Virus record (IMG/VR): IMGVR_UViG_3300048823_000073
Span: 1-58,079 of that record
DNA from: a virus
Lineage: Duplodnaviria; Caudoviricetes
Length of the DNA stretch: 58,079 nucleotides
Reading direction: 5' to 3' (one strand)
Shown here: positions 1-58,079 of the stretch, piece by piece
How the letters are laid out: each line of letters starts with the position of its first letter
Position numbering within the stretch: position 1 is the first letter of the stretch
The notes under the pieces: generated by a model
The model's database searches: none
What the model saw: only the letters and a program-made list of their open reading frames with translations
What the model was told of the DNA's origin: nothing
Program-made: the position numbers and the translations under genes

Positions 1-127
1 GCCGCAACCAATTGTGGCAAAATTATGTGGATTTACACAATCGGCGCTTGATTATTGGTTGCGACCTTGGCATGGAAATTGCTAGGCCGCAACCAATTGT
101 GGCAAAATTATGTGGATTTACACAATC
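1..127. repeat. Terminal 127-bp direct overlap, identical to 57953-58079 (circular assembly overlap)
   Basis: Exact identity of the first and last 127 nt; 127 is a common assembler k-mer length. Confidence 0.9.
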
Positions 128-196
128 CACTCAATTGTGGCGAAACTATGTGGATTTACACAATCCGCTCAATTGTGGCGAAATTATGTGGATTTA
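1..196. repeat. Tandem repeat array of 85-bp units and ~40-bp subunits, continuing from 57910 across the junction
   Basis: GCCGCAACCAATTGTGG at 1 and 86; the subunit CAATTGTGGCRAAAYTATGTGGATTTA occurs 4 times in 1-196. Confidence 0.9.
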
Positions 197-602
197 GCGG
201 GCAGTGCGCTGGTCCTTTATTGAACTTTTTTGGTACTGTTTCTAGTCTAATAATGTTGTTGTTTTTATTAGAGTTTCTATAAGATAATACTGATATACTA
301 ATAGTCTATGCATATTGCAAAAAGGGTAGAGCGATTTTGCCCCGTGGGAATTTTGCCTGCAAACCTACCAACTACCCCCGCTACCTTATTGTTACTACCA
401 CGAACTCGCGTCCATTTACAAGCCCTTGATTTCATTGGTGAAATAAATAGAACGGTCCGGGTATAATATTCCGAGTGAGGGCCTGATTAGACCCTAAACC
501 AACCCCTAAACATACTCTAATTGCATAGGGTGGCACCCAAAACATGCACCTGAACACATGCTGTTAGCGTATGTTTAGCATACACCTAAAACCTGTTTAG
601 CA

Positions 603-667
603 TATGTTTTGAGTATGTAATATATCCTCAGAATAAAACTTGACATACTCAAAACATAACCTATATT
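603..667 (+). promoter_or_regulatory. Sigma70-type promoter overlapped by a 16-bp inverted repeat
   Basis: TTGACA 640-645, 16-nt spacer, TATATT 662-667; TATGTTTTGAGTATGT (603-618) is the reverse complement of 643-658. Confidence 0.6.
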
Positions 668-772
668 GCTTCTGTGTAGCACCCCACTATAACCTAAATA
701 ATGGAGCGACATACTCAAAACATAACCTATATTGCTTCTGTGTAGCACCCCACTATAACCTAATAATGGAGC
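642..772. repeat. Tandem duplication of a 66/65-bp unit
   Basis: GACATACTCAAAACATAACC...AATGGAGC at 642-707 and 708-772, differing by a 1-nt indel. Confidence 0.95.
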
Positions 773-785
773 AAAGCAGACCCTA

Positions 786-1196
786 ATGACAGAGCAAAAA
801 GCATTCACTGCCCGCCAAGCGGCTGAGTATCTCCGCGTAAGCGTGCATACTATAGGCGCTTGGAAGCGCAAGGGCATAATCACGCCCGATATGTATAACG
901 CCCTCACGGGCAAACATGGCTATTCCCGCGCCGCTCTCGACGGCGCCCATGATCGAAGGGGCGGAAGCGATATGTGGGTGCCTGTCGTTGACGGGAAACC
1001 AAAGTTGCTCGGTGATATGTTACCTCGCACGGTAACAGCCCCGCCCCGCGCACCGACACCGCCCGCCAAGTTTGAGAGCGGCGGCAATGTGTTCGACACC
1101 CAAGAAGAGCTGGATGAATATGATCGGCAGTGTGAAGCGGAACACGAGGCGCAATTGGCATGGGATGCCGCCCAAGATTTGGAGGGTCTGGAATGA
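786..1196 (+). CDS. MerR/excisionase-like helix-turn-helix DNA-binding protein
   Basis: N-terminal FTARQAAEYLRVSVHTIGAWKRKGII HTH pattern; acidic C-terminus. Confidence 0.75.
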   Translation: MTEQKAFTARQAAEYLRVSVHTIGAWKRKGIITPDMYNALTGKHGYSRAALDGAHDRRGGSDMWVPVVDGKPKLLGDMLPRTVTAPPRAPTPPAKFESGGNVFDTQEELDEYDRQCEAEHEAQLAWDAAQDLEGLE

Positions 1197-1462
1197 GTGA
1201 CCGGGCGTATAAAATAAGTCTCGCCAAAGCCGCACTACAAAATGCGGTGCGGCGCATACATGCGAATGCCAACCTACATGCGCGTGCCCTAGTGAGACGT
1301 GCGAATGCCGAGGATGACGGTGAGCTAGAGAAAGCGCTTGCTGCTGTTAGGAGGCTTACAAAACGCCACAGCATGTTGCTGGCGGAATTGAAACGGTTAG
1401 AACGCGCCTATTCCGATACGTTAACGCCAAGGGAGATCAAACAGATTATCAGTGAATTATGA
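1193..1462 (+). CDS. Hypothetical protein
   Basis: ATG overlaps upstream stop (ATGA); GGAGG SD upstream. Confidence 0.6.
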   Translation: MSDRAYKISLAKAALQNAVRRIHANANLHARALVRRANAEDDGELEKALAAVRRLTKRHSMLLAELKRLERAYSDTLTPREIKQIISEL

Positions 1463-1543
1463 CCGCTTTATCACTTGGCAGGTTACCTTGAAAGGTATAT
1501 GAATAATCCCTTGGGCTTCATGCCCGCAACTCAGGAGGACTAA

Positions 1544-2686
1544 ATGGACTATATGGTTGCTACGATGGCACGCAAGAAAAAGGTTGTCGAGGAAGTGCTC
1601 GACGATCAGATCATGGACGTGATTGGCGAAGCAATCGGCGCCGAGCCCGTCGAAGTGCAAGATGAGGACGTGCAAACGGCCGAAGTCACTGTCTATGCGG
1701 ATGGTGAAGTCGAGACGCATGAGCATGACGAGACGCAATCCGATGTTACCGAGGAAGGTAACGACCCGGACTATGGTGCGGCCGCATCGCAAGCTGCCCA
1801 AGCCGAGATCGACGCAAGCTATGCGCAAGAGGCAGAGGCCGAAGAAGTGCCAGCCGAAGTGCCAGCCGAAGAGGACGCCGCGCCAACGACGGGCCATAAC
1901 AATCCAGACGCGCTCAAGGACAAGCTGTTGAAGCGTTGCTCCGGCTATGGCAAAGCGGCGAAGCAAGGTGACGCGGCGCTGCCCTCAATGGCGCTCGATG
2001 TGTTCCAGCAAGCAAGTGAACTTAACATCGGCACGCAAGACGCTGATCCGTTGTACTCGCACTATCTTGCGGGCAGGCAGGGATTGAAAGCGCGCGACGT
2101 TACGTCTCCAACGCAGCAAGTCTCTAAGCTGCGCGGCATTATCCGTGCGGGTTATTACACTGGCTCGGATGGCGTGGACATGTTCAACTATGCCAACGAC
2201 AAGTTCGTTGAAGCCCGCGAAGACCCCGAAATCAAGAAGCAGATGAAGACCACGGCGCATTACGATTGGCTTGTGTCAGTCGCAGTGCAGCAGAACGCTC
2301 GCATCCCGGACAACACTCCGCTTGGGGCCGATGTTCCCGTGCTAACCGAGGACGAGATCGACGCGCTATTGTTCCCGGACAAAGACAAGGAAGAGAAAGG
2401 CCCGGCGGACAAGCTGGCAGCTATCATAAAAAACGCCGAGGCATTGCGCAAAGGTCGCAAGGGCAGTGAAGCCCGCCCCGAAATCCCGCCGGTCAATGAG
2501 CCGGAACTGGACGACGCGATCGAGCAGCTCAAGCAACTCATGTGGAAGCTGGACCCGGATGAAGCGGAGAAGATGGCCGCTGCCGAGAAAGCACGCCAGG
2601 CAAAGCAGATGGTTGCCGAGGGGCTCGTTGCTCAGTTGGGCATCTCTTCGCAAGAGGCGATGCGCCTGATCAACCGAGCGAAGTAA
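1544..2686 (+). CDS. Hypothetical early protein with long acidic N-terminal region
   Basis: 380-aa ORF with AGGAGG SD; Asp/Glu-rich first ~110 aa. Confidence 0.8.
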   Translation: MDYMVATMARKKKVVEEVLDDQIMDVIGEAIGAEPVEVQDEDVQTAEVTVYADGEVETHEHDETQSDVTEEGNDPDYGAAASQAAQAEIDASYAQEAEAEEVPAEVPAEEDAAPTTGHNNPDALKDKLLKRCSGYGKAAKQGDAALPSMALDVFQQASELNIGTQDADPLYSHYLAGRQGLKARDVTSPTQQVSKLRGIIRAGYYTGSDGVDMFNYANDKFVEAREDPEIKKQMKTTAHYDWLVSVAVQQNARIPDNTPLGADVPVLTEDEIDALLFPDKDKEEKGPADKLAAIIKNAEALRKGRKGSEARPEIPPVNEPELDDAIEQLKQLMWKLDPDEAEKMAAAEKARQAKQMVAEGLVAQLGISSQEAMRLINRAK

Positions 2687-2701
2687 CGCGGGCAAAGTGA
2701 T

Positions 2702-2730
2702 TTGACGGGGCTTACCTCCAAAGGTAAAAT
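2702..2730 (+). promoter_or_regulatory. Sigma70-type early promoter with the palindromic motif in its spacer
   Basis: TTGACG(2702-2707)-N17-TAAAAT(2725-2730); TTACCtccaaaGGTAA at 2712-2727. Confidence 0.75.
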
Positions 2731-2776
2731 GGTAAGCCCCTTCGACCTCCAACTCTAACCAAAGAAAGAACCCAAC

Positions 2777-2938
2777 ATGAGAAAGCTTATCATCGCCGGA
2801 GCATTGCTCGTCGCCTCCCTCGCGCCCGCCTTTGCTGGGGTGAATTGCCAGACCTACGGCAACCAAACCTATTGCCAAGATGACTCTGGGCATCAATCGA
2901 CCTGCTCAACCTACGGCAACCAAACCTATTGCAACTAA
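2777..2938 (+). CDS. Small secreted Cys-rich peptide (53 aa), not in the ORF track
   Basis: MRKLIIAGALLVASLAPAFA signal peptide followed by GVNCQTYGNQTYCQDDSGHQSTCSTYGNQTYCN. Confidence 0.8.
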   Translation: MRKLIIAGALLVASLAPAFAGVNCQTYGNQTYCQDDSGHQSTCSTYGNQTYCN

Positions 2939-3120
2939 CCTGCAAAGGTAACCTCCCAAGGTAACAGGGGTTCAATTGCCCCTGCCCCCAACACAGGAGG
3001 AAGTCATGTAGATCGTGGGCGCCTGTGGCCGAAGCCCTTGGCTCGGATGGCGGTGAGATGCTGGCGAACACCTGCTCACTGCCATCACGGCGAAGTGCTA
3101 ACCCTGAAAGGATTATCAAA

Positions 3121-3345
3121 ATGAGGAAACCTGATTTCGGAAGTGTGAAAGAAGCGTGCGTGCCTTGGGAGGACTGGTCACAGAGCGGCGTGCAGGATTG
3201 GGACGGAGGCAATACCGAATGCCCCGTGCCGACGCTCTCTAAGAAAGAGATCATCGTTGTTGCCGGGTGCATGGCTGTTTGCATATGCTTCCTCATTCCG
3301 ATCGTGATTTATGATTGGTGCCATGGCGGAGGGCGGCGGGCGTGA
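3121..3345 (+). CDS. Small membrane protein
   Basis: C-terminal hydrophobic segment IIVVAGCMAVCICFLIPIVIY. Confidence 0.55.
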   Translation: MRKPDFGSVKEACVPWEDWSQSGVQDWDGGNTECPVPTLSKKEIIVVAGCMAVCICFLIPIVIYDWCHGGGRRA

Positions 3346-3366
3346 CCCTAGAGGAGCTTCGCGAAT

Positions 3367-3621
3367 ATGTTCGAGAGCGCGCTGCAAACATTCTTGCTGG
3401 CATACGCCGCCGTCGTCGTGATCAGTTGGGTGTTAATCGAGATATCAGAACCCGACTTAATCGAGATGATTTTAGAAGCCTACGGCCACCTGTGGAGTGA
3501 GATCATGATGAACCTTTATGTATGGTGGTGGCTTTGCGGGCACATCGTCATGCGCATGTGCATACCTGCAATAAAGACCGCCGCACCTATCATTTTGCGC
3601 GCGCCCGATCCCGAACTCTAA
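3367..3621 (+). CDS. Small membrane protein
   Basis: GAGGAG SD; hydrophobic N-terminus; stop codon lies in a palindrome copy. Confidence 0.5.
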   Translation: MFESALQTFLLAYAAVVVISWVLIEISEPDLIEMILEAYGHLWSEIMMNLYVWWWLCGHIVMRMCIPAIKTAAPIILRAPDPEL

Positions 3622-3638
3622 CCTCGAAAGGTAATGTC

Positions 3639-3761
3639 ATGTTATTGGCGCAACTTAGTTTCGATCAGTGGTCGGACGTATTTGGGCCGATACTCTTTTG
3701 CGTTACCGGCGTGGGCGTGTTGGTCTTTGTGTTCTGTCAACAGGCGCCGCGTACTAAGTAA
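3639..3761 (+). CDS. Small membrane peptide (40 aa)
   Basis: MLLAQLSFDQWSDVFGPILFCVTGVGVLVFVFCQQAPRTK, bracketed by palindrome copies. Confidence 0.6.
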   Translation: MLLAQLSFDQWSDVFGPILFCVTGVGVLVFVFCQQAPRTK

Positions 3762-3776
3762 CCTTGGGAGGTAACA

Positions 3777-3944
3777 ATGGACATGATTATCTATTTCATC
3801 GCGGGCTGGCAAGTCGGCACATGGATCGTGAAGATTTGGCATTTCGTGTGGGAGAACCGCGACGGGAACTGTGGGCGTCACCCCGTCCTTAAAGAGTTCA
3901 TGGATCATATCAAACACACAAAACCGCCGGTCACCGGCGAGTAA
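3777..3944 (+). CDS. Small membrane peptide (55 aa), not in the ORF track
   Basis: GGAGG SD inside the palindrome; MDMIIYFIAGWQVGTWIVKIWHFVW... Confidence 0.65.
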   Translation: MDMIIYFIAGWQVGTWIVKIWHFVWENRDGNCGRHPVLKEFMDHIKHTKPPVTGE

Positions 3945-3960
3945 CCTTCAAAGGTAACAA

Positions 3961-4083
3961 ATGGACAAGATCATAATCGTGGGGTTCTTCTCGTCCGCGC
4001 TCTGCACCTTCGGCCTATGGCCGGTCGTGTTCGCAGTGGGGGTGCTGTGGTTCTTCCTTCATTGGCTCCCGGAACACACATGA
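3961..4083 (+). CDS. Small membrane peptide (40 aa), not in the ORF track
   Basis: MDKIIIVGFFSSALCTFGLWPVVFAVGVLWFFLHWLPEHT; stop overlaps the next ATG. Confidence 0.6.
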   Translation: MDKIIIVGFFSSALCTFGLWPVVFAVGVLWFFLHWLPEHT

Positions 4084-4319
4084 GCGCGATCTTATCCCCC
4101 ATGGACGTAGGGAAGGTCACTGAGCGCCCCAGCGGGCACATCGTCCTGCGCTACGCCACTGAGCTTACACCCTCCCATGCGGGCGTCTGGTGCGTCTATG
4201 GCGGGCATCAACTGTGCCTGCCCAAGCGATCTATCAAATACAACCCCGATACCAACGAGTTCTATGCGCCCTATTGGGCCGTCAAGAGCGCGTTGAAAAC
4301 CTATAACCTGCAAAGGTAA
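4080..4319 (+). CDS. Hypothetical protein
   Basis: ATGA coupling with upstream ORF; ends in a palindrome copy. Confidence 0.6.
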   Translation: MSAILSPMDVGKVTERPSGHIVLRYATELTPSHAGVWCVYGGHQLCLPKRSIKYNPDTNEFYAPYWAVKSALKTYNLQR

Positions 4320-4342
4320 CAACTAGACAAAGGAGAACGAAC

Positions 4343-4867
4343 GTGATGAAGGATGCAACAAAGTCTAGTAAGCCGCGCAAGCGCAAGACTGCCGACGGCA
4401 GAGAGATAGTCCACACGGGTAAATCCCCCACGGGCCGCACGTACAATCTTGTACACCCGAAGGAAGCCCCGCCCAAGCAATGCGCGACCCTCGAAATGAA
4501 CAAGAGTGACTTTGATGTGATCGGGGTTGCTCCCGCGATCCCGCACTCCAGCATGGTGAACATGAACGCGCCGCCGCCCCCATGCGTAAAGTTGAACTCG
4601 TGCATAGTGGACCCGCAGCCGAGCGCATTCAGAAAGCCTACTGCGCTCGATCGGCTCGAACAAGAGCTGGCGTCGCTGCCGGAAGACAAGCACGCGGCGC
4701 TTGCCCTGATGTATGGGGGAAACCCCGAGCCCCCGACCCTGCGCGAAGAACTGCGCGAAGCCTATGAGCAAGCGGGCAGGGCAGTGCGCGCCGGTTACTA
4801 CGTGGCCGACGTAGCCTATACCTACACGTCAACGGTGGCAGTGATCAAAGCTCGCCACGCGCACTGA
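4343..4867 (+). CDS. Hypothetical protein
   Basis: AGGAG SD; 174-aa ORF. Confidence 0.6.
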   Translation: MMKDATKSSKPRKRKTADGREIVHTGKSPTGRTYNLVHPKEAPPKQCATLEMNKSDFDVIGVAPAIPHSSMVNMNAPPPPCVKLNSCIVDPQPSAFRKPTALDRLEQELASLPEDKHAALALMYGGNPEPPTLREELREAYEQAGRAVRAGYYVADVAYTYTSTVAVIKARHAH

Positions 4868-4868
4868 C

Positions 4869-5141
4869 ATGGGCCAGTTCGACCTGCTTCTCGAAGTGCC
4901 CGATCTGACCATCCACTACTGCGTTGAGATCACCGCCGAGCTGATCCTCGCTCTGCATGACGGCACATTGAACGCTGACCTTTTTGTACAAAAGATTCCA
5001 CGCGGCTCGATCTATGTCCTTTGTGGTGGTGGGGGAGCCTTCCAAGTGTCTCGGTGGATCGGCGGGAGCTGCGAAGCATGCACCGTCGAAACGATACTGG
5101 AGGCGGTGTGCGTGGTAGATGCGTGGCGCTTACCTTCGTAA
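4869..5141 (+). CDS. Hypothetical protein
   Basis: Tightly packed ORF in the + strand operon. Confidence 0.5.
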   Translation: MGQFDLLLEVPDLTIHYCVEITAELILALHDGTLNADLFVQKIPRGSIYVLCGGGGAFQVSRWIGGSCEACTVETILEAVCVVDAWRLPS

Positions 5142-5155
5142 GTAAGGGAGTGGTT

Positions 5156-5458
5156 ATGGGCATGGGCTTCCAAGAGTTCGCGGAGAAGATCAATCTGATG
5201 TTCACGCCCAAAGTGCCGAGGATAACTCCTGATCACGTTCTCGCGCTGGATACGCATGGGCGTAGGGCGTGGGAGCAACTAGACAATGGGCGTTCCATCC
5301 ACTGCTGCCGGATCGCCTCCCTGGTCGGCGGTTATAGTTTTCTGTCCATCAATGTTTTCGGGGCCAAGCTGGAAAAGTTGGAGTCGTGCATCGCCGCCGA
5401 TGTCTTTGAAGCCTTCTGCGTCATAGAAGAACTACGAGAGAAGTGGTCGTTACCTTAG
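5156..5458 (+). CDS. Hypothetical protein
   Basis: GGAG SD after the palindrome at 5130. Confidence 0.55.
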   Translation: MGMGFQEFAEKINLMFTPKVPRITPDHVLALDTHGRRAWEQLDNGRSIHCCRIASLVGGYSFLSINVFGAKLEKLESCIAADVFEAFCVIEELREKWSLP

Positions 5459-5477
5459 CAAGTAAGGAGAGTAAATC

Positions 5478-5723
5478 ATGAAGCAACTATCATGGGCTGC
5501 CGCGTTGCTTGTTGCGGGCATTTGCGTGGCGCGCGCGGAGCCCACACCCGAACAACGGGCAGGGGACTATTGTGATGCGGCGGCCCGCCCAGACATCGTT
5601 GAGGGCTGTCCGCTCCAGCGCCTAAAGGTCATCTGCAAAGAGCAATGGCTCGTGCGGCATCACATCAAAAAGCATATCGAGTTTCACATGTTACCATGCG
5701 AGGTAAGTGATGTCGGAGAATGA
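5478..5723 (+). CDS. Small secreted protein
   Basis: AGGAG SD; signal peptide MKQLSWAAALLVAGICVARA; 4 Cys in the mature part. Confidence 0.65.
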   Translation: MKQLSWAAALLVAGICVARAEPTPEQRAGDYCDAAARPDIVEGCPLQRLKVICKEQWLVRHHIKKHIEFHMLPCEVSDVGE

Positions 5724-5991
5724 CGACGCGATGGAAGACCTTCTAAAGCCGGTATATGCGGAAATATTAGCTGCCGGGTTCTCCGATGTGGACCTTTTGC
5801 GGCAGCTTGATAAGCAACTCCGGCTGGAGCTTAAAGCGATTACGCGGGCGCAGGCTATGGACGATATGCCTGCTGCCATGCAGCACGCCAAGTTTGTTAT
5901 CGGGATAACCTATTTGCGGGCGTGGGTGCGCGATAAGATCGACGCGAGCTTGCCCAGCGGCATCCCCTTAGATCGGAGGTTGCTCACATAA
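5710..5991 (+). CDS. Hypothetical protein
   Basis: GAGG SD within a palindrome copy. Confidence 0.6.
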   Translation: MSENDDAMEDLLKPVYAEILAAGFSDVDLLRQLDKQLRLELKAITRAQAMDDMPAAMQHAKFVIGITYLRAWVRDKIDASLPSGIPLDRRLLT

Positions 5992-6025
5992 TAGACCTTT
6001 GGGGTTTACCATCGGAGGTAAGGGA

Positions 6026-6274
6026 ATGATTACACCAGATGCGCTGGCGGAGTTCCTAACTTACGCCAGCTTCGAGGACATGCTGGAAGAACAGCTCGAC
6101 CCATACACCAAGCTATATGTGTCCACCACCTTCGAGCGTATGGACTTGATGATTCGCGCCGTCCGTTACCAATCCGTGTTCCATTATGTCTTCGTGCAGC
6201 CGGAGTTCTTGTTGGTCTGGCTCGCCCTTGAAGGCATGCGCGAGAGACTGTTACCTGCCACGGTAACAGCCTAG
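6026..6274 (+). CDS. Hypothetical protein
   Basis: GGAGG SD within the palindrome at 6006. Confidence 0.55.
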   Translation: MITPDALAEFLTYASFEDMLEEQLDPYTKLYVSTTFERMDLMIRAVRYQSVFHYVFVQPEFLLVWLALEGMRERLLPATVTA

Positions 6275-6310
6275 CAACTAAGCCCTTGTTACCTCTAGTG
6301 GTATTATTCG

Positions 6311-6340
6311 TTGACAATCCGATATTAATCTGGTAGTAAT
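6311..6340 (+). promoter_or_regulatory. Putative sigma70 promoter
   Basis: TTGACA(6311-6316)-N17-TAGTAA in an AT-rich intergenic region. Confidence 0.5.
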
Positions 6341-6410
6341 TCATATGTTCAACATCGGAGAGTGAGCATATGGCATCTTCTAGTCCCCTTAAGCATAAAG
6401 AAACTATAAG

Positions 6411-6601
6411 TAAGTTCGGCAACTTCGGGCGTGTAGTAGGCGAAACTGATCGCTCAAGCCACTGCCCGAGTATGATGCAATGTTGCGTGTAGCGAGAGCT
6501 GCGACAGCCAGTCAACGGCACTTGCCGAAGAAAGTGATCCTCGATATACTATCTGAACCCTAATTGATACTGTAGAGGGGGGCCTTGTGGCGCTCCTCTA
6601 C
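6411..6601 (+). ncRNA. Candidate structured RNA
   Basis: TTCGGCAA(6415-6422)/TTGCCGAA(6522-6529) closes two arms, one with a GAGA tetraloop; further hairpin at 6572-6601. Confidence 0.4.
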
Positions 6602-6630
6602 TAATCTGGTGATTACCTTGGAGAGTAACT

Positions 6631-7029
6631 ATGCTTGAAGGAATAAAGTTCGATGAAGGCAAGCCGCCGCTTCATCTTCTTCCGCCGGATGCGCTGTACG
6701 CCATCACTGAAATCTTAGACCACGGCCAGGAGATATACGGTGCCCGCAATTGGGAGAAGGGCATGGCGTGGAGCCGGGTCTATCGTGCGGCGATAGGGCA
6801 TATGTTCCAGTGGTTCATGTTCGCCGGGCCGGACAAGGACACCGGCAAGTCGCACCTATGGCATGCTGGGGCATGCATATTGTTTCTGATTACTTACGAA
6901 CTACGCGGCATCGGGACCGATGATCGCCCAACTTTATACAGGAGGACTAAAGTTGAACAAGCACCTATCACAAAAACCGAGCCCACGCTCGAAGAGTCAG
7001 CAGCCGAAATATTGGCGGTTACTTCGTGA
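6631..7029 (+). CDS. dATP/dGTP diphosphohydrolase domain protein (DUF5664-like)
   Basis: GIKFDEGKPPLHLLP...HG..IYGARNWEKGM...AAIGH...DKDTGKSHLWHA pattern. Confidence 0.85.
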   Translation: MLEGIKFDEGKPPLHLLPPDALYAITEILDHGQEIYGARNWEKGMAWSRVYRAAIGHMFQWFMFAGPDKDTGKSHLWHAGACILFLITYELRGIGTDDRPTLYRRTKVEQAPITKTEPTLEESAAEILAVTS

Positions 7030-7224
7030 GGTAACGTTTGACCAACTCCCCAAGCCAATCGTCGCGGCGCTTGACCTTGAGCAAAATCTGGTGCTCGTTC
7101 GCGCGGATTGGTGGGAGCAGCAACACCCATGGGTTAAACGCATGGTGTGGGCAATGAGCGTGCCCGTCTTCTACGAAGATGATTTCGTGGAAGCGATTTG
7201 TCTCTAACCTAGAAAGGTACGAAC

Positions 7225-8328
7225 ATGAAGTTGAAGGACATCGAACAGAAACTTACGACATGGTATGCCATGAGTGCGGAGCCGAACGGTCCGGCGGTCT
7301 ATCTCGTTGGCCCGCCCGGTCGCGGCAAGACGACAGTGCTGGAGACGCTGCCCAAGCGCCTTGAAGCGGCGAACCCCGGCAAGAACTTCGGGCTCGTTGT
7401 GCTCAATGGGGCCTGTGTAAGCCTCACAACCGTCTCCGGCTATCTGTGGCCGACTGAGGTAGAGGGCGTCGCCTATTCACGCTTCACAAAGCCGGACTGG
7501 TATATTACCAGGGAAGGTAAGTCGCTCGACGAGTACGATGGCGGGGTCATCCTCGTGGATGAAGCCGACAAAGTTGCGCCGGACGAGAAAAAGATTTTGG
7601 GTGAAGCGGCGCTGTCCAAGCGGCTCGCGTCGCATTGGTTGCCGCCGGGTTGGGTGGTGTGGTTCGCGGGCAACTCGGCCAAGGACCGTTCCGGCTCGAC
7701 CAAAGAGTTTGATCACCTGATCAATCGGCGGATGGAGATCAGCGTCTCGGACGATCTGGAGAGCCTGACGAACTGGATGGAAAAGCAAGGGTGCCTGGCG
7801 GAGTCGATTACCTTCGCAAGTGAGAACCCCAATATCGTGTTCCCGGACAAACCGCAGGAAGTCCAAGGACCGTTTTGCACGCCAAGATCGCTTGCGTCGA
7901 TGGATCGTTATCTCCGGTTCATTATGCAGGATAAGCAGCTCAAGGACGTGCCGACCGGCCCCGACGTGCTGGAAGAATGTTCCGGCATCGTGGGGGAAGG
8001 AGCCGTCACTCAGTTCATGACGGTGGTGCGGTTGGGGCAGGAGTTGCCTGCCTATGAGAAGATCGTAGCGGAAGCTGGCACTATCCCTGTGCCTAAGCGT
8101 CCCGATGCGCAAATGCTGGCTGTCTACAAGCTCGCAGCGCGCGTCTCGGAGAAGGATATTGCGCCGGCGCTGACCTACATCAAGCGCCTGCCCAAAGAGT
8201 TCTCTGTGACGTTCCTGCGGACCGTGACGGCGCGCGTCCCTAAGATCATCAGCACTCCGCCAGTCGTGCAATGGTGCAAAGAGAACTCGGCGCTGGTCGT
8301 TATGCTGGCGAAACTCAAAGCGCAGTAG
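7225..8328 (+). CDS. AAA+ ATPase (MoxR/AAA_5-like)
   Basis: Walker A GPPGRGKT, Walker B ILVDEAD, AGN sensor I, LINR arginine finger, TPRS motif. Confidence 0.85.
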   Translation: MKLKDIEQKLTTWYAMSAEPNGPAVYLVGPPGRGKTTVLETLPKRLEAANPGKNFGLVVLNGACVSLTTVSGYLWPTEVEGVAYSRFTKPDWYITREGKSLDEYDGGVILVDEADKVAPDEKKILGEAALSKRLASHWLPPGWVVWFAGNSAKDRSGSTKEFDHLINRRMEISVSDDLESLTNWMEKQGCLAESITFASENPNIVFPDKPQEVQGPFCTPRSLASMDRYLRFIMQDKQLKDVPTGPDVLEECSGIVGEGAVTQFMTVVRLGQELPAYEKIVAEAGTIPVPKRPDAQMLAVYKLAARVSEKDIAPALTYIKRLPKEFSVTFLRTVTARVPKIISTPPVVQWCKENSALVVMLAKLKAQ

Positions 8329-8348
8329 TTACTTGCAGAGGTAACATC

Positions 8349-8678
8349 ATGGCGATCATTCCAGCAGATCAGTTCCAGAGGATCGTGAGGGACGTGGAGC
8401 GGGCGCGGGGTGATCGCCTATTCGTCCATAAAATCTTTGGAGAGGAGATTATCGTGCGAACAACATATACAGTCTCACTCAAGATCGACATCGACCCCGA
8501 AGACAAAGCCACGCATGAAGCGGCGGTCGCGGCGATCAAGATAGCGGCGCAAGTCGTCTTCGCGCAAGTGTCGCTCTTGCAGCTCAGGCGCGCTCCACAA
8601 ATCGCATTGACGACGGATAACTCTTTCATGGGCACGCAGGCTATTGAGGCGTTTGATCCAGATGCACCAACAGCCTGA
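8349..8678 (+). CDS. Hypothetical protein
   Basis: GAGG SD inside the palindrome at 8329. Confidence 0.6.
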   Translation: MAIIPADQFQRIVRDVERARGDRLFVHKIFGEEIIVRTTYTVSLKIDIDPEDKATHEAAVAAIKIAAQVVFAQVSLLQLRRAPQIALTTDNSFMGTQAIEAFDPDAPTA

Positions 8679-8967
8679 GACTCTTCGATCTCGCCTTCGT
8701 AAGAGCCCGATGCAGCGATATGCGTTGTTTGCTATCGCGACGGGCATCACCGAGTTCATGGGGGTTGAAGTAAGGCGAAGGTGGTACCCCAAAGTGTACG
8801 CGGATGGGAGGGACATATCCCATCTGGTCAATGTCCTGCGGCGCAAGGGCCTGGTGCGATACAAAGACATCCTCACAGAGTCGCCCCGACTAGAGCTGAC
8901 CAACGCGGGCAAGAAGGAATTATTTGGCGAGGACTTACCATCCACGGTAACAACAAAGGACACTTGA
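8662..8967 (+). CDS. Hypothetical protein, possibly winged-helix
   Basis: ISHLVNVLRRKGLVRY...LELTNAGKKEL resembles a wHTH recognition helix and wing. Confidence 0.45.
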   Translation: MHQQPETLRSRLRKSPMQRYALFAIATGITEFMGVEVRRRWYPKVYADGRDISHLVNVLRRKGLVRYKDILTESPRLELTNAGKKELFGEDLPSTVTTKDT

Positions 8968-8969
8968 AC

Positions 8970-10286
8970 ATGGAAGCACCCGACATTAAAGCGTTTGACG
9001 AAATCAAATCCGAGCGCCTGACGCCCAACCGTGTCAAGCCGAACTCGGCCCAGCAGAATGCTTGGGATGAAACGCGCACGGCGTTGCTGTGGCACGCTCC
9101 ATCTTTTTCGCATATTCTTTATCAGATGATGTCAACCCCGGACGGTAGCACCGTCTACTGGACTGACTCCGTGCCCATCGCCGCGACCGACGACAAGCAG
9201 ATTTTCCTCAACCCGGAAACGTACTGCAAGTATTCGATGGAGGAACGGGTGTTCGGTGCCGCGCATGAGATCATGCATGCGATACTCAATCACTGCGGCC
9301 AGATGCACATGCACCAGAAGCGGGGGAAGATCACCTATCAGGATGGCACTTCAATCCCGTTCGACAACGACACATATCAGATCGCGATGGATATGGTCAT
9401 CAACGACGTGCTCGTTAAAAGCGACATCGGAAAAATCAACAAGGACTGGTATCACGATCCCTCGCTGGTGAGTGGCGACGACGCGGTGGCCGATGCCTAT
9501 CGCACGCTCTACAAGGATCAAGATAAGAAGGGCGGCAAAGGCGGCAGTACCTTCAAAGGTAAGAGCTTCGATCAGCATCTCGCCCCAGGTACGGGCACGG
9601 GAGAGAACCCTACCCAAGCCCAGCAGGATCGCAACCAAGCCGAATGGAAGATCGCCATCAATGCAGCGGCCAGCGCGGCGCGTGTGCGGGGGAAGATGCC
9701 GGGGGCACTCGATCGGTTCTTCAAGAGGCTGCTTGAACCTACCGTGTCTTGGCAGGAGCATATTCGTTCGCTCTTTGCACGTAAGGTCGGTAACTCGGCT
9801 TTCAGTTGGGCCACGCTCGATCCGCAGCTCGCCGTCAGAGGTATCGGGGCGCCGGGCAGGATGGGCTATGGGGCGAACAAGATCGTCGTCGCAGTGGATA
9901 CGTCGGGCAGTATCTCCCAGCAAATGATGGACCACTTTATGACCGAAGTGGGGTCAATCATCGACGACGTTCATCCCCGGCAGCTTTACTTGATGCAGTG
10001 CGACGCCCGCGTGCAGGAAGTCAGGGAGTGTTCGGACAGTGGAGACTTGAAGGGGGCCAAACTCAAGGGGGGAGGGGGCACGGATTTCCGCCCGGTGTTC
10101 GAGAAGATCGAGGAAGAGATCGGTGAGCCGGATTGTCTGGTTTATCTCACGGATGGGTTCGGGTGTTGGCCGGACAAGAAGCCGTCTTACCCTGTGATCT
10201 GGGGCGACATTACACCGGCGCAACATCGCGTCAGATATCCATTTGGGGACGTTGTAGCTGTCAATATGCCCCAATCAGTTAGCTAG
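8970..10286 (+). CDS. DUF2201-like protein: HExxH metallopeptidase domain plus vWA domain
   Basis: AATD...HEIMH; MIDAS VDTSGS, GGGGTDF, YLTDG. Confidence 0.85.
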   Translation: MEAPDIKAFDEIKSERLTPNRVKPNSAQQNAWDETRTALLWHAPSFSHILYQMMSTPDGSTVYWTDSVPIAATDDKQIFLNPETYCKYSMEERVFGAAHEIMHAILNHCGQMHMHQKRGKITYQDGTSIPFDNDTYQIAMDMVINDVLVKSDIGKINKDWYHDPSLVSGDDAVADAYRTLYKDQDKKGGKGGSTFKGKSFDQHLAPGTGTGENPTQAQQDRNQAEWKIAINAAASAARVRGKMPGALDRFFKRLLEPTVSWQEHIRSLFARKVGNSAFSWATLDPQLAVRGIGAPGRMGYGANKIVVAVDTSGSISQQMMDHFMTEVGSIIDDVHPRQLYLMQCDARVQEVRECSDSGDLKGAKLKGGGGTDFRPVFEKIEEEIGEPDCLVYLTDGFGCWPDKKPSYPVIWGDITPAQHRVRYPFGDVVAVNMPQSVS

Positions 10287-10382
10287 GAGGATGTACCTCC
10301 CCGCAGCGGGATCGTGGGCACCGGCGAGCGAAAACCATGTTCGGGTGTGGCGCTACAAGGTATTGTTCTGGGCCTCCTAGCT
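10281..10382 (+). ncRNA. Candidate structured intergenic RNA element
   Basis: AGCTAGGAGG/CCTCCTAGCT 10-bp closing stem with nested stems TACCT/AGGTA, CACC/GGTG, CGAGC/GTTCG. Confidence 0.35.
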
Positions 10383-10462
10383 ATGAGTACTCGTCCAGTG
10401 AAACGATACAAACCCACGAATTACCTTTCAAAGTAACCCAATTAATCAAGGGAGCGACGAGC

Positions 10463-11221
10463 ATGCTATTTTGTGACACAGCTATGGCAGCGGTTGGCCT
10501 GGCGCTGTCCAATGCCCGCGAAGACTTATATTCTAACATGGACTGCGGGATCAGCTCAGATGATCTTTGCGACCTGTTCGTGGAGCCGGAGCATCGGCAT
10601 ATCCTACGGCGCGCGTATGAATTAGCTGGTGCTAGTCCGATCACCGTAGGTGCGGTTCGTTATGGTGTACATCTTCGGTTGAGAGTATCCACGTTTGTCA
10701 TACCTACGTATATGAAGCAGCGACTTACGGTGTATTCCGAGGATCAAGAACTAATAGACAGATTCGAGCATGTCGTCAGTACGCTCGCGGGCCAATACCA
10801 ATCGTCTTTGAGAATCCTCGCGTGCATCCATTGGCTGAATAAGTATTTGACGGATGTGCGCCAATTCAATATACTAATGCCAGGGCTCAAATCTATAATC
10901 CGTGCAGATGACGATAACATATTCCGCAGTAGTCTATTTCAGCACCGACCGGACTTCCAAAGGACCAAAAATCTCCAACGGGCGCTCCATGGCGACAAGC
11001 CCGTGCGCAGCGTCCCGAGTTTACCTCCAGAGGTAAGAGCCGCATGCCAGGAAGCCGGAACATTCTTTATGCAAATGTCTATCCTGGGGGATCGTTATCG
11101 CAGCCCCCCGCCCGTAGTATCGCTCTCCCCACAGATCAAACTTAGCGTAGACTTCATGTGGCAGACCTACACGACTAACGACACGAACTTCTCCAGCCTG
11201 ATGGTGCTGTATTCAAAATGA
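10463..11221 (+). CDS. Hypothetical protein
   Basis: GGGAG SD; ~250 aa; overlaps the polymerase start. Confidence 0.65.
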   Translation: MLFCDTAMAAVGLALSNAREDLYSNMDCGISSDDLCDLFVEPEHRHILRRAYELAGASPITVGAVRYGVHLRLRVSTFVIPTYMKQRLTVYSEDQELIDRFEHVVSTLAGQYQSSLRILACIHWLNKYLTDVRQFNILMPGLKSIIRADDDNIFRSSLFQHRPDFQRTKNLQRALHGDKPVRSVPSLPPEVRAACQEAGTFFMQMSILGDRYRSPPPVVSLSPQIKLSVDFMWQTYTTNDTNFSSLMVLYSK

Positions 11222-13086
11222 TGAAAACTATATTTGCCGATGCCGAAACCTATTACGCTAAAGACTATACACTCCGGCAGATGACGCCGATCGAGTATAT
11301 CCTTGACCCGCGTTGGGAAACAATCGGCTGGGCAGTGGCAGAAGAACGCCACGGCAAATCGTTCTGGCTGGAGGGCGACGAGTTCAAGAGTTACCTTCAA
11401 AGGTTACCCGTCGAAGAGTGTCGCGTCGTTTCGCACAATGCCCTCTTTGACATGACGATATTGGCGTTCCGCTACGGGCTGCATCCCAAGCTTTGCGTGG
11501 ACACGATGTCGATGGCACGCGCGCTGCTGACACACAAGCTGCCCCAGGGCCGCGTGAACCTTGCCAACGTTGCCAAGTATCTCGGCAAGGGTGAGAAGGG
11601 CACGGCGATCCATAACGTGCAGGGTTACCATCTGGAGGAAATGAAAGCCGCCGGGCTTTACGACAGCTTCGTAAAGTATGGGCTCAACGATGTGGATATG
11701 ACCCGTGAAATCTATTACGAGCTGGCGCCACAGTTCCCGGCACAGGAGTTTTTAATTAATCATATGATCATTGAAATGACGACCCGCCCGCAGTTCGCAG
11801 TGGACACGGAGTCGCTCATGGGACATCTGGCGCAACTCATAATCTCGAAAGAGAGTCTCTTAGATCGTGTCGGCGTCAGCAGAGACGAGCTGATGTCTAA
11901 CGACAAGTTTGCTCTTGCGCTTCAACGTCTGGGCGTTGATCCGCCGAAGAAGACGAGCGTTGCAACGGGCAAGCTGACTTGGGCGTTCGCCAGAACTGAC
12001 GAAGCCATGATAGGTCTGTCCGAGCACGACAATCCCGAGGTGCAATCGCTAGTCGCCGCACGGTTTGGCTACAAGAGCACTCTGGAGGAAACCCGCACCC
12101 AACGGTTTATCAAGATCGCGGAGGTTACCTGGGACGGTAACAATTCGTGGATGCCGATCCCCCTACGATATTCCGGTGCCCACACGCATCGTCTCAGTGG
12201 TGATTGGAAACTCAATCTCCAGAACTTGCCCTCTCGCAAGAGCACGCTTCTGCGGGAGAGCTTGATCGCGCCGGAAGGGCACGATGTCCTAACGTGTGAT
12301 GCCGCACAGATCGAGGCCAGGTTGACGGCGTGGATATGCAAACAGACGAACCTTCTCGAACAGTTTGAGAACGGAGAGGATGTCTACTCCCTCTTTGCGA
12401 GTGACGTTTATGGAGTAGAGGTCACCAGGGCCGACAAGCCAAAACGTCTTGGGGGTAAGATTTGTATTCTCGGACTCGGGTTCGGCATGGGATCCCCGAA
12501 ATTCCAAGATACTTGGCGCGTGCAATCGGCAGACGCGGGCATGCCCATGACGCTTGAGGACGAGGAAGCGCGGCGGATTGTTAACCTTTATCGTTCAAAA
12601 TTTGTCAGAATTAAAAACACATGGTATTGGCTCAACGATAAAATTTCCGGTATCGCAAGCGGAGCGGCAGAGGGCGAGACGTTTGGACCGTGTACTTTTG
12701 TCAAGGGCGGCATACTCTTACCGTCGGGCTTAGAATTATTTTATGAAGATTTAAAATATATAGATGGCGAGTGGGAGTTTACTTTCGGAGGTAAACGTAA
12801 GCGCCTCTACGGGGGCAAGATGCTTGAGAATATTATCCAGGCTCTCGATCGCATATGCGTCATGGATGCCGCGATTAGATTTAGGCAGTGGTGCAAAGCG
12901 GAGAGGATACACTTACCGCTCGCGCACCAAGTCCATGACGAACTAATATATATTCCACAAAAAGAGATCACCGCTTTCGTTAGACCAGTGCTCGAAGCCG
13001 AAATGGCGACGAGACCCTGGTGGGGGCCAGATTTGCCGCTCGCTGCTGAGACTGGTGTAGGTCCGAACTACGGTAAAGCCAAATAA
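11218..13086 (+). CDS. polA: DNA polymerase family A with 3'-5' exonuclease
   Basis: Exo I DAETY, Exo II HNALFD; motif A DAAQIEARL, motif B RLGGKICILGLGFG, motif C VHDEL. Confidence 0.95.
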   Translation: MMKTIFADAETYYAKDYTLRQMTPIEYILDPRWETIGWAVAEERHGKSFWLEGDEFKSYLQRLPVEECRVVSHNALFDMTILAFRYGLHPKLCVDTMSMARALLTHKLPQGRVNLANVAKYLGKGEKGTAIHNVQGYHLEEMKAAGLYDSFVKYGLNDVDMTREIYYELAPQFPAQEFLINHMIIEMTTRPQFAVDTESLMGHLAQLIISKESLLDRVGVSRDELMSNDKFALALQRLGVDPPKKTSVATGKLTWAFARTDEAMIGLSEHDNPEVQSLVAARFGYKSTLEETRTQRFIKIAEVTWDGNNSWMPIPLRYSGAHTHRLSGDWKLNLQNLPSRKSTLLRESLIAPEGHDVLTCDAAQIEARLTAWICKQTNLLEQFENGEDVYSLFASDVYGVEVTRADKPKRLGGKICILGLGFGMGSPKFQDTWRVQSADAGMPMTLEDEEARRIVNLYRSKFVRIKNTWYWLNDKISGIASGAAEGETFGPCTFVKGGILLPSGLELFYEDLKYIDGEWEFTFGGKRKRLYGGKMLENIIQALDRICVMDAAIRFRQWCKAERIHLPLAHQVHDELIYIPQKEITAFVRPVLEAEMATRPWWGPDLPLAAETGVGPNYGKAK

Positions 13087-13112
13087 ATATTTGAGTATGG
13101 CAATAATAAGGC

Positions 13113-13141
13113 TTGCATTGTGGTTATAAATCAGATATATT
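13113..13141 (+). promoter_or_regulatory. Putative sigma70 promoter
   Basis: TTGCAT-N17-TATATT in an AT-rich gap. Confidence 0.55.
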
Positions 13142-13171
13142 CTCGTTATAATTTGGTATCATTAGAGAAAA

Positions 13172-13525
13172 ATGAGCGAGATGCTGCAAACCGCAAGATT
13201 GGGCGCCCCTTCTCCTGCCCCTATAGTCGCTAGTGACATGACTGTTCTATGTAGCATGTTCGAGCTGTCTGACTTGCAGGGGCGCATTCTATGCACGCTG
13301 CTTGATATGCCCGTCATAGGTACTGCGGACTTGAGCGAGCAGATGGGCACGAGCGATAACGTTATCCGCGCGTCTGTCCAGAAACTCCGGCTTCGGTTGA
13401 TCCCCTTCAAGTTGTCAGTACGATCACGTTACCGTCTAGGGTATTCAGTCCCGCTAGAAGATCACACAGCCATCTTGGCGATGATTAAAGAGTACCGAAT
13501 TAAGAAGACGAGGCGCCCAAGATGA
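13172..13525 (+). CDS. Winged helix-turn-helix protein (OmpR/PhoB C-terminal-like)
   Basis: LSDLQGRILCTLL...SDNVIRASVQKLRLRL...VRSRYRLGY. Confidence 0.7.
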   Translation: MSEMLQTARLGAPSPAPIVASDMTVLCSMFELSDLQGRILCTLLDMPVIGTADLSEQMGTSDNVIRASVQKLRLRLIPFKLSVRSRYRLGYSVPLEDHTAILAMIKEYRIKKTRRPR

Positions 13526-14016
13526 ATTGGGGAGATTGGGTTATGGGGGGAAAGAGCGTGAACAAACAAGACTGGGTGGTGGGAAGCCCTAAACCCTCTT
13601 TAGAAGCTCAGGCACAGCTCGCGCACGCAATGCAACACGCCCAGGTGCAGCATGCGCAGGCGAATGGGATGGCGGCGAATGGGATGGCGGCGAATGGGAT
13701 GGCGGCGAATGGGATGGCGGCGAATGGGATGGCGGCGCATGCGATGGGGCAGGCGCAAAACATGGATATGCAGCAGTGGCCGAAGACACTATCCCCAACA
13801 GAAATGTTGAAGGCGCGCTTGACGCATGGGCGGTTGGACGGCGGGGTGGCGGGGTTTGAGTTCCTCCATGCGCATCCAATCGGAAAGACTGAGGGGATAG
13901 TTTCTAACAAGGTTATTGTTCTCGTGGTTACCTCGGGCGGTAACGGCGTGACACTGGAAGATGATGCAGAGCTGTTCCCCAGCGATACTCTGATCACGCA
14001 ATTAAGGATGCTTTGA
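13522..14016 (+). CDS. Hypothetical protein with (ANGMA)5 repeat
   Basis: ORF coupled at both ends by ATGA overlaps. Confidence 0.7.
   Translation: MNWGDWVMGGKSVNKQDWVVGSPKPSLEAQAQLAHAMQHAQVQHAQANGMAANGMAANGMAANGMAANGMAAHAMGQAQNMDMQQWPKTLSPTEMLKARLTHGRLDGGVAGFEFLHAHPIGKTEGIVSNKVIVLVVTSGGNGVTLEDDAELFPSDTLITQLRML
13660..13737. repeat. Perfect 15-bp tandem repeat, 5 copies
   Basis: (GCGAATGGGATGGCG)5. Confidence 0.95.
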
Positions 14017-14768
14017 TGGTAGTCGTAGTCAAGTCCCGCTTCTCCGGGGCGCCGAGGAAGAGATTTTCGTGGAGCTATAGCAAGCTCAAGAATTTCGAGA
14101 CATGCCCGAAGCGGCATTTTCATGCCGACATCAAGAAGGATTTCATCGACGAGATCGGGGACAATCTGATCGAGGGCAACCTCGCCCACGACGCCCTGGC
14201 GAAGTCCATCAAAGAGGGGGGTGCCCCATTGCCCGAGCGGTTTGCCCCTTATCAAAAATGGGTGGAGCGCATTGTTACCAACCAAGGTAAACCAAACTAC
14301 AGCGTTAGCATTTTGGTCGAGCAGAAACTTGCGATCGCGAAAGATTTTAGCCCGTGCGAGTTCTTCGATGGCGCCGCGTGGTTCCGGGGCGTTGTGGACG
14401 TGGCGAAGATCACGTCGATCTTGGATATTTCCAGGGGCGAATACCGCGCGGTTGCTCTGCTTGGAGATTGGAAGACGGGCAAGATACTCGAAGATAGTGT
14501 GCAGCTCGCACTCTTCGCGCAGCTCGCCTTTTCGCATCACTCACATATTGAGAAAATTCGCACGGAGTTCATCTGGCTCAAGTCGGATTGCACGACGCGC
14601 GAAGACTTCACGCGGGCAGATATGCCGGAGCTATGGGCCGCGCTCACACCGCGTATCAAAGCACTAGAGGACGCCCATAACGCGCAGGAGTATCCGGCTA
14701 CTCCCAACGGGCTTTGCAAGCACTACTGCCCGGTAAAAATATGCGCTCATTACGGTGGAGGGCGTTGA
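14013..14768 (+). CDS. PD-(D/E)XK exonuclease (RecB/Cas4-like)
   Basis: WSYSKL..FETCP, GVVD, DWKTGK, QL..F, C-terminal CKHYCPVKIC. Confidence 0.85.
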   Translation: MMVVVVKSRFSGAPRKRFSWSYSKLKNFETCPKRHFHADIKKDFIDEIGDNLIEGNLAHDALAKSIKEGGAPLPERFAPYQKWVERIVTNQGKPNYSVSILVEQKLAIAKDFSPCEFFDGAAWFRGVVDVAKITSILDISRGEYRAVALLGDWKTGKILEDSVQLALFAQLAFSHHSHIEKIRTEFIWLKSDCTTREDFTRADMPELWAALTPRIKALEDAHNAQEYPATPNGLCKHYCPVKICAHYGGGR

Positions 14769-14953
14769 TGGTGCCGAAACTTCTGAGCAGATCATTTGCA
14801 ATGCAACGTGAGATGCTGGACGCGCTAACCAAGTTAGGGAGAAGGCGGAATATATCGCGCAGTGAGATCGTGCGCCGGGCCGTGTGGCAATACTTGAGAG
14901 ACGAGCAAAAGAGAGAGCAGAAAGTTCTCTATGTGCAGGAGTACGATATATGA
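14768..14953 (+). CDS. Ribbon-helix-helix (CopG-like) protein
   Basis: SRSFAMQREMLDALTKLGRRRNISRSEIVRRAVWQYL. Confidence 0.7.
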   Translation: MVPKLLSRSFAMQREMLDALTKLGRRRNISRSEIVRRAVWQYLRDEQKREQKVLYVQEYDI

Positions 14954-15225
14954 CGTTGAAGCCCAATCAAGACCCCGTAGCTCCTGACTTGCGGGAAGAG
15001 GCGATGTCTACTTTGTTCTTGTTGCTCGCGGAGACCGGAGAGTTTCATCTGTCGGGGCTTGCAGCGGCCGAAGGGCTTCCACTCGACCAACGAGCCCCCC
15101 TCGCAGAACATTGTCTGAATGTGCTTTCTCCAAAGCATTACGACGAAGTTGTGCGGAGCATGGGGATTTATGACGCTCTTGCTTTGAAGCTTCACGAGGA
15201 ACTGGTTCTTCTAGGGAGCAAGTAA
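14950..15225 (+). CDS. Hypothetical protein
   Basis: AGGAG SD; coupled ORF. Confidence 0.55.
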   Translation: MTLKPNQDPVAPDLREEAMSTLFLLLAETGEFHLSGLAAAEGLPLDQRAPLAEHCLNVLSPKHYDEVVRSMGIYDALALKLHEELVLLGSK

Positions 15226-15626
15226 TGGCCGCGACACCCGAAGCAAAAGTCAAGAAGAGGGTGACTGATGTTCTCAAGGACTATGGGAAGTATGTTTGGT
15301 ATAATATGCCAGTCCCCACTATGTATAGTGCCGCTTCCTTGGATTATCTTTGTGCGGTTGCTTTCGGAGGTAATCGCGATATGGCATTATCATTCGCCAT
15401 TGAGACGAAGGCTCCGGGTAAACGCCCGACGCCGCGCCAGGAAGCGTGCATTGCAGCAATGCGCGAACGCGGCATCAAAGTGTTCGTGATCGACGGCGAA
15501 GTGGGTATTTGCGATCTTATTTTTTGGCTAGAGGATGTTATTGATGGGGCTGTTTCCGGCGATCTCACGAGGGCACGTAGTAGTGCCGCAGGACATGGGG
15601 CTGGTGGGGCTGTTCCCAGAGGCTAA
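15225..15626 (+). CDS. VRR-NUC domain nuclease
   Basis: TPEAKVK, D, AIETKAPGKRPTPRQ, VFVIDG. Confidence 0.85.
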   Translation: MAATPEAKVKKRVTDVLKDYGKYVWYNMPVPTMYSAASLDYLCAVAFGGNRDMALSFAIETKAPGKRPTPRQEACIAAMRERGIKVFVIDGEVGICDLIFWLEDVIDGAVSGDLTRARSSAAGHGAGGAVPRG

Positions 15627-17091
15627 GGCGCTTACCTTTCGCGGTAACAATGTTCTCGCAATCCCCCATGACTTTCACTCAACGCTGTATCTTCGCTCGC
15701 AGGGCATTGACGTTCCGGCGCCGGTGCTTTCGCAGTATGATTGGCCGGGCGAGCGCGTGCCCTATGCGGTGCAGAAGAAGACTGTAGCGATGATGACGAC
15801 AGCGCGCCGTGCCTACAACCTCAACGGGTTGGGTACGGGCAAGACCATATGCACGCTCTGGGCGTTCGACTACCTCAAACGGATGGGCCTCGCGAACAAG
15901 ATGATAGTTGTCGCGACCATCTCAACTTTGGAGAAGGTGTGGGTTTCGGAAGTGTTCAGGAATTTCCCGCATCTGACGACCGCAGTGCTCTATGGTACAA
16001 AGAAAAAGAGACTCCAGCGATTGGCAGAAGACGCAGATATCTACATCGTCAACCATGATGGCGTGGGTACGATCCTCGATGAACTCATGGCCCGTAAAGA
16101 TATCGACGTGCTGGCGATCGACGAGCTGGCCGTCTACCGAAACGGGCGCGCGGATCGCACCAAATTCATGCGCAAACTGGCTGCTGGGATGCGTTGGGTG
16201 TGGGGCCTGACTGGTGGACCTATGCCAAAGGAAGTGACGGATATATGGGGGCAGGCGACCATCATAACCCCCTATACGGTGCCGAAATACTTCAACCATC
16301 TACGCCAGCAACTTTGCTATCGGGTCGGGGTGCATGGGTGGGAGCGCAAAGCAGATGCTATCCCTCGCGCATTTGCAATGCTCCAACCAAGCGTTAGGTA
16401 CACCCTGGACGATATCGTGGAGTTACCTGAGACGGTAATGCAATACGTCGATGCCCCGATGGGGCCAAAACAAAAAGTTGTCTACGACCTGATGCGCAAG
16501 ACCATGCTGGCGAAGATCGACCAAGAGGAAGTCACGGCGATGAATGCCGGGGCGGCTATGTCCAAGCTCTTACAAATTGCGTTGGGCTGGGTCTACACCC
16601 GCGACGGCACCGTGGTCACGTTGGACAACGAAGATCGTATCCAGCTCATTGTGGACTCAATCTTGAATGCCCAGCGCAAGGTCATTGTGTTTGTGCCCTT
16701 CAAAAGCGCCCTCGCGGGGTTGAGTGCGGCATTCACGAACGAGGGCATTGATCATTTTGTGGTGTCGGGCTCGACGCCGATGACGCAGCGCAGGGACTAT
16801 TTCGAGGCGTTTCAGGAAACCTCCCAATATACGGTCGCGCTCGCGCATCCTGCCTGCATGGCCCACGGGCTCACGCTCACTGCTGCCGATACGATTATCT
16901 GGGGAGGGCCTGTGACTTCCTTGGAGACGTTCATGCAGGCCAATGGAAGGATTACTCGTTTGGGGCAAAAGCACAAGCAACTCGTGCAGATGATCGGGGG
17001 CACGCCAGTAGAGAAGAAGCTCTATAAAGCGCTCGAAAAGAAAGACGCTACGCAGAAGATGTTTTTAGATATGATCGCAGACAACTCGTAA
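15535..17091 (+). CDS. SNF2-family helicase
   Basis: GTGKT, IDEL, LTGGP, HGLTLT, QANGRITRLGQ. Confidence 0.9.
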   Translation: MLLMGLFPAISRGHVVVPQDMGLVGLFPEAKALTFRGNNVLAIPHDFHSTLYLRSQGIDVPAPVLSQYDWPGERVPYAVQKKTVAMMTTARRAYNLNGLGTGKTICTLWAFDYLKRMGLANKMIVVATISTLEKVWVSEVFRNFPHLTTAVLYGTKKKRLQRLAEDADIYIVNHDGVGTILDELMARKDIDVLAIDELAVYRNGRADRTKFMRKLAAGMRWVWGLTGGPMPKEVTDIWGQATIITPYTVPKYFNHLRQQLCYRVGVHGWERKADAIPRAFAMLQPSVRYTLDDIVELPETVMQYVDAPMGPKQKVVYDLMRKTMLAKIDQEEVTAMNAGAAMSKLLQIALGWVYTRDGTVVTLDNEDRIQLIVDSILNAQRKVIVFVPFKSALAGLSAAFTNEGIDHFVVSGSTPMTQRRDYFEAFQETSQYTVALAHPACMAHGLTLTAADTIIWGGPVTSLETFMQANGRITRLGQKHKQLVQMIGGTPVEKKLYKALEKKDATQKMFLDMIADNS

Positions 17092-17106
17092 CCTTTGGAG
17101 GTAACA

Positions 17107-17394
17107 ATGGCGCCCGGTGTATTTTCTTTTCGTAGCTGGTTTGACAGCAATTTGAAGATAGTATGGTCCGTGAGAGAAGACCGCATTGGCTGTCTCTATA
17201 ATCATTATTGTGTGCATCACGTAGATTGGTTTGGCATGAATTTGGAGGCGCTTCCCCTAACGCACGACGAGTTCCTAGCGCTCATGTCGCAGTGGCGCCG
17301 GGGGAGTAAGGGGCTTCACGTAACCGTCAATATGCGCGCCCAGGAACTTGAGGCATTTCTCACACCCCACGAAATCAACCTTTGGAGGTTTTAG
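17107..17394 (+). CDS. Hypothetical protein
   Basis: GGAGG SD within the palindrome at 17089. Confidence 0.55.
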   Translation: MAPGVFSFRSWFDSNLKIVWSVREDRIGCLYNHYCVHHVDWFGMNLEALPLTHDEFLALMSQWRRGSKGLHVTVNMRAQELEAFLTPHEINLWRF

Positions 17395-17465
17395 TCGTAT
17401 CTAGTTACTTTCCGAAGTAACACCTACAAGATATAGTAGTTGACAAGTAACCGATGGGGGTAATA

Positions 17466-17876
17466 ATGACGGCCCAGCCAATTAACATCAGTTTTGATAC
17501 TCGCGTCGAACAATATCTTAAAGTTCGCGTCAAGGAAGCAGAAATCGAGGCGCGACACAAAGAAGAACTTGCCCCACTCAAGGCGGCTAAACAGAAACTC
17601 GAAGCGTTGTTCTTGAACGCGCTTAATTCGACCGGGCAGGATAGCGCGAGGACTGCCCACGGGACCGTGTATAAGAAAGCCCGCGACAGCGCTTCCTTGG
17701 AAGACCCGGATGCGTTCTTGAACTATATTATTGCGGGAGAGGCTTGGCACTTGATTGACCGCAAGGCGAACGTCACTGCGGTTCGGGACTTCCTCAACGA
17801 AACCGGACAGCTCCCCCCGGGGGTTAAATTCTCAACCATGATTACCGTGGGGGTGCTGTCACCGAAGAAAAAATAG
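17466..17876 (+). CDS. Phage replication-module protein with N-terminal coiled coil
   Basis: Coiled coil followed by RTAHGTVY and LPPGV; lies immediately before the SSB-like gene. Confidence 0.7.
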   Translation: MTAQPINISFDTRVEQYLKVRVKEAEIEARHKEELAPLKAAKQKLEALFLNALNSTGQDSARTAHGTVYKKARDSASLEDPDAFLNYIIAGEAWHLIDRKANVTAVRDFLNETGQLPPGVKFSTMITVGVLSPKKK

Positions 17877-17931
17877 GTTGTTCTATCAAAGTTACCTGCA
17901 AAAGTAATACCCAAATCTGGAGTAGATTTTA

Positions 17932-19074
17932 ATGGCTCAGAATGTAACTGTTGCAAAAAATATCAAAGTCCCTGCTCGCTTCGCGGCGTCCGTGGAGGAC
18001 AACGACGAACTCAGCGCTGGCATTACCCGTGGGTTCTCGGTGCTCGGGTATCGCGGTAAAGTATGGCGCATCAAATCGCACGGCGACGAGATAGACGTGC
18101 TGGATGGGGACGGCAACCCGGTGCCGATCATTGAAGTGGTGTTGATCAAAGCAGCAGCCACCAAGTCTAAGACTTACTACCCTGGCGGGTGGGAAGAGGG
18201 GTCGAACAAAGCGCCAACTTGCTGGTCCTCAAACTCCGTCCTGCCCGATGCTGGCGTGCTGGAACCTCAATCACCCTCATGCGCCGCCTGCCCGAATAAC
18301 GCGATCGGGTCGCGGATTACCGACAGTGGTAAGGGCGCGAGAGCCTGCGGAGACTATAAGCGCGTCGCGATTGTGCCTCTGGGAGATATGGACAACGAGG
18401 CATATGGCGGCCCCATGTTGCTCCGCATTCCGGGGGCATCGTTGACTGGCCTCGACGACTATGCGAAGCATTTAAAGAGCCTCGGTGTTCCCTACTTCGG
18501 GGTGGTCACGCGGCTCAAGTTCGACGTGAGGGAGTCCTACCCGAAAATAGTTCTCACGGAAACTCGCGGCGTGACCGAGGACGAAGCTGACAAGGTAGAC
18601 GAACTTCGTGCTGATCCGCGTGTGGCGCACATTCTGGCCGAAGAGGCGGCGGTTCTGTTCGCGGAACCCGAAGGGGAAGCCACTGTTGCTCCTGCCCAGG
18701 GAGCCCCAGCAGCAGCGCCACAGACCGTCTCACAACGCGCCATGCCGAAGGCACCCGTAAAACCTGCCCCCCAGCCAGCGGCCTCCCCAGCCCCTCCAGC
18801 AGCCCCTCCAGCGGTTACCACTCCGAAGCCCGCCCCCAGAGTAGCCCCCAAGCCTGCCACTGCGCCCGCTGCCCCCGCCCCAACTGCCAGACCGGCAGCT
18901 AAGGCTCCGACCGGCGCGTTCGGTGTGGCGCCCGCGAAACCCGCTCCGGCGAGAGCCGCTCCTGCTCCAGCGCCAGTTATTGAAGCAGAAGGTGACGAGC
19001 CAGGAGAAGCGGATGGAGAGCCCCTCGGGTTCGAGAATGAACTCGATGATGCGTTGGAGAATATCGGTATCTAA
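17932..19074 (+). CDS. Putative ssDNA-binding/annealing protein
   Basis: Cys-containing core (CWS, CAACP, AC), Pro/Ala linker, acidic C-terminal tail; position in the replication module. Confidence 0.55.
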   Translation: MAQNVTVAKNIKVPARFAASVEDNDELSAGITRGFSVLGYRGKVWRIKSHGDEIDVLDGDGNPVPIIEVVLIKAAATKSKTYYPGGWEEGSNKAPTCWSSNSVLPDAGVLEPQSPSCAACPNNAIGSRITDSGKGARACGDYKRVAIVPLGDMDNEAYGGPMLLRIPGASLTGLDDYAKHLKSLGVPYFGVVTRLKFDVRESYPKIVLTETRGVTEDEADKVDELRADPRVAHILAEEAAVLFAEPEGEATVAPAQGAPAAAPQTVSQRAMPKAPVKPAPQPAASPAPPAAPPAVTTPKPAPRVAPKPATAPAAPAPTARPAAKAPTGAFGVAPAKPAPARAAPAPAPVIEAEGDEPGEADGEPLGFENELDDALENIGI

Positions 19075-19108
19075 TATTACTTCCAAAGGTAAGTAAGAGA
19101 GCAAATAA

Positions 19109-19139
19109 GAGGGCGGGACAAAGTTCCCGCTCTCATTTC
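19109..19139 (+). terminator. Putative intrinsic terminator
   Basis: GAGGGCGGGA-caaagt-TCCCGCTCTC followed by ATTTC. Confidence 0.5.
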
Positions 19140-19151
19140 CTCTGGGGTTCG

Positions 19152-22082
19152 GTGGCGGATATTATGGTTGATTTCAGCGATGCCCAACGATTTATTGCAA
19201 AAGTGGTTCCGTTTACACCCGGCGCCTATGTCAACCTTCACTACTTTACAACATCCAAAAAGCCCGGGGGACTCTACTACATGCAGGGCGTCCCCGTGCA
19301 AAGTGTAACAGAGTTCGTAAAGCAAGTGAAGCGGTGTGTAGATAACCCCTCGGGAGCGCGCGACATATACTTTTGCACGTCGTCACAGAGCGAAGTTGGG
19401 ACGAAGCAAGGGGCGAGAGGGTCATTCAACATTGCTGTGCGGAAAATGGAAAATGCGGTAGAGCAGAAAAGCTTCCGCTTAGACCTCGACGTGGGTGAAA
19501 AGAAAGGCTACCAGACACGTAAGGACGCCCTTGCGGCGCTTGCAAATCTCATAAAGCTCACCAGTCTCCCCAAGCCCAACGTAGTCGTGTCATCGGGCTC
19601 CGGGGGCTTCCATATCTACTGGATCGTGGCCGAGCCGATACCCATTACAGAGTGGCAACCTTACGCTGATGCGCTCGTGGAAGCTGCCCTGGAAAGCGGT
19701 ATGGTTTTCGATAGCGGATGTACAACTGATGCGGTGCGTATCCTCCGCGTGCCCGAAACCCTCAACTACAAATCCAATCCACCAAAGCCTGTCACTCTCG
19801 ATCTCTTTAGTGAGGTAGATTATCTCAAAGATAAAATCTTTGCTTGTTTGGAACCGTGGCTCGGGCGCGCTCCCCGCGTTACCGCGAAAGGTAAGACACT
19901 CGCCCCTGACGAGAACGACGAGCTGCGAGCCGGGCTCGAACGTGAATACGCCCCGGCAGACATCAACAGGCTTGCGGAAAGCTGCGCCTGGATTAAATAT
20001 TCTATCGACACAGGCGGCGTGGACAATGAAAACCTGCTACGCCGGTTCGCATTCGCCATAGCTCTGAGATGCATGGAGCCAAAGGATGCAGCATGGGCAT
20101 TGATGCGCTTGCGGGAGACTGTGACTGATGAAGAGTTCCTCGATCAGTACGGAAGAGCGCAAGCTGATTTTGTAAAGAAAGAACTCCCAATACCATACTG
20201 CACGAGCATTGATAGAGAGCGAAAAGGTGCATGCAAGGACTGCCCACATCTGGAAAAGGGGAAAAACCCCCTCGCCTTTGCAGTGGGCACCCAGCTCGTG
20301 CCCGCCGCCGCATGCTCGCTCGCCCCGTTTTTGGTAGGGACAGAATATCATGTGGGCGCTGACGAGAAAGTTTATCGAAGCACGACGGACGAAGATGGGG
20401 CGATATTGAATGAGCTGATCTTTCCATATCCGATACGTGATCCGTGGATGGCTAAGGACCAGGGTGGCGGCTTCATCTGGAATTTCAATACTACCATTAT
20501 GGATGGAAGCCATCTCGATGCGGCGATAAAGTGTGAAGACGTATGCGCGATTGATGCGTCCAGAAAGGCGCTATCAAAGCGAAGCATGTTTATCCCCCAT
20601 ATGACACAAGCTACTCAGGATTTTCTCATGACCTTCCTCCAGAACCTTCGCAATAGTCCCGGCAGCGTCATTCCAGCATCCCCGTTTGGCTGGGCGGAGA
20701 ATGACGATAAGATCATCCAAGGTTTTACCTTTGGAGGTAAGACCTGGGCACGGGGAGCGATCACACCGGCTGCGGCGCCAATGAATGCTCTGGCTTCCAA
20801 ATATAAGCCCGCAGGAGACACAGAGCAGTGGCGGCAAGCGGCCAAACTGATGATCGAACAAGGGCGACCAGAACTAGATTGCATCATCGCCTCGGCCTTC
20901 GCTGCCCCCTTGGTGCGGTTTACCGGGCACAAGGGCATGACGATCGGGGCGTGGTCGCTGGAGAGCGGCGTCGGCAAATCGACAGCACTGGAGATCGCGC
21001 AGGCCGTATGGGGTAGCCCGACTGCTATTTCCGGCCTCACCGATACGACAGTATCGACCGGGATGAAGCTAGGCCAGCTCAAAAATTTACCTGTGTATTG
21101 GGATGAACTGAAATCCCAGGAACAGACAAAGCACTTTGTCAACATGATGTTTCAGGTATCCAGCGGCAACGACAGGAACCGAGGGCGCCGCGACGGGACG
21201 TTGGCCGAGACAAAGGAATGGCAAACGCTGCTCTTTTACGCGTCGAACGAAGCGCTCTACGATGCTATCTTGCAGCATACGAAGACGACAACTGCTGGGC
21301 ACATGCGGGTGTTCGAGTATGAAGTCCGCCCGACCGAACAGCCGAACATACATACTGCGGGGATGGTCACGCGATTGGTAGGGACGTTGCGGCAGAACCA
21401 CGGAGGTATTGGGTTGGAATATGCTAAATATCTCGGAGAGAATTACGAGAAAGTCGCCCTTGATGTCGCGAAGATTAGTGACGCTTTAGAGAAGGCCCTC
21501 CACGCGGAGAATGATGAGCGATATTGGATTTGCGCCATTGCAGTGCTCTTGGTGGGGGCGTCGCTGTCCAACAAACTAGGGTTTACCGCGTTTGACATAA
21601 AAGGCATGCGGGACTTTCTTGCGATGGAACTCAAGCGCATGCAAGCTAAAAAGCGCGAGGCCCCGAACGATATGGCTAAGGGGGAGAATGTCATAGCGGC
21701 GCTGGGCGCATTTCTGAATGAGATGGGGGTCGAACATTCGCTCACAACCAATATAATATGGACGAACGCTGGCAGGCCACAACAGGGGCATGTAAAAGTT
21801 ATAGGGGATGGCACGCAGCATGTCAGCCGTTTGAAAGTGGTCAATGTCCAGAAGGGCAGGGACGACCACCAAGTCCGCATCCGGTGTTCCGCCCTCACTG
21901 AATGGCTAAAGAAGAACGAGTACCCCTATACAGGCTTTACGACTTCACTAGGGCGGCATTTCGGAGCGAAGAAAGGGCGTTGGTTCCTAGCGTCGGGGAC
22001 GACATTTGGCGGGGATAAAGAATATCTTTGGCATATCAACACAAAGGGCACCGCGCTTGAGAGTGCAATTACTTGGGAGTAG
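19152..22082 (+). CDS. Primase-helicase: N-terminal AEP primase-like domain, C-terminal DUF927 P-loop domain
   Basis: DLD, SGSGGFHIYW, RILRVPETLNYK; Walker A SGVGKST, Walker B YWDE. Confidence 0.85.
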   Translation: MADIMVDFSDAQRFIAKVVPFTPGAYVNLHYFTTSKKPGGLYYMQGVPVQSVTEFVKQVKRCVDNPSGARDIYFCTSSQSEVGTKQGARGSFNIAVRKMENAVEQKSFRLDLDVGEKKGYQTRKDALAALANLIKLTSLPKPNVVVSSGSGGFHIYWIVAEPIPITEWQPYADALVEAALESGMVFDSGCTTDAVRILRVPETLNYKSNPPKPVTLDLFSEVDYLKDKIFACLEPWLGRAPRVTAKGKTLAPDENDELRAGLEREYAPADINRLAESCAWIKYSIDTGGVDNENLLRRFAFAIALRCMEPKDAAWALMRLRETVTDEEFLDQYGRAQADFVKKELPIPYCTSIDRERKGACKDCPHLEKGKNPLAFAVGTQLVPAAACSLAPFLVGTEYHVGADEKVYRSTTDEDGAILNELIFPYPIRDPWMAKDQGGGFIWNFNTTIMDGSHLDAAIKCEDVCAIDASRKALSKRSMFIPHMTQATQDFLMTFLQNLRNSPGSVIPASPFGWAENDDKIIQGFTFGGKTWARGAITPAAAPMNALASKYKPAGDTEQWRQAAKLMIEQGRPELDCIIASAFAAPLVRFTGHKGMTIGAWSLESGVGKSTALEIAQAVWGSPTAISGLTDTTVSTGMKLGQLKNLPVYWDELKSQEQTKHFVNMMFQVSSGNDRNRGRRDGTLAETKEWQTLLFYASNEALYDAILQHTKTTTAGHMRVFEYEVRPTEQPNIHTAGMVTRLVGTLRQNHGGIGLEYAKYLGENYEKVALDVAKISDALEKALHAENDERYWICAIAVLLVGASLSNKLGFTAFDIKGMRDFLAMELKRMQAKKREAPNDMAKGENVIAALGAFLNEMGVEHSLTTNIIWTNAGRPQQGHVKVIGDGTQHVSRLKVVNVQKGRDDHQVRIRCSALTEWLKKNEYPYTGFTTSLGRHFGAKKGRWFLASGTTFGGDKEYLWHINTKGTALESAITWE

Positions 22083-22114
22083 TTACCTTGGAAAGTAAAG
22101 TAGAGTTAACGCGT

Positions 22115-22330
22115 ATGCGTGCTCGAGAGTTGTTTTTTATAGGCGACCACAATCGGTTGTATTGGCGTGTGGCGCGGGGATGCGTAGCGGCTGGCACGCC
22201 TGCTGGAGCCTTGTGTAATGGGTTCCTGCACGTCAAAGCAGATGGGCAATTCTATTATAATCATCGGCTTGTGGAGTTCATCCTCACAGGGCGGTGGCCT
22301 GAGAGGAAGCGGCCAGGGCGGACGACGGGG
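22115..22330 (+). pseudogene. Truncated HNH homing endonuclease, N-terminal half
   Basis: LYWRVARG..AAGTPAG...GF....DGQFYYNHRLV....TGRWP, but the DH...N...N core is missing. Confidence 0.55.
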
Positions 22331-22555
22331 AGGATTACCTTTGGAAGTAAAAACGTTCACACAAGAGCAAGTGAGAGCCGCATGTCTGGCGTCGTGGCGG
22401 GCAGGGTTCGGATCGGCGGCGACCCACTTCGACGCTCTATCGAAACAGTTCCGGGACGAGAGCCAAGAAAAAGAGATGTTGTCTCGGTTCTCCAAGATAG
22501 TTTGGCAGTGGATTGATTATCCACCTGCGAGACTGCAACCTCCAAAGAAGGAAGG

Positions 22556-22804
22556 CTAGTCATAGCCCTTCTTCCCAGCACGCCAGCCGCGATTAGTCGA
22601 AGGCGATTTGACGCGCAAGTTGCCGGGGGCATTCGTGCCGCTCTTCCTAAGAGGATTGGAGTGGTCCACGTCTTTGCCATCTCCCTTTGAGACGCGGCCT
22701 TTTTTCTCCATGTCAGATCGAGCCGCGTTGCGCTGGGCACGCTTCTTTATCTGCTCGGGCTTGGCGTGATAATCCCGGTACTCTTTTTGATAATCGCGTG
22801 CCAT
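22556..22804 (-). CDS. Small HNH endonuclease
   Basis: GDGKDVDHSNPLRKSGTNAPGNLRVKSPSTNR. Confidence 0.8.
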   Translation of the reverse strand: MARDYQKEYRDYHAKPEQIKKRAQRNAARSDMEKKGRVSKGDGKDVDHSNPLRKSGTNAPGNLRVKSPSTNRGWRAGKKGYD

Positions 22805-22918
22805 CACACCCTCAACAATCGTGCCGAAGGACTACCCTTCGGAATTTCCAAAACAGCCATAGAAAAAGATCAAGTATGCTAAAAGGATCGCCGCCGCATC
22901 CGTGGTTAGTGTGCCTGC

Positions 22919-23179
22919 TCATGATGTGCCCTCTATGACGTCGAGTAGTCGTTTCTCCGTTACTCTGTGGGCTCCAAGAAGCTCCAACAGTGAGGCGTCC
23001 GCCGCTATCTGCCACGTCCTGAGATACCGGCCATCGGTAAGGCACCCGGAGAGGGTGAGCGCTCGTAGTTCGCCGGATCGTGCAAGAGCGAGAGCGTTCT
23101 CAAGCTGCTCAACTACCTTCTCGCACGGTTCTGGGTTGACGGGGGGCCTGTCCGCTCGAAGGGGTACAACGTCGTTCAT
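22919..23179 (-). CDS. Hypothetical protein
   Basis: 86-aa ORF; loosely resembles 54589-54876 (P.EP.E.VV..L..ALA.A..GE). Confidence 0.6.
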   Translation of the reverse strand: MNDVVPLRADRPPVNPEPCEKVVEQLENALALARSGELRALTLSGCLTDGRYLRTWQIAADASLLELLGAHRVTEKRLLDVIEGTS

Positions 23180-23310
23180 TTGCGCTTCTTCTTAATTCCG
23201 AAGTCGAGGGGTTTGCCCTGCTTGATCGGATGCTTCTTCATCTCCCCAGCAAAGCGCTCACGATCGGACTTGGCCTCACGCTTCTTTGGAAGCACTGCTT
23301 TGGTTTCCAT
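23176..23310 (-). CDS. Small basic protein (44 aa), not in the ORF track
   Basis: METKAVLPKKREAKSDRERFAGEMKKHPIKQGKPLDFGIKKKRK; stop overlaps the next ATG. Confidence 0.5.
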   Translation of the reverse strand: METKAVLPKKREAKSDRERFAGEMKKHPIKQGKPLDFGIKKKRK

Positions 23311-23348
23311 TGATGCTTTATTACTTGCCAAGGTAACTACTCCTCTAT

Positions 23349-26300
23349 TTACTGTCCAACGTTGAACGTGCTGCTGTATTGGTCAAGTGTAGACTTGGAG
23401 CGCTTCGTCACGGGCATGCCGAGTTCGGTCTTGCCCGTTTGCTTCTTCGCGGCGCTCCCTAGAGCCGAATGCGTTACGCGGCGATCAAGGGGCTGGCGTG
23501 CGTTCCAAGCTGATATCGCCTGCATGGCTTTCGCCTTGTCGGCTGGCGTCTTCGCACTGGCCCAACCCTGGACGAGTGCGTTGCGTTGCACGCCCTGGTC
23601 ATGCATCTCCTTCCCGGCTTGGTAGCGCGCCGTACCGTAGTTCGCCACTGACGCGGGCGTAAAGCCGAGTGACTGCACTATGGCCGGTCCAAGCCCAACA
23701 GGCGGTAACCCTGCGGTGCCCCTGGTCGTTGGCTTGCCCTCGGTCGCCAGTCGATACGCCTTAAGCATATCGTCGATCGCTTTTGCTGGGATCAAGTTCT
23801 CTGCGGCCTTCTCGATGTCGCCATGCATAGCTGCTTGACCACCTGCCATTATGTTTTGCGCAAGCGAACCGGGCGCGCCGCCGATCGTGCTCCATATCCA
23901 ATTCATCGTGTCTTCGGGCTTGTTGGATTTGGGTTCGCCAAAGGTCCAGAGCGAGGCCAGGCCCAGCCGGTGATGCACGTCTACGCTCAACGGCCCGAGG
24001 GCGCGAGAGAGCCCGTGGGCGACGATCTCCCCGATCTGGGGGCCGAAAGCGTTCGCGAGTTCTTTCTGGATTTCAGTCTCGATATCCCCCCAATTCGTAT
24101 TGGTGATGCCGAACGCATTCGCCAACATAACGGGTGCCTTGATCAACTCAAGTGGCAACCCGAGCGCCCCCGCCATTGCGGCATGGGTGCCCACGACGCC
24201 CGCGAACGCCCGCGCGGCCTCACGTCGTATTTCAGGCGTCTCCCCCTTGAACGTGTTATAGAGATTGCTCGCCAGCAGATGATAAATCATCTGCGGGAAC
24301 TGCTTGAACTGGAGGAACGGCCTCAGTGCCGGGTTCCTGAATATCGGGGCAGCGTTGGTTGAGGAATAGAGCCCCTGGGTATTCGCCAGGGTATCCTTGA
24401 CATAGCGCACCGCCTTCTCATGATCGCCGTTATTCTTGGCGATCTCCATCCGGTACGCGGCGATGGCCTCTGCTACGCGGTTGATGCTCTCGGTCGAGCC
24501 GGTCATTTCCCGGAAAGCCGCATCGACACGAGAAAGCGCGCGGTCGCCCATGTTGCCGTATTCATGGAGCTGGTTCACTTCGTACCCAGAAGATGCATGA
24601 ACGTGCCCGGTCTCGGACAAGTCATCGAGCATCTTGTTGAGCGCCTTACCATCGGAGGTAAGTGCCAGCCGCTTTTTGAAGTTGCCGATGAAATCAGTCG
24701 GGTCCGAAGTCTCGTCACGAGCTACGCGGACGAGCCCTTGGGCGCCTTCCTTGAGGGCGGTCCCGGTCCCCATGTCCCTATAGGCCCGCGCCAGCTCCCC
24801 ATACGCCTTACCGAAGCCGTGCCGCGCGCCAAGCACCGGGCCGGAGATCATGAGCGGGTGGGTCATATGCAACATAAGATGCGCGGGGGATGCCATGTCT
24901 TTCAAGAACGACAGCACCATTGCCCGCTTCCAGAACGGCGCCATTTTGCCCGTATATTCCGGCGAGCCAAACCCATAGAGCCTGGACTCCATCTCTTGCA
25001 AAACTCTTCGGCTCTGGATCGGATTGCCCGAGTTGCGTTGCGCTTCCACAACGTCACGCATGTCCGAGAGTGATTTCTCGACCTGGGGCCTAAACTCCGC
25101 CCGTGATAGGTATTGCGAGGCCGAGTTGTTGTAGGTCACGATGTTGCGGATCATGTCGTCCGACGCGCCCGCCACATTGCGCCGGGGCAGGCGGCGTTGT
25201 TCCACCGACGTAGCCGCGCGCATCGCCAGCGAACTCTCCACAAGCGCCCGCTCCATAATCCCCTTTTCTTGATCGGATAGTCCCGGGCGGCGCCGGATGC
25301 CGTCAATCAACGCCTGGACCTGTGGAGACGAGAGTTTGTAGTCCACGCCCGGGTTCAAGCGGCGTTTGTCCAGCACGACATTCTTGAGCCCCATGCCCTG
25401 CAAATCTTTGACGCGGGCATTGGCGTCGCGCTCCCGATCGAACAGCTCCATATGTTGAGCTTGCACGCGCGTCTGCCACTTCTGCACCGGGTTGCCCGCC
25501 GTGGAGATGTCCCCGGCAGTCGTCTTCTCGCCGGTCGTTGGGTCGTAGTAGGCAGTGTGGGACTTTGCGTGGAGCCCCTTATCCTGCGCCATCGAGACCT
25601 CGAAGTCGTGGGCCTCTTTGCGGGTATCAAATTCAAACGTGTTCTTGTCGATCCTCCTGGCGCCAGCCGGGGTCTCGATGTCATGTTCGCCGGTCACAAC
25701 ATAGTCGCCGTGCCGCATCAATGGGAAGTAGGCGCCCTTCTTGACGCGCAACTCTTCGGCGTTTCTGATAGCTCGCGCCATCTCCTTTTTCTCACCGAAC
25801 AACTTCTCGTCGTCGTCAGTCATCCCGCCGTGCATGATCCGATCGGCCAGATCGCTCTTCTTTACCGTCGAAGGTAAGTCCACGGCATCGAGCACGGCAT
25901 CAACTTTGGACCGCGTAAGCTTGTCTTGGGTCGTTTGGAAATAGTCCCGCGTGCTCTGGTAGAGCGCTTTCAAGTCTTCGGGAAGCGCACGGTACTGTTT
26001 TGCCAGGTCGTCGTGCATGGCGCGCGCCTGCCAGATGTTCCGCGCTGCTTCGTGCTCCACGTCCTTGCCAGCGGCGAGCTTCTTGGTGGTCTCTTTGCTT
26101 AGGCTCAGATGCGCGTTCCGGCCACTATCCAATGGAGCGTCTGGGTGCAGGTCGTACATGGTCGAGCGCTGTGCCAGATCAACGAACTTGTTGAACTCAC
26201 CGCCGATATATTTCTTGCTCATTGCCGCCATTTGGCGGGTCAACTTGTCTCCCTCGTCGCGGTAGTGCGTCATACTCACGGTCATCTTTTGGATGGCCTC

Positions 26301-29300
26301 CGTAAGTCTACGTAAGGGATTACCCTCGTCCTTCGGCCCGAACAAATTCTCGTTGCCCTGCCGGAGCTGGTCATCGGTAAGGATTTTGAACGTGCGCTCC
26401 TTGAACTCACCGCCGGTCGGCATGTGTTGGATCACCGCCGCTGCCGCGTTACTGGCTACGTTCGCCGGGTCCATGTAGGTGCTCTTGGCAACCTGCTCGG
26501 GAGCGCGCACTGCGGTCTCACGGTCGGCTTCATCTTGGTTCATCTTCGGGAGGTATCTGCGCTCCACTTCCGGCATATTCGCCTGGACCTGGGCGCGGTA
26601 CTCTTTAGCGCGATATTCTCTGGCACCGGCTGGGTCGCGTGCCCACGATAACCTCTCAGTGGTCGCCAGAGCCGCCTCTAGGACACTGTGCGCCCGCGTA
26701 GGAAGTCCAAGGATTTGCCGTGCCAGCGTAACAAGCCCGCCCCAGACGGAGTTGGAGCGAAATTCATCCATCCGCAATCGCCGGGTCATTTCTTCGGACA
26801 AGGGCACGCGATCGAGCATCGCCTGGAATGTGGGGTTGGACAGCGCCTCACTCAAGAACTCGTGCGGGTCGGTCATGCCATTAAGATCGCGCACCGGGAA
26901 TGCCCTCGGGTCTTCTTCCGAGTCCAGGCCGGTTACTCCCTCGTAGTGATCCTTTACCTCCGAAAGTAAGCGCCCAATTTGCGCCTGAGCAAATTTATTG
27001 ACATATAGCTCTTTGAACACAGCCGCATGAACCGCTTCGTGCATTAGGGTGTGCCGCATGGCAATAGGGTCTGCTGCCGTGCTGGCTGGGATGACGATAT
27101 GGTCCGCCCCAGAGAGATAGTAGCCATAGGCTGCCACTCCATTTGGATCATCCTTGGTGGTCGTAAGAGTTTTGAAATCTTCGTCCGAGACGATATGGAC
27201 GGGCACGTCTCCGACGACTTTGCGGAGCTTCTTTGCTATGATTGGCTGCATAATTCCTGCGTATTTTCCTTCATCCCCCAACGTGCGCCCCGCCCGGTGG
27301 AACTCAGCACGGTCGATGAGATCGCTTAGTTTAGAGCTTTGAAGCGGGACAACTTTTTCGCCCTTCGGCGCGGCAATTGTTTCTTCGCTAGGCTTCTTCA
27401 AGAACTGCATTCCGGCGGATTGCGGGGCGCGGGCACGGCGTTTCGTGGTTCGTACTTCAAACGTGCCAGCTTTGTTCTGGACAGCGTTCACCTTTCCTTC
27501 TGTGGATATCGCAGCTCGTTCTTGTCCTCCTTCGTTTTGGAGTGGCGTCTCGTCTTCTGGATTGTCCAAGCGATCGAGCATCTGGTCTTCGACTTCGCCG
27601 GGGTTATGCAGGGTAGCTTCGGGCTTTTCCTCCACATCACCCTGATACTGGCGTTTCGCTGCTTCGCCCTCGGCCCTCCGCTCGGAGCGCAGTATGCTCG
27701 CGTCGCCCTCGCGCAGAGGCATCTCACGCATCAGGAGATCATTGGCGGTCTTCATGCGCTCGGCTTCCGCACCCTTGCGCTGTTTCAACGTGCTCAACAC
27801 ACGCTTTACATCCGCCAGCCATACGACATAATCGGACGTACCCTCGTAGCCAACCTTACTTGGAATGGTAACATCCTTGGCCTTGGCCTCGTCTACAATA
27901 TTTTGGAGCCGATCTTGATAGCCCTTGAGTTGGTCCTTGTTCTGGACGTACTCCAGGGGATCGCTCTTGTGAGCGTCAAAAATCTCTTGGGCTCTCTGGG
28001 CGTTCTCGGTACGGGCTGCTTTCTCCGCAAGCGTCCAGTTCTTTCCCTGGGGGCCAGCCTCGGCTTTCTGCATATCTTTGAGGTTTGTATCGACAACTTT
28101 CTGCTGCGCCCTTGCATTCGCCTTCGCCTCGGGAGATTGATCCTGAAAGATTTTACCGGGGAGGGGGTCGCTAAACGCCCCCTGCATATTCACTCCGGTA
28201 TTTGTTCCCTTATTCGCGGCGTCACGCTGCGCAAGCACATCTTGCGGGGCCTCGACTTGAACCGTATTGCCGGGCTGCTTCTGCGCTTCCAGAGCTGCAA
28301 CTTGATCCGGCGCGGTCTCCGTGGTGCCGACAGCGGCCTTAGTTTCTGTACCGTCCGGCTGGCGTTCGGTCACAGCAACGGGAGGCTCGCCCTGGGCAAC
28401 GCGCGCTTGGACTTCATCCTTATTGGCCGGGCCAAGTCCTAGCAACTCATTGAGCTTATTGCCCGTCGATGCCGCGATAACATCCTTGCGCTGCAACTGA
28501 TCCGGGTCAAAATGAACGATACCCTCTTTAATGCGGGCTTGTTTCATCCCCTCCGGCACGTCGGGCGCAGTCGTGCCCTTGGGGTACAACACAGCTTGGC
28601 GCTTGCCCTGCGTGAGTTCTTCCTGCTGGGCGTTAAGCGTCGCAGGCGCCTCGGGGGCGTTCTGGCCCACATCAGAGATCGGGGCGGGGGGCTCCGGGGG
28701 TGTTACCTTTGAAGGTACGTTTTCGGATGGAGTCGGCACCGGCGGCCCCACTTGGGGCGTTTCCCCCGGGGATTTCGGTTGGGCGGCATTGTCTACATTC
28801 GGACTTTTTTCACCATTGAGTTCCGTCGATAGGGCGCTGGTCTGGGCCGCATCGCCCGCCTGCCCCTTGACGACCTCTACCGGCGACCGATGGAACGCAC
28901 TGTGCGCCATGCCGGGGATCGCGCCGAGGCCGAAGCCTTCAAGCACCTGTGAAGTCCACTGATGCGGATCAAAATTGCCCTGGAAGCCACCCGTCTGCCC
29001 TGCGCTCTGCTCAGTGAAGTTGCCAACACCTGATTGGGCGGCGTTCGCGCCACCTGCCTCCAGGCCGCCCAATGTCGCCCGCCGGGCTATGCCCCCAGCG
29101 ATGGCGCTCTCTCCGCCGCGCGCAACCATCCCTCCAAGGCCCACGGCTCCCGTAACGCCGCCAATGAGCGCGTTGAGCGCAAGCCCACCATCCCCATCAA
29201 CCAGATAATTACGGAACTCGTCCCGCGCGGCGGGTTCTTCCATGCGCTGCCGGAGTCCAGTATAATAAGCACTCTGTTTCTGGAGATCATCATCCGAGGC

Positions 29301-29786
29301 ACCGTCCACCTTCGATGCAACACTGTCGATGAACTGCGCCGAAGATAACCCCGCATTCACCGCGCCAGCCGTCGCCACGCCCGCCGTAGCCCCAAGCGCC
29401 TCCCCAACGATCCCACCGGGCAGCGCTGCCGCGACCACCACAGGGCTCATTTGCGCGCCTTTGAGCGCAATGGACCTGAACGGGTGACTCAGAAAGTCCG
29501 ACGAGGTAACGTCCGCATTTAAACTTTGTTGACCCCCAGGAGTCATATTGGCGAGCGTCTGAGATTGCGCCTCGCGAAAGCTCTTGGCAGTGAGAGCGCG
29601 CTGCTGGGCCTGGTCCGCATAGCCCATTTTGTCATCGAGATACGATAGGCCGCTCTCAGCAGACGCGCCTAATCCTTCCACCCCCGAATAAACGGCACGC
29701 GGTATATCGGTTACCGGGCTCCATGCGTCGGTATCCGGGGGCGCAAACATATCGGCGAGTGATTGATCGCTTTGGTCAAGAGGCAT
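23349..29786 (-). CDS. Giant internal virion/ejection protein (polyvalent type) with zincin-like and PLxRFG-like domains
   Basis: ~2145 aa from the ATG at 29786 (TAATG coupling); HEAVH...HEFLSEA; YFPLMRHGDY; last gene of the virion operon. Confidence 0.75.
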   Translation of the reverse strand: MPLDQSDQSLADMFAPPDTDAWSPVTDIPRAVYSGVEGLGASAESGLSYLDDKMGYADQAQQRALTAKSFREAQSQTLANMTPGGQQSLNADVTSSDFLSHPFRSIALKGAQMSPVVVAAALPGGIVGEALGATAGVATAGAVNAGLSSAQFIDSVASKVDGASDDDLQKQSAYYTGLRQRMEEPAARDEFRNYLVDGDGGLALNALIGGVTGAVGLGGMVARGGESAIAGGIARRATLGGLEAGGANAAQSGVGNFTEQSAGQTGGFQGNFDPHQWTSQVLEGFGLGAIPGMAHSAFHRSPVEVVKGQAGDAAQTSALSTELNGEKSPNVDNAAQPKSPGETPQVGPPVPTPSENVPSKVTPPEPPAPISDVGQNAPEAPATLNAQQEELTQGKRQAVLYPKGTTAPDVPEGMKQARIKEGIVHFDPDQLQRKDVIAASTGNKLNELLGLGPANKDEVQARVAQGEPPVAVTERQPDGTETKAAVGTTETAPDQVAALEAQKQPGNTVQVEAPQDVLAQRDAANKGTNTGVNMQGAFSDPLPGKIFQDQSPEAKANARAQQKVVDTNLKDMQKAEAGPQGKNWTLAEKAARTENAQRAQEIFDAHKSDPLEYVQNKDQLKGYQDRLQNIVDEAKAKDVTIPSKVGYEGTSDYVVWLADVKRVLSTLKQRKGAEAERMKTANDLLMREMPLREGDASILRSERRAEGEAAKRQYQGDVEEKPEATLHNPGEVEDQMLDRLDNPEDETPLQNEGGQERAAISTEGKVNAVQNKAGTFEVRTTKRRARAPQSAGMQFLKKPSEETIAAPKGEKVVPLQSSKLSDLIDRAEFHRAGRTLGDEGKYAGIMQPIIAKKLRKVVGDVPVHIVSDEDFKTLTTTKDDPNGVAAYGYYLSGADHIVIPASTAADPIAMRHTLMHEAVHAAVFKELYVNKFAQAQIGRLLSEVKDHYEGVTGLDSEEDPRAFPVRDLNGMTDPHEFLSEALSNPTFQAMLDRVPLSEEMTRRLRMDEFRSNSVWGGLVTLARQILGLPTRAHSVLEAALATTERLSWARDPAGAREYRAKEYRAQVQANMPEVERRYLPKMNQDEADRETAVRAPEQVAKSTYMDPANVASNAAAAVIQHMPTGGEFKERTFKILTDDQLRQGNENLFGPKDEGNPLRRLTEAIQKMTVSMTHYRDEGDKLTRQMAAMSKKYIGGEFNKFVDLAQRSTMYDLHPDAPLDSGRNAHLSLSKETTKKLAAGKDVEHEAARNIWQARAMHDDLAKQYRALPEDLKALYQSTRDYFQTTQDKLTRSKVDAVLDAVDLPSTVKKSDLADRIMHGGMTDDDEKLFGEKKEMARAIRNAEELRVKKGAYFPLMRHGDYVVTGEHDIETPAGARRIDKNTFEFDTRKEAHDFEVSMAQDKGLHAKSHTAYYDPTTGEKTTAGDISTAGNPVQKWQTRVQAQHMELFDRERDANARVKDLQGMGLKNVVLDKRRLNPGVDYKLSSPQVQALIDGIRRRPGLSDQEKGIMERALVESSLAMRAATSVEQRRLPRRNVAGASDDMIRNIVTYNNSASQYLSRAEFRPQVEKSLSDMRDVVEAQRNSGNPIQSRRVLQEMESRLYGFGSPEYTGKMAPFWKRAMVLSFLKDMASPAHLMLHMTHPLMISGPVLGARHGFGKAYGELARAYRDMGTGTALKEGAQGLVRVARDETSDPTDFIGNFKKRLALTSDGKALNKMLDDLSETGHVHASSGYEVNQLHEYGNMGDRALSRVDAAFREMTGSTESINRVAEAIAAYRMEIAKNNGDHEKAVRYVKDTLANTQGLYSSTNAAPIFRNPALRPFLQFKQFPQMIYHLLASNLYNTFKGETPEIRREAARAFAGVVGTHAAMAGALGLPLELIKAPVMLANAFGITNTNWGDIETEIQKELANAFGPQIGEIVAHGLSRALGPLSVDVHHRLGLASLWTFGEPKSNKPEDTMNWIWSTIGGAPGSLAQNIMAGGQAAMHGDIEKAAENLIPAKAIDDMLKAYRLATEGKPTTRGTAGLPPVGLGPAIVQSLGFTPASVANYGTARYQAGKEMHDQGVQRNALVQGWASAKTPADKAKAMQAISAWNARQPLDRRVTHSALGSAAKKQTGKTELGMPVTKRSKSTLDQYSSTFNVGQ

Positions 29787-32700
29787 TACTGGCTCCCGAA
29801 GGATGTGCCCGCCGACAGCGGTTGCCCCCGCTGGGCTTTTAGATTTTGCAGCCATCCGGCAGCCGCGCCCGCTCCACTTTTGGCATAGCCTGCGACAGAA
29901 CTGGCAACGCCCGCGACACCCTGATCAGCGGCCGGTTGGGCAGCGGCAGTCTTCTTCTGCATTTGGGCAGCCATGCCGCGCAGAGTATCCAACACAGGAA
30001 GATCGTTCTTCTGCACAAATATGGGTTTCATCAACGGGTTCTTGAATTGTACCTGCACGCGGTCCTGGGGATCATTTGGGATGGGGTTGATCTTGAAGCT
30101 CCCTTGGCCCGCCCCGATTAGAGCTTTAAACGCGGATGCAGCCATTGGCGCGTCCATCGTGGGGTTGAAACGCATGATCTGCGCAACACCGTCACGCTGG
30201 GCGTTCATCACGTCCGGCGGGTAGCCCGCCGTCTGGCTCGGACTGAGTTTGTCAAATCCGATAGCCGCGTCGATCGCGGTACGGGCTGGCGTGGGCTGAC
30301 CATCCGCTCCGACCCCAATATTGACATCGGCGGGCTGCGCTTGCTCCATTGCTGCTTTGCGCTCCTCTTGTGCTATCTGTCTTTGTTGGATCAGCTCCGC
30401 GCCTGCCTGCTGCCTCTGGGCTATGGCGCCCTGTCCCTGTATCTTCTGAGCTTCCGAGGCTTGCTGTATTGCCGCATTGTTCCGCACGGCCTGCCGCTGC
30501 TGCCATTCGGAATGCTGCATCATGTATTGCTGCTTGCGTACCGCCTCGACGGCATTAATCCGCGCCTGCTCTTTATCATTCTGAATGCCGAGGATTTTGC
30601 TCTCGGGGATAAAGTTTGGTTGTTGCGGCTCTGGATCATTTGCTGGGGTCATGCCATAGCCGAACTGCTGCGGCGTAATGGATGCTGTTGCCGGGATCGC
30701 CTGCGGAGCCGCTGCCTGCGGATTACTCTGGGGGTTACCTGGGGAGGTAACAGGCGGGGCGGGCGCCGGGATCGCACCGGGTTGCGCGGAAGCCGTGTCT
30801 GGAGTGGGCACGCCTGGAGCTGCGGATGCGACCTGTGCGTTAGGTTGCGGGGGGAGTGCTTGTGCCTGCGCCTGGGGTGCGGGCGCCCCGGGTGCTTGTT
30901 GTGGAGCTGCTTGCGGGGGGACCGCCGCTTGCTGGGTTGTAGCTTTGCCCTTACCTTCTTCGGCTGCAAGCTGATCAACGAGGTTGGTGTATTCCGGCGA
31001 ACGCTCCGACAGCTCGTCATCCGGGTCATATTTCTTCTCGGCCGACCCGATAAGAACTTTCCAGTATGCGGACCCATCTTTCAAGCCGATCGCTGACGCA
31101 AGCAATTGCTGCGGCGTCATGGTCATTTGCTGAGTGGGTTTGCCCTTGGAGTCGGTCTCGGTAACGTCGATATTGTTGTCCGCGTTGACTTTGGCAGAGG
31201 CTATACGCCCGTTCGGGATAGCATCATAGGCTTTCACCGCCGCATCTGCGCCAGCCCGCACGTCACCCGACTGCAACAGCTTGGCAGCCTGATCGCCATA
31301 TTGCGCCGCTAATCCCCGCGAATATTGCAGGATGCTCTTCGCAGCTTCTCCCGCTTTTTCGGAGTCCCCGTGCGCCACGTAATATTTGTATGCAGCATTC
31401 ATGCCTGCTGCGGTGCGTAGACCCTCTGTGAGCTGCCCATCCGGGTCCACGGAATTGCCAAGCGCCCGAACATCTTGCGCGCTCGCGGCTCCCTTCCCAC
31501 TTCGGAAATCACTATATCCCTGGGCCATGTCGGCGCTGCCCGGAACAGCCGACGGCTGCGCGCTCGCTTGAGTAATCCCAAACGCTTGCTGGATATACTT
31601 CATGCCCCCCTTAAGCGTGTCCGATAGCCCCGACAATAGGTCCGATGGGTGCTCGGGAACTGTGGGCTGTTGCGCTGCTACAGGCTGAGAAGCTGGTGTA
31701 GAAGCAGAGCTATCATCATCGCTCGTGTCATCACTGGTATCACTCTCGTCAACGGACCCCCCATCTGCATACCCCGGCATGGACGGAGGTATGGCTCGCG
31801 GGGGCTGTGGGCCTCCCCCTAGCACCGTTGGGAGAGTTTCTTGCTCATCGGTCTTATACGGGTCTACCACGCCTCCATGGGCGTAGCCAGGCTGCTTTAT
31901 CGCTGTCTTGGCGGTCCACCCTCCACCGGGAGGCGTACCCCTATCCAAAGATGCATCTACTCCCGGTATAGCGCTGGCGACCCTATCGGGGCGCTGCCCG
32001 CCGGACGGAGGACGATCTACCAAGCCGCCCGCAAAGAAAGCCGGTTGCTGATCTTGCTGTTGATCTTGCTGTTGATCCGCTACTTGTTGAGTAGTTGGCG
32101 ATGCTGCGGGGGCGGGATTTGGCGAGGCAGCTACACTCGTCGGAGCGGGCACGCCTGTTGGTTGTTGCAAATAATTCCAGAACGCCTGCCCATTGGGTAA
32201 GCGATTTGCCGCCGCCTGATCGGGGTTGGCCGGACGCTCGAACGATTTTGTCCAGATGTTATTTCCGTCCGCAGTCGTACTGGCGTTCCTAAGCTGTTGA
32301 AGCGTCCCGTTCTCTGTGCTGTCCAGTTCGTTATTCAGGTGGCTTATCTGCGTATCGAGAGGGATTTTATTGATGTCGGTCGTACCGGCGAGTTTATAGA
32401 GAGCGTCTAAACGGTCACTATGCCAGTTCATAATGCCAGCGGAAGGGCTCCCGTTATCGTCCGGGTTGTAGGACGCCGGATTAAGCCCGCGCCCACTCTC
32501 CCCCATCGCGGAACCAACGGCACCCGCCGCCACTTCTGGCTTGACACCTTTACTAATGAGCAAATCTTTAACCGCATTCGGTCCAGGGGAAGCGAACCCG
32601 GCGGTAGACCCGCCAGACGCTCCACCAGAGCCAGCCGTAGAGCGCGGGGGAAATATGCGAGAAAAAATATTAGCGTCTGCACGCGCATTCGCGATGACCC

Positions 32701-32818
32701 CAGCTACCGCTGGATCGTCGAAAGCACCCGTCTTATCCTTACTTTGTCCATATGAGTTCGCCTGACGCATAAGAGCGTACACTTTTGCAAAGTTCATAAT
32801 CTCATTATTCAGGCTCAT
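29786..32818 (-). CDS. Internal virion protein with phage tail lysozyme domain
   Basis: AAGAVGSAMGESG..LNP...GIMNW...R...TQ...FERPA; long Pro/Gln/Ala linkers. Confidence 0.75.
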   Translation of the reverse strand: MSLNNEIMNFAKVYALMRQANSYGQSKDKTGAFDDPAVAGVIANARADANIFSRIFPPRSTAGSGGASGGSTAGFASPGPNAVKDLLISKGVKPEVAAGAVGSAMGESGRGLNPASYNPDDNGSPSAGIMNWHSDRLDALYKLAGTTDINKIPLDTQISHLNNELDSTENGTLQQLRNASTTADGNNIWTKSFERPANPDQAAANRLPNGQAFWNYLQQPTGVPAPTSVAASPNPAPAASPTTQQVADQQQDQQQDQQPAFFAGGLVDRPPSGGQRPDRVASAIPGVDASLDRGTPPGGGWTAKTAIKQPGYAHGGVVDPYKTDEQETLPTVLGGGPQPPRAIPPSMPGYADGGSVDESDTSDDTSDDDSSASTPASQPVAAQQPTVPEHPSDLLSGLSDTLKGGMKYIQQAFGITQASAQPSAVPGSADMAQGYSDFRSGKGAASAQDVRALGNSVDPDGQLTEGLRTAAGMNAAYKYYVAHGDSEKAGEAAKSILQYSRGLAAQYGDQAAKLLQSGDVRAGADAAVKAYDAIPNGRIASAKVNADNNIDVTETDSKGKPTQQMTMTPQQLLASAIGLKDGSAYWKVLIGSAEKKYDPDDELSERSPEYTNLVDQLAAEEGKGKATTQQAAVPPQAAPQQAPGAPAPQAQAQALPPQPNAQVASAAPGVPTPDTASAQPGAIPAPAPPVTSPGNPQSNPQAAAPQAIPATASITPQQFGYGMTPANDPEPQQPNFIPESKILGIQNDKEQARINAVEAVRKQQYMMQHSEWQQRQAVRNNAAIQQASEAQKIQGQGAIAQRQQAGAELIQQRQIAQEERKAAMEQAQPADVNIGVGADGQPTPARTAIDAAIGFDKLSPSQTAGYPPDVMNAQRDGVAQIMRFNPTMDAPMAASAFKALIGAGQGSFKINPIPNDPQDRVQVQFKNPLMKPIFVQKNDLPVLDTLRGMAAQMQKKTAAAQPAADQGVAGVASSVAGYAKSGAGAAAGWLQNLKAQRGQPLSAGTSFGSQ

Positions 32819-32838
32819 GGCTTACCTTTAAAAGTAAC

Positions 32839-34053
32839 TTAGGCGTAGTGCGCCGGGGCGGCCGGTAACGCTTGCCGCATCTGAGGCTTGGTCTGAGTCG
32901 TGGCCGCATTCTGCGCGCGTTCTTGTTTCGCTTTATCCACCATGCCGTAGATCGACTTTTCACCTAGCCAGCTCACAACATCTCTGGGCACGATGAACTC
33001 GCCCACATTCAATCTCGCTGGCACGTCGTCTGTGGACCGGCCACCCGAAGGCGATACTTGGGCGGGCACCACGCCATAGGGAGCCGGTGGGATGCCCTGT
33101 TGCGGCCCAGCTTGCGGCCCAGCTTGCGGCCCAGCTTGCGGGGGTTGTCCGCCTGGAATTGCTTGTTGTGGGGCGATCATACCGCCAGCCGCCAGACTAG
33201 CTAACGCTCCACCAGAAGCCAGCGCGCCCCCTTTCCCAAGCGCACTACTCAACGTCCCACCAATGAGCCCGAGGCCCGCGCCAATGCCAGAACTCTGGTT
33301 ATTGTAATACGCCTGATTGGCGCTGTTATACGAGCTATACGCATTGTTGAGGCCGTTAACTCCGGTACTCAACGCACTGTTCCCAGCGCTCATAAGCCCC
33401 GTGCCAGCGCTCACTCCCGTTGCCTCGGTGGTTGCTGCACTATTGAGCCCCGCCGTGGACGCCGAGCCCCCCGCCGTGGCCGTCTGTTGGGCGCTCGTGC
33501 CCGCGTTCAGTGCCGTCGTGCCCATACCGATCGCGTTCTGTTGGAGCTGCAATCCGGTCGCCTGAGTTTGCAACGCGGATTGCGTACCCGCCCCCGCTTC
33601 GGCTGCGGCCTGTCCCGTGCGGGCGCCAATGTCCAACGACGCATAGCGCGTGCTCGACGGATCAACGCCGAAGCTCTCCAATTGCGACGCCGACGCTTGG
33701 CGAGCTTGATCGTATTGGCTGGCAACGGAGGACTGCGCTATCCCAGATTGAAGTTGTACGTTCGCAGGCGAAGCATAATTATTCGCCTCCGTCTGATACT
33801 GCTGCATCTCGGGCAGCGTGCTCTGGGTGAAATTTGTATCTGCGGCTGCTCCAACCGCATTGGCTTGCTGTTGGGTCTGGAGGCTCGCGGCACTGGCCTG
33901 TTGGACGGCAGGCTCATTCTGGTTGTAAGTGTTCTGCGCGAACTGGAGCTGTTGCTCCCCGAGCTGATATTGGTTATTGGCGGCCGTGGTGGCAGCATTC
34001 GCGGCGGTGATACCCGCATAATCAGGCTGTGGCTGTGATTGCTTGCTGCCCAT
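32839..34053 (-). CDS. Internal virion/DNA transfer protein
   Basis: Gln/Ala-rich helical protein; MG...PDY start; C-terminal DDVPARLNVGEFIVP. Confidence 0.65.
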   Translation of the reverse strand: MGSKQSQPQPDYAGITAANAATTAANNQYQLGEQQLQFAQNTYNQNEPAVQQASAASLQTQQQANAVGAAADTNFTQSTLPEMQQYQTEANNYASPANVQLQSGIAQSSVASQYDQARQASASQLESFGVDPSSTRYASLDIGARTGQAAAEAGAGTQSALQTQATGLQLQQNAIGMGTTALNAGTSAQQTATAGGSASTAGLNSAATTEATGVSAGTGLMSAGNSALSTGVNGLNNAYSSYNSANQAYYNNQSSGIGAGLGLIGGTLSSALGKGGALASGGALASLAAGGMIAPQQAIPGGQPPQAGPQAGPQAGPQQGIPPAPYGVVPAQVSPSGGRSTDDVPARLNVGEFIVPRDVVSWLGEKSIYGMVDKAKQERAQNAATTQTKPQMRQALPAAPAHYA

Positions 34054-34086
34054 TTTTACCGCCCATGTTACCTTAGAGAGTAACCA

Positions 34087-34491
34087 CTACCACAGAAATT
34101 TGCAGTCGTCTAGGGTCATAGCCAATACAATCGCAGCCCCGCTAGGATATACCCCCTCGATCCGAGTCTCTTCCTTAAATCCGACGTGCTTGTCAAACCT
34201 AAGAGCTTTAGTATTGGCTTCCTCGACTACACCAAACAGTTTCTTAACCTTGAGGAACCTAAAGGGATAATCAAATATAGTGTATAGCAGCTCCCGGCTG
34301 CACCAGTTAGGTGCGAGCCCCGCCACATGAATTTCTATGCTCGCACCCGTGTAATTCGTAAAGATCACCCCGCCAAGGATTTGACCTGCATCATTTTTTC
34401 GGGCGACACACTTATGCACGCCGTCTATGTAGGGCACATGGACTTTAGGGGCGATCAGCTTGATCGCTTCGGGGTCGTTAATCACGATCAC
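34087..34491 (-). CDS. GNAT family acetyltransferase
   Basis: NTKALRFDKHVGFKEE motif; usual position before podovirus internal virion genes. Confidence 0.8.
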   Translation of the reverse strand: MIVINDPEAIKLIAPKVHVPYIDGVHKCVARKNDAGQILGGVIFTNYTGASIEIHVAGLAPNWCSRELLYTIFDYPFRFLKVKKLFGVVEEANTKALRFDKHVGFKEETRIEGVYPSGAAIVLAMTLDDCKFLW

Positions 34492-35100
34492 TCAGCGAAC
34501 CCTCCGTGCGTAAAGACCGCCAAAAGCTCCGCATGTAGAAACGGCAAAGATTACGTAAGCGACCAAATAATATGTAGTGGGCACGCTTATATTCACTCGC
34601 ATTCTCCCAGAACACGACAGACCATATCCCGCCGCCCCCGCCGCCCCGGTTACCCCATAACCCCCACCATTTGGAGCCGTCACCAATGCATTCGGAACGG
34701 TGTTTATTGATAGGATCAACGCACTCGTAGTAGTAGTGCCCGCAGGAGAGGTTGCGATAATCCCATATAAATCCCAATCCCCAGGCGTAAGTGCGAGCGA
34801 GGTAACATTCTTGGCAGTAATACTAACAAGGGACACCGTCGACCCTATAGGGACTTCGAGGAACTTATATTCCCCCACATATCCAGCAGGAGCATTAGAG
34901 CCATTCGCCACGCCCAACACAGGAGCGGGAGCGCTGTAACTTGGGACAACTGGCGCATAGGGCTGAAATATTTCATAGCCGGGAGCGCCCTGTTGGTTTC
35001 TGGCTAACATCTGCATCGCCAACTGCATTTGTTTCATTGCAGCGGCGAGTGAGTTCACGTCGGGAGTGAAGTCGGGAATGCTTGGGAGTTTACCAGCCAT
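34492..35100 (-). CDS. Putative virion structural protein
   Basis: Beta-rich C-terminus; follows the tail gene. Confidence 0.55.
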   Translation of the reverse strand: MAGKLPSIPDFTPDVNSLAAAMKQMQLAMQMLARNQQGAPGYEIFQPYAPVVPSYSAPAPVLGVANGSNAPAGYVGEYKFLEVPIGSTVSLVSITAKNVTSLALTPGDWDLYGIIATSPAGTTTTSALILSINTVPNALVTAPNGGGYGVTGAAGAAGYGLSCSGRMRVNISVPTTYYLVAYVIFAVSTCGAFGGLYARRVR

Positions 35101-35101
35101 C

Positions 35102-37441
35102 CTACACCAACATCAATTCTTTGACGCTGGTAGCAACCTGCATGTTTTTCACCCACACCTGTCCGTCTAGCTCGAATTGCCAGAAGTTCGCTCGGAACCC
35201 GCTCGGAAATAGGATCAGCTCCCCCGAGACTTGTATCTCGCGAATGAGCACAAGGTTGTCATCCGCATACACTTTAAGGATCAGATATTGCGTAGCCGGA
35301 TTGAACACTTGGGTTTGCGACATATTCCTAGTGCCGGGCTGGGGCACGGGGATTGTTACCGTCGAAGGTACGTCAAAAAAGACCACTGCGGCCACGTATT
35401 GCTGCCGATAGGGGAACTGGAATATTCTCGAACGCCATGCCCAAGGCATTGGCAAATAGGTGCCCGGCGCATCCCACTGGTAGACGCCCGTGGCCGTAAG
35501 GATAATATACTCCCCCGAAAACTCGTCTTGGAGCACGTTATTCACAAGATGCGGAAAGGCGACCCACGTCACAGTTTGGTTCGGGCTCGTGCCATCAATG
35601 ACAAGCCCATTATCGCCTTGGTTTAAATAGGGCACGAAGCTGTTATGGATACCGTCATAGATCGGAAAGCCCTCACCAAGCCCGTCGATGGTGGGCGGGG
35701 GGCCAGTGGACCCGTCGATAGCGATACCGCCAGTAAGCGAGCCATTCTGGATGAAGGTCGCATATGCGTTACCCCACTTCGCCGCCATCATCGTGCCAGG
35801 GCTAAACGCAGCCCAATCGTCACGCGTGATAAGCCCCGTAGTTACAACTGACGCCCCATAAAGCCCAACTAATACGAGGCCGCTCTGCGAAGCGTAATAA
35901 ACTCCCTCGGGGGTGCTGACGATCGAGTTTCGAGATAGGCAAGGCGCCTGGATAGGGATTTTCGTCAGGATCATAGTGGATGGACTGGAGCCCGTAGCCG
36001 CATAGGGCGGCCCTTCCGTCATTATAACGAGGGTGGTTCCGAAAACGCCCAACCCGACGATAGGGTAATCCACTGCCAGCGTGTAAGCCGCAGGCCACGC
36101 ATGAGGACGATACGGCTCACAAAACCACAACTCCTTACTATTTGCCCAGCCCGCGAACATCCCATTGGGCATGGACACACAGCCCTGGAGGGCAGGGGGT
36201 GGCGTCCATAGGGCGCCGGTGACCGCCCCACCGCTCGGCAGTTGGACGTTGCCGGTGATCGCCGTATCTAAAATGCTGTCCACATAACTCGTCGTCACGA
36301 TCGCGAGCTGTGTCACGAGGAAGAACGTAGCCCCTCCACTTGAGTTCGTCACAGTCCGGTATAAATTCACATAAGCGAGATTGCGGTTCGCAGTTATCCC
36401 GACACCGGGCGGCGTAAGTGTAATCGTCCAAGTATTGAGTGGGGAGCTACTCGTTAATGACGCCGGGGAGGGAGCGCACTCTTCCCCATAAGCTGAGACC
36501 CATGTGCAAACGTAAGACCTTGTTACGGGAAGAGACGGATCGCTACCCGTGACCACCACAGACGGGCCGGTCGTAGGAGTTGGAATGCCCAACAAAAATG
36601 CCGGATTGGTCGCCGTGGTCGTCCCGGTCAACGTCATAGTGCCAGTTGAGGCAGCCGCGCCTCCATTTAGGGCGTATGTCGTGTTGGCGAAATAAATCCC
36701 ATCACCCCCCAAACCCGTATAAGATTGCGTGCCAACTGACTGCTCGATAAAGAGTTTGAGGTTAGTGACTGCGGTAAGTATCGTGGTCCACGTAACCGAA
36801 CACTGATACCACCCCCCGCCAGTCGGGGTCATCGTCGCCGTAGGCGCGTGCGCTCCTGTCTGGTACAGCGTGAAAGTTCCCAACGCCAAATTAAAGTGGG
36901 CGCCGCCGATGTTCGTGCCGTCCGAAATTTGAAGCGCTGCGGCACCCCGTTCCGCCGAGTCTAAAGCTGCCGCAAAGGTAACTACTGTTCCAGCAGGGTT
37001 GGAACTTGTATTGGCCTGGGCTAAATGGTTACCTGTGGAGGTATCTTCCGAAAGATGGTTCTTCGATTGAATGTTCGCAAGCGTATTGTATTCCGGCACG
37101 ACCGAAGGACTGAAAAAATAATATCGCTGAAAGCTATCACCGACAACGGGCGCACGAAGCACGTTCGTATTCTGATCCGCGAACTCTACCCACGTATCCA
37201 AATTGGAAAAGGCACCGGGGGTCGAGGTTCCAGCAACACGGTAAGCCGCGTTCGACGTGCTATTGAGGAACGTGTAAAGCAGATTGGGCGTCTCGAAGCC
37301 CTGGATAGTGCCATGGTAGAGCCAGGTGTTCTCCGCAAACGCAGCAGCATTCGGCGGCAGGAGCGTCGGCGCTCTTGCCGGGATCATCCCGTCGAAATTC
37401 TCTATCCTGAGTGGGGGCGGGGGGGACGAGGATGCGGGCAT
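35102..37441 (-). CDS. Tail tubular protein B / stabilisation-like protein
   Basis: F.GMIP...P.LLP.NAA..AEN start; LWFCEPYRPHAWP; YYASQSGLV; WRSRIF. Confidence 0.7.
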   Translation of the reverse strand: MPASSSPPPPLRIENFDGMIPARAPTLLPPNAAAFAENTWLYHGTIQGFETPNLLYTFLNSTSNAAYRVAGTSTPGAFSNLDTWVEFADQNTNVLRAPVVGDSFQRYYFFSPSVVPEYNTLANIQSKNHLSEDTSTGNHLAQANTSSNPAGTVVTFAAALDSAERGAAALQISDGTNIGGAHFNLALGTFTLYQTGAHAPTATMTPTGGGWYQCSVTWTTILTAVTNLKLFIEQSVGTQSYTGLGGDGIYFANTTYALNGGAAASTGTMTLTGTTTATNPAFLLGIPTPTTGPSVVVTGSDPSLPVTRSYVCTWVSAYGEECAPSPASLTSSSPLNTWTITLTPPGVGITANRNLAYVNLYRTVTNSSGGATFFLVTQLAIVTTSYVDSILDTAITGNVQLPSGGAVTGALWTPPPALQGCVSMPNGMFAGWANSKELWFCEPYRPHAWPAAYTLAVDYPIVGLGVFGTTLVIMTEGPPYAATGSSPSTMILTKIPIQAPCLSRNSIVSTPEGVYYASQSGLVLVGLYGASVVTTGLITRDDWAAFSPGTMMAAKWGNAYATFIQNGSLTGGIAIDGSTGPPPTIDGLGEGFPIYDGIHNSFVPYLNQGDNGLVIDGTSPNQTVTWVAFPHLVNNVLQDEFSGEYIILTATGVYQWDAPGTYLPMPWAWRSRIFQFPYRQQYVAAVVFFDVPSTVTIPVPQPGTRNMSQTQVFNPATQYLILKVYADDNLVLIREIQVSGELILFPSGFRANFWQFELDGQVWVKNMQVATSVKELMLV

Positions 37442-37450
37442 TGCGCGCCC

Positions 37451-38176
37451 TTACGTTTTAATGATGTAAGGAACGGCATAGTTCTTTGGTGCGGCGTCCG
37501 CGCCCCCTTGGGCGTTCACCGTGATATTGGCCCCCGCCACCCCAGTATAGGTCGATCCAGTGCACGCATCTACAGAGCCCCCGGCTTGCGATCCCGTGTT
37601 TGCTCCCGGATATCCCCCGGCATGCTGATGCCCGCTGTCATAAGCGGTATGCGTATGCGATTGGTTCCTATCGACTGCATACGAGGCATACGCCCGCGAG
37701 ACATCATATCCCTTGCCAGAGTCCAGCCCGCGCAAGAAGCATCCACGAAAATCTGGGAGCGTGAAATTGCCCCCGGCATTCGAGCCCCAGGTGGCCCCGA
37801 GCACCGCATAGAGTGCGGCGTAAGTCGCTTGGGACACCACGGCGCCGTTGCATATGAGCCACCCCGCAGGCGCATTTAACCCCGCCGAATCGCCCGCCCA
37901 AGGCATGATCGCACCTGTGGGCACGCCGCCGAGAGCTGGGGGTATGATGGGCAGTTGCGTGGTGGGGAGTATGCCTGATGTTATGTTCGCGGCATTCGTC
38001 GTGTCTATCGTCGCGGACGGAGCGAGCACTGTGTTGAGTTGGAGGCTCTTTTGAATAGCGCCGACAGCATTTGCCCAATAGATATACCCGTTGAGCGCAT
38101 CCACATACAGCTCACCAGCAGCCAAAGACACCGGCGCTGCCCCGATCAGGGTTCGATTGAGCTGTATTGTCGCCAT
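37451..38176 (-). CDS. Tail fibre protein with phage tail collar domain
   Basis: PTGAIMPWAG...PAGWLICNG......YAALYAVLG...FTLPDFRG.FLRG; P.N.A..YIIK end. Confidence 0.9.
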   Translation of the reverse strand: MATIQLNRTLIGAAPVSLAAGELYVDALNGYIYWANAVGAIQKSLQLNTVLAPSATIDTTNAANITSGILPTTQLPIIPPALGGVPTGAIMPWAGDSAGLNAPAGWLICNGAVVSQATYAALYAVLGATWGSNAGGNFTLPDFRGCFLRGLDSGKGYDVSRAYASYAVDRNQSHTHTAYDSGHQHAGGYPGANTGSQAGGSVDACTGSTYTGVAGANITVNAQGGADAAPKNYAVPYIIKT

Positions 38177-38225
38177 AACAAATCACTCTCCAACTTACGT
38201 GCGCCAGATTACTTACGAAGGTAAC

Positions 38226-38645
38226 TTACAAAGTTTGTTTGCTTGCAGCCTCGGTCGCCGCTCTCCCTGCCGCGTGCTCTGCCGATGCGCGCGACGGTTG
38301 GAGGGCAGCCTGCTTCTGCCCCTCGGCTATCTCCCGCTGTGTTGCCTCTGAAAGATGGGCGTAGGGGTTGACCCCTGCTTTGGGAGGCTTGCTGGGTGGG
38401 GATGGGGCGACGGGGGGCGGAGGAGCTGCCGGAGCAGATGGCGAAGAAGGCGCAGATGGTGCAACGGGCGCGCTCGGGGCAACTGGTGCCATCGTGACCG
38501 CCGGTAGGGGCGCGATCGTCGTCGTTGGCTCTGGCGCGATCGTCGTCGTTGGCTCCGGCCCAACGAGAGCGAAAGGTGTCGGGGCCTGGGACGGCGACCG
38601 TATCTTGATCGGCGGAGCCGGTTTAATCGGGGGTGTTAGCGCCAT
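38226..38645 (-). CDS. Proline-rich hypothetical protein
   Basis: AGGAG SD; bracketed by palindromes at 38209 and 38675. Confidence 0.6.
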   Translation of the reverse strand: MALTPPIKPAPPIKIRSPSQAPTPFALVGPEPTTTIAPEPTTTIAPLPAVTMAPVAPSAPVAPSAPSSPSAPAAPPPPVAPSPPSKPPKAGVNPYAHLSEATQREIAEGQKQAALQPSRASAEHAAGRAATEAASKQTL

Positions 38646-38695
38646 CTTAAATCTCCTTCTGTCTTCTGGCTATGTTACCTTAGAAGGTAACCTGT

Positions 38696-39010
38696 CTATT
38701 TGAATGCAAGGTGAGCAAAAACTGTTAGTGCTCCCGCACCGGCCCCCATAATCACGGACACAAAAGCCGCCAATCCAGCAACAGCTTTCCAAGTGATCGT
38801 GCTGTGCTCTAAATTCTCCACCCGCTTCACAAGGCCAATATCCCCGTGCCGCTCGCTTCCTTTAAGAGTGTCTAGGATTTCCACAACCGACATTTCGATT
38901 TTCGTAACAGCCGTCAAAATCCCAAGGACACCATTCACATTCTGGTCTAACCGCAGGATGTCTTTCTGCATTTTGGCACATTCGACCTCATTCATTTGCG
39001 CCGCATCCAT
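38696..39010 (-). CDS. Coiled-coil protein with C-terminal transmembrane helix
   Basis: WKAVAGLAAFVSVIMGAGAGALTVF. Confidence 0.6.
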   Translation of the reverse strand: MDAAQMNEVECAKMQKDILRLDQNVNGVLGILTAVTKIEMSVVEILDTLKGSERHGDIGLVKRVENLEHSTITWKAVAGLAAFVSVIMGAGAGALTVFAHLAFK

Positions 39011-39130
39011 CAGTCGCCAATCCCCGGGATCAAAATAACAAAATACGTAAGCCCGATTGAACCTAGCATTACAAGAAGCCCGATCATAAACCAAACCATA
39101 TCTGCAATGGATAGGCGCTGTCGGAACATT

Positions 39131-39679
39131 CTATCCCTCCAAATATTCTACCGGATGGATGATGACGCTACCTTCTGGTTGCGCTTGAAGCATGAGCAAC
39201 GCAACCACGGGGTCGATGTCATGGTAGGCTTGTGCGAGCAATGCAGGATACCTACCGCAATGTCGGAGGGCATCGGTGATTAGGGCCGAACAGATCAAGG
39301 CGTGTTCCCGATGAAAATTCTGGAGGAACAAAAACCCAGCAAGAGCAGGCGTGTCATACGGCCAGCCGATCCTGGAAATCAAAAAACTTTCCCAGGTCGC
39401 AAGTTGCAGCGGCGTCATTTTTATATCGACGACGATTTGAATATTTGACGTGGTATCATAATCCGGCGCACACCGCGTCACGCCGGTTGGGCGCAGCGCC
39501 GCGACGATAGTTCCGTCAGGCAGCACCGCCTCAACATGGCTCACGCCGCCTCGGCTATCGAGCCGAATTGCCGCCGACACGATCGCACCAACATAGTCCG
39601 CCCATGTCCGGGTTTGGGCTCCTTGTTGAGCGACAAAGCGAACACGCGCATATCCGGGGGGAGGGGGGCCAACAAGCAC
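39131..39679 (-). CDS. Permuted papain-like (NlpC/P60, YiiX/YaeF-like) amidase or peptidase
   Basis: SHVEAV (His first), GWPYD, ICSALI (Cys last). Confidence 0.65.
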   Translation of the reverse strand: MLVGPPPPGYARVRFVAQQGAQTRTWADYVGAIVSAAIRLDSRGGVSHVEAVLPDGTIVAALRPTGVTRCAPDYDTTSNIQIVVDIKMTPLQLATWESFLISRIGWPYDTPALAGFLFLQNFHREHALICSALITDALRHCGRYPALLAQAYHDIDPVVALLMLQAQPEGSVIIHPVEYLEG

Positions 39680-39942
39680 TATCGAACTCCGCTATGCAGC
39701 CCGAGGCTCGGGGCCATGCCAATCAGGCACCCAATGACCTCGATAACGACCCCGACCAGAGCAATCGCGATAATCGCCCAGAATATGATCGAGCAAATCT
39801 TGACCAAAAACGCGATGACATCAGCGGGCCAGCCCATCCTCGGACCGATGAATGCCACGCATGTCCAAAGAATAGCCACGATCGCCCAAGCGACGATAAT
39901 CCAAATAATGATTGCCCCGACGGACGCTAATGGGAAACACAT
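39679..39942 (-). CDS. Two-TM membrane protein in the lysis module
   Basis: Two long hydrophobic segments; AGGAG SD. Confidence 0.65.
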   Translation of the reverse strand: MCFPLASVGAIIIWIIVAWAIVAILWTCVAFIGPRMGWPADVIAFLVKICSIIFWAIIAIALVGVVIEVIGCLIGMAPSLGLHSGVR

Positions 39943-39993
39943 TTTCAGAACTCCTCTGTTTTCAGATCATGAGTGAGATGATCAGTGCGAGCT

Positions 39994-40851
39994 TCATTTT
40001 ATCTTGGCGAGTTCGGCCGCAACCATTTGCTGGACCAACGGGCCAAGGGAAGTCAGAAGCTCAGATGGGATGCCTGCCGCAGTCGCAAGGGGCGTCGCGG
40101 ATGTCGCGGTAGGCGATGCGGTCGCGGTGAGTTGCGAGATCAAACCTTTGATCAGACCCGACATGATGCTTTCGACCACGGGGGCGAGGATAGTCAACAG
40201 TTGGGTAACGAGGGCTGGATCAATCGGAGGCATGGCTGGGAGTCCTGGCAAGGGGAACGGGAAGGTGGGCAGTGGCAGAGGGTGGGAGACTGGTCGAGGG
40301 GCTGGAACGGGCGCTTGAGCGGGGGCTGGCTGCGCTTGGGGCGCTGGAGCCGATTGCGGCGCGGTAGAAGGAAGAGGAAGAGGAACAGGGGCCGCCGCAA
40401 CAGGCAGCGCAGCCATAAGCCCCGGCGCAAACTCCATCGCCGCGATAATCTCTTTTTGATGGTCTGCCGGGTTCTCATATTCCGCGACGATGACCGGGAT
40501 AATCGAGGCGTAGGTTTCAGCGCTATTGATTGCCGCCCAGCTCTTGGGGTAGCTGTTCGCCATCTCGGTCAATGTGAAGCCTAACTGCGTGGTAAGCTCG
40601 CCTACCGGCAATTTGTAGACGGTCGCATAATTAGCGAGGCGCTCTTGCCTTGGACCGTTCCAGCTCGAAATTCCATAAGCTCCAGAAGGATTGAGCGCCC
40701 CGGGAGTTTCAGTCGATTGATGCCCCTGCCCTCCGGGTTTCAGTTTGCTCTCGTACCATTGCACTGAGACAATCGCGACGGCCGCGTCTTTGCTCAGGCC
40801 CCTACCTCGGTAGAACTGCGCGGCGTTGATGGCTACTTGCTCGATGCTCAT
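39994..40851 (-). CDS. Endolysin, phage tail lysozyme family, with Pro-rich linker
   Basis: GLSKDAAVAIV....ES.L.P...AYGISSWNGPR...QL.F...E...YENPA; next to the holin. Confidence 0.75.
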   Translation of the reverse strand: MSIEQVAINAAQFYRGRGLSKDAAVAIVSVQWYESKLKPGGQGHQSTETPGALNPSGAYGISSWNGPRQERLANYATVYKLPVGELTTQLGFTLTEMANSYPKSWAAINSAETYASIIPVIVAEYENPADHQKEIIAAMEFAPGLMAALPVAAAPVPLPLPSTAPQSAPAPQAQPAPAQAPVPAPRPVSHPLPLPTFPFPLPGLPAMPPIDPALVTQLLTILAPVVESIMSGLIKGLISQLTATASPTATSATPLATAAGIPSELLTSLGPLVQQMVAAELAKIK

Positions 40852-41117
40852 TGCGTAGGCCCCACAGCCGCCGCCTCAATCCCGGCTTCCTTGACTTGCG
40901 CTGGGGTCGAATGAGTTGCCGAGTCTTTCGCGAAGAAAAAGCCAATGCCAGTAGAGATGGCCGCTAGGCCACCCGCAACAGCGGGCCATTCGTTGGCGAT
41001 CGCGGCAAAGTCGCCAGTCGAAAGCGAATGAAACACCGGCCCCAATCCCGAGAAAAAAATTCCAAGGCCAGCTAAAAGCGGCGGAATGCCGAGAAGCGTT
41101 GTGCGCCAATTGATCAT
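40848..41117 (-). CDS. Putative holin
   Basis: NWRTTLLG start, two TM segments, FAKD motif; overlaps the endolysin start. Confidence 0.7.
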   Translation of the reverse strand: MINWRTTLLGIPPLLAGLGIFFSGLGPVFHSLSTGDFAAIANEWPAVAGGLAAISTGIGFFFAKDSATHSTPAQVKEAGIEAAAVGPTQ

Positions 41118-41156
41118 ATGGGCCTCTTTATGTTACCGCCAAAGGTAACTGCTAGG

Positions 41157-41185
41157 TGTATAAGCCAATATAGAAGAGATTGCAA
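41157..41185 (-). promoter_or_regulatory. Putative lysis-cassette promoter
   Basis: TTGCAA-N17-TATACA on the - strand; palindrome 41133-41148 just after the inferred +1. Confidence 0.55.
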
Positions 41186-41193
41186 GTATCTCT

Positions 41194-41871
41194 TTAGTAT
41201 TTCTGGCTCCGGGATCGCCCACTAGGGGAGGGGAACCGCCAAGACTGGCCCCCAACGGCGTTCCCATGCGCCATCTCATTACGACACAAATTCAAGCCCG
41301 TGTTGTACCGCTTCGCATGGTACGCCGCGAGAGCGCTATTCGAGTATGGTTTGGACGGCATGCCCATCATGCGCGACAGCGTACCGTCGAGCAGAGGCAT
41401 GTAATATTTGTCCACGATCCAATCGGGGATGACTGGGATGCCATAGGCGTCGGTCGGGTCTGCGATGGTCAGTGCGACATGCGCGTACCAAGTCGGATTG
41501 TTCGACGGCGCGGATATGATCCTCACCAGCGCCATGTTTGTGCCGGGGGCGCCGGGCAACACGCCGCCAGTCTGCATGTATGCGGGCAGATATGCTTGTT
41601 GGGGAGGCCCCGATAGGGGCATGGGGTTGGTGGCGGATCGGGCTCCCTCAACCCAGATAAGCCGGTTGATGTAGCCTTGCTCGGTGGGCGAGATCAAATA
41701 GTCGTAGACGTTCGTGAGGGGCAAGAAGCTGATCTCTTCCTGCCATACATTCGTGCGTTGCGTGAACTCACGGAGCAGATTGAATAGCTCCTGCTGGATC
41801 ATGCCATCGAGAGAGCCGGGGCACTTGATCCTAGTGCTGTCAATGAGGCGTTGGAAGGGTGCATCACTCAT
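41194..41871 (-). CDS. Head-tail adaptor / tail tubular protein A-like
   Basis: Position after capsid; REF..RT.VW, GTLSRMM.MP.KPYS...A pattern. Confidence 0.65.
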   Translation of the reverse strand: MSDAPFQRLIDSTRIKCPGSLDGMIQQELFNLLREFTQRTNVWQEEISFLPLTNVYDYLISPTEQGYINRLIWVEGARSATNPMPLSGPPQQAYLPAYMQTGGVLPGAPGTNMALVRIISAPSNNPTWYAHVALTIADPTDAYGIPVIPDWIVDKYYMPLLDGTLSRMMGMPSKPYSNSALAAYHAKRYNTGLNLCRNEMAHGNAVGGQSWRFPSPSGRSRSQKY

Positions 41872-42269
41872 CAGCTCGCCACCTGCAACATAATGCTCGT
41901 AAATTTATTGATGAACTCCGACGCGCGCTCGTCTTGCACGGTTTCGGAGTCGCGGAGCTGGACGTTGCCCGTTATATAATAGACCACCGCCATCTGATAT
42001 TGCGGCGCAAGCGCCACTGCCGCTGTTTCCACACCTGCCGAAAAAGAGGGGGGCACGATGCGAGCGATCGACCCTGGATTGCGGGCCACTACCCCCGTAT
42101 AAGTGGCATCAAGGAGAATATCCGGCCGTAGCCGGTTGATTTCAAGGAACGCCAGATTGAGGGACGTAACAATATCGGCGTCGGCGTACCGGTATGGCGG
42201 CCCAACTAAGTCCTGTAGCAGCGTTCGCGTTTCCGCGATGTAGTCTGCAACAGTGTTGAACTGCGCCAT
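41871..42269 (-). CDS. Head completion/adaptor protein
   Basis: R.LLQD.....RY....I...LN.A..EI.RLRPD pattern; directly after capsid. Confidence 0.6.
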   Translation of the reverse strand: MAQFNTVADYIAETRTLLQDLVGPPYRYADADIVTSLNLAFLEINRLRPDILLDATYTGVVARNPGSIARIVPPSFSAGVETAAVALAPQYQMAVVYYITGNVQLRDSETVQDERASEFINKFTSIMLQVAS

Positions 42270-42314
42270 ACCGGCTCTCCGTCAAGGGCTAAGGGTTACC
42301 CTAGAAGGTAACTA

Positions 42315-43310
42315 TCACGCGCCGCCTTGGTTGATGATCGCCTGCGCCAGCGCTTTGCCGTCGAGGGTTTGATATCCGTACACCTGCAAGCCACGGAAGA
42401 CCGTACCGAAGGTGCGCTCGGAGCGGATGGTTTCAACCTTCGTCATCTGACTGGCGAAAGTGAGAGCATGCGGATGGCCCGCATACACCGCGAACTGACC
42501 AGCCGCCAAACCGCCAGCAACGCCGGTGGGGAGCAGATTGCTCACATAGATCGTGAAGCGATCCACCATCCCGAGGCGGCCATTGCGCATCATCGTGATC
42601 TGATCGCCGGACAAATACACCTGGCGCAGCTCGGACCGTTTGATCTGGGTTGCGGCCCAAGTGGGCATGACGACCCAGCGGCCCGACTCTGGGATATTCT
42701 GCTCGTCGAGCGCCTGGCCCAACCGCAGGAGCACGTCGAGAATTTCGACCTGACCAGCGCCGGGGTTGCGGCCGACAGTCGAAATGGGTGCGCCGGTGGT
42801 GCCGAGGTTAATGTTGCCGCTGATCGCACCGGCAGCAAGCCCCTGGTTCGACGCGAGCGCCGTTCCAAGAATGCCGGAGAGCACGTCAACATCGACCTGA
42901 ATTTTCATCTGCTCGGAAGCATCATCCGCCCAGATCGACAACAGGTTGAGGTCGCTCTGGATTTCCATGATGTCATCAACGATGGTGGCGAAATATTTGC
43001 CCTTGTTGATGTAGAGTTCGATGTTGCCACCGGCGGGACGATCGAGCGACAAATCGCCATCGGCCATATAGTTGTTGATGATGATCGTCGGTTTGGTGCG
43101 GATTTTGATCCGGTCACCATAAGCTCTGATCTCGCCTTCATAGTCGGTGTTCGAGATCGCTGTGAGAACAGTCGCCGCGTAGAACTTCTCGATCAATTTT
43201 CCCGACCAGATTTCCGGGATAAAACCAATCGAGGAGTAGTCGGTAGCGGGGCTACCAACAGGGTAAAGGGGTGGAGTCGTAACACCAGAAGCAATTGGAA
43301 AAACAGCCAT
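42315..43310 (-). CDS. Major capsid protein
   Basis: 331 aa; FIPEIWSGKL, NTDYEGEI...GD, P..GRWVV, RGLQVYG. Confidence 0.9.
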   Translation of the reverse strand: MAVFPIASGVTTPPLYPVGSPATDYSSIGFIPEIWSGKLIEKFYAATVLTAISNTDYEGEIRAYGDRIKIRTKPTIIINNYMADGDLSLDRPAGGNIELYINKGKYFATIVDDIMEIQSDLNLLSIWADDASEQMKIQVDVDVLSGILGTALASNQGLAAGAISGNINLGTTGAPISTVGRNPGAGQVEILDVLLRLGQALDEQNIPESGRWVVMPTWAATQIKRSELRQVYLSGDQITMMRNGRLGMVDRFTIYVSNLLPTGVAGGLAAGQFAVYAGHPHALTFASQMTKVETIRSERTFGTVFRGLQVYGYQTLDGKALAQAIINQGGA

Positions 43311-43335
43311 CGGAGGGCCTCATGTGAGAAGAGCG

Positions 43336-44379
43336 TTATCGGATGCGCCCCTCGCCCTGCGCCGTGAAAATTTCAGTTTCACGTTGCTTCTTCAAAGCCG
43401 GGTCATCGCGGTACTTGCCCGCAGTAACATCGGCGTAGAATTGCGAGACTTGGGCACGGGTGATTGTCGGCTTCTCGACGGGGGTGCCACTGCTGGCCGC
43501 TGCCGCTGTCTTAGCTCGGCCCGGCGCCGCAAACTGTTCGAGCCCTGGGCGCTTGCTATCCTGCGTAGGTGGATTACCTGCGGAGGTAACTTCTGTCGCC
43601 TGGCCCGCTGTTGCGGGGGTCGGTGCCGCCTCGTTAGAAACGAAGCCTTTGAAGAATGCGGCCACACGGTTTGCATCGTGGCGTTCGTAGGCGGCATTCA
43701 GTAGATTTCTTCTTATAGCACCCGAAAAAGTATCTGGCAAGTCCAGCCACGAATTAAATTCGGGATCGTTATTCAGTTCTTTCCACTGCGGTACATTCGC
43801 ATCAAGTACAACGTACATTTTTGTTCTGGCGTCATGCGTCACAGTACCGGCTACACCCTGCAACTGGCGCGTGAGACCTTCAATCTGAGCTTTGAGAGAA
43901 GATATTTCCGTAACAAATTCTTCCTTCGCGCGCTTCCCAACCACATCGAGAAACTCTTTCCCGAAGTCATTTTCTTCCTCGGGGGACACGAAGCGCTGGG
44001 GAGCGTTGGTCTGCTGTTGGGGGGCGTGAGGGGCGGACTCCATCTCAGCGATCAACCGATGCAGATTACTTATTTCGGTGGATAACTGCTGCTGCTGGGC
44101 GGCGGATTGATCGTAGCGCCCCTTCATCGAATTGTATTTATGCTCCCAACCGTCACCCGCCGGATCAACGGGCCTCGGGGTTATCGGAGCCTCTTTAGCG
44201 GCAGGGGCCGGAGTTACCGGGGGGGCTGCTGGGTCTTTGGGCGGGTCTTTGGGTGAAGTCTCGCCGGGAGCAAACGTCGCTTTGTGTAGCTCGGTGGCTC
44301 TGGCAGCTTGGGCGCGGACGGCTGCGGGGACGCTGACACTCGGGTCAATACGATCGGCAGGCGGGGTCAAATCGGGCAT
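43336..44379 (-). CDS. Capsid scaffolding protein
   Basis: Directly upstream of the capsid gene; WEHKYNSMKGRY coiled coil; ends AQGEGRIR. Confidence 0.75.
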   Translation of the reverse strand: MPDLTPPADRIDPSVSVPAAVRAQAARATELHKATFAPGETSPKDPPKDPAAPPVTPAPAAKEAPITPRPVDPAGDGWEHKYNSMKGRYDQSAAQQQQLSTEISNLHRLIAEMESAPHAPQQQTNAPQRFVSPEEENDFGKEFLDVVGKRAKEEFVTEISSLKAQIEGLTRQLQGVAGTVTHDARTKMYVVLDANVPQWKELNNDPEFNSWLDLPDTFSGAIRRNLLNAAYERHDANRVAAFFKGFVSNEAAPTPATAGQATEVTSAGNPPTQDSKRPGLEQFAAPGRAKTAAAASSGTPVEKPTITRAQVSQFYADVTAGKYRDDPALKKQRETEIFTAQGEGRIR

Positions 44380-44412
44380 TGGGCTTCTCCTGGCTGGCCG
44401 GTACTGGTGCGC

Positions 44413-44679
44413 TTATCGGGCACGAGTCGGACTAGGTTGTTTGGCTTGCCGCTCTGCACGAGCGGGAAGAGATTTGAATTGGTTGTAAAGTTGAACCAGA
44501 GATTGCGCTCGCCCATGAGTGATAAGGGCCATCTCTGGTTCGGATTGAACGGCGGCTACGCATGAGGCGGAGACGTGAGCCCAGAATGCCGCCATGAACT
44601 CCTGCCACGCGATAGGACTCGCATGGGAGAGATCATGAGCGGTATCGAGGAACTTCTCCAACTCATTCACCGAACTCAA
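44413..44679 (-). CDS. Hypothetical head-module protein
   Basis: Small helical ORF before the scaffold gene. Confidence 0.55.
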   Translation of the reverse strand: MSSVNELEKFLDTAHDLSHASPIAWQEFMAAFWAHVSASCVAAVQSEPEMALITHGRAQSLVQLYNQFKSLPARAERQAKQPSPTRAR

Positions 44680-45242
44680 GCCACTGGTGCTGGCGAAACA
44701 GCGACCGGGACTGGCGAAACAGCGACCGGGGTCGGAGTTGGCGTCGGTTCAACCGGCGGAACCGGCGAAACGGGGGTAGGCGTCGGTGCTGGGGTCGGTG
44801 CTGGGGTCGGTGCTGGGGTCGGTGCTGGGGTCGGTGCTGGGGTCGGAGTCGGCTCCAGTACGATGCTCGGGGGAAGAGGCGGTGGTGTGAACAGTGGCGG
44901 CACTGGAGCCGGGGTTGGTGTTACCGGAGCTGGTGTGCTGGATGGGGCCGGGGGCGTAGCAGACTGCGACGAATTATAGAGCGCCACTAGGTCTGGCGCA
45001 GTCGGCAAAGGGGTAGGTGCCGCAGGCGTGCTCCCCGCTTTCGAGGCGGTCGAGGCCCGCTCCGCAGCGACGAATGTTTTGATCTGGTCGATCGACCAAG
45101 TGTTGCCCGCTCCGCTTGTTGCGCCGTCGTCGATAATCGAATGCAACTCTTCACTCAGCAGATGCACTTCCGACTTATTCGCAGCCATATCCGTGCCGAT
45201 GGCAGTAACGAACGCCTCCAAGCGTTCTACAAAGTCCGTCAT
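44676..45242 (-). CDS. Protein with Pro/Thr-rich tail (PTPA repeats)
   Basis: AGGAG SD; 12-bp tandem repeats at ~44782-44847. Confidence 0.65.
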   Translation of the reverse strand: MTDFVERLEAFVTAIGTDMAANKSEVHLLSEELHSIIDDGATSGAGNTWSIDQIKTFVAAERASTASKAGSTPAAPTPLPTAPDLVALYNSSQSATPPAPSSTPAPVTPTPAPVPPLFTPPPLPPSIVLEPTPTPAPTPAPTPAPTPAPTPAPTPTPVSPVPPVEPTPTPTPVAVSPVPVAVSPAPVA

Positions 45243-45346
45243 AATATTCTCCTAGCTAGGGGTGGTTACCTTGGAAAGTAACTTTTACAAAGGCTCTATA
45301 GCACCACTACTGCCGACGCGCAAGAATTACTTGCGAGAGTAACCGA

Positions 45347-46471
45347 CTATGCAACGACCAAATTTATAAGTGCGGCATCAGCGCCCTTCCCATTTGCGGC
45401 AGCTATGACGAACTGGTACGTGCCCGCTGTAGCAGGTGTGCCGGTGATGGCCCCGGTGGCGGTATTAATCGAAAGCCCCGATAGTCCCACCGGAAACTGC
45501 GCCGAATAACTCGTTGGAGATTGGGTGGCGGTGATCTGATAATTATAGGCGACGCCATGAGTGGCCCCGGGCGCATTGTAAGCGTTCGTGATCACTGGCC
45601 GCTGCGCATCATTTGGCGAGCCAAGATACCAGCCAATATCCGCGATCGCTAAGTTATTCCCGGCGAACCCCTGCTGCCAATAGGCCACAAGGCATTGGTC
45701 GGTCTGGTGTAATTGGGAGCCAGGACCGGCCATGCTGGCGAGATTGACGCCGTTAACGCCCTGCGGGCGAACGAAATAGCCGATGAGGTTATTGTTGTGG
45801 TCAAGGACTTCCATCAAATTGAAGGCGGGGTCTGTGGTCCCATTACCCGCCAAATATGAGGTATTGGCGATGGTGTACCAACCATTCGCCGTGACTGCCG
45901 CAAATGGCGTAACGTAGGAATTTAGCCAATAATTCATGGCGCCCGCATCGCCACCATACGAAAACCCAATATTCACCGTACCGGCTATCGTGACATAGAA
46001 ATCTATGCACGCCTCTAATGAGTAATTCGCGCCGGTGTCCGGGCTCATGTCCAGTTCAAAAGCGATATAAGTTGGGGCAATGGGGGGTGCCCAAGCGCCC
46101 GTTCCTGTCGCCTGTATCCACATCGTTATCGACTGAGTGAACCGGCCTGGGTATGGGTATTGTGTAGTGACGAAATCCCCGGAGGCCGTGTTCCCATAGT
46201 TCATCCCGAACATTAGGTCATAGGCGCTCCCGTCCGGGCCAGTTACAACGGCGAAATTGTTACCCCCCAGAGGAGGCGCGGGGAGAACTCCGACCGGGCT
46301 TGCAGCCCCAACCGCATATTGTGCAATCGTAGCTGGCGGAGCTGTATATTGGAATACCTGACCCGGCCCGAGGTTTGTGCCCGTAGCGAAATTCTGCAAC
46401 CATTGCCAGTTAAGGGGAGGCGCCGCCGTCCCCGCCAATAACGCACGCTTTCGGGCCGTCAACGAAGTCAT
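45347..46471 (-). CDS. Putative virion decoration protein with C-terminal Ig-like (He_PIG-type) domain
   Basis: YNYQITAT..PTSYSA..P.GLSINTATGAITGTP..AGTY. Confidence 0.7.
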   Translation of the reverse strand: MTSLTARKRALLAGTAAPPLNWQWLQNFATGTNLGPGQVFQYTAPPATIAQYAVGAASPVGVLPAPPLGGNNFAVVTGPDGSAYDLMFGMNYGNTASGDFVTTQYPYPGRFTQSITMWIQATGTGAWAPPIAPTYIAFELDMSPDTGANYSLEACIDFYVTIAGTVNIGFSYGGDAGAMNYWLNSYVTPFAAVTANGWYTIANTSYLAGNGTTDPAFNLMEVLDHNNNLIGYFVRPQGVNGVNLASMAGPGSQLHQTDQCLVAYWQQGFAGNNLAIADIGWYLGSPNDAQRPVITNAYNAPGATHGVAYNYQITATQSPTSYSAQFPVGLSGLSINTATGAITGTPATAGTYQFVIAAANGKGADAALINLVVA

Positions 46472-46488
46472 TGAAATTACACTCCACT

Positions 46489-47076
46489 CTAAACTAATGT
46501 CGCAGCTTCCAAGGCAACATTCGTGCCCCCGTTATTCAACCAAGAAATTGTAAGGGTTTGCCCGGCACTCGCCGCGTTATAGGTGATTGTGTATTCTCCT
46601 TGGGAACTTCCAGATAAAGAAGTGTCCACATACGGTGCGGCGCTCCCGTCGCTCAATGTCGCGGTCAGCATCCCGTTGCAGTTGTAGGTAGAGACATAAA
46701 TGGTTAGTGTGCGAGGCGTTGTACCGGCCGGAACAGTAAAGGATAGCCCCGTGCCGGTTCCGGCTTGTACATAAATGCCGTTCGCCTCTGCTGTGGCGGC
46801 GCTGTTGGGCGCCCCGTTAGTCCACGTAAAGGTGACTGGATTTCCGCCGTAATATGAAAGACCCGCCCCGACTCCGATGGCGTTACTGATTTTACCCCCG
46901 CCTGTCGAGCTGTCAGTGAACCCGGGCGCGACGCCGCCGAACCCCCACGACGCCCAATCTGTGATACCCAACGCAGTTAAATTGTAGTTCCCAGCAGGGG
47001 TTGCAAAGGCCCCGGAAAGTGCGCCCGCGATTGGGTTATTCGAGAGGCGCGATAAATATGCCCGCCTTCGAGCCAT
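46489..47076 (-). CDS. Beta-rich hypothetical protein, possibly carbohydrate-binding
   Basis: Gly/Thr/Ser-rich beta-sandwich-like sequence. Confidence 0.55.
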   Translation of the reverse strand: MARRRAYLSRLSNNPIAGALSGAFATPAGNYNLTALGITDWASWGFGGVAPGFTDSSTGGGKISNAIGVGAGLSYYGGNPVTFTWTNGAPNSAATAEANGIYVQAGTGTGLSFTVPAGTTPRTLTIYVSTYNCNGMLTATLSDGSAAPYVDTSLSGSSQGEYTITYNAASAGQTLTISWLNNGGTNVALEAATLV

Positions 47077-47090
47077 TACGGATGGCACTA

Positions 47091-47480
47091 CTAGGGCACC
47101 CCGATAAGCGTTAATGTAACGGCCGAACCTTGGGCCACGGGAATCCCGACAGTGCCAGAGCGCACCTTGAGATAGCTGATCCCGAGCCATTGCACGGGGC
47201 TACTCAAGACGACCACCTGCGAAGCCGCAACGATGGATGTAACTTCCGTACCAGCGTCAGTGTACAACTCAAAATAGTTGACCCCATCGACCGAGGCTTG
47301 GTAGCTCAATCCTGCCGCAGTCCATCCAGCAGGCACCAGAATGCCAAAAAGTCTGGTAGTCCCGAGAGCAACGGGGCCAGAGAGCGACTGGCCGCTGGCA
47401 ATCGCAGCAGAGAATAATTGAGCCGGTCCCCCGCTTGCGAATACCTCCGCAATCTCTCTACCGTCTGTTGTTAGTCCCAT
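47091..47480 (-). CDS. Hypothetical structural protein
   Basis: IASGQSLS...PAGWTAA.LSYQAS.DG pattern. Confidence 0.6.
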   Translation of the reverse strand: MGLTTDGREIAEVFASGGPAQLFSAAIASGQSLSGPVALGTTRLFGILVPAGWTAAGLSYQASVDGVNYFELYTDAGTEVTSIVAASQVVVLSSPVQWLGISYLKVRSGTVGIPVAQGSAVTLTLIGVP

Positions 47481-47481
47481 C

Positions 47482-47667
47482 TTATTTCCCTTTGCGCGTG
47501 GCGCCCTTGTGGAAATTCGGACCGCCGGGGGCAGCGCCCTTTTTGCGCGCTATCGCCCCGATAACCCCGCCGGGCACGCCTTGTGCCTTGAGTTGGGCAG
47601 CTCTGCCGCCCTCCCCGAGTTTGTTGCTCTTGCCGTGGAAAGAGCCAGACTTCTTAGTGCTCGCCAT
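47482..47667 (-). CDS. Small Lys/Gly-rich basic protein
   Basis: 61-aa ORF starting immediately after the palindrome at 47671. Confidence 0.6.
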   Translation of the reverse strand: MASTKKSGSFHGKSNKLGEGGRAAQLKAQGVPGGVIGAIARKKGAAPGGPNFHKGATRKGK

Positions 47668-47689
47668 AACTTACCTACGAAAGTAACTG

Positions 47690-48121
47690 TTAGCTGGCGG
47701 TCTTGAGCACCGCGTAGAGTGTCACCGCAGGCGCCAGAACGTTCGTAACGATGCCCTTGAACATCTGGCTCGTGCCAGTCGCCAAGGTGAGCGTACCAGT
47801 AACGGTGACACCGTTCGTAGGGCCAGCGGTAAACGTGGCTGCGCCCGAATTTAGGTTCTGGACAATCAAGTCGAAAGACGACCCAACTTGTGCATTCGGG
47901 ATCGCCGCGATGATATTCGCCGCCGTGTCAAGCGTCGGTGCCGCAGTGGTGCCCCCTGAGAAGGTGACGATGCCATTAATCAGCGCAGCAGCGAGGAGCG
48001 CTGGGGTAAGGCCAGAACCAGCAGGGGTAAGAGCGAACGAGTTCGCGAGCACGGCTTCGCTGGCGAGAAGCATTTCTGCGGCAGTTTCGGAACCGGGGGG
48101 AGACGCAAATTGTGAAGGCAT
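47690..48121 (-). CDS. Putative capsid decoration/structural protein
   Basis: TLDTAANIIAAIPNAQVGSSFDLIVQN pattern; Ala/Thr-rich. Confidence 0.55.
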   Translation of the reverse strand: MPSQFASPPGSETAAEMLLASEAVLANSFALTPAGSGLTPALLAAALINGIVTFSGGTTAAPTLDTAANIIAAIPNAQVGSSFDLIVQNLNSGAATFTAGPTNGVTVTGTLTLATGTSQMFKGIVTNVLAPAVTLYAVLKTAS

Positions 48122-48159
48122 GATGTGTTTCTTTCTCTAGCTTGAAGTTTGGGAACTCG

Positions 48160-48384
48160 TTAAATATTCCCGGTTCGGACGCCCCCAAGGGACCATGAAG
48201 TGGACACGTCAGGGAACAAGTCTTTCCCCGCCGTATCATGCTCCGCATGAGCCTTCTTCGAGTAGTCACGCGAGACCCGGCGCTGGATTTCCCCGCCGCC
48301 GGTAATCGTTGTCATTGCGCTCATGCAGGGCAAGTCTTCGATCTTGTGACCTTTGCCGCCTGCGCCTTGTCGGTCGATCTTCAT
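48160..48384 (-). CDS. Hypothetical protein
   Basis: GGAG SD after the palindrome at 48400. Confidence 0.5.
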   Translation of the reverse strand: MKIDRQGAGGKGHKIEDLPCMSAMTTITGGGEIQRRVSRDYSKKAHAEHDTAGKDLFPDVSTSWSLGGVRTGNI

Positions 48385-48418
48385 TTTACTCTCCCATACT
48401 TACCTATGGAGGTAAGTC

Positions 48419-48985
48419 TCAGGCCATCCCGTACATTTCGGCATATTGGAGGTTCAAATCGCCCACGAGAGTACCGGCGTTGCCAGTGATGACAACGACG
48501 ATCGCGGCGCTATCGGCCATAGCAAGCGCTTGAGCAGCGGTCGTGCCCTGGTGGGTCGTGCCAACGACAGTACCCTCATTGAGAAAGAGCTGCGTGTTGA
48601 CGCCCGTGCGAACGATGCAGCCATTCATGTTCCAGCCGCCGCCGCTCTGGGCGACAACGCCCGTGGTCAGGAGCGTGGTGCCCCCAACGACAGCCTGCCC
48701 CACAACCGGATTGATCGGGTTGAGGATCGCCTTGAGGGTCTTATTGTCGCCGTTGACACCAAACAGGCCCGATGCTTGGAACGCCAGTTCGGCAATTTCA
48801 CCCACCAGAGGGCCAAAGATGTTGGCGGGCACCGTCAAGATTGCCAGCACATTGTCATTGGTAATCGAGCCGGGGGCACTCGCACCCGTAATTCGTTGGA
48901 TAGAAAACTGCGAGTTCATCGCGGCACGATTTAGGTTAAGCGTCGGGCTCGCACTGTCCGCGTCTACGATTGGATTAAGAGACAT
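48419..48985 (-). CDS. Putative structural protein
   Basis: GAGG SD; beta-rich, 188 aa. Confidence 0.6.
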   Translation of the reverse strand: MSLNPIVDADSASPTLNLNRAAMNSQFSIQRITGASAPGSITNDNVLAILTVPANIFGPLVGEIAELAFQASGLFGVNGDNKTLKAILNPINPVVGQAVVGGTTLLTTGVVAQSGGGWNMNGCIVRTGVNTQLFLNEGTVVGTTHQGTTAAQALAMADSAAIVVVITGNAGTLVGDLNLQYAEMYGMA

Positions 48986-49037
48986 AGAAATTTCCTCAAA
49001 TTGGACTTGTGATCCCGAGAACTTTTATCTCAAGAGA

Positions 49038-49259
49038 TTATTGCGATTTCTTAGCGGTAACGCCCGACTCCATCGTGCGCGCGGAGCCCTTGCCAAACAT
49101 ATGCCCCTTGCCCCCGCTCGGGAACTTGCCGCTGTTACCCGCGTCTTCATGCGAAGTGCGGCCTTCAACCGGGGGTCCGGCATGCTGCGGGCCGAACATT
49201 TTCGTGGTGCCGCCCTTGGCGAACTCAACCTTTGGGGGATTGCCCTCAACTTTAGGCAT
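49038..49259 (-). CDS. Small Gly/Lys-rich protein
   Basis: GGAG SD; FAKGG motif. Confidence 0.6.
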   Translation of the reverse strand: MPKVEGNPPKVEFAKGGTTKMFGPQHAGPPVEGRTSHEDAGNSGKFPSGGKGHMFGKGSARTMESGVTAKKSQ

Positions 49260-49331
49260 GATGTTTCTCCATCTAAGAAGTTAGAAGTTACCTTTACAAG
49301 TAACTAGCATACTCGCTCTACTTACGCAAGC

Positions 49332-49553
49332 TTACTTACGTTTGGAGTAGCTGCCACTTTTTTCGGAAATCTTGCCCTTGCCCTCTTTGGCATTGCCTTT
49401 GGACCCAACCTTGCCGCCGCGCTTGAACGCCGGAGCGCCACCACCACCGGGAGCCCCCATTGTCATTGCATCGCCAGCAGCATCCGGGTCAACCGGGGGA
49501 GCTTTCGATTTGCCTGCATGTTTACCGCCAAATGGTTTCTTCATAATAATCAC
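49332..49553 (-). CDS. Small Gly/Lys-rich protein
   Basis: Follows the portal gene; FKRGGKV motif. Confidence 0.6.
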   Translation of the reverse strand: MIIMKKPFGGKHAGKSKAPPVDPDAAGDAMTMGAPGGGGAPAFKRGGKVGSKGNAKEGKGKISEKSGSYSKRK

Positions 49554-49562
49554 TCTTTCTCT

Positions 49563-51671
49563 CTAGTGTCCCCCAGCGATGCGCGTTCTCGGTCCCGTGT
49601 CCTGGGTGACATTGGACCCTGGTTGATTCCCCTGAGCTTGCTGGGCTTGGTCCCCGCCTTGCGAATGCCCAACTTGACCCTGCTGCTGGGCCGTCTGCTG
49701 CGCCTGCTTCTGCTGGGCTTCCATCTGGTCGTCTGTGGGCACGATCTGCTCGCCAGGGAGCCCGAGCGTATCCGCCACCGGCCTTAGTATGGCTGCGCGA
49801 CCTTTCGGCCCGATAATGCCCATGTCGATCGGGTTCGCCGTAGCCGCCAAGAACTCCAATTGACGGGAGCGCTCGGTTTCCTTCTGGATCGCGACACCGA
49901 CGCCCGAAACTTGAATTTCCTCTTCGCCCGTCAAAAGCTGCGAGTCATCAGTCAGCATCACCATATCGTAGAGCCCGTGCAGCGCCGGGTCGATGACTTC
50001 TCGGTCAATGTTGGCTGCGACGGTCTGTAAAATCTTACTAGCATTGCTCATAAGCATCGAGAGCCCCGAGGCAGTGCGCCCCACGGCCCCCGCTTGGCCG
50101 CCGGTCATGTATCTGGGCACGGCGCTGTGCTCGTCGGCCATGTTCACAAACTGCGAATAAACCGTGAGAAGCTCTTGCGCATTGCTGTTGGGCTGAAAGA
50201 AGTTGATCGCGGGCTGCTGGTTGTTCCCCATCGGGTCGTTGCGCGTGTGCCAGCGCTTCCACGGGTATAGGTCTTCGCCATCTTCGTCGTCAGACAATCT
50301 ATCGTCGTTGACTTCAACCTGCGGCCCCGAGGCCATCGCCATGTTGTTGACCAATGCCCGGAGCGCCGAATTGGAGGCGTCTTGGATGTCCGCAAGGATA
50401 TCGGGGAGCCCGTTTCCAACTGGCGTTCCGGGCACCTTCTCAAAGCTCGTCACATAATATTGGTGACGCTTGCGTGGGGAAGGCGCAAGTTGAGCTTTGA
50501 TAACGTAGGAGCCAATCAACCACGCATTGATGAAATAGTCCCGCACAGGGTCGTCTATTACCTCTGGAGGTAACCCGTAGTCCAGTAGCATCATGCCCTG
50601 GACAGTACCTTGGAACTCCAGACAGTTGATCAATCCCGATCGGTTCATTCGCGGGTCTTCCCGGCTCTCATAGACCGCTCTGGAAGAGTCCGTTATATCC
50701 CAATCATCACTTATCCCGCCGGTCCCATAGCTCGAAAGCACTTCACGAACCGCGTCGTGATTGTACCCGGGCAGGTCGAGAAGATCATTCAATTCCGACC
50801 GTGTAAGCCGGATACGCTCGATGCAGTTCGCGTTCTCGATGTCGGATACGCCTGGCGTCCAGTAAAGATCAAAAGGCGAAACTCTTTGCCAACAGAGCTT
50901 GGGAGTATCTGTCGAGACCGCTTTGGGGGGTGCCCCGGGCTTGTCGCTTTTCCAAACAACCTCGGGGAGTATCCGAACAGTCGGCCCCTTGATGGCGGCA
51001 TACGGGAAAAGTGGCAAATCAACAATGAACTCGGCTAGGGCTTTATAGAACCCGCCCTCGGTCAAAATCTCATCGAGCTTCTCTTCGGCAATGCGAGCCT
51101 GCTCGGCCGCTTTCTTCTTCGCAGCCTGGCGCGCGGCCTCCGTGAGCATCGTGAACCTATCACGAATTGCGCCAGGATCGGCTGGCTGCCCCGCCTGCAT
51201 CGCACCCGTTATTTCCGAGTCAATAAGCTGTTGTATGGCTGTATGAATTGCCTGCGGCAATTTGGGGTCTTGATCCGGCTTAAGCCCCCATGGGCGATCT
51301 GTCCCCAGATAAACATCACGTAAGAGCGAACTGGCGCCACGCGACTTGATCGCCGTGATCCGCGCGAAAATCTCCGAGCCGCCAAACTTGCGTATCTCAC
51401 GAAGCTGATCCGGATCGTATTGTCCGTTGAATGATCGCATCGCACGCAGCAAGCGCTCCGCCCAACCGGACAGCGGATTGTCCCGATGGAGGCGCATAAG
51501 CTCGTATTGCGATCTGATGTACCCCGCGAGCCGGTCGATATCTGTGGGGGTGTAAGTCTGTGCGCGCGCGGAAGCTGCCGCTTGGGCGGCCGCTTTATCC
51601 ATGTCCGCATTGGACATAGCTCTTAATATGCCACCACTTGGGATTGCTTGCGGCATTGAATTGGTGTACAC
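49563..51671 (-). CDS. Portal protein (start may be the ATG at 51656)
   Basis: ~700 aa; RVSPFDLYW.P, G.GLPD.L.D.Q...N...R...NN, GRTASGLSMLM; Gln-rich tail. Confidence 0.9.
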   Translation of the reverse strand: MYTNSMPQAIPSGGILRAMSNADMDKAAAQAAASARAQTYTPTDIDRLAGYIRSQYELMRLHRDNPLSGWAERLLRAMRSFNGQYDPDQLREIRKFGGSEIFARITAIKSRGASSLLRDVYLGTDRPWGLKPDQDPKLPQAIHTAIQQLIDSEITGAMQAGQPADPGAIRDRFTMLTEAARQAAKKKAAEQARIAEEKLDEILTEGGFYKALAEFIVDLPLFPYAAIKGPTVRILPEVVWKSDKPGAPPKAVSTDTPKLCWQRVSPFDLYWTPGVSDIENANCIERIRLTRSELNDLLDLPGYNHDAVREVLSSYGTGGISDDWDITDSSRAVYESREDPRMNRSGLINCLEFQGTVQGMMLLDYGLPPEVIDDPVRDYFINAWLIGSYVIKAQLAPSPRKRHQYYVTSFEKVPGTPVGNGLPDILADIQDASNSALRALVNNMAMASGPQVEVNDDRLSDDEDGEDLYPWKRWHTRNDPMGNNQQPAINFFQPNSNAQELLTVYSQFVNMADEHSAVPRYMTGGQAGAVGRTASGLSMLMSNASKILQTVAANIDREVIDPALHGLYDMVMLTDDSQLLTGEEEIQVSGVGVAIQKETERSRQLEFLAATANPIDMGIIGPKGRAAILRPVADTLGLPGEQIVPTDDQMEAQQKQAQQTAQQQGQVGHSQGGDQAQQAQGNQPGSNVTQDTGPRTRIAGGH

Positions 51672-51695
51672 CCGTTACCAGCGAAGGTAACTAGC

Positions 51696-51724
51696 CTTAT
51701 AGAAACTTGTAGTGGCATTGTCAA
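51696..51724 (-). promoter_or_regulatory. Putative promoter of the virion operon
   Basis: TTGACA(51724-51719)-N17-TATAAG(51701-51696); palindrome 51675-51690 at the inferred +1. Confidence 0.65.
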
Positions 51725-51733
51725 GAGAGTAAC

Positions 51734-52198
51734 ATGGCGACCCCCCAAGATACTGCTACTCCCCAAGAAAAGCTGCGCATGTTCATCACGGACCTTGCGC
51801 AAGACATCGTTCCCTTAGAGGAACTCTTGGTCAAGTACAGTTACTCGATCGGCTTTTTCACCCGTGTAAATGCGCTTCCGGCTTTCCAAAAACGTCTCTC
51901 CGAAGAGCGGACGGCGTGGCTGGCTGTAGACAACAGAGCGAAGCGCGTCAAATTCCAGGCTGGCGCAGCGGTAGAAAACCTTCTCCCGGAATTAGGCGGC
52001 ATGTTCCTCGACAGAACGCTACCCGCAAGGGATCGTCTCGAAGCAATCAAGCATCTGTCCAAGCTTGCGGAGTTTGGCGGGGATAAAGCGGCAACGGGCG
52101 GCGAGAGTGTCAGCATCATAATCAATCTGGGAGAGGACAAGAAGCTGGCGTTCTCCCATGCCTTGCCTGAAAAGGTAATAGAGCATTCCGATGCCTAA
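51734..52198 (+). CDS. terS: Putative terminase small subunit
   Basis: Helical 154-aa protein overlapping the TerL start; C-terminal VSIIINLG strand. Confidence 0.65.
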   Translation: MATPQDTATPQEKLRMFITDLAQDIVPLEELLVKYSYSIGFFTRVNALPAFQKRLSEERTAWLAVDNRAKRVKFQAGAAVENLLPELGGMFLDRTLPARDRLEAIKHLSKLAEFGGDKAATGGESVSIIINLGEDKKLAFSHALPEKVIEHSDA

Positions 52199-53636
52199 CA
52201 TAAACTACACGGCGTCGCCCACTTGCGCAAAATTTATGAAATCCGAGAGCTTCGGACGGCTCATCGCAGGGCCGGTCGGCAGTGGCAAGACGACTTCGAC
52301 AATCATGGAACTGATACGGCGCTCGTGTGAGCAAACGCCCGGCAAGGACGGCCTGCGCCACACAAGATTTGCAATCGTCCGGCAGACACTCTCGCAGTTG
52401 CGCCAGACCGTCTTGAAAGACATTCAAGACACCCTAGGCAACGCGGCAGACTGGCGCGTCTCCGAGAGCACTGTCTACGTCTCCATGGGGGATGTTCGAT
52501 CGGAATGGCTGCTTTTGCCCCTTGAAGACATCCAAGACCAGAGACGGTTGCTCTCGTCGCAGCTCACAGGGGCGTGGATTTCGGAAGCGATCGAGATCGA
52601 CGTAAACCTAGTCGCTGCAATCTCCGGCCGGTGCGGGCGCTATCCCTCCGGCAACATGGGCGTGCCGACATGGTTCGGGATGCTGGCCGACACGAACATG
52701 CCCAGCGAGGGAAGCCCCTGGTGGCAGTTCATGATCGCAGCGCCGGTAGATTGGCAGATGTTCTATCAGCCAAGTGGCTTAAGCTCGCTGGCCGAAAACC
52801 TCAATCATCTCGTCCAGACCCCCGAAACGCTAAAACTCCCGATCGACCATCCCGATCGAATTGCCCAAGGCCGCAAATATTACGAGCGCTTGGAGCGCAA
52901 CAACAATGCGGATTGGGTGCAGCGCTATGTGCATGCGAAGTTCGGGTCTGACCCTTCGGGCTCCGCAGTATTTCGGGCGTCGTTCAAACGCTCATATCAT
53001 GTGGTGGACAAGCTGGAACCCGTACCGGGCAGGCTTTTGGTTGTCGGACAGGATTTCGGACGTGACCCTTGGGCGATCATCACGCAGCTCGATCACCGTG
53101 GGAGGTTCTTAGTTCTCGAAGAAGTTCCCGCCGATGATATTGGGCTCCAGCAGCACATTCGCGGAGGTCTTCGTCCGGCACTCTTCCAAGAACGCTACCT
53201 CAACCGGCCCGTCATCATCGTGGGCGACCCAGCGGGCATATCGAAAAACTCGCATTACGAAGAGAACAGCTTCGACCTGCTCAAAGCAGAAGGTCTTCAC
53301 GCGATGCCCGCCCAAACGAACCGGCTGGAGCCCCGGCTGCGCGCCGTGGAGCATTTTATGCTGGGACAGGTGCAGGGCGACCCTATGTTTGTGATCGACG
53401 GGCAGCGGTGCCCGAAGTTGGTCCAAGCGCTCGATGGCGGCTATCGCTTCGGACACACGAAAGTCGGGGAGAAAAAGCCTTCGCCGGACAAAAATTCATT
53501 CTCCCACATAGCTGATGCTCTCCAATATTCAGCCCTCGGCTGTAGTGGGGAGATGCACGGCTATCTAGTGGGGCGCGTCATGAACAAAGGTAAGGAGCGC
53601 CGCCGCCCGCAATTCAGCTCTCGCGCGTGGACTTGA
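52191..53636 (+). CDS. terL: Terminase large subunit
   Basis: GPVGSGKT, AIVRQT, WISEA, DTN; nuclease GQDFG and SHIADALQY. Confidence 0.92.
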   Translation: MPNINYTASPTCAKFMKSESFGRLIAGPVGSGKTTSTIMELIRRSCEQTPGKDGLRHTRFAIVRQTLSQLRQTVLKDIQDTLGNAADWRVSESTVYVSMGDVRSEWLLLPLEDIQDQRRLLSSQLTGAWISEAIEIDVNLVAAISGRCGRYPSGNMGVPTWFGMLADTNMPSEGSPWWQFMIAAPVDWQMFYQPSGLSSLAENLNHLVQTPETLKLPIDHPDRIAQGRKYYERLERNNNADWVQRYVHAKFGSDPSGSAVFRASFKRSYHVVDKLEPVPGRLLVVGQDFGRDPWAIITQLDHRGRFLVLEEVPADDIGLQQHIRGGLRPALFQERYLNRPVIIVGDPAGISKNSHYEENSFDLLKAEGLHAMPAQTNRLEPRLRAVEHFMLGQVQGDPMFVIDGQRCPKLVQALDGGYRFGHTKVGEKKPSPDKNSFSHIADALQYSALGCSGEMHGYLVGRVMNKGKERRRPQFSSRAWT

Positions 53637-53927
53637 TCTCTTACGCGACTGGTTCACTTCCCGCGTGACCGCTTCTAAGTGATCCGGGCACACGCACAAA
53701 CTAAAGTGGCAATTGTGATCGCGGTGATGGCCGGGCGGGCAGGGCTTCTTCCCAAGGACATCATGCGAGAACCGATGCGCCCGAACGCTCTTACTCTTAT
53801 ATGAGAACGTGCCATACCACTTTTTATTCCCCCGGCCCCGGCTTCGCGCGCCGGTCCAGAACCAGCATCCGTTGGGGAGGATATCGACGAAACTCATGAA
53901 ACGTGCAATGTCAGCCTCGTCGCACAT
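53565..53927 (-). CDS. HNH endonuclease
   Basis: GCWFWTG, YGTF, AHRFS, DHNC...CVCPDHLEAVT..N. Confidence 0.85.
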   Translation of the reverse strand: MCDEADIARFMSFVDILPNGCWFWTGARSRGRGNKKWYGTFSYKSKSVRAHRFSHDVLGKKPCPPGHHRDHNCHFSLCVCPDHLEAVTREVNQSRKRSSPRARAELRAAALLTFVHDAPH

Positions 53928-53994
53928 TATTTAAACCACTCCATAATGTGAAAGACGATAACATAGGCCATCGCCAAGCATACAGCATACTCCA

Positions 53995-54465
53995 CTATGC
54001 AACCTCCACACGCGCAGCCACGGGGGCATTGGGCTGATCTTGGTATTTCCCGCGATAAGGGAGTATCGTAGGATGATCTAGCCACTCGAACTTGACCTGG
54101 CACAATGGGGCTCCAGCCTCAAATTCTATGCGGTAGCCCCCGTGGTTCACTAGCTCGACCGTCAACCACCCTTCCCATCCCGGATCGAGATGCGTGTTAA
54201 AGACGCTCATGAACGCGCGTGCGTGCGTAGATTTGTCCATCACAGACCCGCAAATATTATCGGGCAGGACGAACCGCTCCATTGTGCTCGCAAGCGCCGC
54301 CTCACCCGAAAGCAAGACCAAATCCTGCGCTATCCGGCAATCATACGAACATGCCGAAAGCCCGAATGACCGGCCCCCAACGACACCGCGCTCCACGAAG
54401 GGGGATATGAGGGGCCAATCCCCTTGCGCCAAACGCCGGATGGTTTGTGCTGAAAGCACACTCAT
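53995..54465 (-). CDS. dcd: dCTP deaminase (trimeric dUTPase superfamily)
   Basis: SFGLS..SYD, DKST.AR, DPGWEGWLTVELVN, YRGKYQDQ. Confidence 0.85.
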   Translation of the reverse strand: MSVLSAQTIRRLAQGDWPLISPFVERGVVGGRSFGLSACSYDCRIAQDLVLLSGEAALASTMERFVLPDNICGSVMDKSTHARAFMSVFNTHLDPGWEGWLTVELVNHGGYRIEFEAGAPLCQVKFEWLDHPTILPYRGKYQDQPNAPVAARVEVA

Positions 54466-54588
54466 GTCACCCCCCCAAAAAGTTACTTCCAAAGGTACTT
54501 TAATTCCAAAGATCGTAAGCGAAAATAAAGGTGCTGGCCCGAACCCAGACGAGCCACTCCACTACGAGGAGGGTGCAGATCCGGAACT

Positions 54589-54876
54589 TCATGCTGGTTC
54601 ATCCTCTAAAGCTGGCCGGGGCACATCTCGATTGGTTTGCCGATGTAATGCGTCATGCTGCGCCTGCGCCAAAGCGGAAATGAGCCCGATTGTATTGTGG
54701 GATGATAAATCCCAACCAATCTCTCTGCCCGGCGTGATGTAGGCTACTGCAACGGCGACATATTCCCCGCGCATAGCCTCCGCCAAAGCCCCCCTCAAAA
54801 TCCTAACTACTTCCTCGTCGGGTTCACCAGGCGGTAGGGCGGCGCCGCCATAAATAGCCACAATATTGTCGTTCAT
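54589..54876 (-). CDS. Hypothetical protein
   Basis: 95-aa ORF. Confidence 0.55.
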   Translation of the reverse strand: MNDNIVAIYGGAALPPGEPDEEVVRILRGALAEAMRGEYVAVAVAYITPGREIGWDLSSHNTIGLISALAQAQHDALHRQTNRDVPRPALEDEPA

Positions 54877-55016
54877 GGGTGCTCACCCCACCAGTTCAAA
54901 TATGTCTTGGCGTAAGTCTTCGCCAACCAAATGATCGCCCAGCCAATGAACACGGCCATGACCGCAGACAGAGCCAACTCACCCCAAAAATTCTTCATAT
55001 TACCTCCAAAGGTAAC

Positions 55017-55280
55017 TTAGAGCGCTGCCAACTGTGTCGTCAGCGTCGCAATGTTATTGCTGATGATCACAATCGCGGCGTTGAGCATCGTCGCAGAGTC
55101 CGCCACCGAAAATGGCACCTGCTGTCCGATGTTCGTGGGCGTCGCGCCCGTGAGCAGACTGATCCCAACAATCTGCGCATTGTTGGCAACTGCCGATTGG
55201 AGCTGCGCTGCAAGCGTTTGGAGCGCTTGTATCTGCGCCGCGAGCTGCCCGGCCAGTATCCCTTGCGCGACCGTCGCCAT
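55017..55280 (-). CDS. Hypothetical protein
   Basis: AGGAG SD; ends at the palindrome at 55000. Confidence 0.6.
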   Translation of the reverse strand: MATVAQGILAGQLAAQIQALQTLAAQLQSAVANNAQIVGISLLTGATPTNIGQQVPFSVADSATMLNAAIVIISNNIATLTTQLAAL

Positions 55281-55585
55281 TAGCTGATCTCCTCGGGCAT
55301 GGCCTGGTTCTTACCGTCCGAGGTAACTGGCTCGTTCTTCCAGCTACGGGGCACGATGTTGATCTTGGTTGTCTGCCACGCACCAACAAACCTGAGATCG
55401 GGCACCATGCCCAGCGATATCCACAGCCGCCCGCTCCACAGCAACTTGATCCGTTCGCGCACGCTCAACTTAAGAAGCGTGTTGATCCCCACGAGCTGCC
55501 TGTCCTTCGGAGCATCCTCGGGGAACAGCGCCGATACCGGCTCTGCGTAACCAATCTTGATCTCGATATCTCCAATGTTCGCCAC
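55280..55585 (-). CDS. Hypothetical protein
   Basis: Coupled ORF. Confidence 0.55.
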   Translation of the reverse strand: MANIGDIEIKIGYAEPVSALFPEDAPKDRQLVGINTLLKLSVRERIKLLWSGRLWISLGMVPDLRFVGAWQTTKINIVPRSWKNEPVTSDGKNQAMPEEIS

Positions 55586-55860
55586 TACGCGCTCTCTTTC
55601 TCTAACTCGACTACTTTAAGTTTTCCGACTCTCATTGCTCCAACGCGACCCGGCTCAACGAACCAGCCCGCACCCTGCAAATTCAGGTCTTCCACACTCA
55701 CAAGCGGGTGTGACGTTCCACCCCCGCGCATGATCTTCACAAATCCATTCCCCCACCCCGCATACAGCTCCTCCCCCCGCCGGAACAATTTGCACTGACG
55801 ATAAACGCCCTTGCTACGGAGGATGCACTGCGCGTCTTCAATAATGTGGAAATAATCCAT
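55585..55860 (-). CDS. Hypothetical protein
   Basis: Coupled ORF; ATG at 55860. Confidence 0.55.
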   Translation of the reverse strand: MDYFHIIEDAQCILRSKGVYRQCKLFRRGEELYAGWGNGFVKIMRGGGTSHPLVSVEDLNLQGAGWFVEPGRVGAMRVGKLKVVELEKESA

Positions 55861-55903
55861 CAAACTCTCATGTTGTCCTCTGATGTTACTCTCTGAGGTT
55901 ACC

Positions 55904-56233
55904 TCAAGAGGTAATCTCTTCATCGGCAGGAATAACATCTCCCCCTACAGGGTCGTAGTTATCAAAGGGAATGTTATCGTGCCGATTGCGCCGATTGTGC
56001 AGCAACCACTCAAGCACTTGATCCTCAAAATAATAGATCAAGCGTCCGACCTTCACATAATCTGGACCTGTCCTCTTGACCCGCCAGTCGTTAAGCGTGA
56101 ACGGCGATATCTCCAATAGCTTAGTGACTTCCAAGGGAGTGAGCAGGCGCATGCGTTCACGCAGATGACGCCCCAGCTCGTCGCCGTCCACGAGCGTTTG
56201 CACGCTCTCTTTCCCCTTTATTACGTTCGCCAT
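55904..56233 (-). CDS. Excisionase/AlpA-like HTH protein
   Basis: LLTPLEVTKLLEISPFTLNDWRVKRTGPDYVKVGRLIYY; next to the integrase remnant. Confidence 0.85.
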   Translation of the reverse strand: MANVIKGKESVQTLVDGDELGRHLRERMRLLTPLEVTKLLEISPFTLNDWRVKRTGPDYVKVGRLIYYFEDQVLEWLLHNRRNRHDNIPFDNYDPVGGDVIPADEEITS

Positions 56234-56301
56234 CTTATACTCCCAATCTATACACACCATACACTATAAAGTTACCTTGTCAAGTAATAAAATGGTAATA
56301 A

Positions 56302-56762
56302 TCAGATAATAATTTGATCATAGTAATCTGCAAGTTGCTGGAGGGCAGCGCGATGCTCGGGGATGTAGCGAGTTCGGTTGTAGACACTCTCGATCGGATC
56401 GTGCAGGTGCGTGTGACCGAGCACGTTTTGATGCGGCGGGCCTCCGCATAGATCGTCATGAGGGTGGCGAGGGTTAGGGCGGGCAGCGCTGGACTATGGG
56501 AGCCCTCTCGAAAGGCGTTTCGGGCTTCCTGGGCCTTCTGACGGGCTTGGGCGAGACTTGTTTGGGGGTAGGTGCCTAGGGGGATGCGCTTGCGGGTGTG
56601 ACTGTGGGTTGTCAGCAGGCTCCAGATCGGATCGTGGTGCGAAGCGCGGAGCACTAAGCCGGGGCACGCCCCGTCCCGGAGTTCTAAGCGGGCGCCTTGT
56701 GGGTTCTTGGCGAGGGCACGCGCGATCGAGGCGGTGATGAGGGGGGTTATGATCTTGGGCAT
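56302..56762 (-). pseudogene. int: Tyrosine integrase with a large internal deletion
   Basis: Arm-binding domain (LRDGACPGLVLR...RIPLGTYPQTSLAQARQKA) joined out of frame to the integrase C-terminus LGH...VYNRTRYIPEHRAALQQLADYYD (56421-56302). Confidence 0.85.
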
Positions 56763-57225
56763 TTGTGGGGGGTCTTTTGGGGATTTCAGGGGGTTAAAAG
56801 TTCTCAGATAGTGGAAGAGCACGTTTGGGCAGTTTTAAGGGGTGTTTGGTTGGATTTCAAGGGGTTAGAGGTTTTTAGGTTGTGGGGCTTAGAGGGGGTT
56901 TTATGCGGGCCGGTCAGATATCCGAAGTGGGTTTTAGAGGGGGTGAGGTACTCGATGGGGTTATCCGGGGGACTTACGATCGTTTGAGTTGTCCGGGTTT
57001 TAGAGGGGGGTGAGGTGCTTGGTGCTATTTGGGTATAATCTGGTGCTATTGCGAATTTGTAGGTTCTATATGTGCGACCCCTAAAAGGGCCACGCCCCCC
57101 ACCGCCACCCTTGGTCCATATGGGGCGCCGGTCTTACCTCGAAAGGTAACAGCATATCCCCTCCCCGGGGCTCTATTGTGGAAGGGAAACCTCCCCCGGC
57201 CCAAAGGTTCCAGGGTCACGCATCA

Positions 57226-57542
57226 GGGCTCCATCTTCGCCCAAGAACCGCAGTCATGCCAGACTGACACGAGGCCAGCGGTCCGATTGTCTTACAATCA
57301 GCCGGAAGCGACGCCTCGCTAAAGTGGAAACCCCGCGATGAACGGGACAGAACCCAAGTCTTACCTTGGGGCTGGCATGGTGGCAAAATAGCAGACGGGA
57401 AGCAAAACCCCTGCGAATATGCCGCGTTACTCTGCAAGAACCCCCCTAACTAGGGTTGCTCGCCATGTTTACAGGGCGGCAAGCGGTGCAAATCCGCGCG
57501 GCGGGGTTCTTGCACGGTAACACTGGAAAACCCATAAGGGTT
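57226..57542 (+). ncRNA. Candidate large structured RNA or leader
   Basis: About ten consecutive stems; 12-bp perfect stem 57433-57444/57503-57514; T-loop GCGG-TGCAAAT-CCGC; potential pseudoknot. Confidence 0.55.
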
Positions 57543-57571
57543 AACCCTGTTACCTTTCAAGGTAAACGACA

Positions 57572-57862
57572 ATGGGAAAAACACTTAGAGCCGCGAAGCT
57601 TGCGCAGTCTTTCGTTCGCTTGGAACGTAAAAGCGTGACAAGTTTAGAGATTGCCGCACTAGGGCGTAAGCACGAACGCGAAATCAAGCGTGATGCTTAC
57701 TATGCGGCACGGCGCGAAATGATCGAATTACTGGACAAGCAAATGGATGCGGTGACGCGCGGTTTGCTTGCAACTAAGGTTGCGCCTGGCACCGCATACG
57801 GTGCGCGTGATCTGCAAACCAAAAAGGCTCGCGCTCTCTCGATGAACTCTTGGCGCGCATGA
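57572..57862 (+). CDS. Hypothetical basic protein
   Basis: ATG directly after the palindrome at 57550. Confidence 0.6.
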   Translation: MGKTLRAAKLAQSFVRLERKSVTSLEIAALGRKHEREIKRDAYYAARREMIELLDKQMDAVTRGLLATKVAPGTAYGARDLQTKKARALSMNSWRA

Positions 57863-57909
57863 GTTTCGATTGGGTTATCTCCGTCGGAATTTGTTTGCTC
57901 ACTTGGGCA

Positions 57910-58079
57910 GGCGCTTGATTATTGGTTGCGACCTTGGCATGGAAATTGCTAGGCCGCAACCAATTGTGGCAAAATTATGTGGATTTACACAATCGGCGCT
58001 TGATTATTGGTTGCGACCTTGGCATGGAAATTGCTAGGCCGCAACCAATTGTGGCAAAATTATGTGGATTTACACAATC
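57910..58079. repeat. Two 85-bp tandem units, continuing into 1-196 on the circle
   Basis: GGCGCTTGATTATTGGTTGCGACC... at 57910 and 57995. Confidence 0.9.

What the first reader, a model, noticed from the sequence alone, without database searches (positions are those of the whole stretch)
1020..57565. Genome-wide 16-18 bp palindrome (G)TTACY-N6-RGTAA(C), more than one copy per kb: a candidate whole-genome protein-binding system
Seen: copies (a few with one mismatch) start at 1020, 1483, 2712, 2936, 2949, 3619, 3759, 3942, 4304, 5130, 5450, 5691, 6006, 6251, 6613, 7019, 7205, 7505, 8329, 8935, 10421, 11021, 11391, 12125, 13928, 14275, 15632, 17089, 17405, 17448, 17892, 19077, 19879, 20725, 22083, 22335, 23321, 24646, 25862, 26954, 27856, 28703, 30735, 32822, 34068, 35356, 37029, 38209, 38675, 41133, 42296, 43574, 45266, 45327, 47671, 48400, 49288, 50558, 51675, 54483, 55000, 55311, 55899, 56272, 57134 and 57550. 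The spacer is always 6 nt but varies in sequence, which is typical of a dimeric DNA-binding protein site. A rough base-composition estimate gives under one chance copy per genome. Copies occur in both transcription halves and inside polA, primase and portal; five lie 0.85-1.2 kb apart within the giant virion gene. Known precedent: mycobacteriophage L5 stoperators (asymmetric repressor sites) and chromosome-organising sites such as matS or SlmA sites. I do not recognise this motif. Inference: one protein coats the genome for silencing, compaction, ejection or protection from host defence.
Basis: partly seen in the sequence, partly recalled or inferred. Interest (0 to 1): 0.92.

Follow-up and report, generated by a model that had tools for sequence, protein, structure and literature searches.

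The report
Genome-wide docking palindrome of soil phages
This soil phage and hundreds of its relatives carry a short split DNA palindrome about once per kilobase, even inside genes; it is most likely the landing site of a paired phage protein that is not yet identified, and each lineage has evolved its own version.

Summary
TTACY-N6-RGTAA occurs 55 times in this complete 58,079-bp phage record, against 0.09 expected. 24 exact copies lie inside genes, against 0.79 in codon-preserving shuffles. The spacer is strictly 6 nt in this genome.

The two halves vary independently, with no base-pair covariation in 216 sites. That fits double-stranded DNA read by a symmetric dimer, not an RNA or ssDNA hairpin.

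The motif is a family trait. It occurs in Rhizobium phage RHph_TM27A, in Bradyrhizobium-associated contigs and in many IMG/VR relatives. Sister clades carry their own versions, TTAC-xx-N3/4-xx-GTAA. In-gene copies turn over. Two Bradyrhizobium chromosomes lack the motif. A phage-encoded binder is therefore likely.

The binder was not identified. The candidates are a family-wide early protein of new fold, predicted to be a symmetric homodimer, and the primase-helicase, whose C-terminus looks like a winged-helix origin binder.

My best guess at function is a genome-wide operator and roadblock network. Multi-site helicase loading is the main rival.

The closest precedents are the Cluster O mycobacteriophage dyad repeats, whose function is unknown, and the epsilon15 Rep operators, which share the TTACC half-site. 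This scan already noted the same motif in another genome of this family (e1-6139701).

The parts
1020..57565 (.). Whole array: 55 exact copies of TTACY-N6-RGTAA and 23 one-mismatch copies. Consensus is G-TTACC-T-y-c-g-r-A-GGTAA-C.
   Evidence: 34 copies lie fully in genes, 33 are intergenic and 11 overlap a gene edge. The genome is 89% coding.
1020..1035 (.). Exact copy inside early gene 786-1196
1483..1498 (.). One-mismatch copy (GGTAT) 45 nt upstream of the g1544-family gene, after TTGGCA
   Evidence: The promoter was read by eye.
1746..1761 (.).
2712..2727 (.). Exact copy filling the spacer and -10 of promoter-like TTGACG-N17-TAAAAT (2702-2730)
2936..2964 (.). Two overlapping TAACC-type copies (2936 and 2949). 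The first TAA is the stop codon of gene 2777-2938.
3619..3634 (.). Junction copy: its TAA is the stop of gene 3367-3621, and AGGT lies 4 nt before the next ATG
3759..3774 (.). Junction copy with the stop codon in its left arm; the next start lies 2 nt beyond
3942..3957 (.). Junction copy with the stop codon in its left arm; the next start lies 3 nt beyond
4304..4319 (.). One-mismatch copy whose final TAA is the stop codon of gene 4080-4319
5130..5145 (.). Exact intergenic copy 10 nt before start 5156
5450..5465 (.). Exact copy over the stop of gene 5156-5458
5691..5706 (.). Exact copy in the 3' end of gene 5478-5723, 3 nt before start 5710
6006..6021 (.). Exact intergenic copy 4 nt before start 6026
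6251..6266 (.). Exact copy in the 3' end of gene 6026-6274
6613..6628 (.). Exact intergenic copy 2 nt before start 6631
7019..7034 (.). Exact copy over the stop of gene 6631-7029
7205..7220 (.). Degenerate junction copy with two mismatches, between a TAA stop and the MoxR start at 7225
7505..7520 (.). Exact copy inside the MoxR-like ATPase gene
8329..8344 (.). Exact copy starting right after the MoxR stop codon, 4 nt before start 8349
8935..8950 (.). Exact copy inside gene 8710-8967
10421..10436 (.). Exact intergenic copy
11021..11036 (.). Exact copy inside gene 10463-11221
12125..12140 (.). Exact copy inside polA; one of only two in-gene copies at the homologous place in TM27A (32585)
12779..12794 (.).
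13928..13943 (.). Exact copy inside gene 13522-14016. A population variant at 13937 lies in its spacer.
14275..14290 (.). Exact copy inside the PD-(D/E)XK exonuclease gene
15632..15647 (.). Exact copy inside the SNF2 helicase gene
16423..16438 (.).
17089..17104 (.). Junction copy: its TAA is the stop of SNF2, and the next start lies 2 nt beyond
17405..17420 (.). Exact intergenic copy upstream of the 17440 promoter-like site
17448..17463 (.). One-mismatch copy inside promoter-like TTGACA-N16-AATAAT (17440-17467), 2 nt before a start codon
17892..17907 (.). Exact intergenic copy
18317..18332 (.).
19077..19092 (.). Exact copy 2 nt after the stop of gene 17932-19074
19879..19894 (.). Exact copy inside the primase-helicase gene
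20725..20740 (.). Exact copy inside the primase-helicase gene
22083..22098 (.). Exact copy starting right after the primase stop codon
22335..22350 (.). Exact copy at the edge of gene 22341-22559
23321..23336 (.). Exact copy between gene 23176-23331 and the giant gene
24646..24661 (.). Exact copy inside the giant virion gene
25862..25877 (.). Exact copy inside the giant virion gene
26954..26969 (.). Exact copy inside the giant virion gene
27856..27871 (.). Exact copy inside the giant virion gene
28703..28718 (.). One-mismatch copy inside the giant virion gene
30735..30750 (.). Exact copy inside the 1010-aa virion gene
32822..32837 (.). Exact junction copy on the minus-strand operon, 1 nt after a stop and 3 nt before a start
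34068..34083 (.). Exact junction copy, 3 nt after a stop
38209..38224 (.). Exact junction copy, 1 nt after a stop
38675..38690 (.). Exact junction copy, 5 nt after a stop
41133..41148 (.). Exact intergenic copy just downstream of a minus-strand promoter-like site (read by eye)
42296..42311 (.). Exact copy 3 nt after the capsid-gene stop. The same junction in relatives carries each genome's own variant.
43574..43589 (.). Exact copy inside gene 43336-44379, at the homologous place in TM27A (7083)
45266..45342 (.). Two exact copies (45266 and 45327) flanking a minus-strand promoter-like site (read by eye)
47671..47686 (.). Exact junction copy, 3 nt after a stop and 3 nt before a start
48400..48415 (.). 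Exact junction copy
49288..49303 (.). Exact intergenic copy
50558..50573 (.). Exact copy inside the portal gene
51675..51690 (.). Exact copy in the divergent region between the portal gene and the gene upstream of TerL. W, TM27A, G004, G005, G006 and G007 carry their own variant here.
55000..55015 (.). Exact junction copy
55311..55326 (.). Exact copy inside gene 55280-55585
55886..55914 (.). One-mismatch copy (55886) overlapping an exact copy (55899) at the stop of the HTH_17 gene
56272..56287 (.). Exact copy overlapping promoter-like TTGACA-N16-TATGGT (56283-56256, minus strand)
57134..57149 (.). Exact intergenic copy
57550..57565 (.). Exact copy 6 nt before start 57572
1544..2686 (+). Candidate binder 1: an early protein of 380 aa with an acidic N-terminal region and a conserved all-helical domain (residues 125-380)
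   Evidence: The family is found in 13 of 14 genomes compared. AF2 mean pLDDT is 93.7. No Pfam, PDB or fold match outside its own family. Predicted as a symmetric homodimer: 0.49 against a best control of 0.05.
19164..22082 (+). Candidate binder 2: primase-helicase with a primase-polymerase domain and DUF927
   Evidence: Found in 12 of 14 genomes; the two without it are incomplete records.
21846..22043 (+). C-terminal winged-helix-like domain of the primase-helicase (residues 895-960)
   Evidence: AF2 pLDDT is about 88-94 here. The C-terminal 290 residues match SCCmec Cch (5dgk_B, E 8.2e-4) and the SaPIbov1 initiator (8tch_A, E 0.04).
56280..56822 (-). Integrase remnant carrying only the Arm-DNA-bind_3 domain
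   Evidence: PF00589 is absent from the window.
55904..56260 (-). HTH_17, excisionase-like small protein
   Evidence: Homologues occur only in G012 and G013.

Best explanation
Shown, or nearly so: the palindrome is a recognition site on double-stranded DNA for a two-fold symmetric, phage-encoded DNA-binding protein. Each half-site, TTACC(T), is read by one subunit. The array is kept by selection across the whole genome. Copies are gained and lost inside genes, and they are squeezed into the tiny gaps between genes. There, the left arm can carry the upstream stop codon (TAACC) and the right arm (AGGT) can serve as the ribosome-binding site. The recognised sequence co-evolves with the phage lineage, as TTAC-xx-N3/4-xx-GTAA.

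Inferred mechanism: the protein acts as a genome-wide transcription controller. Copies that overlap sigma-70-type promoters act as operators. Copies at gene junctions and inside long genes act as roadblocks that damp read-through or spurious transcription. The circuit would be inherited from temperate ancestors and would resemble the epsilon15 Rep operator set and the mycobacteriophage stoperators in logic.

The binder is not identified. My first candidate is the family-wide early protein encoded at 1544-2686.
For: Selection:
- 55 copies against 0.09 expected.
- 24 in-gene copies against 0.79 in codon shuffles.

A double-stranded dimer site:
- Spacing is strict in the window.
- Symmetric positions show no covariation. 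At positions 5/12, 154 Watson-Crick pairs are seen against 154.3 expected in 216 class-A sites. Class-B sites behave likewise.

Phage-encoded and co-evolving:
- The same motif occurs in TM27A (32 copies), G001 (55), G002 (28) and G013 (45), although only 21 of 77 window proteins find a TM27A match.
- Sister clades with capsid proteins 86-94% identical to each other carry different variants.
- The orthologous junction after the capsid gene holds each genome's own variant.
- Only 2 of 20 aligned in-gene copies are positionally conserved in TM27A.

Not a host regulon:
- Bradyrhizobium Rp7b has 19 copies of TTAC-N8-GTAA, 11 on the 60.6-kb phage contig and 8 in about 8.6 Mb; the control pattern gives 55.
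- Bradyrhizobium sp. 139 has 18 copies on phage contigs and 8 elsewhere; the control gives 49.

Transcription link:
- 3 of the 9 best promoter-like sites (at least 10 of 12 matches) overlap copies, at 2712, 17448 and 56272. About 0.5 would be expected (my estimate).
- Further overlaps were read by eye.

Temperate ancestry:
- The window holds an integrase remnant and an Xis-like HTH.
- Intact integrases sit beside relatives, two of them inside long bacterial contigs.

Precedent:
- The epsilon15 record annotates ATTACC-N5-GGTAAT as repressor sites.

Candidate binder:
- It is the only early non-replication family found in 13 of 14 genomes. The exception, G010, has the fewest TTAC-type sites, 11.
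- It is present in 2 of 2 further complete records.
- It is predicted to be a symmetric homodimer: 0.49 against a best control of 0.05. That mark was reached by 20 of 30 known homodimers and 1 of 23 monomers. The runs share at least 96% of contacts, and pLDDT is at least 83.
Against: - No binding, expression or transcript-end data exist.
- Most copies are not at recognisable promoters. The promoter scan as a whole is at chance level: 36 sites found against about 33 in shuffles.
- In clade 3, 84-89% of copies in G011 and G014 and 69% in G015 lie inside genes, and none lies within 15 nt of a start codon. A promoter or junction role therefore cannot be universal.
- Densities are highest in genomes without an integrase (0 of 10 have PF00589). 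They are lowest in the two integrase-bearing relatives, with 18 and 11 sites. That is the opposite of a pure lysogeny repressor.
- No recognisable repressor is shared. HTH_3 is in 4 of 14 genomes and HTH_17 in 4 of 14, and neither is universal. No epsilon15 gp38 homologue was found; the best hit is E 0.005, in G007.
- The candidate protein has no known DNA-binding fold. Its conserved domain is acidic in the window (pI 5.5, net -4), although the family median is pI 9.3. It is only 17-32% identical between genomes that share the identical motif.
- Several relatives accept both N5 and N6 spacing, which is awkward for a rigid dimer.
Confidence: 0.42

Rival explanations
1. Replication sites. The palindromes are loading or recognition sites for the phage primase-helicase. 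Its C-terminal winged helix reads one half-site, and two hexamers assemble head to head. This gives many initiation or re-priming points on phage DNA only.
For: - The primase-helicase is present in every complete genome compared; it is missing only from two incomplete records.
- Its C-terminal 290 residues match the self-loading helicases and initiators SCCmec Cch (5dgk_B, E 8.2e-4) and the SaPIbov1 Rep-helicase (8tch_A, E 0.04). The last 65 residues or so form a helix-helix-hairpin unit that also finds HSF winged-helix DNA-binding domains, but only weakly (E about 1).
- The protein is unusually divergent where the motif changes. Mean identity is 0.30 in clade 3, against 0.51 for PolA.
- For pairs with the same half-site, winged-helix identity is 0.37 against 0.41 for the rest of the protein (ratio 0.90, n=11). 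For pairs with different half-sites it is 0.22 against 0.30 (ratio 0.71, n=55).
- Copies are placed regardless of genes, are fairly evenly spaced, are symmetric and are absent from the host.
Against: - Fifty-odd initiation sites in 58 kb have no precedent that I know of.
- The genome ends carry a separate iteron-like repeat region (85-bp, 38-bp and 66-bp units), which is a more ordinary origin candidate.
- The putative recognition helix of the window's protein differs from that of the other class-A genomes, although the motif is identical.
- The same-versus-different comparison is confounded by phylogeny.
- This reading does not explain why copies overlap promoters.
Confidence: 0.2
2. Self-marking array for protection or handling of phage DNA. 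A phage protein docks about every kilobase to tell phage DNA from host DNA. Possible purposes are shielding it from a phage or host nuclease or a translocating restriction enzyme, or organising it for packaging or ejection.
For: - Density is about one copy per kb, with copies inside genes.
- The motif is absent from host chromosomes.
- Specificity is lineage-specific.
- The virion carries a giant protein with a DarB-like antirestriction region.
Against: - There is no direct evidence.
- Copy density varies about five-fold between complete relatives, from 11 to 64. That is odd for an essential shield.
- No nuclease-immunity pair was recognised.
Confidence: 0.13
3. Recombination linkers. The shared 16-bp sequence at gene junctions promotes exchange of gene cassettes between co-infecting relatives, like the promoter-stem-loop cassettes of T4-type phages (recalled, not read here).
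For: - The early genes between 1 and 7 kb are small and unshared with relatives, and they are separated by the motif.
- The motif differs between clades.
Against: - 44% of copies are inside genes, and in clade 3 nearly all are.
- Strict dyad symmetry and spacing are not needed for homologous exchange.
- The Cluster O authors saw few or none of their repeats at rearrangement points (PMC4351075, passage read).
Confidence: 0.07
4. RNA or single-strand hairpin. The motif folds as a stem-loop that hides the ribosome-binding site, is cut by a nuclease, or is a priming signal.
For: - The right arm often lies 2-6 nt before a start codon and can act as the Shine-Dalgarno sequence.
- Relatives tolerate N5 and N6 spacing, as a loop would.
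Against: - No compensatory change is seen at any symmetric position in 216 and 73 sites.
- C/A and T/G combinations at positions 5/12 occur on the sense strand alike (7 and 5 in the + strand block, counted by eye).
- The outermost bases are the invariant ones, not the SD core.
- 34 of 78 copies are inside genes.
Confidence: 0.04
5. Host factor site. A host transcription factor or nucleoid protein binds the motif and the phage exploits it.
For: The same motif occurs in phages whose core proteins are only about 45% identical.
Against: - Two Bradyrhizobium genomes have 8 copies each of TTAC-N8-GTAA outside the phage contigs, below the backwards control of 49-55.
- Close relatives carry different variants.
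Confidence: 0.04

Closest known systems
17-bp dyad repeats of Cluster O mycobacteriophages (Corndog group), TGTTCGG-N3-CCGAACA; PMC4351075, passages read
   Same: There are more than 30 copies spread through the genome. The inverted arms are invariant and the centre varies. Many copies are intergenic and about a third lie inside genes. The site is absent from host genomes. The phages are not obviously temperate. The authors infer a dimeric binder and leave the function open.
   Different: The sequence is unrelated, as are the hosts (actinobacteria) and the virion type. Five near-identical genomes were compared there. Here the trait spans a deep family with diverging specificity and spacing, and density is higher (about 1 per kb).
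Repressor (Rep/gp38) operators of epsilon15/phiV10-type phages, ATTACC-N5-GGTAAT, as annotated in record AY150271. The SPC32H Rep structure is known to me only from that record's note, earlier scan notes and recall.
   Same: The half-site TTACC/GGTAA is identical. The site is a palindrome used many times over the genome (11 exact copies in 39.7 kb). The N5 geometry also occurs in this family (G006, G007, G012).
   Different: The window uses N6 only. It has five times more copies, and nearly half lie inside genes. No gp38 homologue was found and there is no detectable relationship of the other proteins. The window has no intact integrase.
Stoperators of Cluster A mycobacteriophages (L5, Bxb1); abstracts seen in the listing, the rest recalled
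   Same: One phage protein is given dozens of sites over the whole genome, mostly in short intergenic gaps. The sites act beyond promoters, and specificity diverges between lineages.
   Different: Stoperators are asymmetric, are oriented with transcription and are bound by a monomeric repressor of a temperate phage. Here the site is a palindrome with no consistent polarity.
Origin-binding self-loading helicases (SaPI Rep, SCCmec Cch); entry titles, their biology recalled
   Same: The primase-helicase C-terminus has the same fold class, with a terminal winged helix. In those systems that element gives sequence-specific origin binding.
   Different: Those initiators act at a single origin with clustered iterons, not at about 55 dispersed palindromes.

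Membership tests
Epsilon15/SPC32H-type Rep-operator immunity system | Operator palindrome TTACC-N5-GGTAA | tested here: inconclusive
   The half-site is the same. The window has 0 copies at N5 and 55 at N6. Relatives G006, G007 and G012 use N5. Epsilon15 has 11 exact N5 copies.
Epsilon15/SPC32H-type Rep-operator immunity system | Rep/gp38-type repressor (HTH_3 plus a C-terminal domain) | tested here: not met
   phmmer of epsilon15 gp38 against the proteomes of 17 family genomes and 2 bacterial-contig relatives gave a best E of 0.005, for a 107-aa G007 protein. Nothing was found in the window. PF01381 is in 4 of 14 genomes and not in the window.
Epsilon15/SPC32H-type Rep-operator immunity system | Sites confined to operon starts of a temperate phage | tested here: not met
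   34 of 78 copies are inside genes. There is no PF00589 domain in the window.
Cluster A stoperator system | Asymmetric site oriented with transcription | tested here: not met
   The site is a palindrome. Inner-base asymmetry does not follow gene strand and is not reproduced in relatives.
Cluster O-type genome-wide dyad repeats (a descriptive class, not a homologous family) | More than 30 dyad-symmetric copies, both intergenic and in-gene, absent from the host, with no clear lysogeny module | tested here: met
   The comparison rests on passages of PMC4351075.
RNA or ssDNA stem-loop elements (terminators, REP-like, ssi signals) | Base pairing kept by compensatory change | tested here: not met
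   Watson-Crick pairs at symmetric positions equal the independence expectation: 154 against 154.3, 108 against 98.6, 78 against 83.7 and 61 against 67.7. Ordinary GC-rich terminator hairpins stand beside the copies after the capsid gene.
Host regulon site | Copies in the host chromosome above background | tested here: not met
   Each of two Bradyrhizobium genomes has 8 copies outside the phage contigs, against control counts of 55 and 49. Rhizobium itself was not tested.
Origin iterons of a Rep-type helicase | Initiator with a sequence-specific winged-helix domain | tested here: inconclusive
   Fold matches to 5dgk and 8tch support the domain. What it binds cannot be tested with these tools.

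The most novel reading that the evidence does not exclude
A widespread, undescribed 'self-address' system of soil phages. An array of docking palindromes at about 1 per kb is read either by a new-fold homodimer (the 1544-2686 family, with 857 sequence clusters in public data) or by the winged helix of the primase-helicase. The array licenses phage DNA for multi-site replication, or marks it as self. Switches in half-site and spacing define mutually exclusive compatibility groups among co-occurring phages.
Probability: 0.2. Interest if true: 0.82.

Novelty: new variant of a known kind. Interest (0 to 1): 0.62.

Why it matters
Genome-wide dyad repeats in phages that are not plainly temperate have been an open puzzle since they were described in Cluster O mycobacteriophages. 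This family offers a much better system for solving it.

- It is large. At least 504 relatives turned up in one IMG/VR scan.
- Isolates exist. RHph_TM27A is cultured on Rhizobium phaseoli, and relatives occur in the assemblies of Bradyrhizobium isolates.
- It shows natural switches of half-site and spacing between close relatives, so the binder can be found by covariation and swap experiments.

If the sites turn out to be more than operators, for example replication licensing or self-marking, that would be a new principle of phage genome organisation. If they are operators, the family shows how a repressor network can persist and even densify in lineages that lost integration. The finding also warns annotators that stop codons and ribosome-binding sites in these genomes are partly shaped by a DNA-level constraint.

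Tried and rejected
- Chance or codon usage: rejected.
- RNA hairpin: rejected on covariation.
- Host factor: disfavoured.
- CCGG-N5-CCGG and GGTCC-N4-GGACC 'palindromes' in clade 3: these are 9-nt-period collagen-like coding repeats, not motifs.
- HNH-like protein (22556-22804) as a site-specific nickase: dropped. It is absent from the four complete clade-3 genomes, which still carry palindromes.
- The small protein upstream of TerL (51734-52198), the SSB-like 17932-19074 and 17454-17876 were considered as binders. There are no family or PDB hits and no evidence either way.
- Strand polarity of the inner bases: significant in the window (30:10) but not reproducible in relatives, so it was left as unexplained.
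- Population variants: 23 differences over 1-20,000 in one DNA run. Two fall in site spacers (13937, 17458) and none in arms, but only about 0.5 would be expected in arms, so this is uninformative.
- All runs were contigs, so read ends, nicks and transcript ends could not be examined.
- Nearest-neighbour searches that found nothing: megablast of 25 kb against phages, and the primase against IMG/VR.
- Literature searches for the motif in rhizobiophages found nothing. The search on Bcep22 inverted repeats gave nothing relevant.
Those of the RHph phage papers might list repeats.
- The Atlas lead to the phiC31 repressor c family (score 0.81) was not borne out by the Pfam scan of 41 members.
- Identity-ratio screens for the binder are confounded by phylogeny and are only hints.

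Full report
What the window is. The window is a complete IMG/VR virus record of 58,079 bp. Its 127-bp terminal overlap is built from an 85-bp repeat unit. I called 77 genes, covering 89% of the genome. An early/replication block runs on the + strand:
- a MoxR-like ATPase at 7225-8328;
- a DUF2201/VWA protein;
- family A DNA polymerase at 11218-13086;
- a PD-(D/E)XK exonuclease;
- an SNF2 helicase;
- a primase-polymerase/DUF927 helicase at 19164-22082.
A virion block runs on the - strand. It holds a 2168-aa protein with a DarB-like region and an SU10-type portal, followed by TerL. The nearest cultured relatives are Rhizobium phages RHph_TM27A, TM27B, TM29 and TM3_14A, at 58% portal identity. 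Peat and permafrost metagenomes hold the window sequence.

Checking the observation. TTACY-N6-RGTAA occurs 55 times, against 0.09 expected. A further 23 copies have one mismatch. It misses four exact copies. The extended consensus is G-TTACC-T-y-c-g-r-A-GGTAA-C. No other spacing from N0 to N9 occurs, and isolated half-sites are not enriched. Synonymous-codon shuffles give 0.79 exact in-gene copies, against 24 observed. One-mismatch in-gene copies (10, against 6.3) are partly noise. Spacing is somewhat more even than random.

Anatomy. Of the 78 copies, 34 lie fully in genes, 33 between genes and 11 on a gene edge. In the small-gene early region the site is built into the junction. The left arm becomes TAACC so that TAA is the upstream stop codon (2936, 3619, 3759, 3942, 17089). 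The right arm, AGGT, lies 2-4 nt before the next ATG. On the virion strand the copies begin 1-5 nt after stop codons. Some copies overlap strong promoter-like sites. Of the nine best sigma-70 matches, three overlap copies (2702-2730, 17440-17467, 56283-56256). However, the scan as a whole is at chance level.

DNA or RNA? If the motif folded, symmetric positions should covary. They do not. In 216 class-A sites the Watson-Crick counts at the four inner pairs equal the product of the marginals, and 73 class-B sites behave the same way. The invariant bases are the outermost TTAC/GTAA, not the Shine-Dalgarno core. After the capsid gene, ordinary GC-rich terminator hairpins stand beside the palindrome. 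I conclude that the site is read on duplex DNA by two equivalent subunits.

Relatives.
- TM27A has 32 exact copies, against 1 for the control, although only 21 of 77 window proteins find a match there.
- A pattern scan and a capsid-profile scan of IMG/VR found many more relatives; at least 504 encode a related capsid.
- I fetched 14 further records whole or in large part.
- Every one except G010 carries a high-copy palindrome of the form TTAC-xx-N3/4-xx-GTAA:
  - TTACC-N6 in the window, TM27A, G001, G002 and G013;
  - TTACYC-N3-GRGTAA in G006 and G007;
  - TTACTC-N4-GAGTAA in G008;
  - xxACTC-N3-GAGTxx in G009;
  - GTTACAG-N3-CTGTAAC in G011;
  - TACCT-N3-AGGTA in G012;
  - TTACCG-N2/3-CGGTAA in G014;
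  - TTACTG-N3-CAGTAA in G015.
- Of 102 shorter loci, 41 had a scoring palindrome. Most were of these same types; ten were coding repeats.
- Several genomes accept two spacings: TM27A has 14 + 32, G001 has 9 + 55 and G006 has 42 + 15.
- By capsid, portal, TerL and PolA identity the genomes fall into three clades. The motif is stable across the deep clade 1 but differs between close relatives in clades 2 and 3.
- At the orthologous junction after the capsid gene, each genome shows its own variant.
- Only 2 of 20 aligned in-gene copies sit at the same place in TM27A.
Together these results show concerted evolution of a whole site set with its reader, and continuing selection for copies.

Host.
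- A capsid-profile scan of 185,579 species genomes found 26 loci. They include phage-sized contigs in two Bradyrhizobium isolates, and copies inside long contigs of Xanthobacteraceae and Pseudolabrys MAGs.
- An integrase lies beside three of them.
- In the two Bradyrhizobium genomes, TTAC-N8-GTAA is concentrated on the phage contigs (11 and 18 copies). Only 8 copies lie in each remaining 8-Mb genome, below the backwards control. A host regulon is therefore unlikely.
- None of ten IMG/VR genomes has an integrase catalytic domain. The window keeps only an arm-binding remnant and an Xis-like HTH.
- Site density is higher in these integrase-less genomes (33-64 copies in clades 1 and 2) than in the two integrase-bearing relatives (18 and 11).
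- In clade 3 most copies are inside genes and none is near a start codon.

Who reads it?
- No HTH family is universal, and there is no homologue of the epsilon15 repressor.
- Clustering 17 proteomes leaves few universal non-structural families.
- The only early one is the family of 1544-2686. It is in 13 of 14 genomes and is missing in G010, which has the fewest TTAC-type sites. It is present in both further complete records tested.
  - It has 857 sequence clusters in public data, none annotated.
  - It has a confident all-helical model with no fold match outside its own family.
  - It is predicted to form a two-fold symmetric homodimer: 0.49 against a best control of 0.05. That mark was reached by 20 of 30 known homodimers and 1 of 23 monomers.
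  - Against it: the domain is acidic in the window and is poorly conserved among genomes that share the motif.
- The second candidate is the primase-helicase. Its C-terminal region resembles self-loading initiator helicases that end in a winged helix. It diverges more where the half-site differs. That comparison is confounded by phylogeny, and the window's putative recognition helix is atypical.

Interpretation.
- I am fairly confident, at about 85%, that this is the site array of a phage-encoded symmetric DNA-binding protein.
- For the function, I rank a genome-wide operator and roadblock network first (about 40%). The reasons are the promoter overlaps, the temperate ancestry and the epsilon15 precedent with the same half-site.
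- Multi-site loading of the primase-helicase comes second (about 20%).
- A protective or organising self-mark comes third (about 13%).

What is known. The closest published parallel is the unexplained 17-bp dyad array of Cluster O mycobacteriophages (passages of PMC4351075). I found no description of this motif in rhizobiophage papers; supplements were not available. An earlier report of this scan (e1-6139701) reached a similar verdict on another genome of the family. Notes on epsilon15-type prophages supplied the Rep-operator lead, which I tested.

Noticed in passing
57910-58079, 1-196 and 642-772: Iteron-like direct repeats at the genome ends: an 85-bp unit x2 that makes up the 127-bp terminal overlap, a 38-bp unit x2.7 and a 66-bp unit x2. 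This is a plausible origin or packaging region, and the 'DTR' may partly reflect this repeat.
   Followed up: partly
17932-19074 (+): Protein with four invariant cysteines, a Pro/Ala-rich linker and an acidic C-terminal tip in 11 orthologues. It looks like a zinc-containing single-strand DNA-binding protein. It has no Pfam or PDB match.
   Followed up: partly
23349-29855 (-): The C-terminal half of the giant virion protein matches PHROG 'DarB-like antirestriction' (phrog_10089, E 1.4e-32).
   Followed up: no
56280-56822 (-) and 55904-56260 (-): Only the arm-binding domain of a P4-type integrase survives, next to an excisionase-like HTH. Relatives on a Bradyrhizobium contig and in Xanthobacteraceae and Pseudolabrys MAG contigs keep an integrase. 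The Pseudolabrys contig holds two tandem phage copies 61,893 bp apart.
   Followed up: partly
6631-7029 (+) and 53995-54492 (-): Nucleotide-pool genes: a dATP/dGTP diphosphohydrolase N-domain (PF18909) and a dCTP deaminase-like protein. No PurZ-like gene was seen among the proteins scanned.
   Followed up: no
All 55 exact copies: The inner 8 nt of the site are purine-rich on the + strand in 30 copies against 10 (P=0.002), whatever the local gene strand. This is not reproduced in relatives and is unexplained.
   Followed up: partly
L192, L194, L200, L208, L211, L212, L214; G010 56.7-57.4 kb: Apparent CCGG-N5-CCGG and GGTCC-N4-GGACC palindromes in clade-3 relatives are 9-nt-period collagen-like coding repeats, probably in tail fibres.
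   Followed up: yes
Window 1-20000, runs X14 and X19: Two peat metatranscriptome runs hold short contigs of the early region (for example 734-1097, 1136-1504 and 5574-5903). The phage is therefore probably active in the field, although DNA carry-over cannot be excluded.
   Followed up: no

Follow-up and report, generated by a model that had tools for sequence, protein, structure and literature searches.

A densely folded, probably transcribed non-coding segment in an uncultured peat phage

Main finding

The window, by which we mean the whole stretch of DNA analysed (58,079 nt), carries at 57226-57542 a segment that is best read as part of a fast-evolving, structured and untranslated 5′ leader of a small early unit, the ORF of which lies at 57572-57862, with the upstream ~260 nt of the leader accumulating as a stable RNA. 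We give this reading a rough probability of 0.4. The upstream 220-260 nt are found in environmental RNA libraries and the following ORF barely is; the 3′ end, the strand and any regulatory consequence are inferred. If real, the segment would represent an expressed, structured RNA of several hundred nucleotides, encoded by a soil phage that has not been cultured and unmatched in the libraries of RNA families, and a cultured Rhizobium phage with the same slot would provide a way to test long folded leaders. The RNA itself is a lead and no discovery.

The phage and its relatives

The IMG/VR record is that of a complete virus of 58,079 bp with terminal repeats present. The phage is of podovirus type and encodes an SU10-type portal, a family A DNA polymerase, a DUF927 primase-helicase and an SNF2 helicase, together with a large terminase, a dCTP deaminase and a virion protein of 2168 aa. 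Judged by TerL, its nearest named relatives are four near-identical Rhizobium phages, the RHph_TM3_14A group (53% identity), for which a literature search gave no paper naming them. The terminase of a 61-kb contig from a Bradyrhizobium assembly is 61% identical, and those of 14 IMG/VR fragments are 52-64% identical. The Rhizobium phages and the Bradyrhizobium contig among these terminase relatives suggest that the host clade is probably alphaproteobacterial. The phage was found in peat and permafrost metagenomes, with part of the stretch present in 20 of the 22 listed runs; 16 DNA runs contain 29-96% of its sampled words. Coding density is ~89-90% both in the window phage, where it rests on crude gene calls, and in RHph_TM3_14A, and gaps of 400-500 nt are therefore unusual in either.

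Two proteins elsewhere in the genome, one with a dATP/dGTP diphosphohydrolase N-terminal domain (6631-7029, + strand) and the dCTP deaminase (53995-54492, - strand), suggest manipulation of the nucleotide pool by the phage. DNA modification is possible, and no PurZ-like protein was present among the ORFs scanned.

Organization of the unit

The earlier note had placed the segment at the head of the early strand. It lies instead in a small unit of its own, apart from the main early operon, since an ORF, a terminator-like hairpin, the 85-nt repeats and the promoter-like sites at 640-733 intervene. The features of the unit and its surroundings are as follows.

56280-56822, - strand: ORF with the arm-DNA-binding domain of a P4-type integrase (Pfam E 7.5e-12)
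56777-57010, no strand assigned: array of three to five direct repeats, each 15-18 nt long and rich in G, immediately upstream of the arm-domain ORF
57067-57133, + strand: conserved block shared with RHph_TM3_14A (MAFFT), upstream of the structured segment
57134-57149, no strand assigned: palindrome copy 1, 16 nt, without a start codon behind it
57550-57565, no strand assigned: palindrome copy 2, ending 6 nt before the ATG of the ORF at 57572-57862
57572-57862, + strand: ORF of 96 aa, of no known family, the sole ORF of the unit
57892-57913, + strand: terminator-like hairpin with a T-rich tail, which would end the unit
57910-58079 and 1-200, no strand assigned: tandem 85-nt repeats with internal palindromes, followed by two shorter degenerate copies
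640-667 and 706-733, + strand: promoter-like sites with 11/12 and 9/12 matches

The 5′ end of the unit, or a part close to its promoter, probably lies in the conserved block. Upstream of the segment, no promoter of the sigma-70 type was called on the + strand, and promoter assignment failed on both strands. The promoter-like sites further on sit in two copies of a ~66-nt unit, just before the first early gene at 786. The 96-aa ORF has no Pfam or PHROG match and no relatives among IMG/VR viral contigs. The hairpin at 57892-57913 is the sole terminator-like site on the + strand of 56200-58079, and no intrinsic terminator was found in 57150-57570. An antiterminator leader, one of the options raised in the earlier note, comes close to the preferred reading. 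As the terminal repeat of the record sits inside the 85-nt repeats, both the circular join and the copy number of these repeats are uncertain.

The 5′ part of the leader is predicted to pair with the region around the second palindrome (57203-57216 with 57544-57557, P 0.86-0.88). A scheme in which the 5′ segment of the leader frees the ribosome-binding site of the ORF was rejected, the site being paired in every construct modelled; such a translational switch is without support because the modelled accessibility of the site is the same with or without the leader.

Predicted fold of the segment

On the + strand, 57226-57542 folds at -135.3 kcal/mol (RNAfold) as compared with -107.0 ± 5.4 kcal/mol for 100 dinucleotide shuffles, none of which was as good (z -5.27), and the minimum free energy structure is also the centroid. 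The dense structure proposed from the sequence alone is therefore borne out for the segment, except for its 5′ end up to 57250, which belongs to a region (57150-57250) without unusual folding on either strand. The longer stretch 57150-57571 has a z of -3.93. The main helices have predicted pair probabilities of 0.92-0.99, and the fold is comprised of the following elements.

57150-57250, + strand: 5′ segment, with C slightly in excess of G (GC skew -0.06 to -0.27) and z +0.39
57255-57379, + strand: domain 1, an 8-bp closing helix (57255-57262/57372-57379) round three hairpin arms
57380-57425, + strand: hairpin 2, 46 nt, 6+4+3 bp, P 0.97-0.99, z -3.9 on + and -1.95 on -
57426-57521, + strand: domain 3, an 18-bp stem, a four-way junction and three short hairpins
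57529-57542, + strand: small hairpin, 5 bp, P 0.95

The folding signal on the + strand comes from domain 1 (z -3.62, and -4.16 on the - strand), hairpin 2 and domain 3 (z -5.41, and -4.53 on the - strand). The complementary segments listed in the earlier note are all in the sequence, at or within 1-2 nt of where it put them, and several of them lose to competing helices: the local hairpins ACCGC/GCGGT, CAGTC/GACTG and AGCGA/TCGCT have mean P of 0.00, 0.004-0.04 and 0.01, respectively. The helices of domain 1 have P 0.64-0.99, and the pairing that had been taken for a possible pseudoknot, CATGCCAG/CTGGCATG, is its ordinary nested 8-bp closing helix (P 0.96-0.99), for which no pseudoknot is needed. 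An alternative fold of domain 1 with the local hairpins is just 2.2 kcal/mol worse, and a switch or a pseudoknot in this domain is possible for that reason.

The stem of domain 3 (57426-57444/57503-57521) consists of 6+12 bp with a single C-C mismatch and closes three hairpins. To this extent the cloverleaf described earlier stands, and its T-like register does not. In one possible register, the 7-nt loop resembles a T-loop at most positions; the hairpin that presents it, GCGG/CCGC, has a mean P of 0.01, and forcing this register costs 2.9 kcal/mol in domain 3. The T arm of a tRNA has 5 bp with a 7-nt loop and stacks directly on the acceptor stem, whereas the proposed one has 4 bp, lies 5 nt away from the closing stem and reaches a P of 0.01 in a model that leaves tertiary stabilization aside. 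The stem is followed by ACTGG and not by CCA. ARAGORN returned no tRNA or tmRNA gene in the whole window, and no tmRNA match was obtained in Rfam either. A tRNA mimic, as had been suggested, finds no support.

The G-U pairs, which had been thought to favour the + strand, do not discriminate, as there are 3 among 92 pairs on the + strand versus 6 among 88 on the - strand of the core (57251-57525), and the - strand folds as well (z -6.15 versus -5.45). As a control, 1158 intervals of 200 nt across the genome, on both strands, were each compared with 20 shuffles, which gave a mean z of -0.32 (sd 1.26); 11 of the intervals had z<=-4, among them the one over the 3′ half of the candidate at 57501-57700 (z -4.83), and the interval 57401-57600 had z -3.93. 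Equal or lower values occur in the repeat/promoter region 1-800 and inside coding genes. The segment folds clearly better than its shuffles, which in this genome is by itself no proof of function. A long near-perfect hairpin was also observed at 50355-50435 (+ strand) within the portal gene (49563-51671, - strand), where the interval 50301-50500, refolded in the orientation antisense to the gene, gave z -5.2 against 200 shuffles.

Coding content, RNA families and homologues

The segment is non-coding. Seven small ORFs overlap 57029-57638, and none of them matched Pfam; six had no PHROG match and the remaining one matched at E 0.045, in keeping with the earlier statement that the region has no convincing ORF. 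A search of Rfam 15 with the whole window gave no match at the gathering score, and within 57155-57570 nothing was found at E<=10, be it a riboswitch, a ribozyme, a C4/IsrK-type, 6S, RNase P or Y-like RNA or one of the large phage-associated RNAs. The nearest weak match is a serC-leader-like hairpin pair at 57083-57154 (E 0.22, 18.8 bits against a threshold of 35). The suggestion of a ribozyme accordingly finds no family in Rfam.

No homologue of the segment was detected by blastn in distant mode against GenBank phages, by blastn and nhmmer in the loci of 14-17 relatives, or by DNA search of five whole viral records, and none turned up in the one Rhizobium phage genome covered. The same search of 401 genomes of Hyphomicrobiales, the order of the relative-bearing Bradyrhizobium genome, gave a single match, which is a host terminator. 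The 96-aa ORF and a 380-aa early ORF gave empty results or chance matches in IMG/VR. Among short probes, a 19-mer from domain 3 had no match, a 15-mer from the T-like hairpin had at least 119 IMG/VR matches of which none extends past 23 nt, and two composite patterns of the conserved block and palindrome returned first no match and then 12 unrelated ones. Single-sequence covariance models of domain 3 and of domain 1 with hairpin 2 (R1 and R2, respectively) recovered only the window itself among the relatives, everything else being at E 0.33 or worse, and nothing in the five viral records; in 151 Hyphomicrobiales genomes there was one match at E 0.0086 per genome, which equals the chance expectation.

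The conserved block and the first palindrome align with RHph_TM3_14A over 85 nt with many identical columns, and no such runs follow downstream (MAFFT). The palindrome of RHph_TM3_14A occupies the same relative place (17676-17691 of its locus, L136), and behind the block comes a 510-nt gap (MN988472 17692-18200) in which no gene is annotated and which reaches to the first + strand ORF of this Rhizobium etli phage. This gap also folds well (z -3.05, 1 of 100 shuffles as good). It has neither sequence nor architecture in common with the window segment, and nothing in it rises above noise in Rfam. What the gaps of the two phages share is their length, their position and a high degree of folding only. 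In RHph_TM3_14A, a - strand gene begins ~100 nt before the conserved block, so the gap there lies in a + strand unit; by analogy, the window segment is provisionally assigned to the + strand.

RNA in peat metatranscriptomes

Four peat metatranscriptome runs, each containing 15-23% of the words sampled from a 1.3-kb query, were mapped over 42000-58079. Two contigs from different studies, both 100% identical to the window, cover much of the segment: a 259-nt contig at 57166-57424 with a depth of 13.6 (run X18) and a 219-nt contig at 57208-57426 with a depth of 5.1 (run X20).

57166-57426, no strand assigned: stretch under the 100%-identical contigs of X18 and X20

In a third run (X17) the bin 57008-57543 had a mean depth of 11.5, so that three of the four runs have signal over the segment, and the fourth (X19) has only a contig at 57778-57997 in this region. 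That contig and a depth of 1.9 in X17 are all that covers the 96-aa ORF. Most of the remaining contigs fall on the structural genes at 42-49 kb and have depths of 2-25; in the same runs, the depths over the segment are similar. Bins from 55400 to 57007 had zero depth in all four runs, as had 51112-51647, and no contig among those listed falls in 53814-57165, although regions without RNA contigs give no evidence of silence.

The segment is probably transcribed, since identical contigs occur in RNA runs and the neighbouring 55400-57007 is without depth. Carry-over of DNA into the RNA libraries is formally possible; the patchy coverage argues against it in any simple form. The two contigs end at 57424 and 57426, at the boundary of hairpin 2 and domain 3. 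Contigs carry neither strand nor true RNA ends. The coincidence is a weak hint of an RNA end, and it could also arise if reverse transcriptase or the assembly stalled at the highly stable 18-bp stem. Contigs over structural genes (45130-45268, 46701-46836 and 48452-49234) bear sequencing-adapter letters at both ends, which points to discrete short RNA fragments there.

Proposed mechanism and a possible role in trans

In the leader model, the unit would be ordered as conserved block, palindrome, ~400-nt leader, second palindrome, 96-aa ORF and terminator-like hairpin, and is flanked on one side by the decayed integrase gene and on the other by the repeats that come before the main early operon. 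Transcription would proceed on the + strand and the transcript would be cut or stopped at the boundary of hairpin 2 and domain 3; a variant is arrest at domain 3 followed by trimming back to hairpin 2. The upstream piece would survive as hairpin 2 shields its 3′ end, and expression of the ORF would be set by the share of transcription, or of intact mRNA, that passes domain 3. The leader would thus act as an attenuator or as a processing control.

Alternatively, the product that matters could be a stable non-coding RNA acting in trans as a decoy, sponge or antisense regulator, comprising 57166-57425, perhaps with domain 3, and released when, for instance, RNase P or RNase III cuts the primary transcript at the long-stemmed, cloverleaf-like domain 3. 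This would account for an upstream piece at the depths of structural genes next to an ORF that is not, for contig ends that coincide with the 5′ foot of domain 3 and for the cloverleaf order of its arms, and fast sequence turnover in a fixed genomic slot would fit a molecule engaged in an arms race. We nevertheless consider it unlikely. Processing would have to be deduced from two contig ends, neither ARAGORN nor Rfam recognizes a tRNA-like, tmRNA, C4, IsrK or other family, the T-like hairpin and the missing CCA speak against a tRNA-like end, and complementarity to the genome is at chance level (best 12-mers E 1.2, palindrome copies aside). Moreover, no reverse transcriptase, Ro-like protein or RNA ligase is encoded among the ~45 ORFs scanned. 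A more far-reaching version holds that the peat phage and the RHph_TM3_14A group share a new, fast-evolving class of abundant phage RNA in a fixed slot behind the conserved start block, of which a ~260-nt piece cut at the foot of domain 3 would act in trans, e.g. by decoying a nuclease of the host or a host defence that senses RNA. This we regard as speculative and quite improbable.

Comparison with known systems

The segment matches none of the systems compared as a family. Immunity RNAs of the P4 and P1 type (seqA/IsrK-like and CI/C4) are processed by RNase P, and Rfam includes models for the seqA/IsrK-like and C4 RNAs. The segment resembles them as an untranslated leader of several hundred nucleotides at the head of an early operon, with a P4-family integrase in its ancestry, internal complementary segments and a short stable leader RNA that would accumulate. 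It differs in having no Rfam match at E<=10 and no repeated target sites elsewhere in the unit, and its probable host clade is alphaproteobacterial and not enterobacterial, so that it is not counted among them. The scheme of an immunity RNA embedded in a leader is that of P4, as described in PMC3632133. The leader of the Gifsy-1 prophage that yields IsrK gives rise to two isoforms, one short and stable and the other a long read-through RNA with the downstream ORF, according to PMC4825925. The likeness to this dual small/messenger RNA lies in a leader that would yield a short stable piece ahead of an ORF; unlike it, the present unit has no terminator between leader and ORF, and there is no sequence or Rfam match.

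The late 6S transcript of lambda and the put RNA of HK022 are 70-200 nt long and end at, or act on, defined terminators. The RNA considered here would likewise be short, structured and plentiful, made where an operon begins and followed by little RNA downstream, but at 260-400 nt it is longer, no intrinsic terminator was found for it and no antiterminator protein was identified. T7-like phages have RNase III processing hairpins between early genes, each of about two helix turns with an internal loop and cleaved in vivo. Domain 3 recalls such sites in its long imperfect stem (6+12 bp, one mismatch), placed between the upstream RNA and the ORF with contigs ending at its foot; unlike them, the stem closes a four-way junction and not a simple hairpin with an internal loop, and its cleavage would be conjectural. 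With tRNA-like structures domain 3 shares a stem that closes three hairpins in cloverleaf order, and it departs from them in the negative ARAGORN result, an 18-bp closing stem, a T-like register with a P of 0.01 and the lack of a CCA end.

A possible integrase remnant beside the unit

The arm-domain ORF has no catalytic domain, and an intact 427-aa integrase aligns with it over residues 11-128 only. Either it is what is left of a lysogeny module since lost, or it has been domesticated as a DNA-binding protein. Neither a C-terminal integrase fragment in another frame nor an intact integrase in one relative (L144) was confirmed, and a search with the integrase N terminus found only prophage integrases of 31% identity, without the RNA. 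The G-rich repeat array between this ORF and the segment has a GC skew of +0.5 to +0.7, and its repeats may be arm-type binding sites.

An adjacent ORF that keeps the arm-binding N terminus of an integrase and nothing more raises the possibility that the segment, too, is functionless sequence left over from a lost lysogeny module, folding by chance and through palindrome halves and transcribed by read-through. Consistent with this, the body of the leader is conserved in no relative and similar z-scores occur within coding DNA. Decay nonetheless appears improbable. Phage genomes that are ~90% coding rarely retain 400-500 nt of junk, and a second phage has a folded gap in the same place; shuffles as good as the native sequence numbered 0/100 for the window leader and 1/100 for the RHph_TM3_14A gap; and no protein remnant is detectable by Pfam, PHROGs or tblastn, in which six-frame ORFs from the loci of 12 relatives gave noise-level matches only.

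The palindrome family and a possible DNA-level element

The palindromes that the earlier note saw bracketing the region do exist at 57134 and 57550, but they are members of a genome-wide family and not private to the segment. The palindrome is 16 nt long, with two 6-nt half sites and a free 4-nt spacer, and is present in 61 copies with at most one mismatch, against 0.04 expected.

2712-2727, 32822-32837, 51675-51690, 57134-57149 and 57550-57565, no strand assigned: example palindrome copies with at most one mismatch

Perfect hairpins of 6 bp with a 4-nt loop number 28 in the genome; 12 are this palindrome and the rest are apparently one-offs, the top ones listed being singletons. Crude gene calls, by which ~89% of the genome is coding, place 28 of the 61 copies between genes. 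RHph_TM3_14A (MN988472) has 36 copies, of which, by its deposited annotation, 15 are intergenic and 10 end 2-6 nt before a start codon. The loci examined of other TerL relatives have 0-1 loose matches each, and a perfect copy occurs in the Rhizobium phage only; the locus of the Bradyrhizobium contig has five copies with up to two mismatches in 18 kb. The idea that the palindrome always precedes start codons was rejected for the window, where a start lies within 1-9 nt of 14 of the 61 copies as compared with 12 ± 3.3 for random positions, so that the test does not discriminate there. No compensatory variants were found, and the sequence of the palindrome itself, not pairing alone, is therefore constrained. 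It could be a family of DNA operators or a hairpin at ribosome-binding sites.

Within the leader, 57361-57370 is a half copy of the palindrome and the foot of domain 3 resembles a copy split by an 84-nt insert, its 3′ side sharing an 11-nt identity with the copy at 1020-1037. Copies and half copies pair with one another and supply part of the folding potential of the segment. The most stable helices (the 12-bp part of domain 3, the 8-bp closing helix and hairpin 2) are not copies of the palindrome, and are long-range and nested.

The 85-nt repeats may be the iterons of an origin, or a partition site. We find it very doubtful that the segment is an element acting at the level of DNA near such iteron-like repeats, that is, a set of protein-binding palindromes or inverted repeats (operator, origin-proximal or cruciform) whose transcripts are incidental, for even though the two strands fold about equally with nearly all pairs Watson-Crick (3 and 6 G-U), the region has two full, one split and one half copy of a sequence-conserved palindrome, the tandem repeats and the G-rich array flank the unit and hairpin 2 has a run of ten bases in common with the 85-nt repeat, that 10-nt identity is at chance level (blast E 18), the strongest helices are nested as in RNA domains and the RNA contigs selectively cover the region.

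The palindrome is enriched at gene junctions, where it is often found, and it may be a more general regulatory signal of this phage group. Contig ends from three metatranscriptome runs fall at 45252-45268, adjoining the palindrome copy at 45266.
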